Shown here: one piece after another, positions 1 to 64,000 of the stretch | Layout of the letters: every line of letters starts with the position of its first letter | How positions within the stretch are numbered: position 1 is the stretch's first letter | Assembly (NCBI GenBank): GCA_036823295.1 | Contig: DAISGD010000005.1 | Span: 15,260-79,259, forward strand | Direction of reading: 5' to 3' | DNA from: Acidimicrobiales bacterium | GTDB lineage: Bacteria > Actinomycetota > Acidimicrobiia > Acidimicrobiales > Acidimicrobilacustridaceae | DNA length: 64,000 nucleotides | Translations under genes and position numbers: made by a program | Notes under the pieces: model-generated | Databases searched by the model: none | The model's input: the letters and a program-made list of their open reading frames with translations, nothing else | What the model was told of the DNA's origin: nothing

Positions 1-352
1 GGACGGCCACGTCCTTGTTGCCGATGCCCTTGTCGATGCCGATCTGGGTCAGCAGCGGACCGGCCTGTTGGGCCAGGGTCTCGATCACGACCAACCCGAA
101 CGCGAGCACCATGGCCTTGCGGTGCTCGCCGATGAACGAGCGCAGGGTGAAGGACTCGCGCTCGTGGGCCGTCGGGACCTGGTGGAACTCGACATCGTCG
201 TCGGGATGATCGGGTTCGGTGGCGAGGAGGGCCTCGACCTTCTTGGCCAACTCCTCCGGGATGCCGGCAAAGGGCAGCCCCGCGGCCGCACTCGACGCGC
301 CGGCGCCCGGGCCGGCGAAGGGTGACCCCGCGGGTGCTCCTCCCCAACCCAT
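1..352 (-). CDS. ABC exporter ATP-binding/permease subunit, N-terminal fragment (continues past the left edge)
   Basis: Absent from the ORF track because it runs off the window. Manual minus-strand translation from the ATG at 352-350 gives MGWGGAPAGSPFAG...FTLRSFIGEHRKAMVLAFGLVVIETLAQQAGPLLTQIGIDKGIGNKDVAV. That is a hydrophobic TM1 followed by the PLL-x-IDxGI start typical of type-I exporter membrane domains. It lies directly downstream of the complete exporter half, as in a heterodimer. Confidence 0.6.
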   Translation of the reverse strand, partial: MGWGGAPAGSPFAGPGAGASSAAAGLPFAGIPEELAKKVEALLATEPDHPDDDVEFHQVPTAHERESFTLRSFIGEHRKAMVLAFGLVVIETLAQQAGPLLTQIGIDKGIGNKDVAV

Positions 353-420
353 CAGCTGCGTCCCCCGGCCATCAGCTGCGTCCCCCGGCCATCAGTCCGT
401 CCCCGGACATCAGTCCGTCG
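350..420 (-). repeat. Tandem duplication of the stop/start junction between the two ABC exporter genes
   Basis: The 20-nt unit atcagctgcgtcccccggcc occurs at 351-370 and 371-390. The 18-nt unit atcagtccgtccccggac occurs at 391-408 and restarts at 409. CATCAG (minus strand CTGATG, an overlapping TGA/ATG) occurs four times, at 350, 370, 390 and 408. Confidence 0.9.
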
Positions 421-2428
421 CTCCGGGGGTGAACGCCTGGCGGGCGGCCTCGGCGGCGACGGCCGACTCGGCGACTTCGGCTTCGGCGCGCAGTTCAGCC
501 TCCTCGGCTCGCCGTTCGTCGGCGGCCCCGTCATCGGGGTCGGTACGGGCCAGCACCTCGGCGTAACGGGGATCCGTGGCCATCAGCTCGGCGTGGGTCC
601 CGGACGCCACGATGCGGCCCGCTTCGAGCAGGACCACCCGGTCGGCCAGGCTGATGGTTGACAGGCGATGGGCGATCACGATGGTCGAGCGCCCCTCGAG
701 CAGGGTGGCCAGCGCGTGGTGGATCTTCGACTCGACCTGCACGTCGATGGCGCTGGTGGCATCGTCGAGCACGAGCAACCGGGGGTTGACGAGCAGGGTG
801 CGGGCGATGGCGATGCGCTGACGCTGCCCTCCCGACAGGGTGTAGCCCCGCTCGCCGATCACGCTGTCGTAGCCGTCGGGCAATCCCATGATGAAGTCGT
901 GGGCCTGGGCGGCACGGGCGGCTTCGATGATCTCGTCGAGGGGCGCATCGGGCCGGCCGTAGGCGATGTTGTCCCGCACCGACACGGAGAACAGGAATGG
1001 CTCGTCCAGCACCAGGCCGACGTGGGAGCGCAGGCTGGTGAGGGTGAGATCCCGCACGTCGGTGCCATCGATGAGCACCTCGCCGCCCCGTACGTCGTAG
1101 AAGCGGGGGAGTAGGCGGGCCACGGTGGACTTGCCGGAGCCGGTCCGACCCACCAGCGCCACGGTCTCGCCCGGCTCGACGCTCAGGGAGAAGCCATCGA
1201 GGACGTCGGGATGCTCGCCGTCGGTGGGCCCGTAGCCGAAGCGCACGTTGCGGTACTCGATGCGCCCCGCCGGCTCGATGAGATCGGTGGCACCGGGCCG
1301 GTCCTCGACGTCGGCCTGCTCGTCGAGGATCTCGAATATCCGCTCCGCCGATGCTGCGGCCCGCTGTTGCAACATGAGGAAGAACCCCAGCAGCCGGAAC
1401 GGGGTCTGCATCATGAGGATGTAGGCGTTGAAGGCCACCAGCACGCCGAGCTGGAGCTGGCCGTCGATGACCAGCCAGCCGCCGTACAGGAGCACCACCA
1501 CCAGCCCGACGCGGGGCAGGTTCTCCATCACCGGCGAGTAGCGGGCCCGGGCATCGACGGTGGCCACGTTGGCCCACTGCAGGCGGCGGGCGGTGCGGGC
1601 CAGTTGGCGCAGCTCGCGTTGCTCGGCGGCGAAGCTGCGCACCACCCGCACGCCGTTCACGTTCTCGTCCACCAGGGTGGCGACATCGGCGGTGCGTGAT
1701 TGCACCACCCAGGACAACGGGAAGATCCGGTTGCGCAGCATCACGCCGAGCACGTACACGCCCGGCAGGCACACGATCGAGACCAGCGTGAGGGGCACGC
1801 TGATGGTCAACATGACGGCCAGGGCGAAGAAGAACATGAGGATGGAGAGTGAGATCAGGGGGGCGAACGCCAGGAACATCTGTAGCGAGCGGATGTCGGA
1901 GTTGGCCCGCGAGATCAGCTGACCCGACTGCACCCGGTCGTAGAAGGAGAACGACAGCGAACTCAGGTGGCGGTAGATGATCGAGCGCAGATCGGTCTCG
2001 ATCCGGAACGCCATCTTGTAGAGCCCGTAGCGGTAGGCGTACGACAACACGCCCCGGATGAGGCCGAGCGCGACCAACGCGACGATGAACGGGCCCAGTG
2101 GCTTGGATTTGTCGACCAGAGCCATATCGATGGTGCGGGCCGTCACGGCGGGGACGGCGACGCTGGCCAACAGCGAGACCGCTGCCGCCACCAATGAGCC
2201 GATGAGCAGGCCCCTGTGGGCCATGACCAGGGGCCACACCCGACGGATCCACCCTTTGGAGGGATCGGGATCGATGGTGGCCCGTGGGGCCGGGTAGCGG
2301 GCCTCCTCGGCGACCGGCTCGAAGGCCGTCGGGGCAAGATCGAGCGGTCCAGCCGGGGCCACCGCGACGGTGCTGGTGTCGCCGGCGATGGGGTCCGGCC
2401 CGGCGGGGGCCAGGTCAGTGGCGCTCAT
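410..2428 (-). CDS. ABC exporter, fused permease/ATP-binding subunit (multidrug/lipid exporter type)
   Basis: ORF 410-2488 trimmed to the internal ATG at 2428 (MSATDLAP...), which overlaps the MarR stop as ATGA. Motifs present: six-TM N-terminal half, Walker A GRTGSGKST, signature LSGGQRQR, Walker B LLVLDDATSA, H-loop IAHRLST. Confidence 0.9.
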   Translation of the reverse strand: MSATDLAPAGPDPIAGDTSTVAVAPAGPLDLAPTAFEPVAEEARYPAPRATIDPDPSKGWIRRVWPLVMAHRGLLIGSLVAAAVSLLASVAVPAVTARTIDMALVDKSKPLGPFIVALVALGLIRGVLSYAYRYGLYKMAFRIETDLRSIIYRHLSSLSFSFYDRVQSGQLISRANSDIRSLQMFLAFAPLISLSILMFFFALAVMLTISVPLTLVSIVCLPGVYVLGVMLRNRIFPLSWVVQSRTADVATLVDENVNGVRVVRSFAAEQRELRQLARTARRLQWANVATVDARARYSPVMENLPRVGLVVVLLYGGWLVIDGQLQLGVLVAFNAYILMMQTPFRLLGFFLMLQQRAAASAERIFEILDEQADVEDRPGATDLIEPAGRIEYRNVRFGYGPTDGEHPDVLDGFSLSVEPGETVALVGRTGSGKSTVARLLPRFYDVRGGEVLIDGTDVRDLTLTSLRSHVGLVLDEPFLFSVSVRDNIAYGRPDAPLDEIIEAARAAQAHDFIMGLPDGYDSVIGERGYTLSGGQRQRIAIARTLLVNPRLLVLDDATSAIDVQVESKIHHALATLLEGRSTIVIAHRLSTISLADRVVLLEAGRIVASGTHAELMATDPRYAEVLARTDPDDGAADERRAEEAELRAEAEVAESAVAAEAARQAFTPGATD

Positions 2429-2952
2429 CGCCCGTCCGCCGATTGGCCCAGCGCGGCGTGGCGGGCACGGGTCAGGGCGGTGGCCCAACGCTGCAAGCCC
2501 TGACCGGCCTCGCGGCGATCGGTCTCGTCCAGGTGAGCAGCCACCTCGGCCAGGCGGGCGTTGACCACCCGGTCGGCCTGGAGCAGGACGCGACGACCCT
2601 CGGGGGTCAGCAGGTGTTCCACCCGACGGCGATCGGCATCGCTGGTGTGACGCTCAACCAGGCCCCGCTGGACGAGCCCGTCGACCAGCGCGGTGATGGT
2701 GGGCTTGGACACCGACATCCGCCCGGCCAGCGCCGAGGCCGCCGCCGACGCTCCGTCCTCGCTCAGGAAGGCAAGGGCACGGTATTGCGAGGGAGAGAGT
2801 TCGAGCGTGGCCAGGGCCGTCTCCACCTGGCGGGCCAGCCGGGCCACGATCCGCCCGGTATCGGTCGGCACCGCACCCGCGCCGGCCGCCGGCGGGTCAG
2901 CACTGGTGGGCCGTGGGGCGGGCCGGTCCCTGGGCGGGGTTGAGGACGACAC
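2425..2952 (-). CDS. MarR-family transcriptional regulator
   Basis: 175 aa. Winged-helix segment LSPSQYRALAFL...MSVSKPTITALVDGLVQRGLVERHTSDADRRRVEHLLTPEGR is typical of MarR. Its stop overlaps the exporter start (ATGA at 2425-2428). Confidence 0.85.
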   Translation of the reverse strand: MSSSTPPRDRPAPRPTSADPPAAGAGAVPTDTGRIVARLARQVETALATLELSPSQYRALAFLSEDGASAAASALAGRMSVSKPTITALVDGLVQRGLVERHTSDADRRRVEHLLTPEGRRVLLQADRVVNARLAEVAAHLDETDRREAGQGLQRWATALTRARHAALGQSADGR

Positions 2953-3022
2953 AATCGTTAGTCTGTCGAACTTTCCCGCGATTCACACCATCCCGGGCTC
3001 ACCTGATGCGCCCCGGCGCCCG

Positions 3023-3067
3023 AATCTGGAGCGTTCTGCACCCATGAGCTGCATTCGGCTCCAGATT
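3023..3067. promoter_or_regulatory. Perfect 10-bp inverted repeat in the marR / amidohydrolase divergent intergenic region (candidate MarR operator or leader hairpin)
   Basis: AATCTGGAGC at 3023-3032 and GCTCCAGATT at 3058-3067, with inner TGCA...TGCA extending the symmetry. It sits in the 150-bp region between the divergent starts at 2952 and 3103. Confidence 0.4.
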
Positions 3068-3102
3068 TCCTGTGCTCCCGTTCTGTTGACGACAGGCGGT
3101 AG

Positions 3103-4494
3103 GTGAGGGAGCGTCTGGGCGTGTCAGACGCCACCGGCAGCGTGCCGCCGACCCCCACGCTCATCCGCAACGGGATCGTGCTGCCCCTCGAGGGCCGCCG
3201 GGTCGGATTCGACCCCGGGTCGGTGCTGATCGAGGGCACCACGATCGTGGCAGTGGGTGAGGTCGACGAGATCGACGCCCACGCCCTGGCGGTGGGGGCC
3301 GAGGTGGTGGACGCCACCGATCACGCAGTGATCCCGGGCCTCCACAACGCCCACCTGCACTCTGGCCTCCTGCGGGGCACGGCCGAGTCGATGTCGCTGT
3401 GGGAATGGCTCGAGGCCTATGTCGACCCGGCCCACAAGGCGCTGACCCCGGAGATCGCCGAGGCGGCCAGTTGGCTGGCCTACACCGAGGGGCTGCGGGC
3501 GGGCACGGTGTCGGTGGTGGACATGTGGCGCTTCATGGAGGGCTCGGCCCGCGCTGCCGAGGCCATCGGCATTCGGGCCACGCTCGTGCCCTACGTGGCC
3601 GATCTGCCGGGCTACGACTACTTCGAGAGCCTCGAGTCCAACCTGGCCCTGCTGCAGTCGCATCGGGAGGCGGCCGACGGTCGGGTGCGGACGTGGCTCG
3701 GGCTCGAGCACCTCTTCTACTGCTCGCCCGAGGCCTTCCGCCGCGCCGCCGAGCTCGCCCAGGAATACGACACCGGGATCCACACCCACTCGAGCGAGAC
3801 CACCTGGGAGGTGGAGGAGTCGTTACGTCGCTTCGGGCGCCGTCCCATCGAGGAGTTCGCCCACCGGGGCATCCTGGGCGAACACACCCTCGTCGCCCAC
3901 TGCGTCTGGCTCGATGATCACGAGATCGAGCTGCTGGCCGAGTCGGGCACCTCGGTGGCCCACTGCCCGTGCTCCAACATGAAGCTGGCCTCGGGCCCGG
4001 CGCGGGTGGGGGACTTCCGGGCGGCTGGCATCCACGTCGGTCTCGGCTCGGACGGCGAGAAGGAGAACAACAACCTCGACCTGATCGAGGAGATGAAGTT
4101 CGCCTCGCTGCTGGCCAAGGTGAGCCGGCTCGACCCCACCGTGGGCGACCCTTGGGACATCCTCGACATGGCCACGCTTTCTGGGGCCCGGGCCATAGGG
4201 CTGGCCGACCTGACCGGCTCGCTCGAGGTCGGCAAGCGAGCGGACGTCGTCACCGTGGACCTGCGGCGCCTGCACCTCACCCCCGTCCTGCACGGCCGGG
4301 ATTTCAACGTTGCCGCCCACCTCGTGTTCTCGGCCAGCGGTGCCGACGTCGATGCGGTGTGGGTCGACGGCCGGCAACTGGTGGCCGGGGGCGAGGTGCG
4401 CTCGGTGGATGCCGAGGCGGTGCGCACGCGGGCCCAGGCTGCCGCTGAGGAACTCTTCGATCGCCGTCGGGCCCTGGCCGGCTCGGACAATTAG
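3103..4494 (+). CDS. Amidohydrolase-superfamily deaminase/chlorohydrolase (MtaD / TRZ-ATZ family)
   Basis: 463 aa. HxH metal motif GLHNAHLHSG, later HTHSSET, AHCVWL and GLGSDG motifs, and C-terminal GSLEVGKRADVV. A GTG at 3121 behind GGGAG is an alternative start. Confidence 0.8.
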   Translation: MRERLGVSDATGSVPPTPTLIRNGIVLPLEGRRVGFDPGSVLIEGTTIVAVGEVDEIDAHALAVGAEVVDATDHAVIPGLHNAHLHSGLLRGTAESMSLWEWLEAYVDPAHKALTPEIAEAASWLAYTEGLRAGTVSVVDMWRFMEGSARAAEAIGIRATLVPYVADLPGYDYFESLESNLALLQSHREAADGRVRTWLGLEHLFYCSPEAFRRAAELAQEYDTGIHTHSSETTWEVEESLRRFGRRPIEEFAHRGILGEHTLVAHCVWLDDHEIELLAESGTSVAHCPCSNMKLASGPARVGDFRAAGIHVGLGSDGEKENNNLDLIEEMKFASLLAKVSRLDPTVGDPWDILDMATLSGARAIGLADLTGSLEVGKRADVVTVDLRRLHLTPVLHGRDFNVAAHLVFSASGADVDAVWVDGRQLVAGGEVRSVDAEAVRTRAQAAAEELFDRRRALAGSDN

Positions 4495-4573
4495 GAGGAA
4501 ACCATCCAGAACCTCGTCCCCGTCATCGACATCTCCGGCTGGATCGCAGGCACGCCGGCGCAGCGGGCGGACC

Positions 4574-5815
4574 TCAGCCGGTGAAGCCTGGTGTTGCCGC
4601 CGCCGGGGTGGCGGCGACCGACACCGCCAGAACGTTGACCGAGCCCTTCATCCCGTTGGAATGGATGTGGCAGAAGTAGGGGAACGATCCGGCGGTGGGG
4701 AAGTTGAAGGTGTAGTCGTGGGGTAACGGTGGCCCCGGTGGGAACAGGATCCCCGACGAGGCCGAGGTGGACGTACTGGTGATGGTGGTGCCCCCACCAG
4801 GCGCCGGGTTGAAATGCACTTCGAACTTGGTCGGATCGCCGCATGGCGGTCCGGCTTGGGTCGGGTCGAACGCGGTGTCAGTGGGATTGGCCTCACAGAA
4901 TTGGGGCAGTGGCTCGTATTTCGGGTCGTCGATGAACGTCACCGTGTGGATCTCGGCCATGGCGTTGGTCATGTGCCAGTCGATCTTGTCGCCGGCGGAG
5001 ACGGGCAGGGGGCTGGGCAGCATCTCCAGCACCGCGGCGTGGGCCGTCTCGGTGCCGGCCGAGGCGCTGAAGGTGTGGGTCCCGTCCGCGTTGGTGGTCG
5101 ACTGCACGACGCTGGCCGCGGTTTCGGCCGCGGCGGCTTCGGCGGTGTCGGCCGTGACTTGGGCCGCCGATTCGGTGTCAGCCTGCGGTTGGGTGGTGAC
5201 GGAGGGATCCGTCGGGTCGACCACGGTCAGCGAGGCCGCCATCCCGGGATGGATCAGGCAGGCGTAGTGCACGACCGTGCCCGGGGTGATGTTGCGGCCG
5301 AACTGGACGACGAAGCTGTTGGTCCCGTTGCTGACGTTGGCGCCGGAGTTCAGGTCGGCCGTCCCGTCGAAGGGGCAGGGCGTGGCCACATCGCCGCAGG
5401 CATTGGGGGCTCCGCTTCCCGGCGGGGGAAGGGTCGGGGCGCCGATGGCCGGATTGAACTGCAACTGGCCGCCCGCGTCATCGGGGTCCGCCACCGATAC
5501 CGGGGTGTTGGTCCAGATGGTGGCGGGATCCGTGGTCGCACCCAGGAGCGTGGCGGTGTGGAAGCCGTCGGTGGTCTGCGGCCAGTTGAACTGGACCACA
5601 CTGCCCTGGCCGACATGCACCGGTGACGCGGTATCCCCTCGAGGGAAGAAGTCCTTGTACTCGTAGTTGTGGCCGCTCGGGCCGGGGTGGTCGACGCCGA
5701 TCTGCAGTGGCGTGACCACCGCCGAGGCCGTCCCGCTGGCCACGACCGCGCCGGTGGATGCGGCCATCAGGGCCAGCACTGCCAGGACCCTGATCGACCG
5801 ACATGATCTCGCCAT
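4574..5815 (-). CDS. Secreted protein with two cupredoxin (type-1 blue copper) domains
   Basis: ORF 4574-5878 trimmed to the ATG at 5815 (MARSCRSIRVLAVLALMAASTGAVVASGTASA signal peptide), preceded by GGGAGGAAAG. There are two Cys-x2-His-x(2-3)-Met copper-ligand motifs, YACLIHPGMAASL and YFCHIHSNGMKGSV. Each has an upstream His (FHTATLL, EIHTVTF). Confidence 0.75.
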   Translation of the reverse strand: MARSCRSIRVLAVLALMAASTGAVVASGTASAVVTPLQIGVDHPGPSGHNYEYKDFFPRGDTASPVHVGQGSVVQFNWPQTTDGFHTATLLGATTDPATIWTNTPVSVADPDDAGGQLQFNPAIGAPTLPPPGSGAPNACGDVATPCPFDGTADLNSGANVSNGTNSFVVQFGRNITPGTVVHYACLIHPGMAASLTVVDPTDPSVTTQPQADTESAAQVTADTAEAAAAETAASVVQSTTNADGTHTFSASAGTETAHAAVLEMLPSPLPVSAGDKIDWHMTNAMAEIHTVTFIDDPKYEPLPQFCEANPTDTAFDPTQAGPPCGDPTKFEVHFNPAPGGGTTITSTSTSASSGILFPPGPPLPHDYTFNFPTAGSFPYFCHIHSNGMKGSVNVLAVSVAATPAAATPGFTG

Positions 5816-5926
5816 GGGCTTTCCTCCCTCGTCGGGTGGGTCGGTAGCCAAACACCATGGCCCACACGCTGGCGCCACCTTACGCCTGCGTGTCCCTCTT
5901 GACCAGGGTCCCCATAGGTGTCGACT

Positions 5927-7333
5927 TCAGCCCTCGAGGCTTTGCAGCCGGGCGGCGGCGGAGCGGTGACGGGCCAGTCGGTTGTCCACCTCGGGGCTGA
6001 CCAGCTGGCCGTCCTCCACCACGAAACGACCGGCCACCACCGTGTGGCGGGGAGAGGTGGGCCCGCAACGCAGCCACGCCTCGATGGGATCAGACAGCGC
6101 GCCGGCGAAGCGCACCCCGTCCAGCCCCCAGACAGCCACGTCACCCACAGCGCCGACCGAGAGCTGACCGATCTCACCGTCGCGCCCCAGGCAGCGGGCC
6201 CCGCCTCGGGTGGCCATGTCCAGAGCGTCGCGCGCCTGCATGGCCTCCGGCCCACCTCGTAGCCGGCCCAGCAGCAGGGCGTTGCGGCTCTCCATCCACA
6301 GTGACGCCGAATCGGTCGATGACGACCCGTCGCATCCGATGCCCACCGGCACGCCCGCCGCCCGGAACTCGGCCACCGGGGCCAGCCCGGCTCCGATCAT
6401 CTGATTGGAGCTGGGGCAATGGGCCACCCCGGTTCCCCACGCGGCCAGCCGGGCGATCTCCTCCGCGTTGGGATAGACGCAGTGCGCCACCCACGAGCGG
6501 TCCGAGCCCCAGCCGACGTTCTCGAAGTACTCAACTGGTCGACAACCGTAGACCTCGAGGCAGTAGGTGTCCTCGTCGACGTCTTCGGCCAGGTGGGTGT
6601 GGAGGCGCACATCCAGTCGCTCGGCCAGCGCCGCGGTCGCCGTCATCAACTCGGGCGTGACCGAGAACGGCGAACACGGAGCCAAGGCGACCTGCACCAT
6701 GGCATCGGACCCCCGCTCGTGATGCAGTCCGACCAGGCGCTCGGACTCGGCCAAGATGGTGTCGTCGTCCTGCACCACCGAGTCCGGGGGCAGACCACCG
6801 TCCTTCACCGATCGGCTCATCGAGCCCCGGGTGGCGTGGAAGCGCACGCCCAGCTCCCGAGCGGCGGCGATCTCGGCACTGATGAGGTCGCCGCCGCCCG
6901 CGGGGTGGACGTAGAGGTGATCCATCGACGTGGTACAGCCCCCGAGGGCCAGCTCGGCCAGGCCGATCCATGCCGACAGGTAGGCCGACTCCTCGTCGAG
7001 GCCGGCCCAGATGGGGTAGAGGGTGGTGAGCCAGCCGAACAGGTTGGAGGCCGTCGCGGGACGGTAGGCCCGCGTCAGGTTCTGGTAGATGTGGTGATGG
7101 GTGTTGACCAGGCCGGGGGTGACCAGGCATCCGTCGGCCCGCACGGTGTGCCGCGCCTTCGCTTCGGAGCCGGCCTCGCCCACTCCGCTCACCCGTCCCT
7201 CGGTGATGGCGACCCAGCCGCCGGGTAGCTCCCGGCGGTCGTCGTCGCAAGTGGCCACGAGGGCGGCACCGGCGATCAGGAGGTCGGCGAGAGGGGGCGC
7301 GGTGGCGTTGGCAGGAGGCTCGGGACTTGACAT
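5927..7333 (-). CDS. Amidohydrolase, 8-oxoguanine deaminase / guanine-deaminase-like
   Basis: 468 aa. The motif LVNTHHHIYQNLTRA matches what I recall for 8-oxoguanine/isoxanthopterin deaminases. Also HTHLAED, AHCVY, CPSSN and GCDGSSS. Confidence 0.7.
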   Translation of the reverse strand: MSSPEPPANATAPPLADLLIAGAALVATCDDDRRELPGGWVAITEGRVSGVGEAGSEAKARHTVRADGCLVTPGLVNTHHHIYQNLTRAYRPATASNLFGWLTTLYPIWAGLDEESAYLSAWIGLAELALGGCTTSMDHLYVHPAGGGDLISAEIAAARELGVRFHATRGSMSRSVKDGGLPPDSVVQDDDTILAESERLVGLHHERGSDAMVQVALAPCSPFSVTPELMTATAALAERLDVRLHTHLAEDVDEDTYCLEVYGCRPVEYFENVGWGSDRSWVAHCVYPNAEEIARLAAWGTGVAHCPSSNQMIGAGLAPVAEFRAAGVPVGIGCDGSSSTDSASLWMESRNALLLGRLRGGPEAMQARDALDMATRGGARCLGRDGEIGQLSVGAVGDVAVWGLDGVRFAGALSDPIEAWLRCGPTSPRHTVVAGRFVVEDGQLVSPEVDNRLARHRSAAARLQSLEG

Positions 7334-7437
7334 CGGGCCAGCCTTCCGCCCGACTCCGGCGCCGTCAACGACCCAAGCTGTCAGTTCAACTCCAGGTCAC
7401 AAGCGGCTCAGGTCATCGGGATTCGGTCCGGTGCTCC

Positions 7438-8214
7438 TCACGCTGACTCGCCGTGGCGGCCAACGCCGTGGGCGAAGCGGGCCGCACCATCGCGTGTTTC
7501 CCCCGAGGCGATGGTGGCCAGGCCCAATTCGGTCTCGTGGGAAAGGGCGTCCGGGAGCTCGAGCGCCCATTGGTCATAGGCCGAGCGCCGGTCATTGCGC
7601 AGGCAGACCTGAGGCAGGGCGGCGATGGTCGACGCCAGTTCGACGGCGTGGTCCAGGGCCTCGCCGGGGGACACCGAGCGGTTGACCAGGCCCATGCCCA
7701 GCGCCTCCTCCCCGAAAACGCCTCGGCCCGTCAAGATGAGGTCCAGGGCGTGGCTGTGGCCGATGAGGCGGGGGAGGCGGATGGTGCCGCCGTCGACCAG
7801 GGGGACGCCCCACCGCCGGCAGTACACCCCGAACACCGCATCACGGGCGGCCACCCGCAAGTCGCACCACAGGGCCAGCTCGAGTCCGCCCGCCACCGCG
7901 AACCCTTCGACGGCGGCGATCACCGGCTTCGACAGGTCCATGCGGGTGGGGCCCATAGGGCCGTCGAGGTGGACGTCGGCCTCCACCCGGTTGCCCCGAT
8001 CGGTGGCCACCGCTTTGAGATCGGCCCCCGAGCAGAACGTGCCACCGGCCCCGGTGAGGACCGCAACCGATGCGGCGTCGTCGGTCTCGAAGGCCCGGAA
8101 GGTGTCGGCCAGGAGGGCCGCGGTGGTGCCGTCGACCGCGTTGCGGGCCTCGGGCCGGTTGATGGTGATGATGCGGACCGCGCCGCGCGTCTCGATCAGG
8201 ACCTGTTCGCTCAC
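7438..8214 (-). CDS. Enoyl-CoA hydratase/isomerase (crotonase) family protein
   Basis: ORF 7438-8403 trimmed to the GTG at 8214 (VSEQVLIETRGAVRIITINRPEARNAVD), because the upstream 60 residues are Arg-rich junk. Crotonase motifs LTGAGGTFCSGADLK and KPVIAAVEGFAVAGGLELALWCD. 258 aa is a typical size. Confidence 0.85.
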   Translation of the reverse strand: MSEQVLIETRGAVRIITINRPEARNAVDGTTAALLADTFRAFETDDAASVAVLTGAGGTFCSGADLKAVATDRGNRVEADVHLDGPMGPTRMDLSKPVIAAVEGFAVAGGLELALWCDLRVAARDAVFGVYCRRWGVPLVDGGTIRLPRLIGHSHALDLILTGRGVFGEEALGMGLVNRSVSPGEALDHAVELASTIAALPQVCLRNDRRSAYDQWALELPDALSHETELGLATIASGETRDGAARFAHGVGRHGESA

Positions 8215-8528
8215 CCGGGGTCTCCCATCCGTCCGTCCATCCATCCAAGGCACAGCAGGCCGGCGCCCGTTCGGTTGTTCAGTCGACCGATCCGGCGGGT
8301 ACGACCCATTCGCACCGCTGGCCCCTGCCTCGCTCGGCCGACGTGGTCTGCGGTCGTCTCGATCAGAGCGAAGACATCGAGAGCGCCGGCGAGGCCGTCC
8401 CACTCACGACCGCTGCGGGCCGAGGAGCCGACTTCGAGGTCTGAGGTGCCGGTCCTGGCGACCCGGCCCGCCTCGGTTCGTGGCTCGACCACGGCGCGCA
8501 CGGCCGGGACCGACGGTCGTTTCAGCAC
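8211..8528 (-). CDS. Hypothetical 105-aa ORF filling the gap between adenosine deaminase and the crotonase (uncertain)
   Basis: The GTG at 8528 overlaps the ADA stop (GTGCTGA). Its TGA overlaps the crotonase GTG (GTGA at 8211-8214). Third-position GC is about 80% by eye. I recognise no family, and the composition is Arg/Gly-rich. Confidence 0.25.
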   Translation of the reverse strand: MLKRPSVPAVRAVVEPRTEAGRVARTGTSDLEVGSSARSGREWDGLAGALDVFALIETTADHVGRARQGPAVRMGRTRRIGRLNNRTGAGLLCLGWMDGRMGDPG

Positions 8529-9541
8529 GCTGGTCTCGACCAGGTGGGGGGGCCCGATCGCCAGGCTTCGACTCCGGCCAGGCCGGCGGCCTTCTGTTCG
8601 GGGCTCGCCCCGCTGGCTTCGATGGAGGTGGCGGCGATGCCGGCCAGGGTGACGTCGTCGAAGCCGAACTGGTCACGGCACAGCTCGTATTCCTCGAGGA
8701 GCCCGGGGCCGAACAGGAGGGGATCATCGGCGTTGACGCTGCAGCGGACGCCGGCCGCCAGCAGCGCGGGCAGCGGGTGGGCGTCGAGGGACGGCACCAC
8801 CGCCAACAGCACGTTCGAGGTGGGGCACACGTCGAGGCAGGTTCCCTCGTCGGCCAGGCGCGCCACCAGTGAGGGGTCCTCCACCGCCCGGACGCCGTGC
8901 TGGATGCGATCGGCGCCGAGGGCGTCGAGGGCGCCGAGCACGCTCTCGGGTCCAGCCAGCTCGCCGGCGTGGGGGGTGGCCAGCAGCCCCGCCTGGCGGG
9001 CGATGGCATAGGCCTCGGCGAACGGTTCGGGCGGGCCGACCGCCTCGTCGTTGGCCAGGCCGAACGACACCACCCCGGCCTCCGCGTAGCGGGCGGCGAG
9101 GCGGGCCTGGGCGGTCGCCTCGGCTGGATCCACCGTGCGATCGGCGGCCACCATGAGGCCCACCCCGACCCCGGTGCGGCGCCCGGCGGCGGCTATGGCA
9201 TCGAGGAACAACTCGAGGATCTGCTCGTCGGTACCGAGTCGGTCCCGGTAGCGGGGCTGATAGAAGGCGGGCTCGATCCACACCGCGCCCGCCTGGGCGG
9301 CGTCGTCGACCACCTCGTTGATCAGTCGTACGAGATCGTCCGCGGTGCGCAGCACCTCGCAGGCCCCGACGTACATGTCGGCGAAGGCGGTGAAGCTGCC
9401 GAAGCCGCTGACCACGGGCATGGCGATCCCGTAGCGATCGGCGAGCTCGGCCAGGGTCGACGGGCGCATCGCGCCCTCCAGGTGCAGGTGGAGGTGGGCC
9501 TTGGGCAGGGCACCCAGGTCCCGTCCGGTGCCGCCGCTCAC
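8522..9541 (-). CDS. add: Adenosine deaminase
   Basis: ORF 8522-9727 trimmed to the GTG at 9541 (VSGGTGRDLGALPKAHLHLHLEG), which overlaps the permease stop as GTGA. Motifs: HLHLEG metal site, HAGE, DVCPTSN, SVNADDP. Confidence 0.85.
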   Translation of the reverse strand: MSGGTGRDLGALPKAHLHLHLEGAMRPSTLAELADRYGIAMPVVSGFGSFTAFADMYVGACEVLRTADDLVRLINEVVDDAAQAGAVWIEPAFYQPRYRDRLGTDEQILELFLDAIAAAGRRTGVGVGLMVAADRTVDPAEATAQARLAARYAEAGVVSFGLANDEAVGPPEPFAEAYAIARQAGLLATPHAGELAGPESVLGALDALGADRIQHGVRAVEDPSLVARLADEGTCLDVCPTSNVLLAVVPSLDAHPLPALLAAGVRCSVNADDPLLFGPGLLEEYELCRDQFGFDDVTLAGIAATSIEASGASPEQKAAGLAGVEAWRSGPPTWSRPAC

Positions 9542-10431
9542 AGGACCCGGCGGGTCTGGTCTGGCGCGTACCGTTCCAGTACGAGGGTCTCGACGCCGCT
9601 GATGATGCTGTAGAGCACGACGGATGCCACGGTAACGATCACGACCGAGGCCCACAGGCGGGCGTACTGCGCGGTCGGCACCGCGGTGAGCATGAGGTAG
9701 CCGAGACCCTGGCCGGTGGCCAGCCACTCGGCCAGCAGGGCCCCGACGAGGGCCAGCGGCGCGGCGATGCGCATCGAGGCGAACAGCGCGGGCAGGGCGC
9801 TGGGGAACTGCACCTTGCGCAGGGTGGTGACGTCGGTGGCGCCATAGGCCCGCATGAGGTCGAGCGATTCGGGCGGTACCGCCCGCAGGGCCAGCGTGAC
9901 GTTCACCAGGGTGGGGAAGAACGTCACGATGCCGGCGATGACGGTGACGGCCATGAGGCCCCGACCGAAGATGAGGGCGATGAGCGGCGCCATCGCCACC
10001 AGGGGCACCGTGCGCAGGGCCATGGCCAGCGGCATGAGTGCCTGCTGAGCGCCCTTGCGCAGCACGAAGAGGTTGGCAAGGGCCAGGGCGGCGATCGTGC
10101 CTGCCGCGAAGCCCAGGGCGGCGTCACGGGCCGTGGTCCAGAACGCGCTGCTCATCTGGGCCCGGTTGGTGGCGGCGGCGGGCACGGTGAAGAGGTACTT
10201 GTACACGTCGCCCGGGCTCTTGGCGATGAAGGGCTTGACCCCGGAGAACTTGACCAGCAGCTGCCAGATGATCAGGCCGAGGATGGCGAAGACGAGCCCG
10301 CTGACCAGCGCCTTGCCCGTGCGCTTGAGGGCGATGACCAGCACGCTCTCGGGTGGGGGGGCCGCAACCGGCGCCCCGGGGGGACCGCTCGGTGCGTTGA
10401 CGGGGACGGGTGACTCGGTGCCGACGCTCAT
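9538..10431 (-). CDS. ABC transporter permease (NitT/TauT-type, BPD_transp_1)
   Basis: 297 aa, six predicted TM segments. EAA-like loop ESLDLMRAYGATDVTTLRKVQFPSALPALF. ATGA overlap with the upstream permease at 10428-10431. Confidence 0.85.
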   Translation of the reverse strand: MSVGTESPVPVNAPSGPPGAPVAAPPPESVLVIALKRTGKALVSGLVFAILGLIIWQLLVKFSGVKPFIAKSPGDVYKYLFTVPAAATNRAQMSSAFWTTARDAALGFAAGTIAALALANLFVLRKGAQQALMPLAMALRTVPLVAMAPLIALIFGRGLMAVTVIAGIVTFFPTLVNVTLALRAVPPESLDLMRAYGATDVTTLRKVQFPSALPALFASMRIAAPLALVGALLAEWLATGQGLGYLMLTAVPTAQYARLWASVVIVTVASVVLYSIISGVETLVLERYAPDQTRRVL

Positions 10432-11237
10432 GATCGACCCGGCCGGGCCCAGGGCACGAGGATCCGCTCAGCCAGGGCGGTCAATGCGTACCCGATGCCG
10501 GCCAAGGCGGCGATGGTGATGGCGATGCCCCACGTGCGCTCCACCTGCAGCGCCTGCTCGGAGTTGATCATGTAGATGCCCAGCCCGTTCTCGCCGCCGA
10601 TGTACTCCCCGATGACGGCACCGAGCACGGCGGCGGGCGCCGCCACCCGCAGGCCGGAGAACAGCGACGGCAGGCTGGCCGACAGGCGGACCTTGCGCAG
10701 CTGGGTGGCGCTGCCGCCGCCGTAGGCCCGGATCAGGTCGAGCGAGGTCCGGTCGGGCGACTTGAGCCCCACCAACATGGAGATCAGGGTGGCGAAGAAG
10801 ACCGACAGGGCGGCGAGGATGAACTTGGGGGCGTCACCGCTGAACAGGATGGCCAGGATCGGACCGATGGCCACCACCGGTAGGCAGTAGGCGGCCACCG
10901 CCAGCTTCATGAGGTTGCGCTCGAGGAACGGCACCTGCACGAAGGCGATGGCCAGCACCACGGCGATGGCGTTGCCCCACAGCCACCCCTTGGTCGCCTC
11001 GCGCACGGTAGTGGTGATGTTGGCCCAGTAGGGGCCCCAGCCGTCCCTCGACCACTGGGCCACCACCCCGGTCGGCGTCGGGACCGCCTGGCCACCCCGG
11101 AACACGGTGAGGGCCAGGACCTGCCACAGCACCACGATGGCGATCACCCCGAGGGTGCCCGCCACCCAACTGGGGAGCTCGCGCCGTGGAGGAGGGAGGC
11201 TGATGACGGGATCGGGCGCGGTGGGGACCGCGCTCAT
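10428..11237 (-). CDS. ABC transporter permease (NitT/TauT-type)
   Basis: ORF 10428-11903 trimmed to the ATG at 11237 ([10 protein letters not shown]...), which overlaps the ATPase stop (ATGA). The longer N-terminus is Arg/Pro junk read through the ATPase gene. EAA-like loop [29 protein letters not shown]. Confidence 0.85.
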
Positions 11238-12115
11238 GCGCCGTCTTCGCTGAGGTCGTCCCCGCTCATGGGGATGCCGCCGGTGAAGAGGAGGTCGCTG
11301 AGTTGGTCCCCGTAGGCGTGGAACTCGGGCGTGCGCATGATCGCGGGGGTGCGGGGCCGGGGAAGGTCGATCGTCACGGTCTGGACGATGCGGCCCGGGC
11401 GGGGGCTCATCACGGCCACCATGTCGGCCAGGAACACGGCCTCGGCCACTGAGTGCGTCACCAGCAGGGTGGTGGCTGAGCGCTCGGTCCAGATGCGCTG
11501 CAGTTCGAGGTTCAGGCGCTGGCGGGTCATCTCGTCGAGGGCGCCGAACGGCTCGTCCAGTAGCAACACCTTGGGCTCGATGACGAGGGCCCGGGCGATG
11601 GCCACCCGTTGGCGCATCCCGCCCGACAGCTGTGACGGTCGGGCCTTGGTGAAGCCCTCGAGGCCGACCAGCTTGATCAGGTCGTCGACTTCCTGGCCCG
11701 AGGTACCGACGCCGCTCACCTCGAGCGGGAGGCGGATGTTGCGTTCGACGTTGCGCCACGGCAGCAGGGCCGGGTCCTGGAAGGCGATGCCCAGATGGTG
11801 GTTCTTGCGGGCCGTCTCGGGGGGCTCGCCGTGGACCAGGGCCACCCCGGACGTGGGGCGCTCCAGGTCGGCCAGGATGCGCAAGATCGTCGACTTGCCG
11901 CACCCCGACGGCCCGAGCAGGGCGACGAAGGCCCCCTCGGGCGCGCCGAAATTGGCGCGATCGAGGGCGGTGACCGTGTCGCGCCCAATGCGGAACTGCT
12001 TGGTGAGCTCACGCAGGTAGATCCCACCGTTGGCGGAACCCGGCGCCGGAGCAGCATCGGATGCCGCCCCGGTCTCGGGCGTCGCGCCGTCGCGCTCCAC
12101 CTGCGCCTCCGTCAC
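11234..12115 (-). CDS. ABC transporter ATP-binding protein (NitT/TauT family)
   Basis: Walker [10 protein letters not shown], signature LSGGMRQR, Walker [13 protein letters not shown]-loop VTHSV. GTGA overlap with the binding-protein stop at 12112-12115. Confidence 0.9.
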
Positions 12116-13218
12116 ACCGGACTCGTCATGAGATCCGGGTTCTCGGCGTACACCTCGTTCAGGATCGACAGGTCGAACAGTTTGTCGCCGGCGATGTCGG
12201 TCCCGCCGATGGCCAGGGTGGCCACGTTGGCGCTGATCATGTCCGGGGTGACGGTGAAGATCCCGTCGGTCTTGGTCCGGTCGGTGAGGATGAGCTGGTT
12301 CTGGGCCGCGGATTCGAGCGCCTGTTCCTTGGCGTCGAGGCCTTGGTCCTTGCCGTAGACGTTGGCGGCCAGATCGGCCCCCGTCTGCGGGTTCTTCAGC
12401 GAGTCGTGCCAGCCCATGATCTCGGACTTCAGGAACGCCTTGAGGGCGTCACGCTTGCTCTGCAGCGAGGAGGTCTGCACCACGTAGATCTCCGACACCA
12501 GCGGGTACTTGTAGTCGTTGAGCAGGAAGGTGACGGTGTCGTGGCCCTGCTGCTTGAGCTGGATGGGCTCGTTGGTGATGAACGAGAACCAGCCGTCGAC
12601 CGTGCCGGTGGTCAGGGGCGTCGGGTCGAACCCCACGGGGACGGTGGTGAGCGATGACGGGTCGATGGTGTTGGCTTTCAGGAAAGAGGTCCACGCCGAC
12701 TGGTTGGTCGACTGCACCCCGATCTTCTTGCCGGCCATGTCCTGCGGGGTCGGGATCGGGTTGGAGGCCAGCGACATGATGGCGAACGGGTTCTTCTGGT
12801 ACTGCGCCCCGATGGCGATGATCTCGGCGCCCTGGAGGATGGCGGGAGCGGTGATGTCCGGGGCGGAGATGCCGACCAGCGCCTTGCCCGAGGCCACGAT
12901 GGCGTCCTGGGTGACGTTGGGGCCGCCCGACATGAGGTTCACGCTCGAGTACCCGTTCTGCTTGTAGTACCCGTTGGTGTCGGCGATGTACTCGCCGGCG
13001 AACTCCACGTTCTTGATCCACGACAGCTGCATGTCGAGGGCGCCGTACGCGCCCGGGGCCACCGTTCCCCCGGGGGCCACCGTCCCCGCGGTAGTGGTCT
13101 TGGAACTGCTCGAGCACGCCGCCAGGAGCGATGACGCTCCACCCCCCACGACGACCAGGCCGGCTCCTGCAGCCAGGCTACGACCGAGGAATTGTCTGCG
13201 ATCCAAAGATGCGGCCAC
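12112..13218 (-). CDS. ABC substrate-binding lipoprotein, NMT1/THI5-like (pyrimidine/aliphatic-sulfonate type fold)
   Basis: 368 aa. Tat-like [10 protein letters not shown] plus lipobox LLAACSS. Mature part begins [29 protein letters not shown], typical of NMT1/THI5/SsuA-type binding proteins. Preceded by TAGGAGGCACGC. Confidence 0.8.
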
Positions 13219-13439
13219 GCGTGCCTCCTATGGGCAGTATCAAGGTGTTGTTGAGCCTAGGTCCGGTCGATTTCGAGGCGGGGCCTCCTAGATGAACATG
13301 ACATTTCGGACCCTACTTGGTGCTGCTTCCGGCTGCGCTCGGCACCGCCGGCGCTTCTGATCGTCGTCGTTCCTGCCCGCCGCGCCCGGTGGTGGGGCGC
13401 GATGCAGGAACGATGGATGACCCCCGGGCGGCAGTTGGG

Positions 13440-15212
13440 TCACAGCACCATCGAGGGGACGATTTGCCCGGATGTGCCATCCACCAGGCCGACATCGGTG
13501 ACGTGGGGCCCGCCGAGACAGGCCAATGACGACAACAACACCTGGAACAGCGGCTGGGTGAGGGTGGGCGCCTCCAACCCGATGGCCAGCGCCGCGTCCT
13601 GCGTGCGCTTCTGGGCGGAGGCCACCTCGGCGGCCGGGAGGGGGGACAGCAGACCGGCGATGGGCAACTCGATGAGGCCGGTGACCTGGCCCTGGGCCAC
13701 GACGCAGATGCCCCCGCCGCTGCCGATGACCGTGCGGGCGGCCAGCGCCATGTCGTCGGGGTCCCGACCGAACACCACGAGGTTGTGGGTGTCGTGAGCG
13801 ACGGTGGTGGCGATGGCTCCGGTCCAGCTGCCGTAGTCCGCCAGGAGCGCGGCCACCGGCGTGGCCGGGGCACGGCCGTGGCGGTGGATGGCCACCTGCA
13901 GGACGTGATCGGCGGGGATCTCCACCACGCCGTCACGCACCTCGACGGTGGTCTCCCCCCATTCGGTGATGACCGCGCCGGCCACCGTCCGCACCCGATG
14001 GCGGCCATCGGGGACGTCGAGGCGCAGCACGAAATCGTCGGGGGCGACCGCGGTCAGCTTCATGGTGTCGTAGGGCGGGGAGGACGGTCCCTCGACCACG
14101 GGTTCCAGCATCAGCCCGCCCGAGGCCACATGGCGCCCGTTGGCATAGACGTCGTCGACGGCGATCGTGGCGAGATCCGAAAGGATGACCAGGTCGGCCC
14201 GACGGCCGGCGGCGACGTGGCCCAGGTCCGTGCGGGCCAGGCGGTAGGCGGCGTGGAGGGTGGCCATGCGGATGGCCCGCACCGGGTCGAGGCCGGCGGC
14301 GATGAGTCGGCGCAGCAGGTGGTCGATGCCGCCGTCGGTCAGCAGGGTCAGGGCGAACAGATCGTCGGTCGAGGCCACCAGGTTGATGGGGAACAGGGGC
14401 AGGGCGTTGAGGTGCTCGACCGCGGGCGGGATCAGCGCGTCGATCATCCCCCGGAACTCGACCGTCATTCCCGCCCGGATCTTCTCCATCACATCGCCGT
14501 CGGTGAAGATCTCGTGGTCGCTCAGGATGCCGGCGTCGAGGTAGGCCTGCAGGTCGGGACCGGTGAGCCCGGCCGCGTGCCCACTGACCAGCTTCCCGCT
14601 CTCCAGCCCGGCCCGGACCACCTCGACCATGCGCTCGTCGCCGGTGAGCACGCCCCGCATGTCCATCACCTCGGCCAGGCCGCCGACCTCGGTCCACGAC
14701 AGCATGTCGCGGACCTCCGCGGCATAGAGGTCTGCCCCCGACAGCTCGAGGCCAGGGATGGGCGGCACGCACGATGGCGCCTGCACGATGAAGCGCACGG
14801 GTAGGCCGCGGCTGGCCTCGGTCAGGTAGCGCACACCATCGACGCCGGCCACGTTGGCCAGTTCATGGGGATCGCAGAAGATGGTGGTGGTGCCCCGCGG
14901 GCAGACGGCCTCGGCGAACCCACCCGGGGTGAGCATCGACGACTCGGTGTGCACGTGCATGTCGATGAAACCGGGGGCCACGAATCGGCCGGTGGCGTCG
15001 ACCGAGTCGAGGGCATCGGCGCGGCTACCGGGGGCGTGGACGCTGGCGATGAGGGGACCCACCAGTCCGACGTCGGCCGGGCGCAACTCGCCGGTGCTCA
15101 CGTCCACCACCGTGCCTCCGACGATCAGCAGGTCGAAGGGCTCGGTGCCTCGTGCGGCGGCCATGGCCCGGGTGCGAATGGTGGGATCGATGGGTTCGAC
15201 GGGCTCGGACAT
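13440..15212 (-). CDS. ade: Adenine deaminase
   Basis: Motifs GFIDMHVHTESSMLTP, FCDPHELANV and LSDHEIF, with a length of about 590 aa, fit adenine deaminase. The ATG at 15212 follows GAAGGAG. The ORF-track start at 15230 is the alternative. Confidence 0.85.
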   Translation of the reverse strand: MSEPVEPIDPTIRTRAMAAARGTEPFDLLIVGGTVVDVSTGELRPADVGLVGPLIASVHAPGSRADALDSVDATGRFVAPGFIDMHVHTESSMLTPGGFAEAVCPRGTTTIFCDPHELANVAGVDGVRYLTEASRGLPVRFIVQAPSCVPPIPGLELSGADLYAAEVRDMLSWTEVGGLAEVMDMRGVLTGDERMVEVVRAGLESGKLVSGHAAGLTGPDLQAYLDAGILSDHEIFTDGDVMEKIRAGMTVEFRGMIDALIPPAVEHLNALPLFPINLVASTDDLFALTLLTDGGIDHLLRRLIAAGLDPVRAIRMATLHAAYRLARTDLGHVAAGRRADLVILSDLATIAVDDVYANGRHVASGGLMLEPVVEGPSSPPYDTMKLTAVAPDDFVLRLDVPDGRHRVRTVAGAVITEWGETTVEVRDGVVEIPADHVLQVAIHRHGRAPATPVAALLADYGSWTGAIATTVAHDTHNLVVFGRDPDDMALAARTVIGSGGGICVVAQGQVTGLIELPIAGLLSPLPAAEVASAQKRTQDAALAIGLEAPTLTQPLFQVLLSSLACLGGPHVTDVGLVDGTSGQIVPSMVL

Positions 15213-15281
15213 GGCGACTCCTTCGCTCATCCAGGTTCGCAGACTGGATGGGAGAGCGGGGGGTGGGGCGTCATTGCAGCC

Positions 15282-16553
15282 TCATGGCGTGGCCGGCGCG
15301 CGTCCGGCGGCCACCTCGGCGGGGGTGCGACCGACCGCAGAGCGGTAGAAGGGCGGGTCGGTGGCGCCTTCGGTGGACAGGGCCAGCACCACGGCATCGG
15401 GCGCCAGATCGAGCCCCGCTTCGTGGCCGGCGCCGGCGCTCAGCGCGGCCAGCGCGCCCACCGTGCAGGCGCCGGATTCGCCTGACACCACGCCCTCGGC
15501 GGCAAGCAGGCGCATGCCGGCCACCGCCAGGTCGTCTCCGCCGGCCACGAACCAGTCGAATGCGGCCGAGACCCGGGGCCACGCCACCGGCGACGCCTCA
15601 CCGCAGTTGAGCCCAGCCATGACCGAGTGATGCGGCCCGGGGACCTCGACCAGGTGGCCGGCCAGAGCCGAGGCCATCACGCAGTTGGCGGTGTCGGGCT
15701 CGACGCCGATGAGCACCGGTGGGTGGGCGAGCGCCGGTCGGCGATACCACTGGGCCACCGCCGCGGCCAGGGCGCCCACGCCGATTGGCACCACGACCAC
15801 GTCGGGATCGGGAAGGCCGTCGGCGGCCCGCTGGGCATCGATCTCGGCGAAGATCGTGGAGTAGCCGTCGATGACCCAGCGAGGCACGGTGTCGTAGCCG
15901 GGCCATGACGTGTCGGACACGACCAGGCAGGCAGCCGACGCCTCCTGGCCGGCGCGGGCCACGGCGTCGCCGTAGGTCCCGTCCACCACCTCGCAGCTGG
16001 CCCCCTCCGACACGATGGCGTCGATCCGGGCGTCGGCGGTGCCATCGGGCACGAAGATGCGGGCACCGAGACCGAGGAGACGGGCGAAACGGGCCACGGC
16101 TCGACCGTGGTTGCCGTCGGTGGCGGTGGCCAGATCAACGGGCCGTGCCGGCTCGATCAGGTCGGCCAGTTCCTCCACCGTGGACCACGAGGCCAGCGGC
16201 GTGCCGGTGATCGCCTGGTAGCGCTCGGCCAGAGAGCGGTAGGACGCCCACGATGCCCCCAGCATCTTGAACGCGGGGAGGCCCAGCCGGCTCGACTCGT
16301 CTTTGACCAGGAGCCGGCCGACGCGCAGGCGGGCGGCGGCCTCGGGTAGATCCAGCAGCGGAGTGGCCGCATAGCCCGGCAACCGCGCGTGGAACTCGGC
16401 CACCGACGGCATGGGCGACGCCTCTGGCGCCGCGGGTGCCTCCCGAGCCTTCAGAGCCTCCGGAGCCTCCGGAGCCTCGGGAGTTGGTCCGACCCTCAGG
16501 GGATTGCGGACGACGGTGAGGGCGCCAGGCGCGCCGTTGGACGGCGTGGTCAT
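15282..16553 (-). CDS. dpaL: Diaminopropionate ammonia-lyase-like PLP enzyme (YgeX/DpaL family)
   Basis: Aligns by eye along its length with E. coli YgeX. Shared segments: [35 protein letters not shown] (PLP lysine), [44 protein letters not shown]. It carries an N-terminal PEAPEAPEA low-complexity extension. Confidence 0.8.
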
Positions 16554-17557
16554 GCGTCGGCGAAGGCGTCGATCATGGCGGGCACATCATCGCCCAGGGG
16601 GTACAGAATCGGGCAGGTGGCACCGGCGGCGACGTATTCGGCGACCTTGGCCCGGCACTCTTCCGCGGTCCCCGACGCGGTGATCATCTGCACCACGTCG
16701 TCGGGCACGAGCTTGGAGGCTGTCACCACCTGGTCGTGGGTGGCCGGCCAGGTGAGCACCGAGCCGATCTCGTCCAGCAGCGACTCGGGGACGCCGGATG
16801 CCTTCATGATGTGGGGCTGTTGACCCAGGTACTGGGTCACCAGTAGGCGGGCGTTGTCGAGGGCCCGGCCCCGGTCCTCGTCCAGCGAGCACACCACCAG
16901 CTGGGGCCGATCGAGGTCGTCCACCGAGCGCCCGGCCTTGGCCGCCCCGATCTCGAGGTGTTCCATGGCGGTGGCGTTGTAGGCGGGGGACACGAGGTAG
17001 TTGAGTACCGCCCCATCGGCGATCTCGCCGGTCAGTTCCATCATCTTCATGCCGGTGGCGCCCAGGTAAATGGGCACGTCCTTGGGCCGCCGCTCCTGGT
17101 GGACGTAATCGAGCTCGACCCCGTCGAGATGGACGAACTCACCGTCGTAGTCCACCGTCTCGTCGGCCAGCAGGGCGCGCACGGCCTCGATGGTCTCCCG
17201 CATGGCTTGGAGGGGCCGGGTGCGGGTGATGCCCACTTTGGCCGCCAACGGGTCCCACCAGGCACCGATGCCGAGGATGACCCGGCCGGGGGCGAGGTCG
17301 TCGAGGGTGGAGAATGTCGACGCCAGCAAGGCCGGGTTGCGGGTCCAGTTGTTGACCACGCCCGAGCCGACCTTGATGGTGTCGGTGCAGGACAAAAAGG
17401 CCGCCATGGGCACCGTGGCCTCGCGCACCAGGCGGCTCTCGGCCTGCCACACCGCCTCGAACCCTTTGGCCTCGGCGTACTGGGCGATGGTCATGCCCTC
17501 CCGAATGGCATGGGCATCCTGAAGGTAGATGGCCAAGCGGGTCACGGGGTCATCCAA
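16550..17557 (-). CDS. LLM-class (luciferase-like) F420-dependent oxidoreductase, Mer-like
   Basis: 335 aa TIM-barrel LLM signature: [52 protein letters not shown] overlap with the next gene at 16550-16553. Confidence 0.75.
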
Positions 17558-17597
17558 TCTTCTCGTCGGGCGTCGCGTCGGGCGTTCTTGGGGGCGA

Positions 17598-18650
17598 TCA
17601 CAGTCGGGCGAACAGGCGGGAGGCCTGCTCGGCGGCGCGGGCTCGGATCTCGTCGCCGTCGACCCGGGTGGCGCGACCGTCAGCCAGCACGGTCTCGCCG
17701 TCGACCATCACCTTGGTGGCCCGCACGTCGGTCGTGTAGGCCAGGCACCAGGGGTCCATGGGGGCATACGTCCAGGTGACCCGGTCGTCCTTCGCCTCGG
17801 GGACCAGCGACCAGCCCTCGCTCACCCAGGCCCAGGCCACGTCGGCCCCCGCCGTCACGTCGTCCTCGCGCAGACGGGCGAAGGCCACCCGGAACTCGTC
17901 CACCAGGTCGGCGCCGATGCCGTCGGTGCCCAAGGCGACAGGATTCGGTGAGGGTGGTCGGGCGAAGCGGGTGGGGCGGGCATACCCGACCGCGTTGTTC
18001 ATGTTGGAGCGGGGGTTGTGCACGATGGTGCCGGCCAGTCCGTGGTCGTCGGCCAGGTGCACCCCGTGTACCAGCAGCCAGCGGTCGTCGGTCAGCGCCC
18101 GCAAACGCTCAGGTGACGCCACGTCGTCGAGAGCCTCGGCCACATGGATGTGCACGCCGACACCGAGATCCGCGGCCAGGCCGGCGGCGGCTTCGAGCGT
18201 GGCGTCGGAGCAGGTGAAGGCGGCGTGGACCCCGACCAGGCCTGGTCGCCCGGAACGTAGGAAGCGCTCGTTCTCGGCCAGTCCCGCCTTGGCGCCTTCG
18301 GGGCCGTGACGATCGGTGACGCCGTAGGCGCACGAGACGCGGATGCCGACCTCGGCGCACGCCTCGGCGATCACGTCGAGGCTGCCCTCGATGGCTGAGG
18401 GCGACTCGTGGTGGTCGATGATGGCCGTGCACCCGCTCTCCAGGGCCTCGAGGGCGCCGAGCTTGGCCGACCAGGCGATGGTCTCCAGGTCGAGGGCCAC
18501 GTCGAGGCGCCACCACACCCGCTCCAGGATCTCGAGGAACGTTGTGGGTGTCACCTCAGGGGCCGGCATACCCCGGGCCAGGGCCGAATACAGGTGATGG
18601 TGGGCGCACACCAGGCCCGGGGTGACGGCCGGGTCGCCGGCGTCGCTCAC
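17598..18650 (-). CDS. SsnA/chlorohydrolase-like amidohydrolase, short form
   Basis: 350 aa beginning almost at the HxH motif ([17 protein letters not shown]). Later motifs [13 protein letters not shown] and GTDGIGAD. The GTG start overlaps the upstream stop (GTGA at 18647-18650). Confidence 0.65.
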
Positions 18651-21307
18651 GAGGTGACGGTCCGACTGGTGCCGGCCGTTCGACTGGTGCCAGCGGTGCC
18701 GGTGTCGGGCCGCATGGGCAAGCTGGTGCGCCAGGCGCCGTCCAGGTCGTGGAGGGCGGCCGCCACCGCACCCGCGGTCGGCACCAGGCCGATCTCACCG
18801 ACACCTTTGATGCCGTAGGGCGAGCCCGGTTGCGGGCTCTCGACCAGGATCACGTCGACGTCGGGCATGTCCTTCGGGCGCAGGATGCCCAGGCTCTTGA
18901 GGGTCATGGCCGTCGGCCGACCGGTCTCGTCGGTGGGGAAGTCCTCCGTCAGCGCGTAGCCCAGGCCCATGTGCACCGAACCCTCCACCTGGCCTTCGCA
19001 CAGCTGCGGGTTCACGGCCCGCCCGACGTCGTGAGCGGCCACCACCTTCTCGATGCGGCCGGTGTCTCGATCGGCGATGACGAGCTGCGTGGCGTAGCCG
19101 AACGTCGAGTGGATGATCGGGTGCTCGAGACCCTCGGCCAGCGAGTTCGTCCAGTCGACCCGGTACTCACCCTCGTAGTCGACGTCGGTGCGACAGCCGT
19201 CGGCCCGCGCCGCGCGGCAGGCCTCGGCCACCGAACCGGCACCCATCAGCGTGCCCCGGCTGCCGGTGGTCTGACCGGCACCGAGCTCGCGGGTGGTGTC
19301 GACGATGACCCGGATGCGATCGGGATCGACCCCCAGCTCCTCCACCGCCACCTGGAGGGCGACGGTATGCACGCCCTGGCCCATCTCCGTCCAGCAGTGG
19401 CGGACTTCGATGGTGTCATCGGCACAGAAGCGCACCACGGCCCGGGCCACCTCCTTGAAGCCGTTGCCCAGGCCTGAGTTCTTGAGGGCGAGGCCGAGGC
19501 CGATGGCCTTGCCCGCGGCCCGGGCGGCCTCGTAGTGGGGAGCGATCGCGTCGAGGCAGGCCTCGGCCCCCAGGCACCCGTCGTCCATGATCTGGCCCGG
19601 CCCCCACACCTCGCCGGGGCGGATCACGTTGCGCTTGCGGATCTCCCACCCGCTGATCCCGACCTGGTCGGCCAGGCGGTCGAGGCATCCCTCCATGGCG
19701 AACTGGGCCTGGTTGGCGCCGAAGCCGCGGAAGGCGCCGCACACCGGGTTGTTGGTGCGCACCGCCACGGACTCCACGTCGATGGTGGGTACTCGGTAGG
19801 GGCCGCTGGCGTGACCGGCCGAGCGCTCCAGCACCTTCATGCCCACCGACGCGTACGGGCCCGAGTCTCCGAGCATGCGCGCCTCGAGCGCGGTGAGCAT
19901 GCCGTCGTCGTCACAGGCCGCCCGGTACTCCATGGAGATGGGATGGCGTTTGGGGTGCATGAGCAGGGACTGCTCGCGAGTGAGCGTGCACTTCACGGGG
20001 CGCTTCAACAGGAACGCCGCCAAGGCGGTCTGGGCCTGGTTGCTCATGTCCTCCTTGCCGCCGAAGGCCCCACCGTTGGACACCAGCTCGACCGTGACCT
20101 GGTCGGTCGACACTCCCAGCACCGAGGCGATCTGATTGCGGTCGTCCCACACCCCCTGGCCCCCCGAGAAGACGTGCAGGGTCCCGTCAACGGCGGGCAC
20201 CGCCAGGGTGGACTCGGGCTCGAGGAAGGCGTGCTCGATGCGCTGCGTGTGGAACGTCTCGTGCACCCGATGGGGACTGGCCTCCCACGCCGCCCGGGCG
20301 TCGCCCCGGCGATACGTCGACACGCTCAACACGTTGCCGTCGAGTCCCCACACCGCTGGCTCGGGATCGTCGCGGGCGGCGACGGGATCGGTGAACGGCT
20401 CGAGTACCGCGTAGGACGTCTCCACCAACTCCGCGGCCCGGGTGGCCTCCAACTTTGACTCGGCCACCACGATGGCCAGCACATCACCCAGATACGAGGT
20501 GCGGCCCCCGACCGGGATCATCACCGGCCAGTCGATGTGGATGATCCCGACCCGCAGCTCGCCGGGGATGTCCGTCGCGGTGAACACGCCCACCACGCCG
20601 GGCGCGGCGGCGGCCACGGTCGTGTCGATGGCCAGGACGTCGGCCCGGGCGTGGTTGCTGAGCACGAGCGTGGCGTGTGCCATCCCGGGCACGACGAGGT
20701 CGTCCACGTAGCCGCGATCGCCCAGCGCCAGTTCCCGACTCTCGTAGCGCACGCCGCTGGAGCCAATGCCGCCCCGCGGCGTGACGACGACCGGGGTGTC
20801 AGGTGTCTCGGCGGTGGCGGCCAAGGCCTCCACCGCGTCGAGGATCTTCACGTATCCGGTGCAGCGACACAGGTTCGCGCCCAGGTGGCGGGCCGCGTCG
20901 TCGCGAGTGAGGGCGCTTCCCTTCTTGTCGATGAGGGCCTTCGTGCGCATGACGATCCCGGGCGTGCAGAAGCCGCACTGCAACGCCCCGCAAGCGCCGA
21001 ACGTGTCGGCGTAGCGGAGCCGCTCGGCTTCGTCCACACCTTCGAGCGTGGTCACCGTCTTGCCCGCGGCCCGTTCGAGCGACACCTGACAGCTCACCAC
21101 CGCCTTGCCGTCGAGCAGCACCGTGCAGCAGCCGCACTGGCCCGAGGGGGCGCACCCGTCTTTGGGGGAGGTGACGGCCAGCTCTTCGCGCAGGGCGGCC
21201 AGCAGGTGGGGATGGTCGCCCCGCACCTCGACCGGTCCGCCGTTGAGGACGAAGCTGGTGGTGCCGGCGGTCGTGGGAGTGATGGGAGTCTCATCGAGAG
21301 CGGTCAT
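18647..21307 (-). CDS. Molybdopterin hydroxylase with fused N-terminal 2x[2Fe-2S] domains (XdhD / Mop aldehyde-oxidoreductase architecture, no FAD domain)
   Basis: 886 aa. Ferredoxin-type cluster motif SGQCGCCTVLLDGKAVVSC, second cluster motif LQCGFCTPGIVM...NLCRCTGY, then the Ald_Xan_dh a/b hammerhead and Moco-binding domains (GGAFGGKE, AFRGFG). Confidence 0.85.
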   Translation of the reverse strand: MTALDETPITPTTAGTTSFVLNGGPVEVRGDHPHLLAALREELAVTSPKDGCAPSGQCGCCTVLLDGKAVVSCQVSLERAAGKTVTTLEGVDEAERLRYADTFGACGALQCGFCTPGIVMRTKALIDKKGSALTRDDAARHLGANLCRCTGYVKILDAVEALAATAETPDTPVVVTPRGGIGSSGVRYESRELALGDRGYVDDLVVPGMAHATLVLSNHARADVLAIDTTVAAAAPGVVGVFTATDIPGELRVGIIHIDWPVMIPVGGRTSYLGDVLAIVVAESKLEATRAAELVETSYAVLEPFTDPVAARDDPEPAVWGLDGNVLSVSTYRRGDARAAWEASPHRVHETFHTQRIEHAFLEPESTLAVPAVDGTLHVFSGGQGVWDDRNQIASVLGVSTDQVTVELVSNGGAFGGKEDMSNQAQTALAAFLLKRPVKCTLTREQSLLMHPKRHPISMEYRAACDDDGMLTALEARMLGDSGPYASVGMKVLERSAGHASGPYRVPTIDVESVAVRTNNPVCGAFRGFGANQAQFAMEGCLDRLADQVGISGWEIRKRNVIRPGEVWGPGQIMDDGCLGAEACLDAIAPHYEAARAAGKAIGLGLALKNSGLGNGFKEVARAVVRFCADDTIEVRHCWTEMGQGVHTVALQVAVEELGVDPDRIRVIVDTTRELGAGQTTGSRGTLMGAGSVAEACRAARADGCRTDVDYEGEYRVDWTNSLAEGLEHPIIHSTFGYATQLVIADRDTGRIEKVVAAHDVGRAVNPQLCEGQVEGSVHMGLGYALTEDFPTDETGRPTAMTLKSLGILRPKDMPDVDVILVESPQPGSPYGIKGVGEIGLVPTAGAVAAALHDLDGAWRTSLPMRPDTGTAGTSRTAGTSRTVTS

Positions 21308-22317
21308 GACCGCCTCCCTTGCTCGCGGGTGTCGGATTCGTCAGGTGGAGGTGATGGTGATTGCGTCGGCTCGCTCGGGACGGGGGGCACCACGACGCCG
21401 CGCTGGGACGTGATGGGGCCGTAGTGCTCGATCATCCGGTATCGCTCGAAGTCGAACACGGTGCGCTTGTACGAATCGCATGCATCCAGATCGCAGGCGG
21501 CCAGAATGACCTCATCGCCGTCGCTCATGCAACGGGCCACCACCTCCCCCGAGGGGGCGATGATCTGGCTCTCGGCCAGCGACTCGACCCCCTCCTCGGT
21601 GCCGCCCTTGGCCACGCCGACCACCCAGGTGCCGTTCTGGTACGCGCCGGACGCCATCACCAGGTTGTTGTGGAATCCGGCAAGTCGGTCCTGGTCGGGG
21701 TCTGGGGCGTAGTGGATGGGCGTGTTGTAGCCGATGAGGATCAGCTCGGCGCCCTGCAGGCCAAGCACGCGGTAGGTCTCGGGCCAGCGCCGGTCGTTGC
21801 AGATGGCCAGGCCCACGATGCCGTCGAACGCCCGATGGGCCACGAACCCCTCTGGCCCGCCGTCGAAGTAGCGGCGCTCCAGGTGTTGGAACGGCCGCCA
21901 GGGCTCGTGGTCGGCGTGGCCGGGGAGGTGGACCTTGCGGTATCGGGTCACCTGGCGTCCATCGCGCTCGACGAGCACCGTCGTGTTGTAGTGGCGAGTC
22001 ACTCCGGTCGTATCAACGGTGAGCTCGGCGAAGCCCAGCGCGAAGCCCACCCCAAGCTCGCGGGCCTCATCGAACAAGACCTTCGTGTCCGGGCCCGGCA
22101 TCTCGGTCTCGAAGAACTCGTCGACGTCGCGCTGGTCGTCGAACCACCAGCGGGGGAAGAACGTGGTGAGCGCCAGCTCCGGGAACACCACCAGCTCGGC
22201 CCCCTGCGCGGCAGCATCGCGCAGCAGCATCAGCAGCCGTTCGACCACCTCGGCCCGGCTCTGGTCGCGGGGGACCGGCCCCATCTGCGCCGCCGCCACC
22301 TGCACGACCCGGCTCAC
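21304..22317 (-). CDS. Carbon-nitrogen hydrolase (N-carbamoyl-D-amino-acid hydrolase / beta-ureidopropionase-like)
   Basis: Nitrilase-superfamily pattern: VAAAQMGP..., VVFPELALTTFFP (catalytic Glu), YRKVHLP (Lys), GLAICNDRRWPE (Cys). About 35 Pro/Ser-rich residues form a C-terminal tail. Confidence 0.8.
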   Translation of the reverse strand: MSRVVQVAAAQMGPVPRDQSRAEVVERLLMLLRDAAAQGAELVVFPELALTTFFPRWWFDDQRDVDEFFETEMPGPDTKVLFDEARELGVGFALGFAELTVDTTGVTRHYNTTVLVERDGRQVTRYRKVHLPGHADHEPWRPFQHLERRYFDGGPEGFVAHRAFDGIVGLAICNDRRWPETYRVLGLQGAELILIGYNTPIHYAPDPDQDRLAGFHNNLVMASGAYQNGTWVVGVAKGGTEEGVESLAESQIIAPSGEVVARCMSDGDEVILAACDLDACDSYKRTVFDFERYRMIEHYGPITSQRGVVVPPVPSEPTQSPSPPPDESDTREQGRRS

Positions 22318-23675
22318 GACCCGCTCTCCTTCGGGGCTCCCGCGTCGCGCTCGGACCCCGCTCCGCCATTCCGGCGTAGATCTGGGCCGGACGCCGGTCT
22401 GGATTTACGCAAGAAAGCGTCGTCGGCGGCGGCGGCGGTGGGGTTGGCGAGATGGAGCAGGATCTGAAGGAGCACGTCGGCGCCGGCGGTCAGGTCGGCC
22501 GGTGCGGTGTACTCCGCCGGGTTGTGGCTGATGCCTCCGACGCTGGGGACGAAGATCATCCCGGCCGGGCACACCCGAGCCAGCATCTGGGCATCGTGAC
22601 CGGCGCCCGACGCCATGCGTCGCACCGCCAGGCCATGACGGTGGGCCACGTCCTCGACCAGATCCACGACCGTCGGGTCGAACGTGACCGGTTCGAAGCG
22701 CGCCAGCACGCGGCGGACCACCGATACGCCTTCGGCGTGGGCCAGCTCCTCGACCCGGTTGGCCAGCTGCGCTTCGGCGGTGGCCAAGGTGTCGTCGTCG
22801 GGGTGGCGCAGGTCGACGGTGAGGCGGGCCCGGGCGGCGACCACGTTGACCAGGTCCGGGTGGAGGTCCATGCGTCCCACGGTGCCCACCAGGCCCGGGA
22901 TCTCGCTCGTCAGCCGGCGCACGGCGACGACGATGGCGGCGGCGACGTGGCCGGCGTCGTGGCGCATCCCCATGGGCGTGGTGCCCGCGTGGTTGGACTG
23001 ACCGGTGACGGTGAGCTCCTGCCAGGAGATGCCCTGGACGCCGGTCACCACCCCGATCGTCACGCCCTCGCTCTCGAGCACGGGGCCCTGCTCGATGTGC
23101 AGCTCGACGAACGCCCGGGGCGGTCGGGCCGGGCACGGCATGCCTCCCACGTACCCGATGTGAGCCAGCTCGTCGCCCAGGATGGCGCCGTCGATGGCCA
23201 CCGTGTCCAGCGCCTCCTCCAGCGGGAGACCGCCGGCGAACACGAGGCTGCCCAGCATGTCGGGGGCGAAGCGTGAGCCCTCCTCGTTGGTGAAAAAGCC
23301 CACCGCCACTGGATGTTCGATCTGGACCCCGGACTCGATGATGGTCTCCAACACTTCGAGTCCGGCCAGGACCCCGAGGTTGCCGTCGAAGCGGCCGCCA
23401 GTGGCCACCGTGTCGATGTGGGAACCGGTCAGCACCGGCGGGTCGAAGCGATCGGCCGGCCAGGTCCCCACCACGTTGCCGATCCCGTCGACGTCGACGC
23501 GCAGGTCCAGATCTTCCATCCACGACACGACCAGGTTCCTCCCGTCGCGATCGGCATCGGTAAGGGCCAAGCGGGCCGATCCCCCGCCCTCGATGGGACC
23601 GATCTCGGCCAGGTCGGCCAGCCGGCGCGCCAGCCGGTCACCGTTGATCCGCAGCTCGGTCGCCACCGCGCTCAC
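22314..23675 (-). CDS. M20-family amidohydrolase, allantoate amidohydrolase / N-carbamoyl-L-amino-acid hydrolase type (AllC/AmaB)
   Basis: Motifs LADLAEIGPIEGGG, LTGSHIDTVATGGRFDGNLGVLAGLEVLE and GAGHDAQ are characteristic of the AllC/AmaB branch of M20. About 40 extra C-terminal residues. Confidence 0.8.
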   Translation of the reverse strand: MSAVATELRINGDRLARRLADLAEIGPIEGGGSARLALTDADRDGRNLVVSWMEDLDLRVDVDGIGNVVGTWPADRFDPPVLTGSHIDTVATGGRFDGNLGVLAGLEVLETIIESGVQIEHPVAVGFFTNEEGSRFAPDMLGSLVFAGGLPLEEALDTVAIDGAILGDELAHIGYVGGMPCPARPPRAFVELHIEQGPVLESEGVTIGVVTGVQGISWQELTVTGQSNHAGTTPMGMRHDAGHVAAAIVVAVRRLTSEIPGLVGTVGRMDLHPDLVNVVAARARLTVDLRHPDDDTLATAEAQLANRVEELAHAEGVSVVRRVLARFEPVTFDPTVVDLVEDVAHRHGLAVRRMASGAGHDAQMLARVCPAGMIFVPSVGGISHNPAEYTAPADLTAGADVLLQILLHLANPTAAAADDAFLRKSRPASGPDLRRNGGAGSERDAGAPKESGS

Positions 23676-25993
23676 CGCTGGTCATCCTGGGGGTCGAGCC
23701 CATCGGGTTCAGACGAGGTAGCCAGGGCGATGTCGTCGGGGTGAATGGGTACCCGGGGGAGCGCCAGCCCGGTGGCGGCCCGCACCGCAGCGGCCACCGC
23801 CGGGCCCGAGGAGATGGTCGGGGCCTCGCCCGCGCCCTTGGCCCCGAACGGGGCGCCCGGCTCGGCCTCCTCGATGATGGCGGCCACTCGGAGGTCCGGC
23901 AGGTCGAGGGCGGTGGGGATCAGGTAGTCGGTGAACGACGGATTGCGCACCAGGCCATCGGTGACGACGATCTCCTCCATCAGGGCCAGGCCCACGCCCT
24001 GCGCGGCGCCACCCTCGAGCTGGCCCAGGAGTTGGGTCGGGTTGAGGATCTTCCCGACCTCCTGGGACGTGACCAGGTCGACCAGGCGGATGAGGCCGAG
24101 GTCGATGTCGACGTCGACCACGGCCCGGTGGGCGGCGATGCTCAGCGCCAGGTGGGCGTTGCCTTGACCGTTCTCGTCGAGGGGTTCGGTGGGGGCGTGG
24201 TGGTACTCGACGGTCTCCTCGATGACCACGCCGGCTGACGCGTTCATCACTCCGATGTCCACCGCGGGATCCGTGGTTGAGCGGACGCGATCGCCGTGGA
24301 GCACCAGACCGCCAGCCTCGATCCCGAGCCCCTCGGCCACCTGGGCCAGCAGCCGGTCGCGCACCGCCTCGGCCGCGGCCAGCACCGCGCCCCCCGACAG
24401 CCACGACTGGCGGCTGGCCGATGACGAGCCGGCCGAACCGATGGACGTGTCGGCCGGGTTGAGCACGACCGTGTCCACCCCCAGCGCCTCGCGGGTGATC
24501 TGCTGGGCCAGGGTCACGAATCCCTGCCCCACCTCGACGCAGGCGCACGTCACGGTGGCCACCCCATCGGCCAGGCGCACCCGGGCGGTGGAGTAGTCGT
24601 CGAAGCCCTCCGAGAACGCAATGTTCTTGAATCCGACGGCGAAGCCGATGGCCCGGCGGACATCTCCGTCCTGGGCCGTGCGGCCGGCGCCGCCGGGCAA
24701 CGCCATCAGGTCGCCGTCGCCGCGGTCGTGGTCGCCGTCGAACCCTGGTGCCGCGGCGCAGGTGCGGATCACTTCGGCCACCGGCGCCGCGCCGGTGATG
24801 ATCTGACCGGTGATGAGGCGGTCGCCGGTCGCGAGGGCGTTGTGCAGTCGCAGGGCGATGGGGTCCAGGCCCAGGGCCGCGGCCAGGGCGTCCATCTGCG
24901 CCTCGTGGCCGAAGCAGGTCTGCACGGCACCGAAGCCGCGCATGGCCCCGCACGGTGGGTTGTTGGTGCGCAGCGCCCACCCGTCGATGTGTACGTTGGG
25001 TACCCGGTAGGGGCCGGCCGCGAAACACGAGGCGTTGGCCAGCACCGAGGCAGACGTTGACGCATAGGCGCCCCCGTCGAACAGGAGCTTGGCCTCCACC
25101 TTGACCAGAGTGCCGTCGCGCTCGGCACTGTGTCGGTACCACATCCTCACGGGGTGGCGGTGCACGTGGCCGAAGAAGGACTCTTCTCGGTCGTAGACCA
25201 TCTTCACCGGGCGCCCGGTGTGCAGCGCCAGCAATGCGAGGTGGATCTGCAGGCTCACGTCCTCGCGAGCCCCGAAGGCACCGCCCACGCCGGCCAGGTG
25301 GATTCGCACCATGTCGGCCGGGAGTCCCACGCAGGCGCACACCTGGTCGAGATCGTTGTGCAGGGCCTGGGTGGACACGAACAAGTCGAGCCCGCCGTCC
25401 TCGCGGGGGATGGCCAGGCCAGCCTCGGTCCCGAGCGGGGCCTGGTCCTGCATGCCCACCTCATAGGTGCCTTCCACGGTGACGGGGGCGGCGGCGTCGA
25501 GATCGCCGTGGCGGATCACCAGGTGGCGGAACACGTTGCCGTCGGGATGGATGGGCGGGGCGTCGGCTGCGGCTCGAGAGTCGACCAGCGGCGTCGTGGG
25601 CTGGTAGCTGACCCGGATGGCGGCCGCGGCGCGGCGGGCGGTCTCGGGATGGTCGGCGGCCACGATGGCGACCGGCTCGCCCTGGAAGCGGACTACGTCG
25701 CGGGCGAGCACGGGCTGGTCAGGACTTTCCAGCCCGTAGGTGGCGGCGCCGGGCACGTCGTCGGCAGTGAGCACGGCGTAGACGCCGCCCACCCGGAGCG
25801 CGGGGCCGATGTCGATGCTGGTGATGCGGGCCGAGGCGTGGGGGGAGCGCAGCGTGTGGCCCCACAGCATGCCCTCGGCGAAAAGGTCGGACGAGTAGGC
25901 GAAGCGGCCCTGCACCTTGGGCCCGCCGTCGGGACGGGGGGCGTCGACTCCGACGCCTTGGGCGGTGCGGCCCCGGGTAGTGGTGTCGGTCAT
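23672..25993 (-). CDS. Xanthine dehydrogenase-family molybdopterin-binding large subunit
   Basis: ORF 23672-26077 trimmed to the ATG at 25993 (MTDTTTRGR...), which overlaps the FeS subunit stop (ATGA). Hammerhead domain (KVQGRFAYSSDL), GGAFGARED and AMRGFG motifs. 773 aa. Confidence 0.85.
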   Translation of the reverse strand: MTDTTTRGRTAQGVGVDAPRPDGGPKVQGRFAYSSDLFAEGMLWGHTLRSPHASARITSIDIGPALRVGGVYAVLTADDVPGAATYGLESPDQPVLARDVVRFQGEPVAIVAADHPETARRAAAAIRVSYQPTTPLVDSRAAADAPPIHPDGNVFRHLVIRHGDLDAAAPVTVEGTYEVGMQDQAPLGTEAGLAIPREDGGLDLFVSTQALHNDLDQVCACVGLPADMVRIHLAGVGGAFGAREDVSLQIHLALLALHTGRPVKMVYDREESFFGHVHRHPVRMWYRHSAERDGTLVKVEAKLLFDGGAYASTSASVLANASCFAAGPYRVPNVHIDGWALRTNNPPCGAMRGFGAVQTCFGHEAQMDALAAALGLDPIALRLHNALATGDRLITGQIITGAAPVAEVIRTCAAAPGFDGDHDRGDGDLMALPGGAGRTAQDGDVRRAIGFAVGFKNIAFSEGFDDYSTARVRLADGVATVTCACVEVGQGFVTLAQQITREALGVDTVVLNPADTSIGSAGSSSASRQSWLSGGAVLAAAEAVRDRLLAQVAEGLGIEAGGLVLHGDRVRSTTDPAVDIGVMNASAGVVIEETVEYHHAPTEPLDENGQGNAHLALSIAAHRAVVDVDIDLGLIRLVDLVTSQEVGKILNPTQLLGQLEGGAAQGVGLALMEEIVVTDGLVRNPSFTDYLIPTALDLPDLRVAAIIEEAEPGAPFGAKGAGEAPTISSGPAVAAAVRAATGLALPRVPIHPDDIALATSSEPDGLDPQDDQR

Positions 25994-26556
25994 GACGCTC
26001 CCGCAGCCTGCGCCCCGCGACGCCCGATGGTGACCCGGATGGCCTCCATGACCCGGCCGTAGCCGGTGCAGCGGCACAGGTTGCCGCTGATGGCCTCACG
26101 GATCTCCAACTCGTCAGGCTGGGGCGAACGGGCCAGCAGGTCGCGCGCGGCCATGACCAGGCCCGGGGTGCAGAACCCGCATTGCACCGCACCGGCGTCG
26201 ACGAACGCCTGTTGGACATCGGACAGGATCCCGTCCGGGGCGAGCGCTTCCACCGTCACGATGTCGCGCCCCACTGCGGTGGCGGAAAGCACGAGACAGG
26301 AACAGACGAGCGTGCCGTCAACGGTGACCGAGCACGACCCGCACTCACCCTCCTCACAGGCATTCTTGGCGCCGGGCAGGCCGAGCCGCTCGCGCAGCAC
26401 GTACAGCAGGCTCTCGCCCAACCAGGCGTCGGCCACCTCGCGCTCAGCGCCGTTCACCCTCAAGGTGTACGCGTGGTCGATGAGTTCGACGGCATGGTCG
26501 CGGGGACCGCCGTCGGGTCCGTGGTCGGCCTGTTGCGGGTGACGGGGCGCCGTCAT
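25990..26556 (-). CDS. Xanthine dehydrogenase-family [2Fe-2S] small subunit
   Basis: Trimmed to the ATG at 26556, overlapping the FAD subunit stop. Motifs CEEGECGSCSVTVDG and VQCGFCTPG...NLCRCTGY. Confidence 0.85.
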   Translation of the reverse strand: MTAPRHPQQADHGPDGGPRDHAVELIDHAYTLRVNGAEREVADAWLGESLLYVLRERLGLPGAKNACEEGECGSCSVTVDGTLVCSCLVLSATAVGRDIVTVEALAPDGILSDVQQAFVDAGAVQCGFCTPGLVMAARDLLARSPQPDELEIREAISGNLCRCTGYGRVMEAIRVTIGRRGAQAAGAS

Positions 26557-27398
26557 CCGGGGAACATCCGCAGCAGGGCGCGCCGTGCCAGCACCCCGGC
26601 GCAGTGCCGGCGGTAGGCCGCGGTCGAGCGGTGGTCGTCGATGGGTCGGGCGGCGTCGGCCACGAGCTCGCCGAATGTGGCCGCGGTGCGGGGGTCGGGC
26701 ACCCGGCGGGCCTCCCAGTCGAGGTGGTCGACCACCCACGCCTCGGCTTCGGGCGCCCGCAGGATGGTCGGTCCCACCGAGCCGAGGCCTACCCGCACGA
26801 TGCGACCGCTCAGGTCGACCAGCGCGGCCACACTGGCCACCGAGATGACCATGGCGTTTCGGGTCCCGACCTTGAGGAATTCCTGCGGGCCATCGAGCAC
26901 GGGGACCCGTACCCCGACGATCAGCTCACCCGGCACCAGGGCCGTCTGCTTGGGTCCGACGCAGAACGTGGCGAAGGGCACTTCCCGCTCCCCGAGCGAC
27001 GAACGCACCATCACGACGGCGTCGAGGGCGGCCAGCACGGGGAGGGTGTCACCGGCGGGGGAGGCGGTGGCCACGTTGCCCCCCAGCGTGCCCGCGTTGC
27101 GGATTTGGGGGGATCCGACCGTCCGGGCCGCCTGGGCCAGGGCGGGAACCAGCGCGGCCAAGGCCGGCTCCGCCAGATCGGCGTAGGTCAACCCGGCGCC
27201 GAGGGTGAGGGCACTGCCGTCACGGCTCCAGGAGCGGAGGCCGTCGACCCGGTCGAGCGCCACCACCGTGGTCGGGCGAGCCCGCCCGGCGTTGACCGCC
27301 ACCATGAGATCGGTACCGCCCGCCAGCAACAAGGCGTCGCCATGGGCGTCGAGCGCGGCACAGGCCTCGTCGATGGAGCGGGGGATGAGCACGGTCAC
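26553..27398 (-). CDS. Xanthine dehydrogenase-family FAD-binding medium subunit
   Basis: 281 aa CoxM/XdhB-like: LLAGGTDLMV, NAGTLGGNVATASPAGD. The GTG start is preceded by GGAGAA. Confidence 0.85.
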   Translation of the reverse strand: MTVLIPRSIDEACAALDAHGDALLLAGGTDLMVAVNAGRARPTTVVALDRVDGLRSWSRDGSALTLGAGLTYADLAEPALAALVPALAQAARTVGSPQIRNAGTLGGNVATASPAGDTLPVLAALDAVVMVRSSLGEREVPFATFCVGPKQTALVPGELIVGVRVPVLDGPQEFLKVGTRNAMVISVASVAALVDLSGRIVRVGLGSVGPTILRAPEAEAWVVDHLDWEARRVPDPRTAATFGELVADAARPIDDHRSTAAYRRHCAGVLARRALLRMFPG

Positions 27399-27540
27399 TA
27401 GTTGATTCTCCGAGCTATTTCAACAGTTTGTCAACGATCTCCCCTTAGCTATCACACACCGTTCACACAGCCCGAGAGCCGAGGGGGACCATCGGCTGGA
27501 AGATTCTTGACACGGATCGGCCCGTCGCGGCATCTGATGG
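27399..27540. promoter_or_regulatory. Lower-GC divergent control region between the XDH operon and the ECF sigma gene
   Basis: 142 bp, visibly less GC-rich. Direct repeats AGCTAT(N2)CA at about 27413 and 27448, and TCAACAG/GTCAACG. TTGACA on the plus strand at 27507-27512 and on the minus strand around 27427-27432. Confidence 0.4.
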
Positions 27541-28005
27541 GTGATGCTCAGCGACGCCGACGGCGAGATCTACGAGAAATACGCCGACGAGCTGATCCGT
27601 TTCGCTTCGGGGTTGGTAGGGCCTGACGATGCGTCAGACGTGGTCTCCGGAGCAGTCCTGCGTGCCTTCACCTCGCCGTCCTGGCCTGCGGTCACGAATC
27701 ATCGTGCCTACTTGTACCGCGGCGTCCTCAACGAGGCCCGGATGTGGCGCCGCACAAACCAACGCCGCCTGGCCCGTGACGATGGTCAGCGCCCAACCGA
27801 CGAGTGGTGGGATCCCGAGGTCCGACCTGACGTGCGCCAAGCGGTGGCCGAGCTCGATGTGCGCTCAAGAGCGGTGCTGTTCCTGTCCTACTGGGGCGAT
27901 CTGCCCGCAGAGGAGATCGCCCAGCTGCTCGACATCAGTGTGAGCACCGTCCGCCGCGACGCGGCCCGGGCTCACCGCCGACTACGGAGGAAGTTCCATG
28001 ACTGA
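27541..28005 (+). CDS. ECF-type RNA polymerase sigma factor (sigma-70 regions 2 and 4)
   Basis: 154 aa. Region 2-like DVVSGAVLRAF...AYLYRGVLNEA. Region 4 HTH RAVLFLSYWGDLPAEEIAQLLDISVSTVRRDAARAHRRLR. Confidence 0.8.
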   Translation: MMLSDADGEIYEKYADELIRFASGLVGPDDASDVVSGAVLRAFTSPSWPAVTNHRAYLYRGVLNEARMWRRTNQRRLARDDGQRPTDEWWDPEVRPDVRQAVAELDVRSRAVLFLSYWGDLPAEEIAQLLDISVSTVRRDAARAHRRLRRKFHD

Positions 28006-29437
28006 TCTTGACGCAGAGATCCGGCGGGCGGTTTGCGAGTTGGCCGATCACGCCCCCGTCCCCCCGGGCGTGGATGATCTCGCCATCACGGGCACCGAAC
28101 CGTGGTCCGCATCCCATGCAGGCCTGCGCTCCGGTGGACGCCGGCCCTTGCTGGTGATGGCCGTCACCGTGGGGATCGTGCTCATCGGTGCGGGGGCCAT
28201 CGTGGCCTCCCGCCGCGAGGACTCGACCGTCGTGCAGCTGGGCCTGGCTCCGGGCGGCGCCACCGTGGCCGACGTCGCCGGCCAAACTTTGGCGGCCCGG
28301 GTCGGGTTTGCCTCGCCGCCCTCGGGCTACGACATGCCTTATGAGTTCGGCCGGGACGGCGCCCTCACGACGGCGGACTCCCCGTTGCCGACCGGTCCGC
28401 TTGGCCCGGTGTATGCCCAGTACCTCCAGCCCACCCAACCCGCCGAGGCGCAGGACCCGACGACGGGGGACACGCTGCCGGATCCGGCTCTCGCCGCGGT
28501 GGGGGTGATGACGGTGCTGCCCATCGAACGCACCGACGTGGTGATGGGCGCCGCCGGGCATACGGACGGCCAGGCGACGACGGTCAACGGGCATCCGGCC
28601 CTCGTGGTCACCGCCTGGAGCGAGCATGACGACAACCTCGTGAGCTGGGAGCAGGACGGCGTGGCTGTCGTCGTGGTGGGCTCGGCCACCACACCGGTGG
28701 ACGAGCTTCGCCACCTGGCCGGTCAGGTCGCCCCGCTGAGCCAGGCGCCGATGCTGGCGCCAGCGCAGCCGGATTCGCTCCGATCTGTCACCTTCAACGG
28801 TTTCTGGTCGCTGGCGCCGGACGCCCCCATGGTCCCGAGACCGGGGCTGATGGGGATCGGGTTCACCGGCTGGTCCACCCTGCGGGGTGCCGGACCGCTG
28901 TGGAACGCCTTCTCCACGGTCGTCGACCACGGCAGCGTCGACCAGGGCCGCTACACCGTGCGGGCCGCCGGCCATCCTGAGGGCAGTGCCAACCTGGCCC
29001 CCGCCGCTCCCGGCCGCACCATCAGCGGCCAGGTCCAATGGGACGACGAGGTCATCACCGACCAGGTGATCTTCTCCTCCGGGAACGGGCCCGACCTGAT
29101 CGAGGGCATCACCCCGACGACGGTGAAGCACGTTCGCATCCGCCTCTCCGACGGCAGCACCTACCTGGCCCTGACCTACGACGTCGGGCGGGGTTGGCCC
29201 ATCGCCATCTTCGTCCAGCCGGTGCCGATCATCCACGGCGACAACACGCCCACCGGCCTGCATGCCGTGCACATCGACGGCCTGAGCGCCGACGGTGCCG
29301 TGTTGAACTCGGGCCCCTCGACGCTGGGGAACGGCGTCCCCTCCGGCATGGCCGGCTACGAGTCGGTGTTCAGCTGCCACCCGAAGGACCCGACCAGGTA
29401 CGTCTTCACCGACGACTGCGCCAAGGCCGGCGGGTGA
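27998..29437 (+). CDS. Membrane-anchored putative anti-sigma factor with large extracytoplasmic domain
   Basis: Overlaps the sigma gene by 8 nt. Short cytoplasmic N-terminus and a single TM (LLVMAVTVGIVLIGAGAIVA). The extracytoplasmic part includes a DUF4367-like stretch VNGHPALVVTAW...SWEQDGVAVVVVGS. No zinc-finger anti-sigma motif was seen. Confidence 0.5.
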   Translation: MTDLDAEIRRAVCELADHAPVPPGVDDLAITGTEPWSASHAGLRSGGRRPLLVMAVTVGIVLIGAGAIVASRREDSTVVQLGLAPGGATVADVAGQTLAARVGFASPPSGYDMPYEFGRDGALTTADSPLPTGPLGPVYAQYLQPTQPAEAQDPTTGDTLPDPALAAVGVMTVLPIERTDVVMGAAGHTDGQATTVNGHPALVVTAWSEHDDNLVSWEQDGVAVVVVGSATTPVDELRHLAGQVAPLSQAPMLAPAQPDSLRSVTFNGFWSLAPDAPMVPRPGLMGIGFTGWSTLRGAGPLWNAFSTVVDHGSVDQGRYTVRAAGHPEGSANLAPAAPGRTISGQVQWDDEVITDQVIFSSGNGPDLIEGITPTTVKHVRIRLSDGSTYLALTYDVGRGWPIAIFVQPVPIIHGDNTPTGLHAVHIDGLSADGAVLNSGPSTLGNGVPSGMAGYESVFSCHPKDPTRYVFTDDCAKAGG

Positions 29438-29446
29438 CCCAGGCGT

Positions 29447-30127
29447 CTAGAGCTGGGGCAGATCGGCCAGGCCGTCGAGGATGTCTCGGGTGGCCGAGCA
29501 GCCGAGTCGGGTGGCCCCGGCGGTCAGCATGCCGAGTGCGGTGTGGGCGTCGCGGATCCCGCCGGAGGCCTTGACCCCCACCGGCCTGCCGGCGGCTCCC
29601 GCCACCGCGGCGAGGGCTTCGACGGCCGCCTGGGTGGCGCCGCCGGCCGGGTGGAAGCCCGTCGACGTCTTGAGGTAGTCGGCCCCGCTCTCCACCGCGG
29701 CCCGGGCTACCTCGTCCAGCTCGGCGGGGCTGAGGGCCGCCGACTCGACGATAACCTTGAGCGTGCCCTGCACCGCGGCGCGCACCTCGGCCACATCGGC
29801 GCTCACGCCGGCCCAGTCGTGGCTCTTGGCCCGCCCTAGATCGATGACCATGTCGAGTTCGGTGGCGCCCTCCATCTCCGCCCAGTTCGCTTCCGCCGCC
29901 TTCACCCCGCTCACGTGGGCGCCGGACGGGAAGCCGATCACGGTGCACACGGCGAACGTCCGACCCGCATACGCCGCCACTGGCCGCACCATGGTGGGCG
30001 ACACGCACACCGCAGCCACCCCCAGGTCGGCCCCCTCCCGGCACAGCGCCTCCACCTCGTCGGCGGTCGCGTCGGGGCGCAACAGCGTGTGGTCGATGCA
30101 GGCGGCCAGCTCCGCCGGGGTAATCAC
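29447..30127 (-). CDS. deoC: Deoxyribose-phosphate aldolase
   Basis: 226 aa. IDHTLLRPDAT, VCTVIGFPSG, LKVIVE and VKASGGIR (Schiff-base Lys context) are typical DeoC motifs. Confidence 0.9.
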   Translation of the reverse strand: MITPAELAACIDHTLLRPDATADEVEALCREGADLGVAAVCVSPTMVRPVAAYAGRTFAVCTVIGFPSGAHVSGVKAAEANWAEMEGATELDMVIDLGRAKSHDWAGVSADVAEVRAAVQGTLKVIVESAALSPAELDEVARAAVESGADYLKTSTGFHPAGGATQAAVEALAAVAGAAGRPVGVKASGGIRDAHTALGMLTAGATRLGCSATRDILDGLADLPQL

Positions 30128-30960
30128 GAATGGTCCCGGTGGCAGGCGAGGGGGAGGAAGGTGTTCAGGAAGGTCACGATGTCGGCGGCCGCGGCCTGGC
30201 CCACGGCCATCACCTCGGTATGCGAAAGCGGCTCGCCCAACCCGGCGGCTCGATTGGTGACGAGGCTCACGCCGGCCACCCGCACCCCCAGGTGGCGACA
30301 GGCAATCGTTTCGTTGGCCGTCGACATCCCCACCAGGTCGGCGCCCATTGCGGCCAGCATGCGGATCTCGGCTGGTGTCTCGTAGCTCGGTCCCGACAGC
30401 GCGGCGTAGACCCCCTCGGCCATGCCCGGCGAGACCTCGGCGGCCAGCGCTCGCAGTTCGGGATCGTAGGCGGCGCTGAGATCGACGAACGACGGTTGGG
30501 GTCCGTCGTGGGGACCGGTCAGCGCGTTGGCTCCCGACAGGTTGAGGTGGTCGGCGATGCGCACCAGCGAACCGATGTCGAGGTCGGGGCGGATCCCCCC
30601 GGCGGCGTTGGTCAACACGGCGGTGTGCACCCCGGCCGCCGCCGCAACCCGCACCCCGTGACAGACCTGGTGGACGCTGTGGCCCTCGTAGAGGTGGACC
30701 CGGCCGGCCAGCACCAGCACGTCGTGGCCTCCCAGCCGTCCGGCGACGACGGTGCCGGCGTGGCCGGTCACCGCCGGGGTGGGGAAGCCGGGGAGCTCGG
30801 CCATGGGGATCTGCTCGGCGTCGGCGAGGGCGTCGGCGAAGGCGCCCAGACCCGAGCCGAGCACGACCACGGCGGCGAAACGATCCACGCCGGTACGGTC
30901 CCGGAGCGCGTTGGCATCGGCGGCGGCGCGGGCAAAAGGACCAAGAGCCGACGACGTCAC
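30124..30960 (-). CDS. Purine nucleoside phosphorylase (trimeric PunA/PNP type)
   Basis: ORF 30124-31323 trimmed to the GTG at 30960 (VTSSALGPFARAAADANALRDRTG). Motifs VVLGSGLG, GRVHLYEGH and LVGMSTANE. GTGA overlap with deoC at 30124-30127. Confidence 0.85.
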   Translation of the reverse strand: MTSSALGPFARAAADANALRDRTGVDRFAAVVVLGSGLGAFADALADAEQIPMAELPGFPTPAVTGHAGTVVAGRLGGHDVLVLAGRVHLYEGHSVHQVCHGVRVAAAAGVHTAVLTNAAGGIRPDLDIGSLVRIADHLNLSGANALTGPHDGPQPSFVDLSAAYDPELRALAAEVSPGMAEGVYAALSGPSYETPAEIRMLAAMGADLVGMSTANETIACRHLGVRVAGVSLVTNRAAGLGEPLSHTEVMAVGQAAAADIVTFLNTFLPLACHRDHS

Positions 30961-31003
30961 GGGGTCAGCCTGGCACAGGCCACAATTGTCTACCGTGACG
31001 AAG

Positions 31004-31363
31004 ATGGCCCACCCGCTGCTCGATGCCGTCCGGCCGATGGCCGACGCCATCGGGGCCGTCGTGGTGGGGCGCGACGATCTCGTCTCCGGCGACATCGAGT
31101 TGTGCTGGCAAGGTGAGCTCGTTGGTGGCGTGCGCCTGTCTGAGGGTGCTCGCGACATCGACTGGTACCTGGCCGGGGTGGAGCGCGAGTTGGGAGCGCC
31201 CCTGGCTGATCTCTCCCGGGAGGGCAAGCAGCGGGCCGTCAAGCTGCTCAACGAGCGGGGTGCGTTCCAACTGCGGCGGTCGGTCGAGCAGGTGGCCGAA
31301 GTCCTGGCCGTCAGCCGCTTCACCGTCTACAACTATCTGAACCGTCCCGAGGCGCAGGAGTGA
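31004..31363 (+). CDS. Small DNA-binding protein with C-terminal YheO-type HTH
   Basis: ORF 30752-31363 trimmed to the ATG at 31004 (MAHPLLDAV...). C-terminus KQRAVKLLNERGAFQLRRSVEQVAEVLAVSRFTVYNYL resembles the HTH_22/YheO motif. Divergent from PNP across only 43 bp. Confidence 0.6.
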   Translation: MAHPLLDAVRPMADAIGAVVVGRDDLVSGDIELCWQGELVGGVRLSEGARDIDWYLAGVERELGAPLADLSREGKQRAVKLLNERGAFQLRRSVEQVAEVLAVSRFTVYNYLNRPEAQE

Positions 31364-31370
31364 CACATCT

Positions 31371-31610
31371 TCAGCCGTCGGCCAGGGACACCTGCACCGA
31401 CACCCGGGTGGCACCCGCCTCCGCGGTGGCCACCAGCAGCTGGGCCAGGGCGTTGCTCACGACGGTCACGTCGCCGCGCACGCTGCTGCCGAACGGCCCG
31501 ATCTCGGGCTCGAGGCCGGCGGCCCGGACCGCGTCGAGGGCGGCCTGCACATGGGCGCCGGGCGACCCCTCAACGAAGGGTTCGATGGTGAATTCGGCGA
31601 CGACGTCCAT
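31371..31610 (-). CDS. MTH1187/YkoF-family small ligand-binding protein (thiamine/HMP-binding fold)
   Basis: MDVVAEFTIEPFVEGSPGAHVQAALDAVRAAGLEPEIGPFGSSVRGD...AGATRVSVQVSL follows the MTH1187 pattern (aEfsi-P-G, yV, G-y-gpmgT-eG, Rv). The ORF-track start at 31664 would overlap the upstream gene by 17 nt. Confidence 0.6.
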   Translation of the reverse strand: MDVVAEFTIEPFVEGSPGAHVQAALDAVRAAGLEPEIGPFGSSVRGDVTVVSNALAQLLVATAEAGATRVSVQVSLADG

Positions 31611-31647
31611 GGCGGCGATGACCTCGACAGCGACCGGTACCGGCCCG

Positions 31648-32172
31648 TCAGCCCTGCGCCTCATCGGGCGAGACCAGCGGCTCTTCGGCCGACCACGGGA
31701 AGGTGATCCAGTCGTCGGTGGTGCGCCACACGTAGGTGGGATCGATGATGGACCGCGACTTTTTGTAGAGCACGGCCGAGCGGGCTTCTTTCACGTGGTC
31801 GTGGATGATTCGGTGCACCATGGACAGGGTGTCGCCGGTGTCGGCCACGTCGTCGGCGATGAGCACGTTCAGGTCACGCACCGCCACGAGATCGGGCATG
31901 GGTGGCAACACCACCGGGACATCGAGGCGGGTGTCGATGCCGGTGTAGTACTCGACCGAGATGGCAAAGCAGTTCTTGACCGCCAGGGCGTAGGCCAAGG
32001 CACCGGTCACGGTGAGCCCGCCCCGGGCAATGGCCAACACGATGTCGGGCCGGAAGCCGCTGTCGACCACCTGAGCAGCCAACTCTCGGGCGGCGACCCC
32101 GAACCGCTCGTAGGTGAGCACCTCGCGCTCGACATTTGCGGAGGCGTCATACAGGTCGTCCATCGGCCGCAC
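31648..32172 (-). CDS. Purine phosphoribosyltransferase (xanthine/hypoxanthine-guanine PRT-like)
   Basis: 174 aa. PRPP-binding motif VLIADDVADTGDTL. Confidence 0.75.
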   Translation of the reverse strand: MRPMDDLYDASANVEREVLTYERFGVAARELAAQVVDSGFRPDIVLAIARGGLTVTGALAYALAVKNCFAISVEYYTGIDTRLDVPVVLPPMPDLVAVRDLNVLIADDVADTGDTLSMVHRIIHDHVKEARSAVLYKKSRSIIDPTYVWRTTDDWITFPWSAEEPLVSPDEAQG

Positions 32173-32207
32173 CCTAGCGGTGGCAGTGGCAGCTCGGTCG
32201 CCCGGCC

Positions 32208-33590
32208 GTGCTGATCACCGGCGGGACCGTGGTCGATGTGGCCGGCCACCGCCGTGCCGATGTGCGGATCGGTCCTGATGGGCACATCGCCGAGGTGGGC
32301 GGCGGACTCACGCCCACCGATGCCGACGACCACGTCGACGCCACCGGGCTGTTGGTGGTGCCGGGCGGGGTGGATGCCCACACCCACCTGCACCTGCACG
32401 TGGGGTCGGTGTCGGTGAGCGATGACTTCACCACCGGCACGGCGGCGGCGGCCGTGGGTGGGACGACGACGGTCATCGAATATGTGACCACGGCCCGGGG
32501 TCAGCGCCCCCTCGATGCCCTGGCCCGCTGGCAGGCGGAGGCCGAGCCGGCGGCCATCGACTACGGCTTCCACATGACGTTCACCGAGGCGGTGGCCGAG
32601 GGTGACGTGGCCGACTGCGTCGAGCGCGGCATCACCTCATTCAAGCTCTACATGGCCTACCCGGATTCACTCATGGTGGACGACGCCGTGATCGACGACG
32701 TGTTGCGCCACACCGGGCGCCACGGGGGACTGGTCGCCATCCACGCCGAGAACGGCAACGCCATCGCCACGATGCAGCAGGCGGCGCTGCGGGCCGGCCA
32801 CACCGGCGTCATCGAACACTCCCGGACCCGGCCGGCCGAGGTCGAGGGGGAAGCGACGGCGCGCGCCGCGGTGCTGGCCGAGCAGCGTGAGGCCCCCATC
32901 TATGTCGTGCACGTGAGCTCGGCACCGGCCCTGGCCGCCATCCGCGCCGCCCAGGAACGGGGCGTGACCATCCTGGCCGAGACCTGCCCCCAGTACCTGA
33001 CCCTCGACGTGGGTCGCCTCGACGGCCCTGACGCCGAGAACTTCGTGTGCACCCCGCCGTTGCGCGACCCGTGGCACCGCGAGGAGCTGTGGGAGGGCCT
33101 CAGCCAGGGCTACATCCACACGGTGGCCACCGACCACTGCCCGTTCTGGATGCACGATCGCCGGGCGGGAACGTCCGGGCGTGCCGAGGGCTGGGCCGAT
33201 TTCACCGAGATTCCGGGCGGGCTGCCGGGCATCGAGACCCGCCTGGCGCTGGTGTGGGCCGGCGTGCGGGCCGGCCATATCAACGAGGTCGATTGGGTGC
33301 GCCTGTGTGCGGAGGCCCCGGCCCGTACGTTCGGCCTCTGGCCTCGCAAGGGCAATCTCCAGGTGGGGGCGGACGCCGACGTGGTGGTGTGGGACCCACT
33401 TCGCTCCCAGTCGCTCGACGCCGCCGCTCTCCACATGCGCACCGACCACTCGCCCTACGCGGGTATGACCGCCACCGGATGGCCAGTGCTGGTGCTGTCT
33501 CGGGGCCGCGTCGTGGCCCGCGACGGTCGCTTCACCGGTGTAGCCGGCTGGGGTCGCTACCTGGCCCGTGACCAGGTGTGGTTCTCATGA
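32208..33590 (+). CDS. Dihydropyrimidinase / D-hydantoinase
   Basis: 460 aa. GGVDAHTHLHL metal site, carboxylated-lysine context SFKLYMAYP, AIHAENG, YVVHVSS, TDHCPF. Confidence 0.85.
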   Translation: MLITGGTVVDVAGHRRADVRIGPDGHIAEVGGGLTPTDADDHVDATGLLVVPGGVDAHTHLHLHVGSVSVSDDFTTGTAAAAVGGTTTVIEYVTTARGQRPLDALARWQAEAEPAAIDYGFHMTFTEAVAEGDVADCVERGITSFKLYMAYPDSLMVDDAVIDDVLRHTGRHGGLVAIHAENGNAIATMQQAALRAGHTGVIEHSRTRPAEVEGEATARAAVLAEQREAPIYVVHVSSAPALAAIRAAQERGVTILAETCPQYLTLDVGRLDGPDAENFVCTPPLRDPWHREELWEGLSQGYIHTVATDHCPFWMHDRRAGTSGRAEGWADFTEIPGGLPGIETRLALVWAGVRAGHINEVDWVRLCAEAPARTFGLWPRKGNLQVGADADVVVWDPLRSQSLDAAALHMRTDHSPYAGMTATGWPVLVLSRGRVVARDGRFTGVAGWGRYLARDQVWFS

Positions 33591-34993
33591 GCACCGCGCT
33601 GGGGCTGGCGGCCATCGTGGTGCTCATCGCCGTCACCGGCGTGTTCGTGGCCGCCGAGTTCGGACTGGTGGCGGCCGATCGCAGCCGCATCGCCACCTTG
33701 GCCGACGGCGGCTCTCGCCGGGCCCGGCTCGTGCGGTCACTGCTCTCCAAGTTGTCGTTCCAGCTCTCGGGCGCGCAGCTCGGCATCACGGTGACCTCCC
33801 TGGTGCTGGGCTTCCTCGCCGAGCCGATCCTGGCCCAGCTCATCGAGCCCCTGCTCGAGCCGTTGCTGGGGGAGCGGCTCGTGCGCGGCGTGTCCATCGC
33901 CATTGCCTTGGCCCTGGCCACGGTGTTCCAGATGGTGCTGGGCGAGCTGATCCCCAAGACGGTAGCCATTGCCAAGCCCGAGACCACGGTGTTGCTTTTA
34001 GCCCCGTTCCTTCAGCTCTACGCCACGGTGTTCGGCCCCATCATCCGCCTGCTCAACGCGGCCGCCAACTGGACCGTTCGTCGCCTGGGCATCGAGCCCC
34101 GCGAGGAGCTGGAGGCGGTGCGCTCCCTGCCCGAACTGGCCCGGCTGCTGGAGGCGTCGGTGGAGGAGGGCACGATCGGCGACACCGCTTCCACCCTGTT
34201 CACCCGGTCGGTGCGCTTTGCCGACAAGACGGCGGCCGATGCGCTGGTGCCGCGGGTGTCGGTGTCGGCGTTGGCGGTGGACGATCACGTGGCGGATCTG
34301 GTCGACTTGGCCGGAATCACCGGCTTCTCCCGGTTCCCGGTGTACGGGGCTGACCTCGATGACATCGTCGGGGTGGTGCTGGTCAAGTCGGTGCACTCCC
34401 TGGCGCCCGACGAGCGCGCCACCACCCCGGTGCGGGACCTCATGAGCGAGGTCATGGCCGTGCCCGAGACCCGGTCCCTGCAGGCGCTCCTGGCCGACAT
34501 GCGCGACCGCCGCAATCACCTGGCGGTGGTGGTCGACGAGTACGGCGGCACCGCCGGCATCATCACTCTGGAGGACGTGGTCGAGGAGATCGTCGGCGAG
34601 ATCGACGACGAGTACGACCCGCGGGAGCCACGACTGACCGAGGTGCCCCGCGGCGTCGGGCCTTGGCTGGTGCCCGGCACCCTGCACCCTGACGAGGTGG
34701 TCGACGCCACCGGCTTCGAGATGCCCGAGGGGGAGTACGAGACGCTGGCCGGGTTCGTGCTCGACCAACTCGGTCGCATCCCCGCGGAGGGGGACAAGTT
34801 CACCTATGCCCACCATCGCGTCGAGGTGGAGGGGATGGACAGCCTGCGGGTGGCCATGGTGCGACTCACCCGGCTCGACGACGACGAGTCCCGTGACGAC
34901 GAGTCCCGTGACGACGAGCCGCGTGACGACGAGCCGCGTGACGACGAGCCGCGTGACGACGGCGAGGCGTCCTCTGGAAGGGCCGGGTCATGA
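33587..34993 (+). CDS. CNNM/CorC-family membrane protein (DUF21-CBS pair-CorC_HlyC)
   Basis: The ATG at 33587 overlaps the hydantoinase stop (ATGA). DUF21 TM region, CBS pair, and CorC_HlyC tail ETLAGFVLDQLGRIPAEGDKF. Acidic repeat tail. Confidence 0.85.
   Translation: MSTALGLAAIVVLIAVTGVFVAAEFGLVAADRSRIATLADGGSRRARLVRSLLSKLSFQLSGAQLGITVTSLVLGFLAEPILAQLIEPLLEPLLGERLVRGVSIAIALALATVFQMVLGELIPKTVAIAKPETTVLLLAPFLQLYATVFGPIIRLLNAAANWTVRRLGIEPREELEAVRSLPELARLLEASVEEGTIGDTASTLFTRSVRFADKTAADALVPRVSVSALAVDDHVADLVDLAGITGFSRFPVYGADLDDIVGVVLVKSVHSLAPDERATTPVRDLMSEVMAVPETRSLQALLADMRDRRNHLAVVVDEYGGTAGIITLEDVVEEIVGEIDDEYDPREPRLTEVPRGVGPWLVPGTLHPDEVVDATGFEMPEGEYETLAGFVLDQLGRIPAEGDKFTYAHHRVEVEGMDSLRVAMVRLTRLDDDESRDDESRDDEPRDDEPRDDEPRDDGEASSGRAGS
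34880..34960 (+). repeat. In-frame 15-nt tandem repeat (5 units) encoding DDESR/DDEPR
   Basis: gacgacgagtcccgt x2 followed by gacgacgagccgcgt x3 and a partial unit, at the 3' end of the first CNNM gene. Confidence 0.9.
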
Positions 34994-36030
34994 GCGGTTG
35001 GTCGGCGCTGGCCGTGTCCCTGCTGATGCTGGTGGTGAACGGGGTGTTCGTGGCCCTCGAGTTCTCCCTGGTGGCTTCGCGTCGCACCAAGTTGGAGGAG
35101 CTGGCCGCCGGGGGATCGAACGCTGCGGGCCGGGCCCTTGACGCCTCCGGAGACCTGTCGCTGCAGCTGGCCGGTTTCCAGCTGGGCATCACCATGGCCT
35201 CGCTGACCCTCGGTCTCGTGGGCGAGCCGGCCATGGCGCACTTCCTCGAACCGGCGGTGGAGGCGATCGGGCTGTCGGGCGGCGCGGCCCGCACCGTCGC
35301 CGGTGTGATCGGCCTGGCGATCGTGGTGTTCCTCCATCTGGTGGTGGGCGAGCTGGTGCCCAAGAGCGTCGCCATGGCTGAGCCCGAACGAACCCTGCGC
35401 TGGCTGTCGGCACCCAACGCCGCCTACCTCTTCGTCTTCCGGCCGGTGATCAGGGTGCTCAACGCCATGAGCAACATCGGTGTCCGGGCATTCGGGGTTC
35501 AGGTGCGGGACGAGCTGTCGAGCACGCCCACTGCTGAGGAGCTCACGGTCATGCTGGGAGCGTCACGGGACGAGGGCCTGATCGAGGACTTCGCCCACGA
35601 GTTGCTCACCGGCGTGCTCGATTTCGGGGGGCGCGACGTGGGTTCGGTCATGGCCCCGCGCCACGAGATCCGGGCCATCGGGGTGGACACCACGGTGCGC
35701 CAGGCCGAGGCCCTCGTGATCGACAGCGGCCACTCGCGCCTGCCCATGCAGGGGCCGGGCGGGCTGGACGAGGTCCTCGGCTTCGTCCACGCCAAGGACC
35801 TGCTGACCATGCCCCCGGTGGCAGCCAACCGACCGGTGCCGCTGCGCCTGGTGCGCAGCATGTTGGTGGTGCCGGCCGACCGTTCGCTGGAGGATCTGCT
35901 GTTGGCCATGCGCCGCGCCCGGGTCCACTTCGCCCTGGTGACCGCGGCCGACGGGACCACCGCCGGCATCGTCACCCTCGAAGATCTCCTCGAAGAGCTG
36001 GTAGGCGACATCCTCGATGAGTCCGACTAG
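34990..36030 (+). CDS. CNNM-family membrane protein (DUF21-CBS pair, no CorC_HlyC domain)
   Basis: ATGA overlap at 34990-34993. Same DUF21 and CBS organisation as the upstream paralogue, but it ends after the CBS pair. Confidence 0.8.
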   Translation: MSGWSALAVSLLMLVVNGVFVALEFSLVASRRTKLEELAAGGSNAAGRALDASGDLSLQLAGFQLGITMASLTLGLVGEPAMAHFLEPAVEAIGLSGGAARTVAGVIGLAIVVFLHLVVGELVPKSVAMAEPERTLRWLSAPNAAYLFVFRPVIRVLNAMSNIGVRAFGVQVRDELSSTPTAEELTVMLGASRDEGLIEDFAHELLTGVLDFGGRDVGSVMAPRHEIRAIGVDTTVRQAEALVIDSGHSRLPMQGPGGLDEVLGFVHAKDLLTMPPVAANRPVPLRLVRSMLVVPADRSLEDLLLAMRRARVHFALVTAADGTTAGIVTLEDLLEELVGDILDESD

Positions 36031-36045
36031 CAGCCGCTCTCCGCG

Positions 36046-37521
36046 TTGTGGCGTCAGTTCTGCCTGGCGAGAGCGGGAAGAATCAGGGGTCAAAAGCTGG
36101 GCGCGGTAGCTTCGGCGGCGGTGGCAGACCCTGACGACATCGACGTGCGGTTGGCCGCCTTCCTCGAGGGTGCCCTCGGGCGCGACGGTCTCGAGGTGCT
36201 CCACCTCCGTCGCCTGTCGGGCGGGGCGTCGCGGGAGACCTGGTCCTTCGATCTGCTCGACGCGATCACCGGCACGACCGAGCGGCTGATCCTCCAGCGG
36301 GTGCGGCCGGGGGTGGTGGGCGGCAACGCGGTGATGGAGGGCGAGGCCACACTGCTGGGCGCCGCGGGGGAGCGGGGTGTCCCGGTGGCCCCGGTCTTAG
36401 CCGCCTCCAATGACGACTCGGTGGTGGGTTCGCCGTTCCTGGTCATGGGATGGATCGAGGGGGAGACCATCGCCCGGCGCATCTTGCGCGACGACGAGTT
36501 CGCCGCCGCTCGCTCCGTGCTGGTGGGTCAGTGCGCCCGGGCCTTGGCCGCCATCCACTCGGTGGCGGTCACGGACGGTCCCCACCTGCGGGCCCAGGAA
36601 CCAGTCGGCCAGTTGCGAGATCTGATCGACGCCATGGGCCAACCCCACCCGGCCTTCGAGTTGGCGTTGCGCTGGCTCGACGAGCATCGTCCTCCCGACC
36701 GCCAGCCCACCGTCGTGCACGGCGACTTCCGCCTCGGCAACCTCATGGTGGGTGAGGACGGCCTGCGGGCGGTGCTCGACTGGGAGCTCGCCCACCTCGG
36801 CGACCCCATGGAGGATCTCGGTTGGCTGTGCGTCCGGGCCTGGCGTTTCGGGTCGGACCTTCCGGTGGCGGGGCTGGGGGACTACGACGAGTTCTACGCC
36901 GCCTACGCCGACGCCTCCGGACGGGAGGTCGATCCCGAGGTCGTGCGTTGGTGGGAGGTGCTCGGCACCCTGCGTTGGGGGGTCATCTGCATCCTGCAGG
37001 CATCGAGCCACCTGTCGGGGGCCTCACGCTCGGTGGAGTTGGCCGCCATCGGCCGCCGCGTGTGCGAGAACGAGTACGACCTCCTCCGGCTCCTCGGCGC
37101 GGCCCAGCCACCGGGGCTCTCGATTGGTCGCCACGGCAAATCTGAGAGCGACCTGCACGGCGCGCCGAGTGTGGCGGAGCTGGTGGAGGCCGTGCGGGAG
37201 TTCCTCGAGGGTGACGTCATGGCCGCCACCGAGGGACGGGTGCAGTTCCATGCCCGGGTCGCCGGCCGGGTGCTGGGCATGGTGGAGCGGGAGTTGGCGC
37301 AGGGTCCTGCGGCTCGACGCGAGCACGGAATGCGATTACGCGAGCTCGGCGTCAACGACGACGCCGCCCTGGCTGCCGCTATCCGCTCCGGCGCGCTCGA
37401 CGACCGGCTCGCCGAGGTCCGGTCCTCGGTCTGGCTGGACGTCCTGGCCAAGGTCCAGGTGGCCAACCCCGACTACCTGCTGCCCGAACACCGCCTGCCC
37501 GACCCGCCCACCTCCGCCTGA
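36046..37521 (+). CDS. Phosphotransferase-family (APH-like kinase) protein with extra C-terminal domain
   Basis: Brenner motif VVHGDFRLGNLMV and DWELAHLGDPMEDL. About 150 further C-terminal residues. The start is uncertain, since several in-frame GTG/ATG lie within the first 30 codons. Confidence 0.7.
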   Translation: MWRQFCLARAGRIRGQKLGAVASAAVADPDDIDVRLAAFLEGALGRDGLEVLHLRRLSGGASRETWSFDLLDAITGTTERLILQRVRPGVVGGNAVMEGEATLLGAAGERGVPVAPVLAASNDDSVVGSPFLVMGWIEGETIARRILRDDEFAAARSVLVGQCARALAAIHSVAVTDGPHLRAQEPVGQLRDLIDAMGQPHPAFELALRWLDEHRPPDRQPTVVHGDFRLGNLMVGEDGLRAVLDWELAHLGDPMEDLGWLCVRAWRFGSDLPVAGLGDYDEFYAAYADASGREVDPEVVRWWEVLGTLRWGVICILQASSHLSGASRSVELAAIGRRVCENEYDLLRLLGAAQPPGLSIGRHGKSESDLHGAPSVAELVEAVREFLEGDVMAATEGRVQFHARVAGRVLGMVERELAQGPAARREHGMRLRELGVNDDAALAAAIRSGALDDRLAEVRSSVWLDVLAKVQVANPDYLLPEHRLPDPPTSA

Positions 37522-37524
37522 CCG

Positions 37525-37571
37525 ACCTTGCGTGCCAGCCACGCGGAATCCGCCGGTGTGACACGCAAGGT
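37525..37571. terminator. Hairpin between convergent genes (possible bidirectional terminator)
   Basis: Perfect 10-bp arms ACCTTGCGTG (37525-37534) and CACGCAAGGT (37562-37571), with a 27-nt loop. No clear U-tract. Confidence 0.35.
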
Positions 37572-37600
37572 GGGCGAAGGGCAGGGAGGCGGCGAGTGGA

Positions 37601-38368
37601 TCAGGCGCCGGTGCTGTGGAGGCCGCCGTCCACGTGGACGATCTCGCCTGTCGTCTGGGGAAACCAGTCCGACAGCAGGGCCACGCAGGCCCGGGCCACG
37701 GCCGACGAATCGCTCACGTCCCATCCCAGCGGGGCACGCGGCCCCCATACGTCCTCGAACTCGTCGAACCCGGGGATGGACTTGGCCGCCAGGGTGCGCA
37801 GCGGGCCGGCGGCTACCAGGTTCACCCGCACACCCTGGGGCCCGAGATAGCGGGCCAGATAGCGCGACGTCGACTCGAACGCCGCCTTGGCCACGCCCAT
37901 CCAGTCATACGCCGGCCAGGTCACGGTGGCGTCGAAGTCGAGCCCGACCAGAGCGCCACCGTTGGTCATGAGCGGGACCACTGCATCGGCCAGCGCCTTG
38001 TAGGAGTACGCCGAGATGTTCACCGCCACCGACACATCGGCCCACTCGGCGTCGAGGAACGTGCCACCGAGGCACACCTCCGGGGCGAACCCGATGGCGT
38101 GTAGGGCCCCGTCGACCCGGTCCCATCGCTCGGCCAGCGCGCTCCGCAGGGACTCGACCTGGGCCGGCTCGCTGACGTCGAACTCCAACACGACCGGCTC
38201 GACCGGCAGCTTGCGGGCGGTGCGGCGCGTGAGTGAGAGTCCGCGTCCCGCCCCGGTGAGGATCACCTCGGCGCCCTCCTCCTGGGCCAGCTTGGCCACG
38301 CCGAAGGCGATAGAGGCGTCGGTGAGGACGCCGGTGACGACGATGCGTTTTCCGTCGAGTAGACCCAT
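37601..38368 (-). CDS. fabI: NADH-dependent enoyl-ACP reductase
   Basis: Trimmed to the ATG at 38368 (MGLLDGKRIVVTGVLTDASIAFGVAKLAQEEGAEV), preceded by GGAGGA. InhA/FabI-type SDR of 255 aa. Confidence 0.85.
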   Translation of the reverse strand: MGLLDGKRIVVTGVLTDASIAFGVAKLAQEEGAEVILTGAGRGLSLTRRTARKLPVEPVVLEFDVSEPAQVESLRSALAERWDRVDGALHAIGFAPEVCLGGTFLDAEWADVSVAVNISAYSYKALADAVVPLMTNGGALVGLDFDATVTWPAYDWMGVAKAAFESTSRYLARYLGPQGVRVNLVAAGPLRTLAAKSIPGFDEFEDVWGPRAPLGWDVSDSSAVARACVALLSDWFPQTTGEIVHVDGGLHSTGA

Positions 38369-38432
38369 GAATCCTCCGACCTGAGCAGGAGCCGGCACGT
38401 TACCCACCCGCCGCGGGCCCCGAGTCCCAACC

Positions 38433-38472
38433 GGCGTGGGAAGTGGCCGCCAGAGCGACCACTTCCCACGCC
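38433..38472. promoter_or_regulatory. Perfect 14-bp inverted repeat in the fabI / npdG divergent region
   Basis: GGCGTGGGAAGTGG (38433-38446) and CCACTTCCCACGCC (38459-38472), separated by 12 nt. Confidence 0.45.
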
Positions 38473-38513
38473 GATTCGTGAGGTGGGTCTGGCGGCTCGC
38501 CTAGGGTGACGCC

Positions 38514-39173
38514 ATGCAAATCGGAGTGTTGGGAGCCACCGGCCCGGCGGGAAGCGGCCTTGCTGCTCGCCTTGCGTCTGTCGGATTCGAAGTCGTCATC
38601 GGTTCGCGGTCCAAGTACCGTTCGATGGAGGTCCGCGACACCCTGCTCGAGAAGTGGGACGGTCGCGGTCTGGTCATCGACGCCGCTGACAACGAGGGGG
38701 CCTCGAACGCCGATCTCGTGGTGATCGCCACCCCGTGGGACGCGGCGGCCGCCACGGCCAAGTCGGTGTCGCGCCAGCTGCAGGGCAAGGTGGTCATCTC
38801 CATGGCCAACGCCCTGGCCAAAGTCGGCCACGAGTTCCAACCGCTCGTCCCGCCCCGCGGTTCGGTGGCGGCCAGCGTGCAGGCGGCGTTGCCCAAGTCG
38901 AAGGTGGCGGCCGGATTCCATCACGTGCCGGCCAAGGAGTTGGGCGATCTGAACCATCCGGTGGAGAGCGACGTCCTGATCTGCTCAGACCACCCGGAGG
39001 CCACCGAGGCCATCAGCGAGATCATCCGCAAGATCCCCAATATGCGGCCCCTCGACGCCGGGGAGCTGTCCAACGCGGCCCCCATCGAGGCCTTCGCCGC
39101 CGTCTTGCTCCAGCTGAACGTGCGGTACAAGACTCGCGCCGCGGTCAAGTTCACCGGCATCAACGAGGTTTGA
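38514..39173 (+). CDS. npdG: NADPH-dependent F420 reductase
   Basis: 219 aa. MQIGVLGATGPAGSGLAARLASVGFEVVIGSRS Rossmann start, and a length typical of F420:NADP oxidoreductase. Confidence 0.75.
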   Translation: MQIGVLGATGPAGSGLAARLASVGFEVVIGSRSKYRSMEVRDTLLEKWDGRGLVIDAADNEGASNADLVVIATPWDAAAATAKSVSRQLQGKVVISMANALAKVGHEFQPLVPPRGSVAASVQAALPKSKVAAGFHHVPAKELGDLNHPVESDVLICSDHPEATEAISEIIRKIPNMRPLDAGELSNAAPIEAFAAVLLQLNVRYKTRAAVKFTGINEV

Positions 39174-39266
39174 GCGGTCCTCCTCGACGGGCCGCCCTGG
39201 CCACCTCGGCGGTGAGCGAAAGCCCGAGGAGCCGTCCGGGCCGATCCCGCCGTTAGCCTGCTCGAC

Positions 39267-40409
39267 GTGATGCGCCTCTACGACACGGCTCGCCAGGAAA
39301 TCGTGCCCTTCGAGCCGGGCCCGATCGTGACCATGTACACCTGTGGGATCACGCCGTACGACGCCACCCATCTCGGTCACGCCGCGGTGTACGTCACCTA
39401 CGACGTGCTGCAACGACGTTTGCGTGATCTCGGCCACGAGACCCGTTGCGTGCGCAACATCACCGACGTCGACGACGACCTCTTGCGCAGGGCCCGTGAG
39501 CTCGGGGTGCACTACCTCGACCTCGCCGCCGCCGAGGTGGCCCGCTTCGATGGCGACATGGTGGCCCTCAACGTCCTCGAGAGCTGGAGCGAGCCCCGGG
39601 CCACGTCGGCCATCGCCGACATCCGCGGGTTCATCGGCATGGTCCTCGACCGGGGCTACGCCTACCAGGCCGGCGGGTCGGTGTACTTCGACGTCTCATC
39701 GTTCCCGGCCTTTGGGCAGATAAGCCACCTGTCGCGAGACGAGATGCTGAAGCTGGCTCGCGAGCGCGGCGGCAACATCGACGATCCCCACAAACGCGAC
39801 TCGCTCGACTTCGTCCTGTGGCAGCCCTCGGCCAGTGATGAGCCGGCGTGGGAGTCGCTGTGGGGCCCGGGTCGTCCCGGCTGGCACGTCGAGTGCTCGG
39901 CGCTCGCCCTGCGCGAGCTCGATACCACCATCGATCTGCACGGCGGCGGCGCCGACCTGGTCTTCCCCCACCATGAGTGCGAGGCGGCCCAGAGTGAGGC
40001 GGCCACGGGCCAGACGTTCGTCCGTCACTGGATGCACCAGGCCATGGTCCGCATGGATGGCGAGAAGATGTCGAAGTCCCTGGGCAACATGGTCTTCATC
40101 AGCGACCTGCTCAAGACGTGGGATCCGCGTGCCATCCGCCTCGGCATCGTCGAGCACCACTACCGCGACCCGTGGGAATGGGACGAGATGCTGATGCCCC
40201 GCGCCGGCGCCCGCCTCGACACCTGGCTGGCCGCGTCGGGCGATTCGCGCGCGCCCGGGTCAGGCGGCGCCGTGCTGGAGAAGGTCCGGGCCCGTCTTGA
40301 CGATGATCTCGACACCCCGGGCGCCGTGGTCGCCATCGACGCGGCCGTGGCCCGCGGCGAGGGCGTCACCGCCGCCGCCGAACTGCTCGGCGTCTTCCTG
40401 ACGGCCTAA
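39267..40409 (+). CDS. mshC: Cysteine:1D-myo-inosityl-GlcN ligase (mycothiol ligase)
   Basis: CysRS-like catalytic core (TCGITPYDATHLGHAAVY, KMSKSLGN), but only 380 aa with no anticodon-binding domain, which is the MshC architecture. Confidence 0.75.
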   Translation: MMRLYDTARQEIVPFEPGPIVTMYTCGITPYDATHLGHAAVYVTYDVLQRRLRDLGHETRCVRNITDVDDDLLRRARELGVHYLDLAAAEVARFDGDMVALNVLESWSEPRATSAIADIRGFIGMVLDRGYAYQAGGSVYFDVSSFPAFGQISHLSRDEMLKLARERGGNIDDPHKRDSLDFVLWQPSASDEPAWESLWGPGRPGWHVECSALALRELDTTIDLHGGGADLVFPHHECEAAQSEAATGQTFVRHWMHQAMVRMDGEKMSKSLGNMVFISDLLKTWDPRAIRLGIVEHHYRDPWEWDEMLMPRAGARLDTWLAASGDSRAPGSGGAVLEKVRARLDDDLDTPGAVVAIDAAVARGEGVTAAAELLGVFLTA

Positions 40410-40599
40410 ACCGGATCGGCGAAATCGCAGGTTCTCCCACCGCTTTCTGCGTGCTCACCGGGCAGAAGTGCCGCCAAAACGGGGGGCCTCCCGGTTGGAG
40501 GACAACATATGAGCACGGGCCGGGCCGGTGGGGCAGACTCGGGGGCACAGCCGCCGGGTGACGTTCGCCCAGGCTGGACCAGGCATGAGACGAGGCGAC

Positions 40600-41394
40600 A
40601 TGGCACGAGACGTCGGGCAGCTGAACACCATCGCCCGAGCCGTGCTGAAGCCGCTGTTCTCGTTCGCCTTTCGGATCGAGGTCGAGGGCATGAACCGTCT
40701 GCCCGAGACCGGGGGCGCCATCGTCAGCCCCAACCACCTGTCGGCGCTCGACCATTTCATCCTCGGGGCGACGCTGCCCCGCCGCGTCACGTTCGTGGGC
40801 AAGGGCGAGTACATGGACAGCTGGAAGACGAAGTACATCTTCCCCGCGCTGGGCATGATCCCCATCGACCGATCGGGGGGCTCGGCCGCCCAGGCTGCCC
40901 TCGACGCGGCCGCCGGCGTGCTCGAGGCCGGCGAGCTGTTCGGCATCTATCCCGAAGGCACGCGGTCGCGCGACGGCAAGCTCCACAAGGGCCACACCGG
41001 TGCCGCCCGCCTCGCGTTGCGCACGGGCTGTCCGATCGTGCCTGTCGGTTTGCAAGGCACGCTGGAGGTCCAGCCGCCGGACTCGTCGATGCCCAAGCCG
41101 TTCAAGGTCATGCGGGTGCGCTTCGGTCGGCCCGTGAAGGTGGACCGCTACCTCGAGCGCGCTGATGACCGTCTGGTGCTGCGCCAGATCACCGACGAGG
41201 TGATGTTCGAGATCCGCGAGCTGTCGGGCCAGGAGTATGTCGATACCTACGTCACCAAGAAGAGCGAGGATCTCCCGGCCGAGACCGCGGTCATCGGTGG
41301 GGGGCCCGACGCCAGTGGACGCGGGGGCAGGCCCGGCCGCAACGGCCAGGATTCCGGCCCGTTGACGGTCGTGCCCGAGTCCGCCGCCAGCTGA
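40600..41394 (+). CDS. plsC: 1-acyl-sn-glycerol-3-phosphate (lysophospholipid) acyltransferase
   Basis: Trimmed to the ATG at 40600 (MARDVGQLN...). HX4D motif NHLSALDH, plus FVGKGEY, IYPEGTRSRDG and PIVPVG. Confidence 0.8.
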   Translation: MARDVGQLNTIARAVLKPLFSFAFRIEVEGMNRLPETGGAIVSPNHLSALDHFILGATLPRRVTFVGKGEYMDSWKTKYIFPALGMIPIDRSGGSAAQAALDAAAGVLEAGELFGIYPEGTRSRDGKLHKGHTGAARLALRTGCPIVPVGLQGTLEVQPPDSSMPKPFKVMRVRFGRPVKVDRYLERADDRLVLRQITDEVMFEIRELSGQEYVDTYVTKKSEDLPAETAVIGGGPDASGRGGRPGRNGQDSGPLTVVPESAAS

Positions 41395-41468
41395 CCCGGC
41401 GGACTAGGGCCGGCAGAGCCGAATCGGCTTCCGGCCATCACCCGGACCACCGATAAGCTCACGCCCCT

Positions 41469-43430
41469 ATGGCCGACCAGATCTCGATCACGCTGCCGGA
41501 TGGATCCCCCCGCGACCTCCACGCGGGCTCCACTGCGGGCGAGTTGGCCGCGGCGATCGGTCCCCGCCTGGCCAAGGCCGCGGTCATTGCCAGCGTCAAC
41601 GGCGTCGAACGCGATCTGACCTGGGAGCTGGCCGACGGCGATGAGGTCGCCGTGATCGTCGAGGAGTCGGACCGGGGGCTGTTCACCCTCCGTCACTCGA
41701 CGGCGCACGTGTTGGCCCAGGCCGTGCTGGATCTTTTCCCCGGCGCCACCTTCGCCATCGGTCCGCCCATCGAGGACGGCTTCTACTACGACTTCCAGCT
41801 ACCCGACGGCGGAACCTTCAACCCCGACGATCTCGCCAAGCTCGAGGTGCGGATGCGCGAGATCATCGCCGAGCACCAGCCGTTCGTGCGCGACGAGATC
41901 CCCGAGGCTGAGGCACTGGCGCTGTTCGCCGCCCACCCATTCAAGGTCGAGATCATCAAGGGCCAGGCCGACGATCCCATGTCCGCCACTGAGACGGGCC
42001 TGGTGCGCACCTACGAGAACCCGCCCAGCTTCATCGATCTCTGCCGCGGGCCGCACGTTCCCGACACCGGCCGGCTCGGTCACTTCAAGCTCATGCGGGT
42101 GGCTGGCGCCTACTGGCGCGGCGACGAGCGCAACCCGATGCTGCAGCGCATCTACGGCACGGCGTGGGCGTCCAAGAAGGACCTCGCCGCCTACCTGACC
42201 CGCTTGGTGGAGGCCGAGAAGCGGGACCACCGCAAGTTGGGCGCCGAGCTCGATCTGTTCTCGTTCCCTGACGAGATCGGCTCGGGCCTGGCCGTGTTCC
42301 ACCCCAAGGGCGGCATCGTGCGTCGCCTCATGGAGGACTACTCCCGCCAGCGCCATGAGCAGGCCGGCTACGAGTTCGTCTACTCACCCCACATCACCAA
42401 GGCGAACCTCTTCGAGACCTCGGGCCACCTCGATTGGTACGCGGACGGCATGTTCCCGCCCATGGAGTTGGACGGGGGCACCGAGTACTACCTCAAGCCG
42501 ATGAACTGCCCGTTCCACGTGCTCATCTACCGCAGCCGGCAGCGGTCCTACCGTGAGCTACCGCTGCGGTTCTTCGAGTTCGGGACGGTGTATCGCTACG
42601 AGAAGTCCGGAGTGGTCCACGGGCTGACCCGGGTGCGGGGCATGACGCAGGACGACGCTCACATCTTCTGCACCAAGGCGCAGATGACCGAGGAGCTGCA
42701 GTCGACGCTGCACTTCGTGCTCGACCTCCTGCGTGACTACGGGCTCGACGATTTCTACCTGGAGCTCTCGACCCGTCCCGAGGAGAAGGCCGTCGGCTCC
42801 GTCGCCGAGTGGGACGAAGCGACCGAGGCGCTTCGCACCGCGGCCATGGGCATGGACCTGGAGCTGGTGCTGGACGAGGGCGGCGGAGCCTTCTACGGCC
42901 CCAAGATCTCGGTCCAGACCCGCGACGCCATCGGCCGCACGTGGCAGATGTCCACCATCCAGCTCGACTTCCAGACGCCGCAGCGCTTCGGCATCGAATA
43001 CATCGGGAGCGATGGCCAGGCCCACTCGCCGATCATGATCCACCGCGCCCTGTTCGGGTCGATCGAGCGGTTCTTCGGTGTACTGGTCGAGCACTACGCC
43101 GGTGCCTTCCCCGCGTGGCTGGCGCCGGTCCAGGTGCGGGTGCTGCCGGTGCGGGACGATCACGACACCTACGCCCGGCGGCTGGTCGACCGCCTGCGGG
43201 GAGACGGCTTCCGGGCCGACACGGTGGTGGCCGACGAACCGTTGGGCGGCCGCATCCGCAAGGCGAAACTCGAGAAGCTGCCCTACGTGCTGGTGGTGGG
43301 CGACGACGATGTCGAACACTCGACGGTTGGCGTCAACCCGCGGGGCGGCGAGGTCGAGCGGGGCGTGCCCGTGGACCAGTTCGTGGATCGACTGGCGGCC
43401 GACGTCATCGGCCATCTCTGGGTCGGCTGA
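41469..43430 (+). CDS. thrS: Threonine--tRNA ligase
   Basis: 653 aa. TGS domain, second additional domain (HSTAHVLAQAV), class II core (HRKLGAELDLF, FRYE, GAFYGPK) and anticodon-binding domain. Confidence 0.95.
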   Translation: MADQISITLPDGSPRDLHAGSTAGELAAAIGPRLAKAAVIASVNGVERDLTWELADGDEVAVIVEESDRGLFTLRHSTAHVLAQAVLDLFPGATFAIGPPIEDGFYYDFQLPDGGTFNPDDLAKLEVRMREIIAEHQPFVRDEIPEAEALALFAAHPFKVEIIKGQADDPMSATETGLVRTYENPPSFIDLCRGPHVPDTGRLGHFKLMRVAGAYWRGDERNPMLQRIYGTAWASKKDLAAYLTRLVEAEKRDHRKLGAELDLFSFPDEIGSGLAVFHPKGGIVRRLMEDYSRQRHEQAGYEFVYSPHITKANLFETSGHLDWYADGMFPPMELDGGTEYYLKPMNCPFHVLIYRSRQRSYRELPLRFFEFGTVYRYEKSGVVHGLTRVRGMTQDDAHIFCTKAQMTEELQSTLHFVLDLLRDYGLDDFYLELSTRPEEKAVGSVAEWDEATEALRTAAMGMDLELVLDEGGGAFYGPKISVQTRDAIGRTWQMSTIQLDFQTPQRFGIEYIGSDGQAHSPIMIHRALFGSIERFFGVLVEHYAGAFPAWLAPVQVRVLPVRDDHDTYARRLVDRLRGDGFRADTVVADEPLGGRIRKAKLEKLPYVLVVGDDDVEHSTVGVNPRGGEVERGVPVDQFVDRLAADVIGHLWVG

Positions 43431-43436
43431 GCACCC

Positions 43437-43991
43437 GTGCCCCCGTCGCTCGACCACCTGTGGGCCGGCTGGCGCAGCACCTACATCGACTCGATCACCT
43501 CGGGTGACTCGCCCGGTGGAGGCGCCGATGAGCGCCCCGAAGTCCCGCCCCCGCCCGAGGGCGAGGGAACCCTGTTCGAACGCATCCTCACCCTCGCCGA
43601 CGAGGACGGATTCATCGTGCACCGCGGCACGTCGTGCTCGGTGCTGCTCAACGCCTACCCCTATACCAACGGCCACGTGCTGGTCCTGCCCAATCGTGCT
43701 GCCGCCGAGTTGACCGATCTCGACGCCGCCACCTTTGCCGAGTTGTGGGAGGAGGTGCGCAGCGCGGTCGGGGCCATCAGGGCCGCGTACCGTTGCGACG
43801 GGGTGAACGTGGGCATGAATCTCGGTCGCGCCGCCGGCGCGGGTGTGCCCGACCATCTCCACCTCCACTGCCTGCCCCGATGGGATGGCGACACCAACTT
43901 CATGACCACGGTGGCCGAGACGAGGGTGCTGCCTGAGTCGCTCGGGGTGAGTTGGCGCAAGCTGCGTACCGCCTGGCCGTCCCTGCCCTGA
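43437..43991 (+). CDS. HIT-family nucleotide hydrolase/phosphorylase (Ap4A phosphorylase-like)
   Basis: Histidine triad VPDHLHLHCLPRW. Same position downstream of thrS as in mycobacteria. Confidence 0.8.
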   Translation: MPPSLDHLWAGWRSTYIDSITSGDSPGGGADERPEVPPPPEGEGTLFERILTLADEDGFIVHRGTSCSVLLNAYPYTNGHVLVLPNRAAAELTDLDAATFAELWEEVRSAVGAIRAAYRCDGVNVGMNLGRAAGAGVPDHLHLHCLPRWDGDTNFMTTVAETRVLPESLGVSWRKLRTAWPSLP

Positions 43992-44017
43992 TCGCCCCGT
44001 TCCGCCGGCCCCGTTCC

Positions 44018-44076
44018 GGATCTGTGAAGCCAAACCGACGTTGGGTGTGGCTTTGGCTTCACAGATCCTCTTTCTC
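44018..44076 (+). terminator. Rho-independent-type terminator hairpin after the thrS-HIT unit
   Basis: Perfect 17-bp stem GGATCTGTGAAGCCAAA (44018-44034) / TTTGGCTTCACAGATCC (44052-44068), followed by TCTTTCTC. Confidence 0.6.
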
Positions 44077-44141
44077 GCGGCGTGCGCCCGGGCATGCCGC
44101 ATTCGTGAGGGCATGCCGAGCCGCGGTACCTTCGCTGGCGC

Positions 44142-44777
44142 ATGTCTGACACGTCCCCCACCGGTTCCCGTCCGCCCGAGTCCGGCGGTCAGTCCGGGTC
44201 CCGCGGTCAGCCCGAGTCCGGCGGTCAGCCCGAGCCCGGCGAGCAGCCCGAGCCGTCGGCGCTGACACAGATCCGGCCCCTGTCCGACGAGGACATCCGC
44301 GACGCCCTGCCCGAGGACCTCGACGCCGCCGGCCATGTCGGGCCCTACCTGTTCCCCAACAACAACCGCCGACGTATCCCGGGGATGATCTATCTCGGGT
44401 TGGCCGCGGGCTGCCTGCTGCTGTGGGGCACCCATGCCGGCGGCAACGCGGTGCTGGTCAACGGTGGTTTCCTGGCGGCCGGGATCACCCTCGCCCTGGT
44501 GGGGGCGTATTCGATCATCGGCAGTTGGAACCTCGACGTCGACGAGCGTGACGCCTTGGTGGCCGCCGTGCGCCAGGTGGGCTTCCCGGTGGGCCACGCC
44601 TCGGCCCAGATGGGATGGCGGGGCGTGCTCAGCCGACCCACGTGGCGCATCCTGCTGTATTCGGCGGAGGATCCCCCCACCCAGCGCGGCCTCGTGCTGG
44701 TCGACGGCGTCGACGGCGAGGTGCTCGAGTGGTTCGTCGAGGAGAACCCCGAGGACTGGTCGCAGTACGACGAGTAG
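44142..44777 (+). CDS. Hypothetical membrane protein with Gly/Gln/Pro/Glu repeat N-terminus
   Basis: 211 aa. N-terminal GGQSGSRGQPESGGQPEPGEQPEP repeats and two predicted TM segments (MIYLGLAAGCLLLW, FLAAGITLALVGAYSII). No recognisable catalytic motif. Confidence 0.55.
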   Translation: MSDTSPTGSRPPESGGQSGSRGQPESGGQPEPGEQPEPSALTQIRPLSDEDIRDALPEDLDAAGHVGPYLFPNNNRRRIPGMIYLGLAAGCLLLWGTHAGGNAVLVNGGFLAAGITLALVGAYSIIGSWNLDVDERDALVAAVRQVGFPVGHASAQMGWRGVLSRPTWRILLYSAEDPPTQRGLVLVDGVDGEVLEWFVEENPEDWSQYDE

Positions 44778-45226
44778 GGCGCGGGAGACTGTCTCCCGGA
44801 TATCTCGTGACTCCATGTGGGCACGCGAGTCAAAACACAGCGATGTCATTTGTCATTGTGGCCCGCCCCGGAGGGCGGACATAGACCAATAGCGCACCCG
44901 TCTCATTGTGACCATGGAGAGTGGTGAGGGGACCACTATTAATGAAATAGCGGGGCTCTCGGATCCTCTGATTCGGGGCCGAGGTGCCAGTACGGGCTAG
45001 GTAGAGCGAGGGATCGGGGGCCGATCCCATCCGGGAGGTATCTCAAAGCGCTCCTCGGGCTCTCTCCTCGGTCCGTCATCAATCTGTTGGATGGCGACAA
45101 ACTGACACCACCGTCGGTGAACGCTCCAAACGCGGTCTTTACGTCAATAGCCAAGTTGGCTACTGTCCGTGAGGAAGCAATGCGTAGTGGCCAGCCGGGG
45201 TGACTTAGGGCAATGAGGAGGTAGGA
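44778..45226. other. 449-bp lower-GC non-coding leader upstream of the polysaccharide locus
   Basis: Only short low-GC3 ORFs. Local hairpins GGGAGA-ctg-TCTCCC (about 44782-44796), CCGCCC-cgga-GGGCGG (about 44863-44878) and GGGATCGG-gggc-CCGATCCC (45010-45029). Direct repeats TGTCATT x2 and CATTGTG x2. Ends with GGAGGTAGGA before the GTG at 45227. Confidence 0.6.
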
Positions 45227-46060
45227 GTGACGTACCCGCTTGCCCGCGACTCGCAGGTCGATGTTGCTCTTGATGTCGACAACGCGGTCATCGACTTACG
45301 CGTGCCGTACCCCCATCTCCTGCCCGATCCAGTCGACGGGCCCCGGGTCGGGATCACGACAGAGCCGACGGTCGAGGAGTCGCTGGAAGAAGAGATCCGG
45401 CGCCGGATCGCTGAAGCCATGGCCGCCTCGCCGACCCGGCCCCGACCGTTCTACGAGAGTGCCAAGCGTGCCCTCGACGTCGTGGTGGCGTCGGTCCTGC
45501 TCCTCGTCACCGGCCCCGTCATCGGGCTCCTCGCCCTCATCATCCGGCTTGAGTCGCGCGGTCCTGCCGTGTTCCGCCAGACCCGGGTGGGCCGGGATGG
45601 ACGGCTCATGTCCTTCTGCAAGTTCCGCACCATGTACACCGACGCGCGGGAGCGGTTCCCCGAGCTCTACGACTACCAGTTCACCGAGGAAGAGTTCGCC
45701 CGCTCGTACTACAAGCCCTCGGTCGACCCCCGCAACACGCCCTTCGGCCGGGCTTTCCGCAAGACCACCCTCGACGAGCTGCCCAACCTGTTCAACGTGC
45801 TCAAAGGCGACGTGAGCCTGGTCGGCCCCCGGCCCGAGCTCCCCGACTTGGTGCGGTACTACACCCCCGAACAGCTCCTGAAGTTCTCGGTGAAGTCGGG
45901 CATCACCGGGCTGGCGCAGGTGTCGGGCCGCAACAACCTCACCATCCAACAACAGATCGACGCCGACCTCGAGTACGTCCGCCGACGATCGTTCGCCTAC
46001 GACCTCGGCCTGATCCTGCGCACGGCCGTCATGGTCGGGAAGCGCGTCGGAGCCGAATGA
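45227..46060 (+). CDS. Polyprenyl-phosphate sugar-1-phosphate transferase (small 'bacterial sugar transferase' initiating enzyme)
   Basis: KRALDVVVASVLLLVTGPVIGLLALIIRLESRGPAVFRQTRVG...FCKFRTM...LDELPNLFNVLKGDVSLVGPRPE. About 70 residues extend the N-terminus. Confidence 0.85.
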   Translation: MTYPLARDSQVDVALDVDNAVIDLRVPYPHLLPDPVDGPRVGITTEPTVEESLEEEIRRRIAEAMAASPTRPRPFYESAKRALDVVVASVLLLVTGPVIGLLALIIRLESRGPAVFRQTRVGRDGRLMSFCKFRTMYTDARERFPELYDYQFTEEEFARSYYKPSVDPRNTPFGRAFRKTTLDELPNLFNVLKGDVSLVGPRPELPDLVRYYTPEQLLKFSVKSGITGLAQVSGRNNLTIQQQIDADLEYVRRRSFAYDLGLILRTAVMVGKRVGAE

Positions 46061-47034
46061 GCATCGCTCAGGTCCCCGACCTTTCCGTGCTGGTGGTCAC
46101 CTACGAATGCGCGGACTTCGTCGAAGCCTGTCTCGCCTCGGTGGTGGCCACGACCCGCGACCACCGGGTGGAGCTGGTGGTGGCGGACAACGACTCGAGC
46201 GACGACAGCGTCGGCGTGGTCCGGCGGACCCACCCCTCGGCCATCGTGGTCGAGATGGGGAGCAACACCGGCTTTGCCCGGGCGGTCAACGCGGCCATGG
46301 CCGCCTCCCGCGGACGTATCGTCTTGTTGCTCAACCCCGACACCGAGGTGCAGCCGGGGGCCATCGACGCCCTCATGGATGAGCTCGACGCTCACCCCGA
46401 GGTGGGCGTGGTGGCGCCGCTGCTCTTGAACCCGGACGGTACGGACCAGGGCACCGCCCGGTCCTTCCCCACGCCGGCCGCCGCGCTGTGGGGCCGCCGG
46501 TCCCCGCTCACCCGACTCTTCCCCCGGAATCGAGTGTCACGCCGGTACCTGATCGGTCGCGACCGACGCGGCGACGGGTCGTTCGCCGTCGACTGGGTGT
46601 CCGGCGCCTGCCTCATGGCCCGGCGGGAGACCGCGCTGGCGCTGGGCGGGCTGGACGAGGGGTTCTTCATGCACTTCGAGGACGCCGACTTCTGCCACCG
46701 GGTGAAGGACAGCGGTCGCTCAGTCATCTGCGTTCCCGCCGCCCAGGTGGTCCACGCCGAGGGCGGCTGCCGGCGGGGCTGGCCGGCGTCACAGGTCGGT
46801 CACTTCCACTACGGCGCCTACCGCTACTGGACCAAGCACCACGCGCCCCAGCCGTGGAACCCGTTGCGACTGGTGGCGGCCTTCGCCCTGGCGGCGCGGG
46901 CCGGGGGCGTGTTGGCCAGCAACAGGATGTCGCGGCGCCACGCGTCCGACTCCCGTCACACCGGCAACCCCCTTGGATCCCCCCGAATCGATGTCCGCCA
47001 CCCTGACCCGCTGACGAGAGCGATGGATTCATGA
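46057..47034 (+). CDS. Family-2 glycosyltransferase
   Basis: LSVLVVTYECADFVEACL, VVADNDSSDDS, and the FMHFEDADFCHRV motif of rhamnosyl-type GT2 enzymes. ATGA overlap at 46057. Confidence 0.85.
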   Translation: MSIAQVPDLSVLVVTYECADFVEACLASVVATTRDHRVELVVADNDSSDDSVGVVRRTHPSAIVVEMGSNTGFARAVNAAMAASRGRIVLLLNPDTEVQPGAIDALMDELDAHPEVGVVAPLLLNPDGTDQGTARSFPTPAAALWGRRSPLTRLFPRNRVSRRYLIGRDRRGDGSFAVDWVSGACLMARRETALALGGLDEGFFMHFEDADFCHRVKDSGRSVICVPAAQVVHAEGGCRRGWPASQVGHFHYGAYRYWTKHHAPQPWNPLRLVAAFALAARAGGVLASNRMSRRHASDSRHTGNPLGSPRIDVRHPDPLTRAMDS

Positions 47035-48470
47035 ACACACGAGATCTGGTCGGTCACGCCCGCCCCTACTGGAGGATCGCGGTGGTCGCCGTGTTGGGCG
47101 GCCTCATCGCCTATGTGGGCTCCTACGTCGTCAGTCCGACGTACGTCTCCTCGACGCGCCTCTTGATCCGCAGTCGCGAGTCCACGGTGCCCAGCAGCAC
47201 CGGCCAGAACCTGCAGGGCCAGCCGGTCATCGACAGCACGCTGACCAAGGCACTGGGCGAGACCCAGAGCGCCGTGGTGTCCAGTCCGGCGGTGGCTGTG
47301 GCCGTCGTCGACGCGCTTCATCTCGACCAGCCCAAGCCCCAGAGCCAGTCCATCGTGGCCAAGGCCAAGCGCGCCGTGGCCGGCACCTTCAAGCGGGGCA
47401 AGGCCTTCCTGACCCACGGCTTCTATGCCGAGCCCACCGACCGTGATGCCGCCATCCAGCGGGTCCAGGCCGGGCTCGCGGCCAAGGCCCTGAAGGACTC
47501 CTACGTGCTCGAGGTCAGTGGGTCGGCTGAGACCGCCCAGGGTGCGGTGGACGTGACCAACGCCGCCGCCGATGCCCTGGTCGCCATCAGCAGCGCCCGC
47601 TTCCAGGAGGAGGCAAACAAGAACCGGGACTTCCTGGCCGTGCAGCTGACCAAAACCCAGGGCGAGGTCGAGGCCGCCACCGCGGCCAAGAACGGGTACC
47701 AGAAAGCGAACGGGATCACCGACCCTACGGTGGCCCTTACCGTGAGCAGCGAGTCCCGGGCCCAGCTCGAGCAGGACCTGCGCGATGCCCAGACCAACGT
47801 GGCCGGCACCCAGGCGCAGCTCAATGAGGTGAACACTCGCCTGGCCGCCACCGACCCAACGGTGGCATCCAGCTCGGCGATCCAGACGGGCCGGAGCACC
47901 ACCGACATCAACACCACCCAGCAGAGCGCGGCCTATCAGGCCCTACTGGTGGATCGGAACCGCCTCGAGGGCGAACTCGCCGGGTACCAGGCCCGCCAGA
48001 CCTTTCTCAGCAACCAACTCTCGGGCTCGACCAATTCGGCGGACACCGATCAGCAGGCCGGTCTCGCTCCGCTGACGCAACGGCTGGAGGCGGCGCAGAA
48101 GAACTACCAGAGCGTCAGCACCGAGTATCAGAACGCGGTGCTGGCCGCGGACCAGAAGAGCGTGGAGGTCACCCGGATCGACGAGGCCCAGACGCCGACG
48201 TTCCCGGTGAAGCCGCTGCGCTACATCTATCTGTTCCTGGGGCTGCTGTGTGGGGCGTTGGCGGGATGGGGCCTCACCTGGCTGCATCGCCGCAAGAACC
48301 CGGTGCCCGTGGATGACGACGCCGAAGCCATCGACCTGACCGGGACCTTGCCGGTGTTCACCAACGGCTACGGGGCTGACGGGAGCGACGGCGAGTTGCT
48401 GCCCACTCCGGCGCGCACCCAGGTCGGCCGGTTCGAGATCTTCCGGCCGGAGCCGGCGGACGGGCCGTGA
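47031..48470 (+). CDS. Wzz/GumC-type polysaccharide chain-length determinant (no kinase domain)
   Basis: N-terminal TM plus the Wzz motif (YVVSPTYVSSTRLLI), a long coiled-coil-like Ala/Gln-rich periplasmic region, and a C-terminal TM (LRYIYLFLGLLCGALAGWGL). No Walker A tyrosine-kinase module. Confidence 0.75.
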   Translation: MNTRDLVGHARPYWRIAVVAVLGGLIAYVGSYVVSPTYVSSTRLLIRSRESTVPSSTGQNLQGQPVIDSTLTKALGETQSAVVSSPAVAVAVVDALHLDQPKPQSQSIVAKAKRAVAGTFKRGKAFLTHGFYAEPTDRDAAIQRVQAGLAAKALKDSYVLEVSGSAETAQGAVDVTNAAADALVAISSARFQEEANKNRDFLAVQLTKTQGEVEAATAAKNGYQKANGITDPTVALTVSSESRAQLEQDLRDAQTNVAGTQAQLNEVNTRLAATDPTVASSSAIQTGRSTTDINTTQQSAAYQALLVDRNRLEGELAGYQARQTFLSNQLSGSTNSADTDQQAGLAPLTQRLEAAQKNYQSVSTEYQNAVLAADQKSVEVTRIDEAQTPTFPVKPLRYIYLFLGLLCGALAGWGLTWLHRRKNPVPVDDDAEAIDLTGTLPVFTNGYGADGSDGELLPTPARTQVGRFEIFRPEPADGP

Positions 48471-49972
48471 CGAACCAGGGCCGCGCCGCGTCCCGCGGCC
48501 CGACCGCGACCGTCCCGGCCTCGGCCCCGGCTCCCAATGGACGATCGCGGGCAGTGATGGTCAGTACCGCGAGCCAACTCGGCGCCCGCGGCCTGCACTT
48601 GGCGCTCAACGTGGTCAGCACGCTGGCATTGATCCGCTACCTGGGACCGGACCGCTACGGCGACTTCGTGATGGTGGTGACGGTGGCCGCCATCGGCGGG
48701 TTGGTCAGCGACATGGGCCTCAACAAGCTGGGCGTCCGCGAGATCGCCCGTGACCCGTCAGCCGAGGGCGAGGTCCTCGGGAGTGTCCTGCTGGCCCGGC
48801 TGGGCCTGGGCCTGGCCGCCGTGGCCCTGACCCTGACGGCCATGGCCGTGCTCGGGGCGACCGCCCAGGTCATCACCGCCGCCGCCTTGATCTCGATGCT
48901 GTATTTCACCGAGGCCGCGTTGTCGGTGTTCATCGTCTTCCACGTCCGGATCCAACAGCAGTATGAGGCCTTTGTGCGGGTGGTGATCGAGGCCGTCGAG
49001 ACCACCCTGGTGTTGGTCCTCATCGCCCATCAGGCCTCCCTCGTGCAGTTGGTGTCCGCCCAGGTCATCGCCGCCACCATCGGTGTCGGCCTGGCGCTGG
49101 CCCTGGCCCGCCGTCGCCTGGGGTACCTCCCCGGGCTGCGCTGGTCACGGGCCGCCGGCCTGCTCCGCGAGGCGCTCCCGGTCGGACTGACCCTGCTCCT
49201 CGCCGCGGTGTACATCAAAATCCCCAGCGTCTTGCTGGTCCGGCTCCGCAGCTCCGGAGAAGCGGGGTTGTACGGGGCCGCCTACCAGCCGATCGAGTAC
49301 CTACTCCTGTCGGCGGCCGTGGTCATCAACGTGCTATTGCCGATGCTGGCCCATTCCCACCTGGGAGCGCCCGAGCGCTTCAGCCAGTTGTACCGGGGTG
49401 GCAGTGAAGCTCTGCTGGCCGGCACCATCCCGGTATCCCTGCTCATCGTCGTCGGGGGTCCGGTCCTCGTACGCACGGTCTTCGGCGCCGACTTCGCGGC
49501 CAGTGCGGCCCCCCTGCGGCTTCTGGGACTCGCCCTCATTCCGATGGTGCTCAGCTTCTGGCTGAGCGTCGTGCTGCTGTCGGGCGGCCACCAACGGATC
49601 ACGCTGGCCTATGACCTGTTGGCCTTCGTGGTCACCGTCGGTCTGTGCTTCGCCCTCATTCCTGGCTACGGCGCCACCGGGGCGGCCGTGGTCATCCTGG
49701 CCAGCAGCCTGCTGGTGGTGCTGTGCGCGCTGACGGCGGCCCGGACGCGCCTGGGGGTCTCCCTCCCGCTCGCCCGCATGCTGGCGATCCTGGCCACTGG
49801 CGCGATCGGCCTCATGGCCGCTCTGTGGCTGGTGTCGTTGGGTCTGCCGGTCGTCCCCGTGCTGGTCACCGTGCTCGGCGCCTACGGGGTGGCCCTGTGG
49901 CGGTTCGGGCTGTTGCCGTCGCCGGCCCTGTTCGACAACCACCCGCCCATCGTCGGGGCGGTGGCCGGATGA
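48467..49972 (+). CDS. Wzx-type oligosaccharide flippase (MOP superfamily)
   Basis: 501 aa with about 12-14 hydrophobic segments. Typical start LALNVVSTLALIRYLGPDRYGDF. Confidence 0.8.
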   Translation: MTNQGRAASRGPTATVPASAPAPNGRSRAVMVSTASQLGARGLHLALNVVSTLALIRYLGPDRYGDFVMVVTVAAIGGLVSDMGLNKLGVREIARDPSAEGEVLGSVLLARLGLGLAAVALTLTAMAVLGATAQVITAAALISMLYFTEAALSVFIVFHVRIQQQYEAFVRVVIEAVETTLVLVLIAHQASLVQLVSAQVIAATIGVGLALALARRRLGYLPGLRWSRAAGLLREALPVGLTLLLAAVYIKIPSVLLVRLRSSGEAGLYGAAYQPIEYLLLSAAVVINVLLPMLAHSHLGAPERFSQLYRGGSEALLAGTIPVSLLIVVGGPVLVRTVFGADFAASAAPLRLLGLALIPMVLSFWLSVVLLSGGHQRITLAYDLLAFVVTVGLCFALIPGYGATGAAVVILASSLLVVLCALTAARTRLGVSLPLARMLAILATGAIGLMAALWLVSLGLPVVPVLVTVLGAYGVALWRFGLLPSPALFDNHPPIVGAVAG

Positions 49973-50967
49973 ATCAGCTCCCCTTCGTCTCCGTCGTGAT
50001 TCCCACCTACAACCGCTGCGACGTGATGGAGACAACGCTCGCACACCTGCTGTCCCAGGACTATCCCAGCGACCGGTTCGAGATCATCGTGGGCGACAAC
50101 TCCACCGATGCCACGCCGGAGATGGTCGAGCAGGTGGCGGCGACGTCGAGGGCACCCGTCCACCTCCTCTGGAACGAGGAGCGGTTGCCGGCGGTGAAGC
50201 GCAATGCCGCGCTGCGCCTCGCCCAGGGCGACCTGGTGTTGTTCTTCAACGACGACGTGTGGGCCCACCCCCAGCTGCTGGCTGAGCACGCCAGGACCCA
50301 CGCCGAGGCCGAGGCGCCCATCGCCGTGCTCGGCCACGTCGAGCAGTCACCGGCCATGCCCCAGACCCCGTTCACCGAGTGGTACCAGCCCTTCGCCTAC
50401 GACGAGATCGCCGACCGAGCCGGTGAGCCCCTGCCGTACCGCTACTCGTGGTCGATGAACCTCTCGTTCCCGCGGCGGGAGATGGTCGAGCGCGACCTCG
50501 TCTTCCACGAGGACTGGGCCAACATCGGTCACGAGGATGTCGAGCTCGGATATCGGTGGGTGTCGGCGGGGCGCTCGCTCGTGTACAACCCGGCCGCTCG
50601 GGCCGAGCACTACCACCCGCACGGATTGACCAGCGCGTGCCGGGTGCAGGAGTCGATCGGTCGTGGCGTGCGCGATCTCGAGGTGCTGGTGGACGACCCG
50701 GGCCTCCTCGAGCGCTATGGCGTGTTCAGTTGGCGCAACGGCACGCGGGCGGTCGTCCGGGGCGTCGCCCGCCGCGGTCTCTTCAACGCCGTCACGGTGC
50801 CGCCGCTGCAATCGTGGCTCGAGTCCCGGACCCGAAATACCGCCCTCACCGAGTGGCTCTATTGGAAGGTGCTGCTCCACCACACCAACCGCGGCTACCG
50901 CAACCAGCCCCCCCGCCACCCGCAGCCCCTCACCGTCCTGCCGGCGCGGTCTGAGGTGCCGTCATGA
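49969..50967 (+). CDS. Family-2 glycosyltransferase
   Basis: ORF 49645-50967 trimmed to the ATG at 49969 (MNQLPFVSVVIPTYNRCDVM), overlapping the flippase stop (ATGA). DxD-like FNDDV. Confidence 0.85.
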   Translation: MNQLPFVSVVIPTYNRCDVMETTLAHLLSQDYPSDRFEIIVGDNSTDATPEMVEQVAATSRAPVHLLWNEERLPAVKRNAALRLAQGDLVLFFNDDVWAHPQLLAEHARTHAEAEAPIAVLGHVEQSPAMPQTPFTEWYQPFAYDEIADRAGEPLPYRYSWSMNLSFPRREMVERDLVFHEDWANIGHEDVELGYRWVSAGRSLVYNPAARAEHYHPHGLTSACRVQESIGRGVRDLEVLVDDPGLLERYGVFSWRNGTRAVVRGVARRGLFNAVTVPPLQSWLESRTRNTALTEWLYWKVLLHHTNRGYRNQPPRHPQPLTVLPARSEVPS

Positions 50968-53900
50968 CCGCCGTGGCGCCGCCGGTCGGCCGTCGCGGGG
51001 TCGCCCACGGGCTCGTGCTGGCGGGCGCCGGCGCGCTGGCCGGGGTGGTTGCCGTCGTGGCCGGCCAGCACGGCATGATCGGCCTTGTCGCGGTGGCCGT
51101 GGTCGCGGTGGCCGTGGTGGCCGCGGTGGTGGGGCGGGCCCATCTCCGCCCGCTGAGGCCCGGCGCCCTGCTCGGCGCCGGTTCGCGCCCGGCCCCCGGC
51201 CATCCCGCCCCGGTGGCACCCGATCGCCTGCTCTCGGCGCTGTTGCTCGCCCTGGCCATCATGGCCGCCGGCACCCTCGCCGTGGCCGCCGCCATGCTCG
51301 GCGTGAAGGGGGCGATGTTGCTGGTGGCGCTGCTGGCCGGCGCCACGATCTGCTTCCTGTATCGGGCCGAGATCGGCCTCGTGGTGTTCGGGCACGGCAA
51401 GCACCGGGGCACGCCGTTGTGGGCCCAGTCGCCGCTGTTCGAGCCGGTGCGCAAGCTGCATCCGCCCGAGTCGCTGTCAGCCCCGCTGGCGGTGATGGTG
51501 GCCGTCGCCGCCGTCGCCGGCGCCGGGGTTCTGGCTTGGTTGGGGGCGTCGCTGGGGATGAAGGGGCCGATCCTGCTGATCGGGCTCGTGGCCGTGGTGG
51601 CCTTCCTGGTCTTCGTCCGACCGAGGGCCGACGCCCTGCTGTTCATCCTGCCGTGCTCGCTGGTGCTGTTCCTCCACAAATCCTTCACCCCCCTCCATCT
51701 GGTCAACAGCGGCGCGCCGGCCATCTACATCACCTCGGTCGGTGTGCTGCTGATCGTGTTGTACGGCGTGTGGGCTGCGGAGGGCACCATGCGCGCCGAC
51801 CTGCGGGTCGCCTTCCGCCGCCCCATCCTGTGGATCCCTCTGGTCGGCGCGGTGGTGCTACTGCCGAGCATCCTGGCCGCCACCGACGTGACCCTGAGCA
51901 TGGCCGAGCTTGTGCGCATGGCGTGGATGTACCTGCTGTATGTCTACGTGGCCGTACGGGTCCGTCGTCACACCCAGGTGCTCCTGTTGTTGACCGGCCT
52001 CGGCATCTTCGCCGTCGTCGAGTTCGTGGTGGTGGTCCTGCAGTGGAAGACCGGCGGGGTGCTCGGCCTCTCCTTCCTGGGGGTCCCGACCGAGCTGGGC
52101 GAGCGGGTGATCAATGACGGCAGTCTCGGGCGACCCTTCGGCACCATCGTCCACCCGGTCTTCATGGGAGCGACCATGGGCGCGCTGGGTTTGCTGTTCC
52201 TCGGGGTGGGATTGAGCGTCCGGGAGCTGCGGCTCAAGCTGGCGTCCCTCGCCCTGGTGCCGGTCTGCCTCATCCCGCTGTTCCTGGCCCACACCCGCGC
52301 CGCGGCCATCGCCTTCCTCCCGGTGGCCTTGGCGGTGGTGGTCACCAGTGCCGTGCAGGGGCGGATCAGCACCCGCTCGCTCAAGCAGATGGCATTGGTG
52401 GGGCTCGTGGCCGCGGCGGTGCTGTACCCGGTGCTGTCCAAGCAGTTCTCGGAGAACTTTTCGAGCGACCATTTCTCGGTCGAGGTCGAGTCCCGAGTCC
52501 AGCTCAACGACCTGGCCCTGAACGTGATCGCCGACCATCCCGAGACCGGCGTAGGGCTCAACAACTTCCAGGCGGTGCAGGACCGCTACGACAACTACGG
52601 CCTGCTCTTCGCCGGGAACCCGGTGCACAACCTGTACCTGCTCCAGACGGCCGAGACCGGCTACTTGGGACTGGCCGGCCTGTTGCTGGTCGGCGCGGGG
52701 CTGCTGCTCACCAGCTGGCGCCTGGCCCGCAGCCGGGATCCACTGCTGGGCGGGCTCGGCACCGGCGTCACCGCGGTGGTGGTGTTCTTCGCCATCGAGG
52801 AACTGCTCGGCTTCTCACTGCGCCAGGAGATCCCACTCGCCCTGTGGTGGTTGCTGGCCGGGATGGCCGTAGCCGGCACGGCGATGACCGCCGAGCGCAT
52901 CCCGCCCCGACCGCCGGCCTCCCTGCGGGTCCCGCGCCCGGGTGGGGGCAGCGGCCGCGACCGGATGCTCGTGGGGGCCGGGTCGAATGGGCACGGGTCG
53001 AATGGACAGAGCTCGAACGGGCACAGGCGCAGCGGGGCGCGCTGGCGTCTGCCCCGAACGTCACGGCGTCGCCTGGGGAGGATCGGGGCGGCCATGCTCG
53101 TCGCCTGCGTCTTGAGCCCGTGGCCGACCAGCGCCGGTGCCGGGGCCAACCCTCTCGCCGCAGTCCGCATCGTCTTCGCCGCCACCGACGAAACGGTCGG
53201 GGGCAACCAGGGGGTCTTCGTGGCCAACGGGGACGGCTCGGGAATCACCCGGGTCACCCCGAACGACGGGCTGTTCTACGACTTCCCGTCGTGGGCCATG
53301 GGCGGCACCAAGATCGTGTTCTCCAAGCGTGACGGGGGGCCGGGTACGCCGGAGAACATCTACCTGATGAACGCCGACGGTTCGGGGGTGCAGGCGCTCA
53401 CCCGCAGCCCGTGGCGCAACCATCAGCCCAAGGTGTCGGCGGATGGCCGGCGGGTCATCTTCTCCGGGTTCGTCCCCGGGACCCGGTTGGTGGCCATCTA
53501 CCAGATCGACCTTGACACGCTCCTGGTTCGCAACCTCTCGGCTGTCCATTCCCACTCGGTGATGGCCGACGCCGACCCCAAGTACACCGCCGATGGTCGC
53601 TCCATCGCCTTCGCCCGCAGCCGCGACGACCAAGGCGACGCCAAGACCCAGGTGTACCTGATGAACGCTGACGGCACGGGCCGCTACCGGGTCACCAACG
53701 ACGGCTGGTACGACGTCGATCCGGAGGTGTCTCCGGACAGCCGCTCCGTGGCCTTCTCGAGCTACCGCGGTCCGGGGACCCCTCAGCAGGAAGGGCGGGA
53801 GTTCGATGCCAAGTCGCAGGACTTCTACCTCGGGGTTCGGGACCTGGCCACCGGCACGGAGCAAACCCTGACCGGCGGGGAGAACTGCGCCGCCCGAGAC

Positions 53901-55205
53901 CCGAACCACCCCTGCCTTCCCAGTGAGGGCTCGGCCTATGTCCCGGTGTGGAGCCCTGACGGCGGCCAGCTCGGCTACATCACCGCCCTCGACTCCAATC
54001 GCACCTGCCTTTGCGTGATGGCCCGCAACGGATCGAATGCCCATGCCGTCATCGCCCGGCCCGGCCTCTCGATGACCTGGTTCGACTGGGTCATTCCGGG
54101 CCAGGCCCCGGACACGGCCGTCACCGACATCGGCGGGGCCAAGCCGGCTGACCGGATGCTGGTGGCCGGCACGCAGACCGCGTCGGAGAGCGACCCGGCG
54201 TCGCGACCCATCCTCGAGGTCACCACCCGTGATCTGTGGGACCGCACCGAAGTGCCGATCCCGGGAGGACTGAACCCCCGCTTCGCCCGATGGAACGCGG
54301 ATCGCTCGACGGTCGTGTTCAGCTCGGTGGTCCCGGGCGACGTGCCCCGCCCCGAGGCGCCGCCGGTCCCTCCCGCCGGGCAGCGGCGTCACGAGCACTT
54401 CACCCTGGCTGACCTCGATGCCGTGTTCCACCCGCCGGTGGTCCGGCCCGAGGTGGCCCGCGAGCAGGTGTTCGTGTCGGGCGCCCAGGGGGTCTTCCCG
54501 CTCACGAACCCCGGCACCGAGGACTGGCACGACGGCATCGTGGCCGGCGACCTTCGGGGCAACACCGAGCCGGACATCTCACCCGACGGCCGCTATGTGG
54601 TGACCACCAACGTCTCGTCGGTCACCAACGAGTCGTTCCTGCTGCGCATCGACCTGGTCACTGGTGAGCGGTTCAACCTCACCAACGCCACGTCGGGGGC
54701 GATGCCGGTCGACGACGCCCAACCCCGCTTCTCACCCGATGGCCAGTCCCTCGCCTTCACCTCGAGTTTCGAGGGTCACGCCGGCGTGTACGTCATGGAT
54801 GCCGCGACCGGCTTGGGGGTGCGCTCGCTCACCGAGGACGACTTCTTCAACACTGCGCCGGCGTGGTCACCCGACGGCCGCTCCATCGTCTACGCCAGCT
54901 ACCGCGGCGACACCCTGAAGCTGCTCCAGTCCCTGGCGCTCCCGGCCGAGGCGGGGACCATCCCCCTCGGCGACTGGTACCTGGTCAGGGTCGATGTGGC
55001 CACCGGTGCCGAGCAGGTGATCACCGCGGCTGCCGCCTCGCCGACGCTGGCCCCGGCCTGGTCACCCGACGGCAGCGAGATCGCCTACATCTCGACCACC
55101 GACGGGTTCCAGCCCGACGTCTACGTGGTGTCCGCCACGGGCGGCGCCTCCCGGCCCCTGCAGATCACGGGACTGACCCAAGAACACTCGGTGGATTGGA
55201 AATGA
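50964..55205 (+). CDS. Fusion protein: Wzy/O-antigen-ligase-like polytopic membrane domain + long TolB-like PD40 beta-propeller region
   Basis: Single 1413-aa frame with no stop. Residues 1 to about 640 are polytopic membrane, with O-antigen ligase/polymerase features (LAHTRAAAIAF, GNPVHNLYLLQTAETGYLGLAG). A Pro/Arg/Gly linker carries GSNGH repeats and a signal-peptide-like RRRLGRIGAAMLVACVLSPWPTSAGA. At least ten PD40-type repeats follow: SADGRRVIFSG, TADGRSIAFAR, SPDSRSVAFSS, SPDGGQLGYI, NADRSTVVFSS, SPDGRYVVTT, SPDGQSLAFTS, SPDGRSIVYAS, SPDGSEIAYIS. Confidence 0.8.
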   Translation: MTAVAPPVGRRGVAHGLVLAGAGALAGVVAVVAGQHGMIGLVAVAVVAVAVVAAVVGRAHLRPLRPGALLGAGSRPAPGHPAPVAPDRLLSALLLALAIMAAGTLAVAAAMLGVKGAMLLVALLAGATICFLYRAEIGLVVFGHGKHRGTPLWAQSPLFEPVRKLHPPESLSAPLAVMVAVAAVAGAGVLAWLGASLGMKGPILLIGLVAVVAFLVFVRPRADALLFILPCSLVLFLHKSFTPLHLVNSGAPAIYITSVGVLLIVLYGVWAAEGTMRADLRVAFRRPILWIPLVGAVVLLPSILAATDVTLSMAELVRMAWMYLLYVYVAVRVRRHTQVLLLLTGLGIFAVVEFVVVVLQWKTGGVLGLSFLGVPTELGERVINDGSLGRPFGTIVHPVFMGATMGALGLLFLGVGLSVRELRLKLASLALVPVCLIPLFLAHTRAAAIAFLPVALAVVVTSAVQGRISTRSLKQMALVGLVAAAVLYPVLSKQFSENFSSDHFSVEVESRVQLNDLALNVIADHPETGVGLNNFQAVQDRYDNYGLLFAGNPVHNLYLLQTAETGYLGLAGLLLVGAGLLLTSWRLARSRDPLLGGLGTGVTAVVVFFAIEELLGFSLRQEIPLALWWLLAGMAVAGTAMTAERIPPRPPASLRVPRPGGGSGRDRMLVGAGSNGHGSNGQSSNGHRRSGARWRLPRTSRRRLGRIGAAMLVACVLSPWPTSAGAGANPLAAVRIVFAATDETVGGNQGVFVANGDGSGITRVTPNDGLFYDFPSWAMGGTKIVFSKRDGGPGTPENIYLMNADGSGVQALTRSPWRNHQPKVSADGRRVIFSGFVPGTRLVAIYQIDLDTLLVRNLSAVHSHSVMADADPKYTADGRSIAFARSRDDQGDAKTQVYLMNADGTGRYRVTNDGWYDVDPEVSPDSRSVAFSSYRGPGTPQQEGREFDAKSQDFYLGVRDLATGTEQTLTGGENCAARDPNHPCLPSEGSAYVPVWSPDGGQLGYITALDSNRTCLCVMARNGSNAHAVIARPGLSMTWFDWVIPGQAPDTAVTDIGGAKPADRMLVAGTQTASESDPASRPILEVTTRDLWDRTEVPIPGGLNPRFARWNADRSTVVFSSVVPGDVPRPEAPPVPPAGQRRHEHFTLADLDAVFHPPVVRPEVAREQVFVSGAQGVFPLTNPGTEDWHDGIVAGDLRGNTEPDISPDGRYVVTTNVSSVTNESFLLRIDLVTGERFNLTNATSGAMPVDDAQPRFSPDGQSLAFTSSFEGHAGVYVMDAATGLGVRSLTEDDFFNTAPAWSPDGRSIVYASYRGDTLKLLQSLALPAEAGTIPLGDWYLVRVDVATGAEQVITAAAASPTLAPAWSPDGSEIAYISTTDGFQPDVYVVSATGGASRPLQITGLTQEHSVDWK
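52980..53024 (+). repeat. In-frame 15-nt triple repeat (GSNGH/GSNGQ/SSNGH) in the fusion linker
   Basis: gggtcgaatgggcac / gggtcgaatggacag / agctcgaacgggcac. Confidence 0.85.
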
Positions 55206-56230
55206 CCGTGTCGAACTCCGCCGAGCTGACTGACCTCAACGACCGGCTAGCCCCGGGCGACCCCGCCACGCACCGCCCTGCCGCTGAGGTCCTGGATGTG
55301 ACGGCGGTGATCGTCAACTGGAACACCGCCGACCTCCTCGACCAGTGCCTGACCAGCCTGCGCGACCACCGGGCCCCCGGGCACGGGGTCGAGGTCATCG
55401 TGGTCGACAACGGCTCGACCGATGGCTCGGTGGCCATGATCGAGCAGCGCTGGCCGGAGGTGACCGTCGTGGCCAACGCCGACAACGTCGGCTTCTGCCG
55501 GGCCAATAACCAGGCCATCGAGATCAGCGACAAGCCCTATCTCCTGCTCATCAATGCCGATGCCCGCCTGACCCCCGGCTGCCTCCGGCACCTCGTGGCC
55601 CGGATGGAGTCCGATGACCGGGTCGGCGTCGTCGCCCCCCGCCTCGAGTACGGCGACGGTCGCTTCCAGCGGTGGACCGCCGGTCGGGCTCCGTCGTTGC
55701 GGAGCGTCGCCAGTTACCTTTTCCTCACTGATCGGCTCGACGGTCGGTTCCCCGCCCTGGCCGGCACATACCTCGGCCACGACACCGCCGTCGCCTTCGA
55801 GCCGCAATGGGTGTCCAGCGCCTGCATGCTCGTGCGGCGGGCCGTGGTCGACGACGTCGGACCCCTCGACGAGCGCATCTTCGTCTACATGGACGACGTC
55901 GAGCTCTGCCAGCGGGCCCGGGATGGTGGCTGGGCGGTCTGGTACGAGCCGGCGGCGACGGCGGTCCATCTCATGGGTCAGAGCACCAAGCGGCGGACGG
56001 GGGTGGCGTCGCCCGAGGCCCTGCGGGCGTTCAACCGGTACTTCCAGCGCCGCCACGGCCGGGGTCGAACCACCGCACTGAGAGCCCTGCAGGCCGGCGG
56101 TTTCGGGCTCCGGGTTCTCGCCTACGGCGCCACCGGGCTCGTTCTGCACGACGACGGCCGTCGGGCCCAGGCCCGGGCCCATCTCTCCCATTTGAAACTG
56201 AGTCTCGAGACACCGGAGGTAGCAGCATGA
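55202..56230 (+). CDS. Family-2 glycosyltransferase
   Basis: ORF 54863-56230 trimmed to the ATG at 55202 (MTVSNSAEL...), with an ATGA overlap. VTAVIVNWNTADLL, VVDNGSTDGS, YMDDVELCQRA. Confidence 0.85.
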   Translation: MTVSNSAELTDLNDRLAPGDPATHRPAAEVLDVTAVIVNWNTADLLDQCLTSLRDHRAPGHGVEVIVVDNGSTDGSVAMIEQRWPEVTVVANADNVGFCRANNQAIEISDKPYLLLINADARLTPGCLRHLVARMESDDRVGVVAPRLEYGDGRFQRWTAGRAPSLRSVASYLFLTDRLDGRFPALAGTYLGHDTAVAFEPQWVSSACMLVRRAVVDDVGPLDERIFVYMDDVELCQRARDGGWAVWYEPAATAVHLMGQSTKRRTGVASPEALRAFNRYFQRRHGRGRTTALRALQAGGFGLRVLAYGATGLVLHDDGRRAQARAHLSHLKLSLETPEVAA

Positions 56231-57174
56231 GAATCCTGATCACCGGCGGAGCCGGAATGCTGGGCAGCTCGTTGATCCCGGCGCTGATCGGCGCCGGACA
56301 CGAACTTGTGGTCACCGACATCGACCTGAGCGTCCGCCGACCGTGGGGCTCGTCAGGGCCCACGCTGGGGCGGCTCGACGTACGTTCGCGCCACGACATC
56401 GCCGACGCCTTCGAGCAGGTCCGCCCGCAGTTCGTGCTGCACCTGGCGGCCGAAACGTCGTTGGAGATCTCCGACGCCGAGCCCGACCACGGATACCTGA
56501 CCAATGCCATCGCTACCAAGTACATGGCGCTGGCCTGCCGGCGGGCCCAGGTCCCGCTGGTGTACATCAGCACGGCCGGGGTCTTCGATGGCACCAAGGT
56601 GGGGCCGTACACCGAGTTCGACGCCCCGAACCCGCTCAACGTCTACGGCGACTCGAAGCAGAAGGGCGAAGTGTTCGTCCGGGAACTCCTCGACGACTTC
56701 TACATCATCCGGGCGGGATGGATGGTGGGCGGCGGCCCCAAGAAGGACCACAAGTTTGTGGCCCGCATCCTGCAGCAGGTGCGCGAGGGCCGCACGGCGA
56801 TCCACGCCGTGACCGACAAGTTGGGCACCCCCACCTATACGCCGGACTTCGCCGGATGCTTCCTGGGCCTCATCCAGTCCGAGGTGTACGGCACCTATCA
56901 CATGGCCTGTGGGGGAGAGGGCAGCCGCTACGACGTGGCCAAGCGGATCCTCGAGATCCTCGGCCGTGACGACATCGAGCTCGTGGCGGTGACGTCGGAG
57001 TACTTCGTCGAGGAGTTCCCGTCCGAGCGGCCCTATTCCGAGATCATGCGGAACATGGCCCTCGATCTCCAGGGGATGAACACCATGCGCCCCTGGCCGG
57101 ACGCGCTGGACGACTACATCCACACCTACTTCCCCGACCTCGTCGCCCCCGGCCGGGTGCTCAGCCCGGCCTGA
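56227..57174 (+). CDS. NAD(P)-dependent sugar-nucleotide reductase/epimerase, RmlD-like SDR
   Basis: ORF 55807-57174 trimmed to the ATG at 56227 (MRILITGGAGMLGSSL), with an ATGA overlap. YGDSK catalytic motif. 315 aa. Confidence 0.75.
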   Translation: MRILITGGAGMLGSSLIPALIGAGHELVVTDIDLSVRRPWGSSGPTLGRLDVRSRHDIADAFEQVRPQFVLHLAAETSLEISDAEPDHGYLTNAIATKYMALACRRAQVPLVYISTAGVFDGTKVGPYTEFDAPNPLNVYGDSKQKGEVFVRELLDDFYIIRAGWMVGGGPKKDHKFVARILQQVREGRTAIHAVTDKLGTPTYTPDFAGCFLGLIQSEVYGTYHMACGGEGSRYDVAKRILEILGRDDIELVAVTSEYFVEEFPSERPYSEIMRNMALDLQGMNTMRPWPDALDDYIHTYFPDLVAPGRVLSPA

Positions 57175-57190
57175 CCCGCCCCACGGCTGA

Positions 57191-57253
57191 CCGAACGACC
57201 CCGAACGACCCCGAACGACCCCGAACGACCCGAACGACCCGAACGACCCGAAC
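57191..57253. repeat. Intergenic tandem repeat CCGAACGACC (4 x 10 nt, then 2 x 9 nt and a partial unit)
   Basis: Units at 57191, 57201, 57211 and 57221 (10 nt), then 57231 and 57240 (9 nt), then a partial unit. It ends 5 nt before the GGAGA ribosome-binding site of the gene starting at 57267. Confidence 0.95.
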
Positions 57254-57266
57254 AAGGAGACCCCCG

Positions 57267-58331
57267 ATGGCTGGCCCGCTCCCCGGTGATGACCGCTCTG
57301 TCGTCGTCGTGATTCCGATGCCCAACGACCCCGACTGGGGGCTGTGGGACGACCTGTCCGAAGACATCCCCATCATCGTGGTCGACGACAGCGACGGGAA
57401 CCTGGCCCCGCCGCCGCGGTCCAACGTCCGATACTTCGACTATGCGGCACAGAAGGCGATCTGCGGCGAGCACTACGACGCCATGCCTCACAAGAGCGCG
57501 GCCAGTCGCAACTTCGGGCACTACCTGGCCTACCAGGAGGGCTTCGACGTCGTCATCGCCCTCGACTACGACTGCCGGACCCGGCCGGGCTGGCTGGAGG
57601 CCCATCTCGAGTCGCTGACCAAGGCCGTCGAGGCCCCGGCGCTCGAGGGGAACTGGATCAACTCGATCGAGGCCCCGGGCTTCTACTCGCGGGGTTACCC
57701 CTACGAGTACCGCAACGCCGAGGCCTCAGCGGTGACCGAGACCCTCGCCACCGGCGAGGTGAAGATGAACATGGGAGTCTGGGACCACATCCTCGACCTC
57801 AACGGCGTGGACAAGCTGGCCGCCGAACCGCCCTACGACCCGGGCCTGCGGGCCGATACCAACCTGGTGGCGCTGGGCAATCTTCCCCTCTGTGGCATGA
57901 ACACGGCGTTCGCCGCCGAGGTCACACCCGCCTACTTCTTCCTCCCCGATCTTTGGATCGACGGGTGGCAGCTCAGCCGCCACGACGACATCTGGGGCGG
58001 CTACGTCGTCAAGAAGCTGATGGATCGCCGGGGCGATCTGCTCACGTTCGGCCGCCCGGTCGTCGAGCACACCAAGCAGACCCGTCTCGAGCGTGTGGTC
58101 CTGCTCGAGCACTGGATGCACCTCATGGCGACCGGCTTTTACGAGATCGTCGACGAGGCCGCCGACACGGTGGAGATGGGCCCGTACTCCGACATGTTCG
58201 GGGCCTTCGTGGAGGCCTATCGCGCCGGAGTCGAGCGGAGCACGCGGCCGGCCCACTACCGGCAGGTCTACCGCGAGCTGGGCGAATGGATGGACCGCTG
58301 GTCGAGGGCCTTCTCCTCCGGAGCCTCCTGA
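57267..58331 (+). CDS. GT75-family protein: homologue of plant reversibly glycosylated polypeptide / UDP-L-arabinopyranose mutase
   Basis: Collinear similarity by eye to plant RGP, listed as ours versus RGP. [9 protein letters not shown]...[10 protein letters not shown] vs IVIPTIRNL...[23 protein letters not shown]...VVIALDYDC vs FKDSACRCFGYMVS...[18 protein letters not shown] vs [32 protein letters not shown] vs [36 protein letters not shown] vs GRYDDMWAGWCIKV. Confidence 0.7.
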   Translation: [354 protein letters not shown]

Positions 58332-58347
58332 TGACGGAGGCCCCGCG

Positions 58348-59505
58348 GTGAGGGTGGCGGTCGACGCAACCGGGCTCGGTTCGGGCCAGGGTGGCGACGA
58401 GACGATGATGGCCGGGCTCCTGGAGGGGTTGGCCGAAGCGGCCCGGCCGGGGGACAGCTTCCCGCTCATCGTCCGTGACGGCGTCACCCTGCCAGCCCCG
58501 GTGGCCGACCACCCCGCGTTCTCCGTCCACTCGATGCGTCGCCTGCCGGGGGCGCTGCACTTCACCGCCCGTCTCCCGCGGGCGTTGAGTCGGCTGCGGC
58601 CCGTCCCCGACCTCGTCTGCGCCGTCACTCACGGCCCCCTGCGGTCTCCAGCGCCGGTAGCCCTCTTCGTCCAGGACCTCTCGTTCCATCACCACCCTGA
58701 GCACTACCCGGTCGTGGCCCGGTGGCGGCTCCGCACGGTGGTGCCCCGCCAGGCTCGCCGGGCCCGCGCCGTGCTCACCGTCAGCGAGTTCTCCCGCTCA
58801 GACCTGATCGCCAGCTACGAGCTGCCGCCTGAGCAGGTGGTGGTCGTGCCGGATGCGGTGGCCGTCCCCCCGCCGTGGGACGACACCGCCGCGGCCGAGG
58901 GTCGCCAGTGGTTGGCGTCCCAAGGGGTGGACGGGCGCTTCATCCTGTGCCTGGGCAACCTGCACCCCCGGAAGAACGTGGCCCGGTTGGTGGCCGGTTT
59001 CGCCCAGGCCCGGGCCGGCGCCCCCGATCTGGCCGATGTGCGCCTCGTGGTGGCCGGTGCCCGATGGTGGGGCGCCGGCGAGGCCGCGGCCGCGGCCCAG
59101 GCTCCGGACGGGTCGGTCGTTTTCCTCGGTCGGTTTGACGACGATCGTCGTGAGCAGCTCCTGCGACTGGCCGACGCCCTGGCCTACGTGTCGGTGTTCG
59201 AGGGTTTCGGGCTCCCCCCGCTCGAGGCCATGGCCCGGGGCACCGTGGTCCTGGCGTCGGACGCCACGGCGGTAGCCGAGACGGCCGGGGACGGCGCGCT
59301 CCTGGTCGATCCCTACGACGTGCACGCCATCGCCGAGGGGCTGGTGCGGGTGCTGTCCGACGAGCAGCTTCGGGTCGAGCTGCGCCGGCGTGGCGCGGCC
59401 CGGGCGGCCGGCTATGACGTCGGCTCCACCGGTCGAAGGGCCCGAGAGGCCTTCGCCGCCGCCATCGGGCTGACGGCGGCACCGCGCCCCGGGGCGGTGT
59501 CGTGA
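58348..59505 (+). CDS. Family-4 (GT-B, Glycos_transf_1) glycosyltransferase
   Basis: ORF 58093-59505 trimmed to the GTG at 58348 (VRVAVDATGLG...). C-terminal motif YVSVFEGFGLPPLEAMARG. Confidence 0.8.
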   Translation: MRVAVDATGLGSGQGGDETMMAGLLEGLAEAARPGDSFPLIVRDGVTLPAPVADHPAFSVHSMRRLPGALHFTARLPRALSRLRPVPDLVCAVTHGPLRSPAPVALFVQDLSFHHHPEHYPVVARWRLRTVVPRQARRARAVLTVSEFSRSDLIASYELPPEQVVVVPDAVAVPPPWDDTAAAEGRQWLASQGVDGRFILCLGNLHPRKNVARLVAGFAQARAGAPDLADVRLVVAGARWWGAGEAAAAAQAPDGSVVFLGRFDDDRREQLLRLADALAYVSVFEGFGLPPLEAMARGTVVLASDATAVAETAGDGALLVDPYDVHAIAEGLVRVLSDEQLRVELRRRGAARAAGYDVGSTGRRAREAFAAAIGLTAAPRPGAVS

Positions 59506-60542
59506 AGATGAGTCTGCGCATCGCCCTCGTGCTCGGCGGGATGGCCGTTCTGGCCGTCCTGGCCGTCGGGGTGTTCCTCGTGCTGCTGGCGGTCAAGAAT
59601 CGGCCGCCGAAGGTGCCAGGCGATTTCGCGGCCCCGAGCGCTCTGGCCCCGGCCGCCGGTGCGGCACCGTCGGGCAGCCTCTTTTACGACTCGGATCGGA
59701 CCGGCAACTTCGAGGTGTACGTCGCCCCGTCACCGGGAGCGACCCCGACCGCGCTGACCCACGACCCGACCTGGGATAGCTGGTGGCCCCGGCTATCGCC
59801 CGACCGTCATCGGGTGCTGTTCTACCGGACGCCCAAGGGCGTGCACGACACCAACTTCTCCAAGACGCACCTGTGGATGATGAACGCCGACGGAACCGGT
59901 CCGGTCGAGTTGCGGCCACCGGGGCTCGACGGTTGGGCCCAGCAGGGGCACGCTGATTGGTCTCCCGACGGGCAGCAGTTGGTGATGTTCGGGGGGAAGA
60001 ACACCAATCCCCAGATCTACGTCACCCAGGCGACCGGGCAGTCGCCGCGCCGGCTGACCGACCGGGGTGGGATCAATGTCGACCCGAGTTTCTCGCCCGA
60101 CGGCCGGACCATCGCCTTCGTGGGCTGCCCCCAGTCGGTGTGTTTCGAGGACGACTACGAGATCTACACGATGGCGGCCGACGGCGCTTCGCCAGCCCAG
60201 CGGATGACCGATGATCGCCTGCGCGACCACGATCCCTATTACTCGCCCGACGGCACCCGCATCGCCTGGCTGACCCGGACCTCGACCCATGGTCAGCACC
60301 CTGGGGGGTCATGGAACATCCGCATCGCCAACGCCGACGGATCCGACCAGCGTCGCCTGACCGACGACGACCAGATCAACAGCAAGCCGGAATGGTCCCG
60401 TGACGGCCAGACGATCTACTTCCACCGGTTCGAGATGGGTCGCCTCACCGGCTTCAGCATCTTCTCGATCGACATCGCCGGGTCGCACATGGTCGAGGTC
60501 ACGGCCGGGCAGCCCGGAGTGAACGAGTTCCCGTCGACATGA
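59502..60542 (+). CDS. Membrane-anchored TolB-like PD40 beta-propeller protein
   Basis: N-terminal TM (IALVLGGMAVLAVLAVGVFLVLLAV) and PD40 repeats SPDRHRVLFYR, SPDGQQLVMFG, SPDGRTIAFVG, SPDGTRIAWLT, SRDGQTIYFHR. The GTG at 59502 overlaps the upstream stop. The ATG at 59508 is an alternative start. Confidence 0.8.
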   Translation: MKMSLRIALVLGGMAVLAVLAVGVFLVLLAVKNRPPKVPGDFAAPSALAPAAGAAPSGSLFYDSDRTGNFEVYVAPSPGATPTALTHDPTWDSWWPRLSPDRHRVLFYRTPKGVHDTNFSKTHLWMMNADGTGPVELRPPGLDGWAQQGHADWSPDGQQLVMFGGKNTNPQIYVTQATGQSPRRLTDRGGINVDPSFSPDGRTIAFVGCPQSVCFEDDYEIYTMAADGASPAQRMTDDRLRDHDPYYSPDGTRIAWLTRTSTHGQHPGGSWNIRIANADGSDQRRLTDDDQINSKPEWSRDGQTIYFHRFEMGRLTGFSIFSIDIAGSHMVEVTAGQPGVNEFPST

Positions 60543-60576
60543 TCCCTGATCAGGTCCCCCCCATCTGGAGGCAGCC

Positions 60577-61746
60577 ATGAAGAGCTCCATCACCATCAGC
60601 GGGATCGGGATGACGGTGCAGGGCCGGCTGCCCGACGGCCCCGCCGACCTCGCCGCCGAAGCTGCCCTGGAGGCGCTGCGCGACGCGGACGTGCAGCCGT
60701 CCCAGGTGGGCATGGTGATCGTGGGCAACGCGCTGGGCGGCGTCCTCTCGGACCAGGCCAGCGTGCGGGGCCAGTCCTGGTTGCATCCCCTGGGGCTGGG
60801 CACCGCCCCGATCGTGAACGTGGAGAACGGGTGCGCCGGTGGGGCGTCGGCGCTGCACCTGGCTTGCCTGGCGGTGGAGGCCGGCGTGTCTCCCGTGTTG
60901 GTGGTGGGAGTGGAGAAGATGTGGACGGGTGATCGCGCGGCCACGTTGAGCGGCATCGAGGGCTGCCTGGTGGCCGGTCAGCGCGAGCAGTTGCGGGCCG
61001 AACTGGGGAACGATTCGGGCAGCGTGTTCATGGGCCTCAACGCCGTGTGGGCTGAACGCCAGCTGGCTGAGCGCGAGACCACCGCGGTCCATTTCGCGGC
61101 GGCGGCGGCCAAGTCCCGACGTCACGGGGCGGCCAACCCGTTGGCCCAACACCGGTCCGTGGTGACGGCGCAGGAGGTGCTCGACTCGGCTGCCGTGGCC
61201 GGCCCCCTGACCCGGCTGATGTGTAGCTCGTTCACCGATGGGGCCGCCGCCGTGGTGCTGCAGCGGGCCCCGATGGCTGGTGCCCCCCGGATCGTGGCCA
61301 GCGTGCTGGCATCAGGTGACGGGAGCTCCGAGTACCACGTGCGGATAGGGGAGGCGGCCGACGAGGCGTGGAAGGAGGCGTCGGTCGGCCCGCACGACGT
61401 CGACATCGTCGAGCTTCACGACGCCACCAGCGCCGAGGAGCTGTACGCCCTCGAGGCGCTCGGCTTCTACGAGCTCGGTGCCGCGGGCCCGGCCACGCTG
61501 GCTGGTGAGACTTCCATCGGTGGCCGCGGCCTGGTGGTCAACCCCAGCGGTGGTCTGGTGTCGCGAGGTCACCCGATCGGGGCCACCGGCGTGTGCCAGG
61601 TGGTCGAGATCGCCCAGCAGCTGCGGGGTGACGCCCGGGGTCGCCAGGTCGAGGGGGCACGGTTGGGGGCCACCGTCAACACCGGGGGCATCATCAGTCG
61701 CGATGTCGCCTGCGTCGGCGTTCACATCCTGGCCAGCGGGTTCTGA
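60577..61746 (+). CDS. Thiolase-family protein (SCP-x / non-specific lipid-transfer thiolase type)
   Basis: 389 aa. Active-site Cys context VENGCAGGASAL, C-terminal NPSGGLVSRGHPIGATG and NTGG. Preceded by GGAGG. Confidence 0.75.
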   Translation: MKSSITISGIGMTVQGRLPDGPADLAAEAALEALRDADVQPSQVGMVIVGNALGGVLSDQASVRGQSWLHPLGLGTAPIVNVENGCAGGASALHLACLAVEAGVSPVLVVGVEKMWTGDRAATLSGIEGCLVAGQREQLRAELGNDSGSVFMGLNAVWAERQLAERETTAVHFAAAAAKSRRHGAANPLAQHRSVVTAQEVLDSAAVAGPLTRLMCSSFTDGAAAVVLQRAPMAGAPRIVASVLASGDGSSEYHVRIGEAADEAWKEASVGPHDVDIVELHDATSAEELYALEALGFYELGAAGPATLAGETSIGGRGLVVNPSGGLVSRGHPIGATGVCQVVEIAQQLRGDARGRQVEGARLGATVNTGGIISRDVACVGVHILASGF

Positions 61747-61748
61747 AC

Positions 61749-62405
61749 GTGGGAGAGCCGGGGCTGACGTTGTGGGACTACGTGCGGAGCGACTTTCAGG
61801 CGACCCGGGACATGGACCCGACCCGGTCCCGCAGCCTGAAGCGCGCCGTGGACGTGCTCACCCAGGCGGGCTTCATGAGTCTGGCGCTCTACCGGGTCGG
61901 CGCTGCGGCGCATTCCCGGGGTCACAAGCTCCTGGCCCGTCTGCTCCTGCATCTCAACGTCTTCGTGTTCAACTGCGAGATCTACCCGCAGACGGTCATT
62001 GGGCCGGGCGCGGCCATCACCCACCCGCTCGGAGTGGCGATCGGGGCCGGGGTGGTGATGGGTCGCGACGTGCGCATCCACGGGCTGGTCCGGATCGGCA
62101 CCGCCGGCTACGAGGACGGTCGGGTCGACGGATTCCCGGTGATCGGCGACGGCTGTCGCCTGTTCGACCACGCCATGCTGTTCGGGCCTATCGAGATCGG
62201 GGCCGACTCCAAGATCGGCGCCAACGTGCTCCTGCTGCAGTCGGTGCCCGCGGGATCGGTGGTGGTGGCTCCCCAAGGCATCGTGCTTCCACCCAAGGGA
62301 GCCAACGGCTCAGGTCGGGCTCACTCCGAGCCGGCGCCGGATCTCGGCGACACCGTCGATCTCGGCGGCGAGGTCGCGACCTCGGGGGATGAGGTTCAGC
62401 GTTGA
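61749..62405 (+). CDS. Hexapeptide-repeat O-acetyltransferase (serine acetyltransferase-like)
   Basis: CysE-like helical N-terminus (RDMDP...ALYRVGAAAHSRGHKLLARLL) followed by left-handed beta-helix repeats (IGPGAAITHPLGVAIGAGVVMGRDVRIHGLVRIG...IGDGCRLF...IGADSKIGANV). The last 40 or so residues are a non-repeat tail antisense to the next gene. Confidence 0.75.
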   Translation: MGEPGLTLWDYVRSDFQATRDMDPTRSRSLKRAVDVLTQAGFMSLALYRVGAAAHSRGHKLLARLLLHLNVFVFNCEIYPQTVIGPGAAITHPLGVAIGAGVVMGRDVRIHGLVRIGTAGYEDGRVDGFPVIGDGCRLFDHAMLFGPIEIGADSKIGANVLLLQSVPAGSVVVAPQGIVLPPKGANGSGRAHSEPAPDLGDTVDLGGEVATSGDEVQR

Positions 62406-63272
62406 GCAGCCCGCCTCGACATAGGGGGCGAGGAAGTCGGCGACCGCGGCCGGCGAGCCGCACGGCGACCACCGCTCGAACGTCGTGAACGGCATCCGGT
62501 AGGTGGCCTCCATGGCCGGTCCGAGGTGGGCCCGGCCCTCCTCGGCAGTCTCGCCCAGCCCGGCCCACACCGTCAGCCCGTGGTTCCAGGTGATGTCGTG
62601 GCGCCCGAGCTCGGTGGCCTCCGCCTCGATACGTGCGACCGCCTCGCCATAGCGGTCCGGCGAGACCCAGATGCCCAGCCAACCGTCGCCGAACCGGGCG
62701 GCCCGGTGATGGGCGGCATCGGACCGGCCCCCGACGATGATGGGGATGGCGGGCATCGGTGCCGGCTTGATCGCCGCCGCGTCGAGCGTGATGTGGTCCC
62801 CGGCGAAGGTGACCGTCTCCCCCCGGAGGAGCTGGCGCAGCACCAGGAGGCACTCGTCCATGCGGCGGCCCCGGACCCGGGGGTCGACGCCGCAGTTGGC
62901 CACCTCCGCCCGGTCTTCGCCGCCGATCCCCACCGCGAAGGTGAGGCGGCCCGGAGCCAGTTCGGCCAGGGTGGCCAACTGTCGGGCCACGGGCAGCGGA
63001 TGGCGCAGCGGCAGCAGGTAGAGCCCGACGTACACGTGCAGCTTCGGGTCGAGGCTCAACAACGAACTGGCATGGATGAGGCCGTCGTAGCCCTGGCCGC
63101 CCTGGAAGCTCACGTGGTCGACGACGCCGAGATGGTCGATGCCATGGTGCAACACATCGGCCACCAGGGCCCGTCGGGCGTCCAGCGTGGCGGTGAGGGC
63201 GGGGAATCGGGGCACGAACCCGACGCTCAGCGGGCTGCCCATCCGGTCCGGTGCCCCCGCCGTCGTCGCCAT
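62310..63272 (-). CDS. LLM-class F420-dependent oxidoreductase
   Basis: ORF 62310-63335 trimmed to the ATG at 63272 (MATTAGAPDRMGSPLSVGF). Luciferase-like pattern: HLGVVDHVSF, RLTFAVGIGG, IIVGGRSDAAHHRAARFGDGW. Confidence 0.7.
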   Translation of the reverse strand: MATTAGAPDRMGSPLSVGFVPRFPALTATLDARRALVADVLHHGIDHLGVVDHVSFQGGQGYDGLIHASSLLSLDPKLHVYVGLYLLPLRHPLPVARQLATLAELAPGRLTFAVGIGGEDRAEVANCGVDPRVRGRRMDECLLVLRQLLRGETVTFAGDHITLDAAAIKPAPMPAIPIIVGGRSDAAHHRAARFGDGWLGIWVSPDRYGEAVARIEAEATELGRHDITWNHGLTVWAGLGETAEEGRAHLGPAMEATYRMPFTTFERWSPCGSPAAVADFLAPYVEAGCSTLNLIPRGRDLAAEIDGVAEIRRRLGVSPT

Positions 63273-63315
63273 CGCTCCATCTTCGCAGGCCCACGCCGTC
63301 CCCGGCGTGGGGGCA

Positions 63316-64000
63316 TCAGCCGAGGGCGATGGCAAAGACGTGGAGATCCCCAGCGCTGACCGACCGGGGCAGTGTCACCGACGCCACCGTCCGGGCCGGA
63401 TCCAGCGACACGGTGTCCTGGAACAGTGAGGCCGCGATGGGCCAGCTCACCCCACACTGGCAGTTGAGGTAGGCGGCGGTGGTCACGGTCTGGTTCCCGA
63501 AGGCCACCGGGAGGGAACCGGCGCCCCGAGTCCAGTCGGTCAGCCCCAGGTCGAAGGTGATAGCGGAGCCGTCGGTATAGGTGACGGTGGCCGTGCCGTG
63601 CGCCCCGGCTCCGCCGTTGCTCGAACTCCCCAGGAAGCCGAGCGTGGTTGCTCCTGGTCGCGGCGGAAGATCCAGACGTTGCCCGGCGGCCACGATGTTG
63701 TCGGGCGGGCCACCGGTGGCGCGGGGCCACGGGTAGGTCAGGCCGCCGACGGTCACCGATCCGCCGGGGACCAGGCCCACTGCGGCGAGGGCTTGGCGCG
63801 AGTAGCTGAAGTTGGAGAAGTCGAGGCTGGCGGCGGGCCGGTCGGCGTCGTCGGAGATACCGGTGTTGTCGGCGTGGGCGCCTAGGTCACCGGGGGCGGC
63901 GACCACGACGCGCAGGACGACCGGGATCATGGCCGTGCCGGCCGCGGTGATGTCGAAGCGGATCTGGTACGTGCCCGGGGCGGCGGGTGCGGTCACCGGG
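63316..64000 (-). CDS. C-terminal part of a larger secreted protein (NEW3-like Ig domain plus carbohydrate-enzyme-associated beta-sandwich); N-terminus lies outside the window
   Basis: The frame stays open to the right edge. APGTYQIRFDITAAG resembles the NEW3 motif. The pattern NTGISDD...FSYSRQALAAVGLVPG...GLTYPWP...DNIVAAGQRLDL...LGFLGSSSNG...VTYTDGS...LTDW recurs at the C-termini of actinobacterial glycoside hydrolases (from memory). Confidence 0.45.
   Translation of the reverse strand, partial: PVTAPAAPGTYQIRFDITAAGTAMIPVVLRVVVAAPGDLGAHADNTGISDDADRPAASLDFSNFSYSRQALAAVGLVPGGSVTVGGLTYPWPRATGGPPDNIVAAGQRLDLPPRPGATTLGFLGSSSNGGAGAHGTATVTYTDGSAITFDLGLTDWTRGAGSLPVAFGNQTVTTAAYLNCQCGVSWPIAASLFQDTVSLDPARTVASVTLPRSVSAGDLHVFAIALG

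Follow-up and report, generated by a model that had tools for sequence, protein, structure and literature searches.

How an actinobacterium could take the purine ring apart with a counterpart of the Escherichia coli ygeV-ygfT gene set is the question raised by a ten-gene operon in the 64,000-nucleotide stretch of Acidimicrobiales DNA analyzed here (the window). Most reactions encoded by the E. coli region were regarded as unassigned in the initial annotation. This does not hold: the set, as found in E. coli and Clostridium, was solved biochemically and the pathway reconstituted in 2025, running from urate to 2,8-dioxopurine and, by reductive ring opening, through ureidomethyl-hydantoin, diureidopropionate, and 2,3-diaminopropionate to pyruvate (10.1101/2025.05.19.654654, PMC12507026; 10.1101/2025.04.24.650524). 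The operon from Acidimicrobiia probably serves a variant of this route of gut anaerobes, with pyruvate and ammonia as the end products of purine breakdown. The analysis established which genes are present, which families they belong to, and that catalytic motifs and synteny are conserved; the chemistry of homologous steps is taken from the literature.

The coupled operon described in the initial annotation was recovered by an ORF scan as ten minus-strand ORFs with a GC3 of 0.87 to 0.91 (Table 1), and the same ten genes were called independently in public annotations of identical contigs (from GCA_036747275.1 and from two ENA assemblies). ATGA or GTGA overlaps, read on the minus strand, occur at seven of seven junctions (26553, 25990, 23672, 22314, 21304, 18647, and 16550). 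The gaps of 40 and 51 nt hold with the longest ORFs, and the publicly called starts give 52 nt (GTG start of the luciferase-like oxidoreductase [LLM] gene) and 69 nt (adenine deaminase gene). The start of the 2Fe-2S subunit ORF is internal, with an ATGA overlap at both ends. A single sigma-70-like match was found between 12900 and 28100, where 0.6 would be expected by chance. With just 7 nt between its end and the GTG that starts the first gene, the operon transcript may be leaderless. Beyond the operon, a co-directional and partly 4-nt-overlapping gene array overlooked in the initial annotation runs on downstream across the genes of an ABC transporter as far as one for adenosine deaminase.

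Table 1. Features of the operon and its surroundings, with window coordinates and supporting matches (bit scores against profile cutoffs).
Feature	Coordinates	Strand	Length (aa)	Evidence
Promoter-like site	27405..27434	-		TTGACA, 18-nt spacer, GAGAAT; consensus match only
Xanthine dehydrogenase (XDH) FAD-binding subunit	26553..27398	-	281	PF00941 E=3.9e-50, PF03450
XDH 2Fe-2S subunit	25990..26556	-	188	PF01799 E=1.2e-30
XDH molybdopterin large subunit, PucD type	23672..25993	-	773	TIGR03196 pucD, 812.2 > 783.65
M20 N-carbamoyl-amino-acid/N-carbamoyl-beta-alanine amidohydrolase type	22314..23675	-	453	TIGR01879, 388.5 > 204
N-carbamoyl-D-amino-acid hydrolase (D-carbamoylase, nitrilase superfamily)	21304..22317	-	337	phmmer
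2Fe-2S + molybdopterin (FeS-Moco) fusion without FAD domain	18647..21307	-	886	TIGR03311-type, 826.7, just < 830.45
Short SsnA-family amidohydrolase	17598..18650	-	350	NF005540; identity to E. coli SsnA
Mer-like F420-class LLM	16550..17545 (ORF scan 16550..17557)	-	331 (335 from TTG 17557)	PF00296 E=1.4e-66
2,3-Diaminopropionate ammonia-lyase (YgeX/DpaL type)	15282..16553	-	423	NF006058, 336.8 > 276
Adenine deaminase	13440..15212 (ORF scan 13440..15230)	-	590 (596 from ATG 15230)	PF13382 + PF01979; TIGR01178, 377 < 472.5
ABC transporter	9538..13218	-		PF09084, PF00005, PF00528; 4-nt overlaps in gene calls
NMT1/THI5-type binding protein	12112..13218	-		
ATPase	11234..12100	-		
Permeases	10428..11237, 9538..10431	-		
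Adenosine deaminase	8522..9541	-	339	TIGR01430, 294 > 216.55
8-Oxoguanine deaminase-type amidohydrolase	5927..7333	-	468	NF006055, 603.4 > 532
Nucleoside/purine salvage and catabolism genes	29447..32172	-		TIGR00126, NF006054, PF00156
Deoxyribose-phosphate aldolase	29447..30127	-		TIGR00126, 189 > 117
Purine nucleoside phosphorylase	30124..31323	-		NF006054, 312 > 218
Small thiamine-BP-like protein	31371..31664	-		
Purine phosphoribosyltransferase	31648..32172	-		PF00156
D-hydantoinase/dihydropyrimidinase (HyuA type)	32208..33590	+	460	TIGR02033, 492.1 > 393.25
NADPH-dependent F420 reductase (Fno/NpdG)	38514..39173	+		TIGR01915, 181.8 > 149.8

Pfam and NCBIfam profiles confirmed the family first named for every operon gene, with the finer labels XdhD-like and AllC falling away and the SsnA-like protein proving to be a short form. 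A neighborhood survey, as the initial annotation had suggested, found the combination conserved in many Acidimicrobiales genomes. Among 80 short-SsnA loci from species-level Acidimicrobiales genomes, the 48 full-length ones contain orthologs of the FeS-Moco fusion (40/48), the LLM (30/48), the D-carbamoylase (30/48), and the M20 enzyme (26/48), with DpaL linked in only 12. The reverse test, using 37 metagenome loci anchored on D-hydantoinase homologs, recovers the same gene set: XDH-family genes in 26 to 29 loci, the D-carbamoylase in 14, and the short SsnA in 11. One related locus (L123) carries the M20 enzyme, D-carbamoylase, FeS-Moco fusion, LLM, DpaL, and hydantoinase genes in this order on one strand, and the ORF pass called no SsnA before its LLM.

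Two molybdenum enzymes could supply the first steps. The three-subunit PucD-type XDH would convert hypoxanthine to xanthine and urate; its large subunit has equivalents of the purine-type active-site residues (AREDV, HRHP, and GAGE), its 2Fe-2S subunit is 46% identical to E. coli XdhC, and its FAD subunit has XdhB as its best NCBIfam match, under cutoff, with 29% identity to the E. coli protein. The FeS-Moco fusion had been called XdhD-like, which stands for its architecture only: the XdhD-type label was ruled out by a score of 185.6 bits to TIGR03313 (XdhD; cutoff, 1101.9) versus that to TIGR03311, and identity to E. coli XdhD is 24%. Its closest solved relative is the aldehyde oxidoreductase of Desulfovibrio gigas, purine-type residues are kept (GGKED, KRHP, and GVGE), and of the 56 related loci with an ortholog, 43 have it directly upstream of SsnA. 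The Mo domains, at about residues 325 to 866 after a 17-aa N-terminal extension, agree in their boundaries with those quoted for the Clostridium sporogenes DOPDH (307 to 839). The clostridial enzyme is selenium-dependent, in agreement with the true YqeB and YqeC genes (selenium-dependent Moco maturation) that adjoin LLM-DpaL in one related locus (L045). The fusion is proposed to act as a DOPDH-like oxidoreductase interconverting urate and 2,8-dioxopurine, with removal of the 6-oxo group. The two Moco enzymes of the operon could also act the other way around, given that NCBI names TIGR03311 a xanthine dehydrogenase and that related clusters such as L040 and L144 contain an XdhD-type enzyme alongside a TIGR03311-type one.

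With 2,8-dioxopurine formation proposed for the fusion, the following reduction would fall to the LLM, acting as an F420H2:2,8-dioxopurine reductase in place of YgfK/UacX, and the reduced ring would be hydrolyzed open immediately by the short SsnA. All of the top 15 NCBIfam matches of the LLM are F420-class LLMs, none of them above cutoff, and its PDB sequence matches are all F420 enzymes (Mer, 4e-41); judging from these nearest relatives, it probably uses F420. The Fno/NpdG gene predicted in the window shows that F420 is in use in this organism, as is a means of forming F420H2, which this nearby enzyme would regenerate from NADPH for the LLM step. Of the 80 loci, 45 have an ortholog of the LLM (identity of at least 72%), which in 40 of them lies directly after SsnA on the same strand and within 300 nt. 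A short YgfK homolog, matching the N-terminal catalytic domain of TIGR03315 with 435 bits and carrying a 4Fe-4S domain, occurs in 7 loci, and the two are found together in none of the 80. This mutual exclusivity fits a non-orthologous displacement of the reductase, and the LLM probably supplies the missing YgfK function rather than an accessory one. In L144, the LLM ortholog is paired with a 453-aa SsnA and the XdhD-type enzyme. The short SsnA of the operon covers only positions 51 to 340 of NF005540 (268.7 bits; cutoff, 444) and lacks about 50 N-terminal residues of canonical SsnA. It is 34.5% identical to E. coli SsnA, with common motifs HxH, WWRLD, IDHH, HIHxAE, RSNMNN, and LGTDGIG, and its length is conserved (332 to 363 aa over the 120 best homologs). 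An AF2 model (pLDDT 82.8) has a TRZ/ATZ-type amidohydrolase fold (TM 0.75).

Ureidomethyl-hydantoin would next be hydrolyzed to 2,3-diureidopropionate by a D-hydantoinase that the initial annotation missed, encoded 4.8 kb upstream of the operon on the opposite strand. This protein is 41.5% identical to E. coli HyuA over its full length and matches PDB D-hydantoinases at 1e-110; it stays below the allantoinase cutoff (245.8 bits; cutoff, 357.85), in keeping with the reported absence of allantoinase. The D-carbamoylase, in place of YgeW/UacY, would cleave the 2-ureido group and the M20 enzyme, in place of YgeY, the 3-ureido group, both substrates being proposed. The former contains the catalytic-Cys motif ICNDRRWPE and matches PDB D-carbamoylases over its full length (E=1e-112 to 1e-103). 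Counting against the proposed route, the M20 enzyme passes the NCBIfam subfamily model NF006769 ("allantoate amidohydrolase") with 467.5 against 452. By profile and by solved relatives it is of the carbamoylase type and not AllC: it scores 261 bits against the AllC profile TIGR03176 (cutoff, 597.75), and among solved proteins the highest scores (322 to 366 bits) go to L- and beta-carbamoylases, AllC reaching only 194 bits. BLAST found no match between it and E. coli YgeY. Judging by sequence, these two carbamoylases are non-orthologous replacements rather than homologs of YgeY and YgeW.

DpaL would finally convert 2,3-diaminopropionate to pyruvate and two NH3. It is 38.5% identical to E. coli YgeX and keeps equivalents of the catalytic K77, D120, and D189, in line with the earlier idea of a route ending in diaminopropionate. 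In light of the pathway of the two 2025 studies, DpaL makes sense only if the purine C6 is deoxygenated, which argues for a route via 2,8-dioxopurine. Together with the SsnA motifs and the HyuA ortholog, its score above the NF006058 cutoff bears out the comparison with the ygeV-ygfT set. The absences noted earlier were also upheld: tblastn with E. coli YgfK, YgeW, and YqeA found no such reductase, carbamoyltransferase, or carbamate kinase in the window, and no uricase, HIU hydrolase, OHCU decarboxylase, or allantoicase was matched among its scanned large, high-GC3 ORFs.

The flanking genes could feed the pathway. Nucleosides would be split and deaminated by purine nucleoside phosphorylase, adenosine deaminase, and adenine deaminase, and the 8-oxoguanine deaminase, orthologs or paralogs of which adjoin LLM or hydantoinase genes in many related loci, would supply urate directly. 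The ABC transporter, whose last permease gene overlaps the adenosine deaminase gene by 4 nt, may, as a guess from context, carry a nucleobase or nucleoside; its binding protein adjoins the cluster in 7 of the 37 metagenome loci (54 to 66% identity). After the LLM and SsnA, the D-hydantoinase, the two carbamoylases, and DpaL would act in that order, and by our own accounting the sum would be hypoxanthine + 6 H2O -> pyruvate + 2 CO2 + 4 NH3. As this is redox-neutral, the two XDH oxidations could pay for the two reductions, and without carbamoyltransferase or carbamate kinase the route would yield no ATP, which points to scavenging of nitrogen and carbon rather than to fermentation.

In this actinobacterium of the order Acidimicrobiales, the locus thus likely specifies a form of the reductive uric acid (2,8-dioxopurine, "yanthine") pathway that is linked to F420 and purely hydrolytic. 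An F420 LLM has been proposed independently as the reductase in Chloroflexota clusters by Li et al., and in print the F420-LLM variant is so far noted only for that phylum. An SsnA-family hydrolase (here of 350 aa), a YgeX-type ammonia-lyase, and a HyuA-type D-hydantoinase are common to this locus and the known E. coli/Clostridium set. Where the known set has YgfK, YgeW/UacY, YgeY, and XdhD, this locus has a Mer-like F420-class LLM, a D-carbamoylase, an AmaB/beta-carbamoylase-type M20 enzyme, and a TIGR03311-type FeS-Moco fusion, respectively.

The ten-gene purine-catabolic operon described in the initial annotation was borne out by an ORF scan and by public gene calls. All ten ORFs read in the same direction on the minus strand, with third-position GC of 0.87 to 0.91. 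Stop and start codons overlap as ATGA or GTGA at all seven of the reported junctions (26553, 25990, 23672, 22314, 21304, 18647, and 16550), and the two intergenic gaps measure 40 and 51 nt when the longest ORFs are used. Public gene calling on identical contigs, from GCA_036747275.1 and two ENA assemblies, arrived at the same ten products and placed the start of the luciferase-like oxidoreductase (LLM) gene at a GTG at 17545 and that of the adenine deaminase gene at 15212. Downstream, these calls extend the array with genes encoding a binding protein, an ATPase, two permeases, and adenosine deaminase, the last four of which again show 4-nt overlaps. A single sigma-70-like promoter match was found in 12900-28100, and it ends 7 nt ahead of the first gene's start codon. 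A search against Rfam at gathering thresholds was empty for the whole window, so that a riboswitch or another known RNA ahead of the operon was rejected, and a terminator scan gave no informative operon boundary. That a regulator or a permease is encoded in the gap at 27399-29437 was rejected, as an ECF sigma factor and a probable anti-sigma protein are encoded there by overlapping genes divergent from the operon. The latter protein has no Pfam or NCBIfam match and is probably an anti-sigma factor, given its single transmembrane helix between a short cytoplasmic head and a large external domain. A 481-aa antisense ORF in the same gap is rich in Arg, Gly, and His and matches no Pfam family.

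Features of the window and of comparison loci (L-numbers, related loci from Acidimicrobiales genomes or metagenome contigs). Lengths of the operon products are from public gene calls.
Sequence	Feature	Position	Strand	Length or model
Window	Second TRZ/ATZ amidohydrolase	3103-4494		
Window	High-GC3 ORF	4574-5878	-	
Window	High-GC3 ORF	4767-5267	+	
Window	High-GC3 ORF	5277-5666	+	
Window	8-Oxoguanine deaminase	5927-7333	-	
Window	Crotonase/enoyl-CoA hydratase	7438-8403	-	NF006108
Window	Adenosine deaminase	8522-9541		
Window	Ten-gene operon	13440-27398	-	
Window	XDH FAD subunit		-	281 aa
Window	XDH 2Fe-2S subunit		-	188 aa
Window	XDH Moco subunit		-	773 aa
Window	M20 carbamoylase		-	453 aa
Window	D-carbamoylase		-	337 aa
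Window	FeS-Moco fusion		-	886 aa
Window	Short SsnA		-	350 aa
Window	LLM	16550-17545	-	331 aa
Window	DpaL		-	423 aa
Window	Adenine deaminase		-	590 aa
Window	Sigma-70-like promoter match	27434-27405		
Window	ECF sigma factor	27541-28005	+	154 aa, TIGR02937
Window	Probable anti-sigma protein	27998-29437	+	479 aa
Window	Purine nucleoside phosphorylase ORF	30124-31323	-	399 aa
Window	D-hydantoinase	32208-33590	+	TIGR02033
Window	NADPH-dependent F420 reductase (Fno)	38514-39173		
Window	CysS/MshC-like ligase	39267-40409	+	380 aa
Window	Polysaccharide biosynthesis genes	45227-49972		
Window	PD40/WD40-like beta-propeller-repeat protein	50964-55205	+	1413 aa
Window	Second luciferase-like oxidoreductase	62310-63335	-	PF00296
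L010	Amidase-signature enzyme	12341-13780		
L034	PALP protein	2416-3987		~515-523 aa
L040	XdhD-type enzyme with TIGR03311-type enzyme	18072-21008		~980-1160 aa (XdhD-type)
L043	PALP protein	17875-19422		~515-523 aa
L045	YqeB and YqeC	12966-14622		
L053	PALP protein	11115-12671		~515-523 aa
L144	XdhD-type enzyme with TIGR03311-type enzyme	11760-17977		~980-1160 aa (XdhD-type)
L155	Carbamoyltransferase-like enzyme and carbamate kinase	14302-19889		

Besides the operon, the window encodes adenosine deaminase, purine nucleoside phosphorylase, DeoC, and a purine phosphoribosyltransferase, together with an 8-oxoguanine deaminase and a second TRZ/ATZ amidohydrolase. The phosphorylase domain begins at about residue 134 to 152 of its ORF, which has either an internal true start or an N-terminal extension of ~130 aa. 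Between the TRZ/ATZ amidohydrolase and 8-oxoguanine deaminase genes lie three high-GC3 ORFs on the two strands; Pfam gave no match to any of them, and NCBIfam gave none to the minus-strand ORF. A crotonase/enoyl-CoA hydratase gene (396 bits, cutoff 273) with no obvious purine role is located between the adenosine deaminase and 8-oxoguanine deaminase genes. The gene for a large beta-propeller-repeat protein lies downstream of the polysaccharide biosynthesis genes.

The operon had been read as a counterpart of the Escherichia coli ygeV-ygfT region, an interpretation supported in substance by homologs of SsnA, YgeX, and HyuA. The accompanying remark that most of the reactions of that region are unassigned is out of date, as the pathway was reconstituted in 2025 by Li et al. 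(10.1101/2025.05.19.654654; PMC12507026) and Liu et al. (10.1101/2025.04.24.650524). XdhD (DOPDH) converts urate to 2,8-dioxopurine, YgfK (or UacX) reduces 2,8-dioxopurine, and SsnA opens the ring; HyuA then opens the hydantoin, the ureido groups are removed by YgeW-YqeA (or UacY) and YgeY, and YgeX converts 2,3-diaminopropionate to pyruvate (PMC12507026; 10.1101/2025.04.24.650524). Descriptions from 2025 make the route a hallmark of gut anaerobes, and urate-lowering engineering was the motive of that work. The operon studied here probably encodes an F420-linked form of this route, in which urate would be converted by way of 2,8-dioxopurine, ureidomethyl-hydantoin, 2,3-diureidopropionate, and 2,3-diaminopropionate to pyruvate. 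Gene content, protein families, motifs, and synteny were observed directly, and the chemistry of the homologous steps would follow that of the 2025 papers. By the stoichiometry drawn up here, hypoxanthine would yield pyruvate, 2 CO2, and 4 NH3 in a redox-neutral overall reaction. Since the route has no carbamoyltransferase or carbamate kinase, it would give no substrate-level ATP, which fits nutrient scavenging in a respiring heterotroph and not fermentation.

The family names first given to the ten products were confirmed by Pfam and NCBIfam, except that XdhD is the wrong type for the FeS-Moco fusion and AllC the wrong type for the M20 enzyme, a carbamoylase-type protein. The xanthine dehydrogenase made up of three subunits is PucD-type (TIGR03196, 812 bits; cutoff, 784). 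The fusion scored only 185.6 bits against the XdhD model TIGR03313 (cutoff, 1101.9), with 24% identity to E. coli XdhD, and 826.7 bits against TIGR03311, just beneath the cutoff of 830.45. An FAD domain is missing from the fusion, yet the Glu/Arg/Glu residues characteristic of purine hydroxylases are retained. Among solved proteins, MOP from Desulfovibrio gigas is the best relative of the fusion; an aldehyde oxidoreductase is nevertheless unlikely because the equivalents of Glu802, Arg880, and Glu1261 of purine hydroxylases are present. The size and domain layout of the fusion match those quoted for Clostridium sporogenes DOPDH (aa 307-839), a comparison of length and boundaries only, and this match and the tight linkage to SsnA favor the fusion as the DOPDH analog. 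Dehydroxylation is assigned to the fusion only provisionally, and the two Moco enzymes might have the opposite roles, because NCBI labels TIGR03311 as xanthine dehydrogenase and because some sister clusters (L040 and L144) carry both TIGR03311-type and TIGR03313-like, XdhD-type enzymes, which bears on which enzyme reduces urate. Li et al. proposed E606 as a determinant of XdhD (PMC12507026). The aligned loop reads Asp-Asp in the fusion and Thr-Gly in the PucD-type subunit, at 24% identity and in an alignment too uncertain there to be used. YqeB and YqeC gave no BLAST match in the 64-kb window. Bona fide YqeB and YqeC are encoded beside LLM-DpaL in sister cluster L045, from an Ilumatobacter MAG, an indication that some Acidimicrobiia have the labile-selenium cofactor trait; BLAST matches were also found in L026, L040, and L055.

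The SsnA-like protein, whose family supplies the marker enzyme of the pathway, scored 268.7 bits against NF005540 (cutoff, 444) and 255.9 bits against TIGR03314 (cutoff, 455.5), falling below both cutoffs because only model positions 51 to 340 are matched. With E. coli SsnA it shares 34.5% identity, the metal ligands, and the SsnA-specific motifs HxH, WWRLD, IDHH, HIHxAE, RSNMNN, and LGTDGIG. An AlphaFold model (pLDDT, 82.8; pTM, 0.87) shows an intact TRZ/ATZ-type amidohydrolase fold; a PDB search found no solved structure of SsnA or DOPDH. A pseudogene or a miscalled start was ruled out because the upstream gene fills the space and because a length of 332 to 363 aa is kept in the public calls and in the best 120 database homologs. 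These homologs are 72 to 100% identical to the query, and those that are named belong to Acidimicrobiia.

The gene directly after short SsnA encodes the LLM. Its top 15 NCBIfam matches are all of the F420 class and all under cutoff, the best being Mer (186.3 bits; cutoff, 276), and its sequence matches in the PDB are exclusively F420 enzymes, again with Mer as the best. The window also carries a gene for Fno, the NADPH-dependent F420 reductase. The description of the host as mycothiol using is plausible from a CysS/MshC-like ligase, although this protein scored under the MshC cutoff (403.6 versus 485.1) and over that of cysS (353.2 versus 340). A second luciferase-like oxidoreductase is encoded at the far end of the window in a context unrelated to the purine operon. 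As initially reported, YgfK is absent: the E. coli protein had no match in the window, and the UacX family PF01180 had none among the ORFs scanned. The LLM takes the position beside SsnA that is held elsewhere by YgfK or UacX. Among 80 related loci, an LLM ortholog was present in 45, in 40 of which it followed SsnA directly on the same strand, whereas 7 others contained a YgfK-like protein of 620 to 675 aa and none contained both. The YgfK-like protein has the YgfK-specific N-terminal domain and a C-terminal 4Fe-4S region at 37 to 40% identity (TIGR03315, 435 bits) but not the pyridine-nucleotide middle part. This mutual exclusion is the pattern expected from nonorthologous displacement of the 2,8-dioxopurine reductase and is the strongest argument for a reductase role of the LLM, for which 2,8-dioxopurine is the putative substrate and F420 the putative cofactor.

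The same proteins might instead serve the oxidative route, with XDH-derived urate converted to allantoin by the LLM acting as a flavin monooxygenase or by an enzyme encoded elsewhere, followed by amidohydrolases and by the M20 enzyme as an allantoate or ureidoglycolate amidohydrolase. Luciferase-like proteins do include flavin monooxygenases, most known Acidimicrobiales are aerobic, and the M20 enzyme exceeds the cutoff of the looser "allantoate amidohydrolase" subfamily NF006769 (467.5 versus 452). This route is nonetheless highly improbable. The M20 enzyme fails the AllC equivalog TIGR03176 (261.3; cutoff, 597.75) and is a member of TIGR01879, the subfamily of hydantoinase/carbamoylase amidases; the solved proteins nearest to it are L- and beta-carbamoylases (322 to 366 bits), with solved AllC (194 bits) and UAH far below. 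The relatives of the LLM are all F420 reductases and dehydrogenases. In agreement with the initial annotation, the scan of large, high-GC3 window ORFs turned up no uricase, HIU hydrolase, OHCU decarboxylase, or allantoicase; it gave no flavin reductase either. DpaL, the D-carbamoylase, and SsnA would also have no role.

The remaining steps of the F420-linked 2,8-dioxopurine route can be matched to hydrolases and a lyase. The nitrilase-superfamily protein is a D-carbamoylase, aligning at full length with solved D-carbamoylases (E = 1e-112; 379 bits over residues 1 to 308) and carrying the Glu-Lys-Cys triad motifs FPELALT, YRKVHLP, and ICNDRRWPE. YgeW (carbamoyltransferase) and YqeA (carbamate kinase) had no match in the window, again as first noted, and the D-carbamoylase is a candidate analog of YgeW plus YqeA, or of UacY, for cleaving the 2-ureido group. 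The M20 enzyme had no BLAST match to E. coli YgeY, an M20 peptidase that acts on the 3-ureido group; it and the D-carbamoylase are presumed to act on the ureido intermediates. The originally listed gene set was incomplete, as it missed a D-hydantoinase (TIGR02033, 492.1 bits; cutoff, 393.25) with 41.5% identity to E. coli HyuA and matches to solved D-hydantoinases at E = 1e-110. This gene lies 4.8 kb upstream of the operon on the opposite strand, a linkage kept in related metagenome contigs. DpaL passes NF006058 (336.8 bits; cutoff, 276), shows 38.5% identity to YgeX, and has Lys77, Asp120, and Asp189 conserved.

These hydrolases could also belong to a mosaic, in which XDH, adenine deaminase, and the FeS-Moco enzyme perform ordinary purine oxidation while the hydantoinase, the carbamoylases, and the LLM, as an F420-dependent analog of dihydropyrimidine dehydrogenase, break down pyrimidines reductively or degrade hydantoins and N-carbamoyl amino acids, and DpaL and short SsnA act on unrelated substrates. 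The hydantoinase passes what is a dihydropyrimidinase equivalog and is encoded outside the operon, and the M20 enzyme resembles N-carbamoyl-beta-alanine amidohydrolase (8c46). Hydantoinases and D-carbamoylases are moreover the classic enzyme pairs of the "hydantoinase process," and their natural substrates are debated. Such a mosaic is unlikely: it leaves unexplained the tight, conserved adjacency of FeS-Moco, SsnA, and LLM, the exclusion between the LLM and YgfK, which is specific to the dioxopurine pathway, and the placement of DpaL in the same translationally coupled unit, and a single carbamoylase would be enough for pyrimidines where two are present.

A scan of one genome per species found short SsnA relatives in at least 565 stretches, and among the relatives listed were Microthrixaceae, Ilumatobacteraceae, the sponge-associated "Ca. 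Poriferisodalis" and Poriferisocius, and marine Sva0996. The neighborhood check proposed earlier showed that the set is conserved across many Acidimicrobiales genomes. Where short SsnA had complete 10-kb flanks (48 loci), orthologs were found of the FeS-Moco fusion (40/48), the LLM (30/48), the D-carbamoylase (30/48), the M20 enzyme (26/48), the XDH subunits (15 to 19 of 48), and DpaL (12/48), and the order XDH, M20, D-carbamoylase, FeS-Moco, SsnA, LLM was repeated in several (e.g., L008 and L040). A reverse test anchored on hydantoinase homologs in metagenome contigs gave 37 loci of at least 12 kb, with XDH-family genes in 26 to 29, D-carbamoylase in 14, M20 in 13, short SsnA in 11, LLM in 10, and DpaL in 11. 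L123 encodes the M20 enzyme, D-carbamoylase, FeS-Moco fusion, LLM, DpaL, and hydantoinase on one strand and includes a short SsnA match uncalled by the ORF pass. In L144, the LLM ortholog adjoins a 453-aa SsnA in the presence of an XdhD-type enzyme. In L155, the genes directly upstream of FeS-Moco and short SsnA encode a true carbamate kinase and an enzyme resembling ornithine carbamoyltransferase, so an ATP-yielding branch exists in the same lineage. These variants and that of L045 show that the system is modular. In L007, L023, and other Ilumatobacteraceae loci, short SsnA (~70% identical) has no pathway gene within 10 kb, one neighbor being L,D-transpeptidase-like; the family is thus not always clustered.

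Variation among the sister clusters also bears on whether FeS-Moco, SsnA, and the LLM carry out analogous dehydroxylation, reduction, and hydrolysis on another N-heterocycle, such as an oxidized guanine derivative, a pterin, or an oxopurine isomer, with a product that only partly overlaps the published pathway. An 8-oxoguanine-deaminase-type gene is the commonest extra neighbor, and short SsnA and the TIGR03311-type enzyme have diverged from the E. coli proteins. The downstream genes vary as well, with PLP-dependent PALP proteins near the cluster in L034, L043, and L053 and an amidase-signature enzyme in L010. The PALP protein of L053 and the amidase of L010 take the position of DpaL, a sign that the downstream chemistry may differ; a DpaL ortholog is also encoded separately in L034. 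A different heterocycle is still quite unlikely as the substrate in this window, where adenine deaminase, XDH, hydantoinase, two carbamoylases, and DpaL match the published urate route step for step, and bona fide YgfK N-terminal domains replace the LLM in sister clusters. Each of the alternatives covers some of the annotations, but none covers the coupled DpaL, the two carbamoylases, and the LLM/YgfK exclusivity together.

In a broader reading, which the evidence slightly favors, environmental Acidimicrobiia from activated sludge, soil, seawater, and sponge symbioses would have a widespread, redox-balanced F420 form of the "anaerobic" pathway, with the Mer-like LLM as a new type of F420H2-dependent 2,8-dioxopurine reductase that acts together with a minimal SsnA, purine breakdown as the natural role of the D-hydantoinase and D-carbamoylase, and purine disposal that needs neither uricase nor oxygen. 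The pathway itself is not new, and a published suggestion of F420 substitution exists for another phylum. The new points are Acidimicrobiia as the lineage and how broad it is, a truncated form of SsnA that scores under the family threshold, replacement by D-carbamoylase and AmaB-type enzymes, and the comparative evidence for displacement between the LLM and YgfK; full-text literature searches found no paper on the Acidimicrobiia version and no other linking SsnA with F420. If the reading is correct, the chemistry extends to a large group of free-living and symbiotic Actinomycetota, where a different redox cofactor and different hydrolases run it, and the F420 repertoire gains a new reaction, the dearomatizing reduction of a purine. 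It would also give the D-hydantoinase/D-carbamoylase pair a plausible physiological substrate and urate-lowering engineering a compact, ATP-independent, possibly oxygen-tolerant enzyme set, and the public labels "Mer," "cytosine/adenosine deaminase-related hydrolase," and "allantoate amidohydrolase" would be uninformative for these genes.

The E. coli cluster (xdhD-ygfM, ygfK, ssnA, hyuA, ygeW, and yqeA along with ygeY and ygeX) likewise has an FeS-plus-Moco hydroxylase beside SsnA, a reductase gene adjoining SsnA, and diaminopropionate to pyruvate as the end of the route, which is predicted here. It differs from the present operon, which has no YgfK, YgeW, YqeA, YgeY, YgfM, or sigma-54 regulator and instead has a TIGR03311-type Moco enzyme, an F420-class LLM reductase, and an SsnA lacking ~50 N-terminal residues. 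Both ureido groups are predicted to be removed hydrolytically, by the D-carbamoylase and the AmaB-type M20 enzyme, and therefore with no ATP gain; XDH and adenine deaminase are encoded inside the operon, and the host is a high-GC environmental actinobacterium. The clostridial systems (UacX/UacY of Clostridium difficile; XdhAC, or DOPDH, and YgfK, or DOPOR, of C. sporogenes) share an FeS-Moco enzyme with no FAD subunit of its own, and 2-ureido group cleavage is predicted to be hydrolytic and irreversible, as with UacY. The YqeB/YqeC selenium-cofactor genes occur in some sister clusters but not in the window, and the PydA-like, FMN-dependent UacX and the D-aminoacylase-fold, PF07969-type UacY are replaced by a luciferase-like TIM barrel and a nitrilase-superfamily enzyme, respectively, both of unrelated fold. 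In the puc system of Bacillus subtilis (PucABCDE XDH with a uricase/allantoin route), the FAD and FeS subunits are arranged alike and the large subunit studied here passes the PucD model, whereas the PucL/PucM uricase branch, allantoinase, and the PucR regulator were not found among the window ORFs scanned.

The closest precedent is a suggestion for Chloroflexota, in which a PF00296 protein stands in for YgfK/UacX beside SsnA (Li et al., PMC12507026). The SsnA proteins there are IPR017700 members, whereas short SsnA, from Acidimicrobiia, probably fell outside the network of that paper, being under the TIGR03314 cutoff. Carbamoylase replacements are not mentioned there, and both F420-LLM variants are predictions from sequence. 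The D-hydantoinase and D-carbamoylase are close relatives of the "hydantoinase process" pairs of Agrobacterium and Pseudomonas but, unlike those pairs, are encoded by nonadjacent genes and are set among purine-catabolic genes with SsnA and DpaL, a setting which suggests that their natural substrates are ureidomethyl-hydantoin and 2,3-diureidopropionate.

Follow-up and report, generated by a model that had tools for sequence, protein, structure and literature searches.

A predicted tandem PD40 propeller fused to a Wzy_C-type membrane protein in an Actinomycetota-like Wzx/Wzy gene cluster

Results

A coupled Wzx/Wzy-type cluster with one polymerase candidate

In the 64-kb window (the whole stretch of DNA that was analyzed), a translationally coupled Wzx/Wzy-type gene cluster spans 45.2–62.4 kb, with all of the genes described below on the forward strand. 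Its upstream operon genes were assigned by Pfam to a priming phosphoglycosyl transferase (45,227–46,060), a GT2 protein (46,057–47,034), a Wzz/GNVR co-polymerase (47,031–48,470), and a Wzx flippase (48,467–49,972), followed by another GT2 gene of uncertain start that ends at 50,967; 4-nt overlaps connect the genes throughout this segment (45,227–50,967). The stop codon of the latter GT2 gene is joined by an ATGA overlap to the start codon of the gene studied here (50,964–55,205), which encodes a Wzy-type polymerase, a linker, a signal-anchor helix, and two PD40 propellers. Downstream lie a GT2 gene of uncertain start (from 55,205 onward, ending at 56,230), an RmlD-like reductase (56,230–57,174), an RGP-like PF03214 protein (57,267–58,331), a GT4 gene ending at 59,505, and a second, stand-alone PD40 propeller protein (59,502–60,542; 346 aa) that is itself anchored to the membrane at its N-terminus. 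This small PD40 protein shares 24–31% identity with the fused propellers. It is conserved in the cluster and occurs also in loci L002, L004, L005, L006, L008, L009, and L010. A thiolase-like gene (60,577–61,746) and a hexapeptide acyltransferase (61,749–62,405) follow, both syntenic with related clusters. No other Wzy-like protein was found among the ORFs scanned against Pfam, and the fusion protein is the sole polymerase candidate beside the Wzx, the co-polymerase, and the priming transferase, as is likewise the case in syntenic loci. The window has a GC content of 69.9% and carries an MshC-like gene, both pointing to Actinomycetota, and no LPS genes were found among its scanned ORFs; in such an actinomycete-like host, a Tol-Pal system and an outer membrane would not be expected.

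The fusion is encoded by a single intact gene

The gene begins with an ATG located 6 nt downstream of a GAGGTG motif and encodes 1413 aa plus a stop codon with zero internal stops; conservation of the protein's N-terminus among homologs further supports the start at 50,964. An earlier note on this DNA had described one uninterrupted frame, and this frame is reproduced elsewhere: the 1413-aa product occurs at an identity of at least 99.5% in 10 of the 13 members of the query's 90% cluster, with the ten same-length copies coming from separate ENA, NCBI, and JGI assemblies. A sequencing or assembly error that merged two ordinary genes was considered, as one MAG of near-identical sequence has a gene call of its own of 703 aa (P0333). 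However, this single 703-aa member of the 90% cluster owes its length to a scaffold gap of ~94 Ns across the linker in GCA_002403895.1, and the frame across the N-run is open from stop to stop. The ten independent assemblies with the same product, the dozens of fused orthologs (37–62% identity), and a GC3 of ~0.9 across the junction (0.86–0.95 per 300-nt segment along the ORF, linker included) refute such an error, to which we assign a negligible probability. The gene is a genuine single-gene fusion and not an assembly artefact.

The N-terminal half is a Wzy_C-type membrane domain

The N-terminal half contains a Wzy core of 12 TM helices (residues 168–645; 51,465–52,898), delineated by AlphaFold, a WaaL fold match, and 86 related clusters. 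The core is preceded by an extension with a conserved N-terminal consensus (residues 1–167; 50,964–51,464) and four TM helices predicted by AlphaFold (residues 11–35, 38–56, 88–111, and 114–142); this extension is present in a large all-fused clade that includes the query and absent from bare relatives and smaller fused lineages. The AlphaFold model of the Wzy half has a mean pLDDT of 76.9, with the core mostly above 85. When residues 1–669 were scanned alone, Pfam Wzy_C (PF04932) matched residues 435–573 (52,266–52,682) with 48.7 bits against a gathering cutoff of 31.7 (E = 8.9e-13). A phmmer search against PDB chains found none related in sequence to the Wzy half. By fold, the best Foldseek match in the PDB was the WaaL ligase 7tpg_B (E = 1.4e-6; target-normalized TM 0.67), followed by 8tj3_B, a chain of the RodA-PBP2 complex (E = 5.8e-3). 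The 12-TM core displays a large helical extracytoplasmic loop with invariant Arg/His residues; the invariant extracytoplasmic loops correspond to residues 238–257, 364–397, and 487–556, and R381, R390, H397, R445, H503, E507, and R511 are invariant in 50 homologs. By HMM threshold, by its polytopic nature (~12 TM helices), and by its WaaL-like GT-C fold, the N-terminal half belongs to the Pfam Wzy_C superfamily, in agreement with the polytopic Wzy_C-type domain recognized in the earlier note.

The C-terminal half is modeled as two six-bladed PD40 propellers

The AlphaFold model of residues 668–1413 (pLDDT 88.6; pTM 0.85) contains about 24 strands per half, and in this model the C-terminal half is a pair of six-bladed propellers: propeller 1 at residues about 735–1043 (53,166–54,092) and propeller 2 at residues about 1065–1412 (54,156–55,199), both delineated with AlphaFold and Foldseek. 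The total of 12 blades is consistent with the at least ten PD40/TolB-type blades counted earlier from the letters, in a region that had been judged large enough for two propellers. The two propellers share 32% identity, and propeller 1 carries four near-invariant cysteines (975, 984, 1015, and 1017). PD40 (PF07676) scored 103 bits in the full-length protein and up to 113 bits overall, and seven repeats passed when the C-terminal part was scanned alone. Sequence matches to TolB chains reached E values down to about 1e-17, and the TolB propeller superposes on the model at 2.6–3.1 Å over about 315 columns. The top Foldseek matches of the double propeller were the tandem propellers of tricorn protease and LRP6, with 1k32_A as the best overall; precomputed Pfam matches to Tricorn_N and Tricorn_2nd were also found across the query family. 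Outside the repeats, conserved acidic/aromatic motifs were identified, namely WFDW and, in the query, EDWHDG (EDWRDG in the family consensus).

A signal-like helix places the propellers outside

The two halves are connected by a predicted cytoplasmic linker (residues 646–705; 52,899–53,078), assigned from the model, its charge pattern, and homolog comparison. The linker contains 13 K/R against 1 D/E, is modeled as disordered, and varies in length and sequence between homologs. It holds the previously recognized GSNGH repeats (GSNGH/GSNGQ/SSNGH; residues 673–687; nt 52,980–53,024) as well as the in-frame ATG at 52,965 (M668), from which the earlier note had read a former signal peptide. The ATG is indeed in frame, but the hydrophobic segment (residues 706–722) begins 38 codons further on, and no Shine-Dalgarno motif was found upstream of this ATG. 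This segment forms part of a putative signal anchor or former signal peptide (residues 706–726, RIGAAMLVACVLSPWPTSAGA; 53,079–53,141), identified from homolog linkers, free-standing propeller proteins, and topology. The hydrophobic core of this segment, IGAAMLVACVL, is short at about 11 residues. After it comes SPWPTSAGA↓GA, which shows the −3/−1 pattern typical of cleavage and in which AGA↓G (AGA being residues 724–726) could be a signal peptidase site. A twin-arginine (Tat) exported domain was rejected, as the motif S/T-R-R-x-F-L-K before the helix is not conserved across homologs: the query reads TSRRRLGRIG, and many homologs display a single Arg or GRFRF-type patterns.

Free-standing propeller proteins begin with a Sec-type sequence of similar construction (positive charges first, then a hydrophobic stretch, with an AxA-like end), and almost all fused homologs retain the Arg-rich linker and one hydrophobic helix. 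This comparison supports the interpretation of the 17th hydrophobic helix as the retained signal sequence of a formerly separate propeller gene, as the earlier note had suspected. On the basis of the AlphaFold helices and the positive-inside pattern, the K/R-rich loops, linker included, all fall on one side of the membrane, with the conserved loops and the propellers on the opposite side; the four near-invariant cysteines of propeller 1 were taken as further support for this topology. The resulting model shows 4+12 TM helices with the N-terminus inside the cell and the end of the Wzy core in the cytoplasm, and the 17th helix putting both propellers on the outer face, on the side of the invariant Wzy loops. 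Because the Wzy core ends in the cytoplasm in this model, the signal-like helix is topologically required and not a relic.

Fused, split, and propeller-less relatives

All 70 of the homologs retrieved in the first search were long, and nearly all possessed both Wzy_C and PD40. A search with the Wzy core (E < 1e-30) gave 86 related clusters at 50% identity, about 45 of which are fused, and all length-labeled fused proteins from an exhaustive search carry the same homologous double propeller. Judged from these sequences, the fusion architecture is neither rare nor unique but recurs in dozens of sequence clusters. At the same time, a full-text literature search found no description of a Wzy plus PD40 double-propeller architecture; the earlier note's statement that no characterized example was known thus stands. 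Fused homologs with named sources come from Actinomycetota, and relatives occur in a MAG labeled Chloroflexota; one relative is carried by a cultured Micromonospora. In one protein (P0046), the same polypeptide may include Wzx as well.

In four loci of the same syntenic cluster (L003, L007, L008, and L009, one of them labeled Chloroflexota), a bare Wzy_C gene of 495–513 aa is followed by a propeller gene, with overlapping stop and start codons between them. The downstream gene is complete in L007, L008, and L009, where it encodes a double propeller of 710–757 aa headed by a separate signal sequence; the L003 contig ends after the first 230 aa of this gene product. These split pairs agree with the ancestral two-gene arrangement that had been suggested for the fusion. 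The double propeller is missing from at least two related clusters (L004 and the P0075 contig) and is, therefore, not universally required.

Comparison with known systems

The query resembles Wzy/WaaL proteins (PF04932; PDB 7TPG) in its above-threshold HMM match, 12-TM core, helical outer loop, invariant Arg/His residues, and 7tpg_B fold, as well as in its location in a cluster with Wzx, Wzz, and priming-transferase genes. Characterized members are, however, bare proteins of about 400–500 aa, to which the query adds four N-terminal helices, the 17th helix, and an extracytoplasmic propeller region of about 690 aa. Moreover, the Wzy core is 40–60% identical across classes and among named Actinomycetota, in contrast to Wzy proteins in general, which are known to be highly variable in sequence (PMC12502699). 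The propellers share the six-bladed PD40 fold of TolB from the Tol-Pal system, but the query scores 178.8 bits against the TIGR02800 equivalog cutoff of 343.15, matching the propeller positions of the profile alone, and it differs from TolB in having two tandem propellers with a TM helix directly before the first. Pfam scans of the query found no TolB N-terminal (TolA-binding) domain; owing to this and the score, identity with TolB was rejected. The tandem propellers of tricorn (1k32_A) are likewise close in structure, and N-terminal propellers of the tricorn/DPP-IV/S9 type (PF26549, PF26550, and PF00930) were compared; a peptidase of this type was rejected, as the query ends at residue 1413 straight after propeller 2 and the Pfam scans match propeller-region families only, with no catalytic domain.

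Tandem extracytoplasmic β-propellers that bind polysaccharide are found in PorZ and in the periplasmic domain of the BT4663 sensor kinase; PorZ, from the type IX secretion system of Porphyromonas gingivalis, presents anionic LPS to the transferase PorU (PMC8545088) and, should the double propeller handle glycans, would be its best precedent. These propellers differ from those of the query in being seven-bladed and non-PD40, in being neither fused to nor beside a Wzy, and in their Gram-negative outer-membrane setting, and the comparison with the query is by description. The RodA-PBP2 complex (SEDS plus class B PBP), in which PBP2 activates RodA, similarly combines a polytopic undecaprenyl-diphosphate polymerase with a single-anchor partner bearing a large outside domain, a layout that is also that of the split Wzy/propeller loci. 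Here, the partner is a non-enzymatic-looking propeller instead of a transpeptidase, and the analogy extends no further than structure and logic. The mycobacterial arabinosyltransferases EmbC and AftD carry fused extracytoplasmic carbohydrate-binding modules that are thought to hold the acceptor polymer. Like the query, they covalently join an actinomycete polytopic GT-C-type enzyme to an outside-facing domain, but they differ in enzyme family, donor lipid, and the fold of the appended domain.

Discussion

Wzy enzymes contain a Wzy_C domain with a WaaL-like GT-C fold and use undecaprenyl-diphosphate-linked sugar repeat units as their substrate. In our preferred reading, which we consider probable, the gene is a single-gene fusion of a Wzy-type polymerase and a dedicated extracytoplasmic partner built of tandem six-bladed PD40 propellers. 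Judging from the cluster context, the Wzy core would act in the membrane as the repeat-unit polymerase, and the chain would continue through the Arg-rich cytoplasmic linker and the 17th helix to both propellers outside, giving the layout of a polymerase with a single-pass partner. Since many lineages encode the parts either as adjacent, coupled genes or as a fusion, Wzy and the double propeller would form one physical unit, and since the same two parts are neighboring genes in related bacteria, they very likely work together. The propellers may be located above the Wzy active site and either bind the lipid-linked polymer or guide it as it grows; alternatively, they may dock Wzy to the cell wall or to a partner such as the co-polymerase or the cluster's small PD40 protein. 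Against glycan binding, proteins or peptides are more frequent ligands of PD40 propellers than glycans are (as in TolB-Pal and the S9 peptidases). We infer a propeller role in glycan handling or as a Wzy partner subunit. A bolder and quite tentative extension is that the tandem PD40 propeller is an unrecognized core subunit of one conserved Wzx/Wzy clade in Actinomycetota and Chloroflexota, phyla whose members lack an outer membrane. As a single-pass extracytoplasmic partner, it would bind the glycan during synthesis and activate or steer Wzy much as a class B PBP does with a SEDS polymerase, acting together with the small PD40 protein. If so, Wzy assembly in these phyla would have a component without a counterpart in Gram-negative models.

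Cleavage at the putative AGA↓G site, if it occurs, would leave the mature proteins untethered. The fusion could then be polyprotein-like, with signal peptidase I cutting after residues 724–726 to free the double propeller, and would only ensure co-translation, equal stoichiometry, and co-localized insertion, with mature products equal to those of the split loci. The short hydrophobic core with its −3/−1 pattern and the cleavable-looking starts of the free-standing homologs point this way, as does the ready interconversion of fused and split states on the tree, suggesting that tethering is not critical. On the other hand, many fused homologs have hydrophobic stretches of 16–20 residues, nearer to a TM helix (although this measurement is noisy), and a freed 75-kDa soluble protein without an outer membrane would need other means of retention; we regard such processing as somewhat unlikely.

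Wzy_C also covers ligases and O-oligosaccharyltransferases, and sequence alone cannot tell a polymerase from a ligase. A WaaL- or PglL-like enzyme might accordingly move finished polymer to an acceptor, with the propellers binding that acceptor (a protein, lipid, or wall component) or being themselves glycosylated. WaaL is the best fold match, 'O-antigen ligase' is the Pfam name of Wzy_C, protein binding is common for PD40 propellers, and the PorZ precedent concerns attachment of a glycan to an acceptor (PMC8545088). Yet the cluster contains Wzx and a Wzz-like co-polymerase with no second polymerase candidate, the actinomycete-like host would not be expected to offer WaaL's lipid A-core acceptor, and Wzy_C is frequent in genuine β-linkage Wzy polymerases (PMC12502699), making a ligase improbable. 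Catalytic propellers, acting as a lyase or hydrolase to trim the polymer or release it in the manner of the dedicated glycanases of other exopolysaccharide machineries, appear more doubtful still. Their support comes from the WFDW and EDWHDG motifs and from a weak match (18.9 bits; E = 6.6e-4) to the oligogalacturonate lyase Pectate_lyase22, which has a propeller fold; this match is below the 30-bit cutoff and covers 60 residues of shared PD40-like repeat only, the top structural matches (TolB, LRP6, and tricorn) serve in binding or gating and are not enzymes, and no metal site or catalytic-residue match was established in the propellers.

Studying Wzy polymerases is difficult, and known models treat them as bare membrane enzymes regulated only by Wzz-type co-polymerases. 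If the double propeller is a dedicated partner, as in our preferred reading, clusters that are otherwise identical but have it as a neighboring gene, as a fusion, or not at all provide a natural experiment on the possible contribution of such an extracytoplasmic partner to polymerization without an outer membrane. The unusually conserved Wzy core hints at a shared surface glycopolymer, and the relative in the cultured Micromonospora may make genetic testing possible.

The protein is under-annotated, as a Pfam scan of its full 1413-aa length does not report Wzy_C. JGI labels for members of the query's 90% cluster name a Tol transport component only, and the automated names of some family members are 'O-antigen ligase family protein' and 'Tol biopolymer transport system component/O-antigen ligase'.

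A single uninterrupted gene encodes the Wzy–propeller fusion

The ORF listing and its translation revealed one uninterrupted frame at 50964-55205 (+), with an ATG start and a product of 1413 aa. The third-position GC content was 0.86-0.95 in each 300-nt window of the gene, including the linker between the Wzy core and the propellers (residues 646-705), which is the coding signature of a 70% GC genome. The start codon is supported by a GAGGTG motif 6 nt upstream, by its overlap with the stop codon of the preceding GT2 gene (ATGA), and by an N-terminal consensus common to homologues. Furthermore, 10 of the 13 members of its 90%-identity cluster, taken from separate assemblies in ENA, NCBI, and JGI, are also 1413 aa long and at least 99.5% identical, thus confirming the continuous frame read in the earlier note and refuting an assembly artefact. 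The reading of a 703-aa member of the same cluster (P0333) as a naturally split gene of a near-identical strain was rejected. In its source MAG (GCA_002403895.1, locus L010), a scaffold gap of ~94 Ns at 5862-5955 falls exactly on the GSNGH-repeat linker (equivalent to ~52949-53048 in the window), and the frame runs through it unbroken from one stop codon to the next. Since the linker is masked by this N run, gene calling resumed from the following ATG, yielding the spurious 703-aa protein. The GSNGH-repeat region seems prone to assembly problems.

Internal initiation at the in-frame ATG at 52965, within the linker, was rejected because no ribosome-binding motif was found upstream of it. At window 53075-53096, within the region coding for the hydrophobic helix, a GGGGAGGA motif lies 12 nt 5' of the in-frame ATG 53094 (M711). 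A product initiated there would be without the charged signal start, and this ATG is the one picked by gene callers where the upstream sequence is broken. A promoter scan of 44-63 kb found no promoter, and its terminator-like matches were located inside genes.

The N-terminal half belongs to the Wzy_C superfamily

The match of the N-terminal half to Wzy/ligase profiles, which had been set beforehand as a point of possible refutation, was borne out when residues 1-669 were scanned alone, with Wzy_C scoring 48.7 bits (cutoff 31.7, E 9e-13) over residues 435-573. The Pfam scan of the full-length protein reported PD40 and not Wzy_C, the precomputed Pfam list of the identical protein P0001 also lacks PF04932, and the JGI name for two members of the 90% cluster is only "Tol biopolymer transport system component"; the protein is therefore under-annotated. 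The AlphaFold model of residues 1-724 had a mean pLDDT of 76.9, with the core mostly above 85. Its sole PDB match below E 0.001 was the WaaL O-antigen ligase (7tpg_B; E 1.4e-6, target-normalised TM 0.67), and the second-best fold match was the polymerase chain of the RodA–PBP2 complex. A phmmer search of the Wzy core against PDB sequences returned no match even at E<=10, so that the similarity exists only at the fold level. Wzy enzymes have been described as membrane proteins of the GT-C fold that are highly variable in sequence and have their N-termini in the cytoplasm, with the Wzy_C domain linked to polymerases of the inverting, beta-linkage type (PMC12502699). By its above-cutoff profile score, its topology, and its fold, the fusion is a member of the Wzy_C superfamily.

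The Wzy core is preceded by a four-helix N-terminal membrane extension (residues 1-167; window 50964-51464), for which no family match was found. This extension is present in a large clade of exclusively fused proteins and absent in bare relatives and in smaller fused lineages, where the Wzy core begins at about residue 5-30.

The C-terminal half folds into two TolB-like propellers

The AlphaFold model of residues 668-1413 (pLDDT 88.6, pTM 0.85) was ordered straight from the end of the hydrophobic helix. With ~24 strands in each half, it comprises two six-bladed propellers, in agreement with the earlier estimate that the region has room for two. The propellers are 32% identical to one another (E 6e-24), revealing an origin by internal duplication. 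The best Foldseek matches were the tandem-propeller proteins tricorn protease and LRP6, and a single TolB propeller superposed on the model at 2.6-3.1 Å over ~315 columns. A tricorn-type or S9 peptidase identity was rejected, since nothing lies C-terminal of propeller 2 and the fusion consequently has no peptidase domain. TolB identity was similarly rejected, as the score with the TolB equivalog model, 178.8 bits, is below its cutoff of 343 and the TolB N-terminal domain was not found in Pfam scans of the full-length protein and its parts. The propellers thus have a TolB-like fold and are not TolB. Four near-invariant cysteines in propeller 1 (975, 984, 1015, and 1017) fit an extracytoplasmic location.

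A 17th helix places the propellers on the active-site face

The topology was derived by combining the modelled helices with loop charges. The K/R-rich loops (residues 57-87, 143-172, and 274-290), together with the short K/R-rich loops at 333-335, 419-421, 465-469, and 589-592, all lie on one side of the membrane, and the strongest bias of that side was observed in the linker (13 K/R vs 1 D/E). The opposite side carries the loops found invariant in 50 homologues, namely residues 238-257, 364-397 (holding R381, R390, and H397), and the helical domain 487-556 (holding H503, E507, and R511). In this model, the fusion has 4 + 12 + 1 transmembrane helices, with the N-terminus and the end of the Wzy core inside, and the 17th helix (residues 706-722) returns the chain to the outside. 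The earlier note had taken this segment for a former signal peptide. Its layout indeed matches the signal sequences of free-standing propellers, but it is not vestigial: the helix is required to bring the propellers to the face of the Wzy active-site loops and is therefore not a relic. Tat export via this internal signal was dropped, as the RR motif is not conserved among homologues.

The fusion lies in a polysaccharide gene cluster

In the cluster at ~45.2-62.4 kb, most well-defined gene junctions are 4-nt overlaps. The first five genes encode, in order, a priming phosphoglycosyl transferase, a GT2, a Wzz/GNVR co-polymerase, a Wzx flippase, and a second GT2. They are followed by the fusion, another GT2, an RmlD-like reductase, an RGP-like (PF03214) protein, and a GT4, and finally by a stand-alone PD40 protein, a thiolase-like protein, and a hexapeptide acyltransferase. 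The RmlD-like and RGP-like genes (window 56230-58331) are also found in most related clusters (L002 and L004-L010). Just 5' of the cluster, an ORF at 44142-44777 (+) displayed a strong coding signature and no Pfam or NCBIfam match.

The stand-alone PD40 protein (59502-60542, +; 346 aa) has its own N-terminal membrane anchor and shares only 24-31% identity with the fused propellers, with which it may act jointly. Its gene occupies the same position after the GT4 gene in L002, L004, L005, L006, and L010. L009 has it close by, as does L008, there in three copies, and neither the L007 flank nor the contig of the homologue P0075 contains it.

The propellers occur fused to Wzy, beside it, or not at all

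With the whole fusion protein as query, a word-indexed search found 70 clusters; every one is long (784-2096 aa), and almost all combine Wzy_C with PD40. The named sources were Acidimicrobiales, Microthrix, Humibacillus, and Propionibacteriaceae. When only the Wzy core was used in an exhaustive HMMER search, 86 clusters (50% identity) were found at E<1e-30, in which fused (1200-1600 aa) and bare (490-510 aa) proteins were mixed and alike in their similarity to the query. All proteins labelled fused by length alone share the homologous double propeller, which is 36-48% identical among them over its extent. Gene order is conserved, small PD40 gene included, in four fused loci (the window, L002, L005, and L006). 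In L003, L007, L008, and L009 (the last labelled Chloroflexota), a bare Wzy gene (495-513 aa) immediately precedes a separate propeller gene, the stop codon of the former overlapping the start of the latter; the propeller gene is complete in L007-L009 (710-757 aa), and the L003 contig ends after 230 aa. The free-standing propeller proteins start with Sec-type signal sequences, e.g. MRLKLGLVVALAILGSLSMPAVGQA/AV, a layout shared by the internal segment of the fusion. At three of these four split-type clusters, flanking genes of the galactose-oxidase/GlxA type (Glyoxal_oxid_N, GO-like_E_set, Kelch) occur (L003 2208-3962, L007 1-1246, and L008 20709-22133), and none was found among the window ORFs scanned. 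Bare Wzy without a double propeller was found in L004 and the P0075 contig.

A contig scan with peptide patterns of one query, which proved too specific, yielded a sole locus, L001 of a cultured Micromonospora (sp. NBS 11-29), whose ORF contains Wzy_C followed by in-frame PD40 repeats (Pfam, 45 bits). By BLAST, the Wzy core alone aligns with the fusion, the propeller being divergent. We count L001 as fused, with the caveat of an ambiguous base (N at 11355) near the Wzy/propeller junction. The precomputed Pfam list of P0046 (2096 aa, Logan assembly) contains Polysacc_synt (Wzx flippase) in addition to Wzy_C and PD40, so that flippase, polymerase, and propellers may form a triple fusion in this protein.

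In a neighbour-joining tree built from the Wzy cores, which is rough and carries no support values, bare and split forms were basal, one large all-fused clade included the query, and smaller fused lineages were interleaved with bare ones. This pattern indicates that the Wzy–propeller pairing is old; the fused state looks derived, with transitions probably occurring more than once. The overall interpretation of the earlier note is supported, with two adjustments, regarding the recurrence of fusion and the role of the signal-like helix. Among named Actinomycetota, the Wzy cores share 40-60% identity, and they have relatives in a MAG labelled Chloroflexota, a conservation that is unusual for Wzy and suggests a shared glycopolymer.

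Possible role of the propellers

Two proteins encoded side by side with coupling, or as one chain, in many lineages normally work as a unit. With the architecture, topology, operon context, and evolutionary link of the Wzy and propeller parts established, the recurrence of both arrangements across many lineages makes the propellers best seen as a Wzy partner. They would be the extracytoplasmic partner of this Wzy clade, kept beside the active-site loops, where they could bind or guide the growing lipid-linked polymer or, alternatively, serve to dock Wzy on a partner, be it the co-polymerase, the small PD40 protein, or the wall. A verified precedent for polymer binding and guiding is PorZ, likewise a tandem propeller, whose bound polysaccharide is presented to a transferase (PMC8545088). 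The split layout, a polytopic polymerase with a single-anchor partner, recalls RodA–PBP2. The existence of clusters without a double propeller shows that it is accessory and not universally essential.

Other readings of the fusion were weighed against this partnership. Signal peptidase might cut at AGA/G (726/727), making the fusion merely a co-expression device; we consider this rather unlikely. The Sec-type layout of the internal segment would suit such a cut. A noisy comparison of hydrophobic-stretch lengths, in which the algorithm often chose the last Wzy helix instead, gave medians of 16 residues in fused vs 13.5 in free-standing proteins. That the Wzy_C domain acts as a ligase instead of a polymerase is improbable, notwithstanding its structural match to WaaL: judging from the cluster context, the fusion is probably the Wzy polymerase of its pathway, and no second Wzy_C protein or other polymerase candidate was found among the window ORFs scanned against Pfam. 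Catalytic propellers, to which a sub-threshold Pectate_lyase22 match is the sole pointer, appear very improbable.

The earlier claim that no characterised example is known was borne out. No description of a Wzy with an appended or adjacent propeller was found in the literature searched, most subscription journals being outside its scope. The Lipocone superfamily paper (PMC12419801) was set aside as a precedent, as it names Wzy, TolB, and propellers in unrelated contexts; so were the Actinoplanes wps clusters, whose Wzy proteins are ordinary (~400-450 aa) and whose description does not mention propeller, PD40, or TolB (PMC13390465). The fusion is, however, a recurrent family feature, and some members are auto-labelled "O-antigen ligase family protein" or "Tol biopolymer transport system component/O-antigen ligase"; the architecture is thus already in databases, though uncharacterised. 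While the architecture itself is not rare, a dedicated propeller partner for a Wzy clade, whose function we infer, is noteworthy to the specialist, and the propeller role can be tested on natural variants in which the propeller is fused, split off, or absent.

Other genes in the window

A CysRS-like gene at 39267-40409 (+) best matched the MshC mycothiol ligase model (TIGR03447), at 404 bits and below the cutoff of 485; this gene and the GC content hint at a member of the Actinomycetota. The ORF at 27998-29437 (+) has, like that at 44142-44777, a strong coding signature (GC3 0.89-0.90 for the two) and no Pfam match. Purine-catabolism-like genes at 13440-26077 (-), encoding an adenine deaminase, two xanthine-dehydrogenase-type molybdopterin subunits, and an M20 peptidase or amidohydrolase, appear unrelated to the fusion.

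Follow-up and report, generated by a model that had tools for sequence, protein, structure and literature searches.

What does a protein of the GT75/RGP family do inside a bacterial polysaccharide cluster? When furanose sugars occur in the envelope of a bacterium, the usual explanation is a flavin-dependent mutase of the Glf type; the GT75 mutases characterised to date come, to our knowledge, solely from plants and two antibiotic pathways. The question arises in a 64,000-nt stretch of acidimicrobial DNA (hereafter the window), in which a first-pass annotation had noted a 354-aa reading frame resembling plant reversibly glycosylated polypeptides (RGP) and UDP-L-arabinopyranose mutases (UAM), and had proposed that it supplies a furanose nucleotide sugar, L-Araf or similar, by a flavin-independent route. 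Our analysis keeps the route and changes the sugar: with slightly better than even confidence, we consider the protein to be a flavin-independent dTDP-6-deoxyhexopyranose-to-furanose mutase that serves a surface polysaccharide.

A GT75 gene in a Wzx/Wzy-type cluster

The reading frame, of the length and at the position first annotated, is a real gene: it opens with ATG, is preceded at 7 nt by an AAGGAG ribosome-binding site, and has a base composition (GC3 = 0.91; GC2 = 0.44) typical for genes of this 70% GC window. The likeness to RGP/UAM was confirmed, with all five quoted motifs present and collinear, and the profile search that had been suggested as a check was significant (Pfam PF03214: 37.7 bits, E 1.8e-9, profile positions 22-267 of 342; gathering cut-off, 23.8 bits). 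Homologues in the databases also carry PF03214, and the top PDB match by sequence was the bacterial enzyme MtdL (phmmer, E 1e-21 with the protein; E 2.7e-26 with a profile), showing that the protein is a member of the GT75/RGP family.

The surrounding locus is a Wzx/Wzy-type polysaccharide cluster (Table 1), in agreement with the exopolysaccharide setting first described, and both neighbours named at that time, an RmlD-family reductase and a GT4 glycosyltransferase, are in place. The Wzz/GNVR label is tentative because both of its matches fall slightly under the Pfam gathering scores. The spacer between the reductase and GT75 genes is occupied by a tandem repeat that ends at the GT75 ribosome-binding site and is absent from the ten related loci inspected. 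The hexapeptide-repeat acyltransferase probably acylates the glycan. No NDP-sugar precursor genes were found across the remainder of the window, where 0-32 kb are devoted to the transport and breakdown of purines and pyrimidines and housekeeping genes lie at 32-45 kb.

Table 1. Features of the polysaccharide cluster, in window coordinates, with supporting matches and occurrence among the 64 related loci.
Feature	Position	Strand	Support	Related loci
Priming phosphoglycosyl transferase (Bac_transf)	45227..46060	+	PF02397, 187 bits	
GT2a, GT2 glycosyltransferase	46057..47034	+	PF00535, 77.5 bits	
Wzz/GNVR chain-length determinant (tentative)	47031..48470	+	PF13807, 27.1 (cut-off 27.7); PF02706, 22.2 (cut-off 25.5)	
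Wzx-type flippase	48467..49972	+	PF01943 and PF13440	37-43 of 64
GT2b, GT2 glycosyltransferase	49969..50967	+	PF00535, 79.6 bits	45 of 64, median identity 61%
1413-aa fusion: Wzy/O-antigen-ligase-type membrane domain (N-terminal 680 aa) and TolB-like PD40 beta-propellers	50964..55205	+	PF04932 Wzy_C, 48.6 bits (cut-off 31.7); PF07676 PD40, 113 bits	
GT2c, GT2 glycosyltransferase, conserved neighbour	55202..56230	+	PF00535, 93 bits	52-54 of 64
RmlD-family NAD(P)H 4-ketoreductase paralogue, 315 aa	56227..57174	+	PF04321, 209 bits; TIGR01214, 202.5 bits	
Tandem repeat (CCGAACGACC) x 6.6	57191..57253		TRF score 105	
GT75/RGP-family protein, predicted Mn2+-dependent NDP-sugar pyranose-furanose mutase, 354 aa	57267..58331	+	PF03214; MtdL match; AF2 model; residue comparison	
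GT4 glycosyltransferase (predicted GTG start at 58348)	58348..59505	+	PF00534, 85.5 bits; PF13439	47-51 of 64
Membrane-anchored PD40 beta-propeller protein, conserved cluster member	59502..60542	+	PF07676, 82 bits	PD40 cluster in 53
Hexapeptide-repeat acyltransferase, frequent accessory	61749..62405	+	PF00132	homologue in 29-46

Fold and catalytic residues

The final AF2 model of the protein, built on a 79-sequence alignment (pLDDT 95.3; pTM 0.94), superseded an earlier one made from 15 close relatives (identity 64% or more), in which the core was disordered (pLDDT 69). It shows a GT-A Rossmann-like N-terminal region, a family-specific core and a C-terminal helical region. In Foldseek, the top structural match of the model was again MtdL (7XPR; TM 0.84/0.81 over the entire chain; E 6e-27), followed by rice UAM2 (8CID; TM 0.65), with the remaining GT-A enzymes at TM 0.39 or below. 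A UGM-type FAD-binding fold was sought in Pfam, NCBIfam and by structure search and none was found; the protein is thus not a UGM/Glf member, and it may work like UGM without belonging to that family.

MtdL, from the A201A pathway of Marinactinospora thermotolerans, and Hyg20, from that of hygromycin A, are GT75 enzymes characterised as GDP-L-Galp/GDP-L-Fucp pyranose-furanose mutases, and their crystal structures have been solved (PDB 7XPR, 7XPS, 7XPT, 7XPU, 7YUA; PMC9937993). Seven MtdL residues (D109, D111, R159, D195, R257, D260 and H287) are each essential or metal-binding (PMC9937993). By alignment, all seven have equivalents in our protein: the metal site (D111, H287) is kept as D102 and the Mn ligand H268, R159, D195 and D260 as the nucleophile R142, D177 and the base D241, the phosphate/sugar-binding Arg257 as R238, and D109 as D100, the first residue of the DxD motif (D100-Y101-D102). 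Across 79 relatives the catalytic positions are invariant or almost so: R142, D177, D241 and D102 never vary, and H268 is kept in at least 90%. With Mn ligands, nucleophilic Arg and catalytic Asp residues all retained, the best reading of the protein is that it supplies a furanose nucleotide sugar, reached without flavin as first proposed. The same features of family, fold and active site that it shares with MtdL and Hyg20 predict a flavin-independent ring contraction.

A counterpoint lies outside this set: the position of MtdL Asp87 is Ala78 in our protein and Ser in active plant enzymes, next to Ser77, which is of the MtdL type; mutation of Asp87 abolishes MtdL activity (PMC9937993).

An RmlD paralogue accompanies the GT75 gene

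The ~15-kb Wzx/Wzy cassette recurs in 64 genomes, mostly of Acidimicrobiia and other Actinomycetota with a few from Chloroflexota, Acidobacteria and Methylomirabilota, and GT75 is its best-conserved protein (median identity 65% across phyla). An RmlD-like gene lies no more than 10 kb from the GT75 gene in 56 of the 64 loci, immediately upstream in 49, and in 7 loci sits 6-9 kb away, beside GT2a. The whole cassette is conserved, so the two genes could also be adjacent just because both belong to it, and not because their products act in succession.

The reductase resembles RmlD (dTDP-4-dehydrorhamnose reductase) in its PF04321 match (209 bits), its match to RmlD structures in the PDB (E 5e-46) and its intact Rossmann GxxGxxG and YxxxK motifs. 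It differs in scoring under the 224.05-bit trusted cut-off of TIGR01214, which places it in PF04321 and outside the RmlD equivalog, and in sharing 29% identity with the canonical RmlD of Humibacillus; TIGR01214 scores of GT75-linked RmlD homologues span 198-234, against 289.7 for that canonical enzyme. In Humibacillus, the RmlD-like gene coexists with the genes for that canonical RmlD, RmlA and RmlC, which are 3-8 kb away. The idea that the RmlD-like gene is a housekeeping RmlD is disfavoured by both the sub-threshold score and this coexistence. We take the reductase to be an RmlD paralogue and predict that it makes the 6-deoxyhexopyranose substrate of the mutase. As a counterpoint, it could merely make dTDP-L-rhamnose for a GT2 enzyme of the rhamnosyltransferase type.

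The sugar itself had been proposed to be L-Araf or similar, and L-Araf found no support: neither the window nor the 64 related loci contain UDP-xylose or UDP-arabinose genes, and the recurrent partners of GT75 are dTDP-6-deoxyhexose enzymes.

Proposed nucleotide and reaction

The carboxylate of MtdL D110, the middle residue of its DxD motif, binds ribose O2' (PMC9937993). The equivalent residue is Y101 in our protein, Y, S, N or H across its subtree, and D in almost all remaining family members. On the basis of sequence alignment and one crystal structure, Tyr101 in place of the ribose-binding Asp may be a nucleotide signature that favours dTDP. P13 and D42 (MtdL numbering) are the residues of the pyrimidine (plant) type.

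We infer the mutase activity, the dTDP specificity, the identity of the 6-deoxyhexose and the transferase that uses the product, and combine them as follows. Housekeeping RmlA and RmlB, with or without RmlC, would supply a dTDP-4-keto-6-deoxyhexose, which the co-transcribed RmlD paralogue would reduce to the dTDP-6-deoxyhexopyranose. If the reaction follows that of MtdL, D102 and H268 would hold the Mn2+ that binds the diphosphate, and D241 and D177 would activate R142 for attack on C1, giving an arginine-sugar adduct; the sugar ring would then open and reclose via O4 to release the NDP-furanose. One glycosyltransferase of the cluster, for which GT2c is a candidate, would use the product, a dTDP-6-deoxyhexofuranose (D-Fucf, 6-deoxy-L-Talf or L-Rhaf type); GT2c shows weak matches to rhamnosyltransferase (TIGR01556) and GlfT1 models and none to PDB sequences at E <=1e-5. 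Assembly of the repeat unit would take place on a lipid carrier; Wzx would then flip the unit, and polymerisation would fall to the Wzy-PD40 fusion.

Related chemistry is known from other surface glycans. In E. coli O52, Fcf1 and Fcf2 constitute a flavin-dependent pathway to dTDP-D-Fucf. In C. jejuni HS:41, the reductase HS41.18 and the mutase HS41.17 yield CDP-D-Fucf and CDP-6-deoxy-L-Altf; here, as proposed for our pair, C4 reduction of an NDP-4-keto-6-deoxyhexose precedes the ring contraction, and the sugar is destined for a surface polysaccharide (PMC12369002). The mutases of both systems are FADH2-dependent Glf homologues of an unrelated fold, whereas ours is a GT-A protein, predicted to be Mn-dependent, whose partner reductase is an RmlD paralogue.

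Alternative substrates and roles

The alternative that survives best, which we nevertheless consider unlikely, is that the protein resembles plant UAM in function and converts UDP-L-arabinopyranose (or UDP-D-galactopyranose) into UDP-L-Araf or UDP-Galf, while the RmlD-like enzyme separately makes dTDP-L-rhamnose for another transferase. It would account for the 7 loci in which the two genes lie apart and for the rhamnosyltransferase-like matches of GT2c, and UDP-Galp would require no cluster-encoded enzyme. Plant class-1 enzymes (AtRGP1-3, OsUAM1/3) and our protein also share the Pfam family, the collinear motifs and P13, D42, C112, G228-M229 and K289 (MtdL numbering), a sugar- and base-pocket signature that matches active class-1 enzymes and not MtdL. 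This signature is, however, the general consensus of prokaryotic GT75, so that the plant-like motifs of the first-pass annotation imply no special plant tie. From the features that define class 1 (DDD; P13, D42, D86 and S87; placement in the plant clade), our protein has P13 and D42; it reads DYD, has S77-A78 instead of D-S and stands outside the plant clade, and the ~21% identity to plant RGP was measured against a class-1 sequence for which a 354-bit match to 8CID was the sole check. The ribose-2'-OH-binding Asp of DDD, common to plants and MtdL, is the residue replaced by Tyr. No UDP-pentose context accompanies the gene: UDP-Glc dehydrogenase, UDP-GlcA decarboxylase and UDP-Xyl 4-epimerase do not recur in the 64 loci, and the RmlD-like/GT75 pair stands alone on phage contigs, which is hard to square with unrelated roles.

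Somewhat less probable still is that the protein acts mainly as a glycosyltransferase (arginine self-glycosylating, protein-glycosylating or priming), drawing on the 6-deoxyhexose donor that the RmlD paralogue makes and releasing no free NDP-furanose. Reversible autoglycosylation on a conserved Arg is what defines GT75 proteins (PMC9937993), R142 is invariant in a GT-A fold, and certain plant members have glycosylation activity alone. In the mechanism proposed for MtdL, however, the mutase reaction itself passes through the Arg adduct, and our protein keeps the equivalents of R257, H287 and D111, the three catalytic residues that the mutase-inactive plant class-2 enzyme has lost. The cluster already contains one priming transferase and four glycosyltransferases, and neither a signal peptide nor a partner protein suggests a protein-glycosylation target.

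We regard it as improbable that the protein, like MtdL and Hyg20, is a GDP-L-fucose/GDP-L-galactose pyranose-furanose mutase, even with MtdL as the nearest solved structure and best PDB sequence match and with Ser77 equivalent, at one base-specificity position, to MtdL Ser86; S86D abolishes GDP binding in MtdL and T13P lowers its GDP affinity 28-fold (PMC9937993). The pocket signature of MtdL and Hyg20 (T13, N/K42, S86, D87, N112, S/T228-Q229, R289, H292) reads P, D, S, A, C, G-M, K and T in our protein, so that S86 alone matches, the essential D87 is missing and Pro stands at the very position of T13P. At ~25% identity, our protein further differs from the pair in the DxD middle residue (Tyr, Asp in MtdL), in its RmlD paralogue instead of GDP-sugar enzymes and in its Wzx/Wzy cassette instead of an antibiotic cluster. 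Gmd, Fcl and GDP-mannose 3,5-epimerase genes were found neither in the window nor among the recurrent neighbours of the 64 loci; by way of control, a true MtdL-like member (P0254) adjoins Gmd and an Fcl-like gene, consistent with known GDP-fucose chemistry.

Finally, an inactive or regulatory paralogue acting as a scaffold in a glycan-synthesis complex, as plant class-2 RGPs are conserved and complex-forming in spite of being inactive, is hardly credible for the most conserved protein of the cassette, with catalytic and metal-binding residues all intact and no second, active GT75 gene in the loci examined.

Breadth of the GT75 family

The first-pass annotation had treated GT75 as essentially a plant and green-lineage family, a view that MtdL and Hyg20 (PMC9937993) and the bacterial and archaeal members already in CAZy (PMC6861824) make outdated. 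Our profile search recovered 1,036 GT75 clusters at 50% identity, about 1,000 of them prokaryotic and viral, and a literature search on phage or polysaccharide GT75 and on Hyg20 returned nothing beyond these two papers. A rough neighbour-joining distance tree placed our protein within the prokaryotic radiation, in a subtree separate from the plant clade, and the [ST]228-Q229 signature occurred in 17 full-length representatives, which cluster with MtdL. Horizontal transfer, raised earlier as a matter for phylogeny, was rejected in the form of a recent acquisition from plants on the 21% identity, the place in a large prokaryotic radiation and the native GC3.

An RmlD-like gene adjacent to or overlapping GT75 appeared again in subclades 35-45% identical to our protein, namely P0122 and, on phage contigs, P0125 and P0132. 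The P0122 locus carries RmlA-like, bona fide RmlB (448 bits; cut-off 365), GT75 and RmlD-like genes, and subclade P0130 has only GT2 neighbours, with no SDR nearby. Among viral GT75 genes, 19 of 22 of the DSDC type lie near an RmlB-like or RmlD-like gene, compared with 3 of 55 of the DDDN type.

We tentatively extend the proposal, at somewhat less than even confidence, to the whole D[YSNH]DC subfamily of GT75. These proteins may form an unrecognised class of flavin-independent dTDP-6-deoxyhexopyranose mutases that each pair with an RmlD paralogue of their own in a two-gene module and provide a 6-deoxyhexofuranose donor new for these organisms. The sugar would go into an envelope polysaccharide conserved in Acidimicrobiia, many Actinomycetes, Limnocylindria and others, and phages would carry the module to alter surface or virion glycans. 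We know of no 6-deoxyhexofuranose reported from the cultured carriers, which include Humibacillus xanthopallidus DSM 21776, Nakamurella leprariae YIM 132084 and Actinopolymorpha pittospori DSM 45354. If the proposal is true, a second, metal-dependent route to furanose donors, for thymidine-linked 6-deoxy sugars, would be widespread in environmental Actinomycetota, neighbouring phyla and phages, and the gene would mark a conserved, chemically uncharacterised surface polymer. The pair would also offer ready enzymes for making rare dTDP-furanoses, and the DxD middle residue would become a sequence rule that predicts the nucleotide specificity of GT75.

For viral members, a tblastn search of GenBank phages with our protein gave 3 weak records only, and the IMG/VR scan was more informative. 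The gene of the window is itself the best-conserved representative of the D[YSNH]DC subfamily.

A true GT75 member outside the plant branch

The GT75 gene is an intact ORF encoding 354 aa; its ATG start follows an AAGGAG ribosome-binding site by 7 nt, and its codon-position GC (GC3 0.91; GC2 0.44) is in line with genes of the 70% GC window. The first-pass annotation had named its product a GT75/RGP-like protein, and this was borne out: the five motifs that it quoted were all found, in the same order, and the protein scored 37.7 bits against PF03214 (gathering score 23.8; profile positions 22-267 of 342). The protein is thus a true GT75 member. That assignment is not new, as automatic annotation also arrives at it: homologues in the databases come with a precomputed PF03214 match, and JGI names some of them "Reversibly glycosylated polypeptide". 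The target's best matches among solved structures lie outside plants: the "transglycosylase" entries 7XPR, 7XPS, 7XPT, 7XPU, 7YUA and 8HL8 (E 1e-21 by sequence; E 2.7e-26 by profile), which are MtdL, a bacterial GT75 GDP-L-Gal/L-Fuc mutase. The cofactor of MtdL-type enzymes is Mn2+, not FAD (PMC9937993). The first-pass view of GT75 as essentially a plant family is out of date: MtdL is bacterial, and by 2019 CAZy had 9 bacterial and 43 archaeal members (PMC6861824). A GT75 profile search of 1.84 billion representative proteins returned 1,036 clusters at 50% identity with E <=1e-3 (584 with E <=1e-10).

The target is 25% identical to MtdL, 19% to rice UAM2 (8CID), and 21% to a plant class-1 sequence that has a 354-bit match to 8CID as its sole check. 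A rough neighbour-joining tree placed it in a large prokaryotic radiation, outside the plant branch; this position and the 21% identity argue against recent plant-to-bacterium transfer, a possibility raised earlier. The plant-like motifs noted in the first pass are family consensus, since most prokaryotic members carry them as well. The MtdL group is marked by T13, N112, S/T228-Q229, R289 and H292, whereas the target has P13, C112, G228-M229 and K289, a set found in active plant enzymes and most prokaryotic members alike.

Catalytic residues and nucleotide signature

The AlphaFold model (79-sequence alignment; pLDDT 95.3, pTM 0.94) matched MtdL in Foldseek at TM 0.84/0.81 (E 6e-27), rice UAM2 at TM 0.65, and unrelated GT-A transferases at TM <=0.39. 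We mapped MtdL residues that are essential per mutagenesis or crystallography through an alignment of MtdL (residues 9-366) and 8CID (residues 8-341), both taken from HMMER alignments, with 113 full-length representatives, four closer homologues and the plant class-1 sequence.

Essential MtdL residues and their counterparts in the target
MtdL	Target	Role
D109	D100	DxD motif
D111	D102	Mn ligand
R159	R142	nucleophile / autoglycosylated Arg
D195	D177	orients Arg adduct
R257	R238	phosphate and sugar binding
D260	D241	catalytic base
H287	H268	Mn ligand

R142, D102, D177 and D241 are invariant over the 79-sequence alignment, and the target retains D111, R257 and H287 of MtdL, all missing from the mutase-inactive plant class-2 enzyme. 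D87, essential in MtdL, is replaced by Ala78 in the target and by Ser in active plant enzymes, the latter indicating that D87 is no family-wide requirement.

D110, in the centre of the MtdL DDD motif, hydrogen-bonds ribose O2' through its carboxylate (PMC9937993). The corresponding Y101 is invariant in the target's clade, and the position is Y, S, N or H in the surrounding subtree, the one linked to RmlA/RmlB/RmlD-like genes; it is Asp in nearly all other GT75 proteins, plants and MtdL included. Loss of this 2'-OH ligand would fit a 2'-deoxy nucleotide (dTDP). The target carries P13 and D42, which are pyrimidine-type (PMC9937993); its S77 is MtdL-type.

A polysaccharide cassette conserved across genomes

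The GT75 gene belongs to a co-directional run whose stops and starts overlap or nearly abut. Nucleotide-sugar genes were not found in the remainder of the window, which holds purine/pyrimidine catabolism and housekeeping genes.

Features of the window and of compared loci (median identity is across the 64 cassette loci)
Feature	Position	Description	Median identity
Catabolism gene run	13443-27398 (-)	long purine/pyrimidine run, unrelated to the GT75 finding: adenine deaminase, two xanthine-dehydrogenase-type molybdopterin subunits and FAD subunit, amidohydrolases, CN-hydrolase, M20 peptidase, luciferase-like monooxygenase	
Cassette run	45227 to ~60542	co-directional genes	
Gene 1	from 45227	Bac_transf priming transferase	
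Gene 2		GT2a	
Gene 3		putative Wzz	
Gene 4		Wzx	42%
Gene 5		GT2b	61%
Gene 6	50964-55205	1413-aa fusion of Wzy_C membrane domain (48.6 bits; cut-off 31.7) to ~730 aa of TolB-like PD40 beta-propellers	
Gene 7		GT2c	52%
Gene 8	56227-57174 (+)	RmlD-like reductase	65%
Tandem repeat	57191-57253	(CCGAACGACC) x 6.6, 98% matching; spans spacer from RmlD-like stop to GT75 ribosome-binding site	
Gene 9	57267-58331 (+)	GT75 (target)	65%
Gene 10		GT4	50%
Gene 11	59502-60542	PD40 protein, membrane-anchored	
3' genes	60577-62405	thiolase-like, then hexapeptide acyltransferase	
L061	14459-19263	Humibacillus xanthopallidus SLM-627; canonical RmlD, RmlA, RmlC-like	
L068	7147-9023	phage contig (Logan SRR29078191); overlapping RmlD-like and GT75	
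L070	8001-9805	phage contig (ENA ERZ27247988); overlapping RmlD-like and GT75	
L155	761-12409	MtdL-like GT75 in ABC-transporter (Wzm/Wzt) polysaccharide locus; Gmd, Fcl-like, GT2s, two large sulfotransferase proteins	
L156	5899-13784	phage contig with holin; long glycan cassette	
L158	5462-7626	403-aa GT75-like protein in phage replication module	

A scan with one genome per species gave 64 loci with proteins 42-81% identical to the target, mostly in Acidimicrobiia and other Actinomycetota and further in Limnocylindria/Chloroflexota, Acidobacteria and Methylomirabilota (cultured examples: Nakamurella leprariae, Actinopolymorpha pittospori, Micromonospora sp. and Humibacillus xanthopallidus). 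The cassette recurs whole, as Wzx - GT2b - Wzy/PD40 - GT2c - RmlD-like - GT75 - GT4 - PD40. Of the 64 loci, 56 have the RmlD-like gene: in 49 it directly precedes GT75 with the same orientation, and in 7 it lies 6-9 kb upstream, adjoining GT2a. Clustering all ORFs of the 64 loci yielded no recurrent RmlA, RmlB, RmlC, Gmd, Glf or UDP-pentose genes. PD40 proteins match GT75 in cassette conservation (53 loci). Inspection of ten related loci did not reveal the tandem repeat; in L001 the spacer instead contains an inverted repeat.

Variable inserts encode KAS III, hydroxyacyl-CoA dehydrogenase, MaoC, acyl-CoA dehydrogenase, methyltransferase-like and sulfotransferase-like proteins. The variable acyl-metabolism genes of the window are the thiolase-like and hexapeptide acyltransferase genes; in L027, L029, L030, L031 and L002 such genes lie between GT75 and GT4, and those outside the window comprise KAS III, 3-hydroxyacyl-CoA dehydrogenase, MaoC dehydratase, acyl-CoA dehydrogenase, carrier-protein-like and AMP-ligase-like genes. 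Variation in acyl-metabolism, sulfotransferase-like and methyltransferase-like genes suggests that acylation or other decoration of the glycan differs from lineage to lineage.

The reductase partner and phage-borne modules

RmlC probes run over 2.19 Mb of loci matched only the Humibacillus locus, at 52% identity, a match from which we judged the probes to be working. Here canonical RmlA (464 bits), RmlD (289.7 bits) and an RmlC-like gene lie 3-8 kb downstream of the cassette, and the genome therefore has two neighbouring RmlD-family reductases. Since the GT75-linked reductase scored only 203.9 bits and is 29% identical to canonical RmlD, the cassette reductase is, judging by sequence, a distinct paralogue, at least in this genome.

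P0122, a representative of another subclade (~41% identical to the target), lies in the order GalE-like SDR, bona fide RmlB (448.6 bits vs 365), RmlA-like (239 bits), GT75, RmlD-like (218.7 bits, overlapping GT75) and two transferases, with no RmlC by Pfam. Two further representatives, P0125 and P0132, are both on phage contigs, one with DNA polymerase A, ThyX, MazG and a tape-measure protein, the other with a Mu-like capsid protein and prohead protease, and in each the RmlD-like gene overlaps GT75. The pairs of L068 and L070 are situated inside a DNA pol A/ThyX/MazG module in one and directly 3' of Mu-like capsid and prohead protease genes in the other; no recognisable glycosyltransferase was found near the L068 pair. 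The Wzm/Wzt locus of MtdL-like P0254, taken as a control, has Gmd and an Fcl-like gene next to GT75, in agreement with known GDP-fucose chemistry.

At least 100 viral contigs in IMG/VR carry GT75-like genes. In the 80 kept (L071-L150; 22 DSDC-type and ~55 DDDN-type by signature), an RmlB-like or RmlD-like gene was present in 19/22 DSDC loci vs 3/55 DDDN loci, with DSDC scores of 241 bits for RmlB-like (TIGR01181 being the best model) and 234 bits for RmlD-like. DSDC-type genes usually adjoin an RmlB-like SDR. The DDDN type includes Synechococcus phage S-T4, in which the gene is annotated as a hypothetical or membrane protein. No paper on phage GT75 came up in the library searched.

Proposed pathway and alternatives

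We propose that housekeeping RmlA and RmlB, possibly with RmlC, would supply dTDP-4-keto-6-deoxyhexose, which the cassette's RmlD paralogue would reduce at C4. GT75 would contract the ring via a sugar adduct of Arg142, D102 and H268 holding Mn2+ and D241 acting as base, and the dTDP-6-deoxyhexofuranose (candidates: D-Fuc, 6-deoxy-L-Tal or L-Rha type) would be consumed by one of the cluster's transferases. Wzx would then flip the repeat unit and the Wzy-PD40 fusion would polymerise it, with acylation a possible further modification. The pathway logic resembles that of flavin-dependent Fcf1/Fcf2 in E. coli O52, whose mutase fold differs from GT75. The same likeness in logic and difference in fold hold for flavin-dependent C. 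jejuni HS:41 (PMC12369002).

In an unlikely alternative that nevertheless survives best, GT75 would be a UDP-Arap/UDP-Galp mutase and the reductase would act for a separate rhamnosyl transferase; the main objection to this reading is the phage two-gene module together with Y101. We consider an Arg-glycosylating transferase rather than a mutase somewhat less likely still, as mutase-class residues are kept and five transferases are already in the cluster. An MtdL-type GDP-sugar mutase is improbable, failing on signature and genomic context, and an inactive paralogue highly improbable, every catalytic residue being intact and highly conserved.

For the dTDP-sugar mutase that we favour, the novelty appears to be the subfamily, not the family, in that it is predicted to use another nucleotide, is paired with a dedicated reductase, has a role in a polysaccharide cassette of wide conservation and is carried by phages; no paper on these features came up in the library searched.

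Other GT75 contexts

Since its MtdL-like GT75 sits in a Wzm/Wzt locus, L155 raises the prospect that GDP-L-fucofuranose may be used in polysaccharides too, beyond antibiotics. The L158 gene, whose product belongs to the subgroup nearest the plant branch, closes a phage replication module (DnaB, RNase H, Toprim); overlap with a dCMP-deaminase-domain gene hints at a nucleotide or DNA-modification role. The L156 cassette encodes GT1-like, GT75, GT2, an IspD/SDR fusion (CDP-ribitol-synthase-like), sulfotransferase, methyltransferase, TagF-like Glyphos_transf and GT4 proteins.
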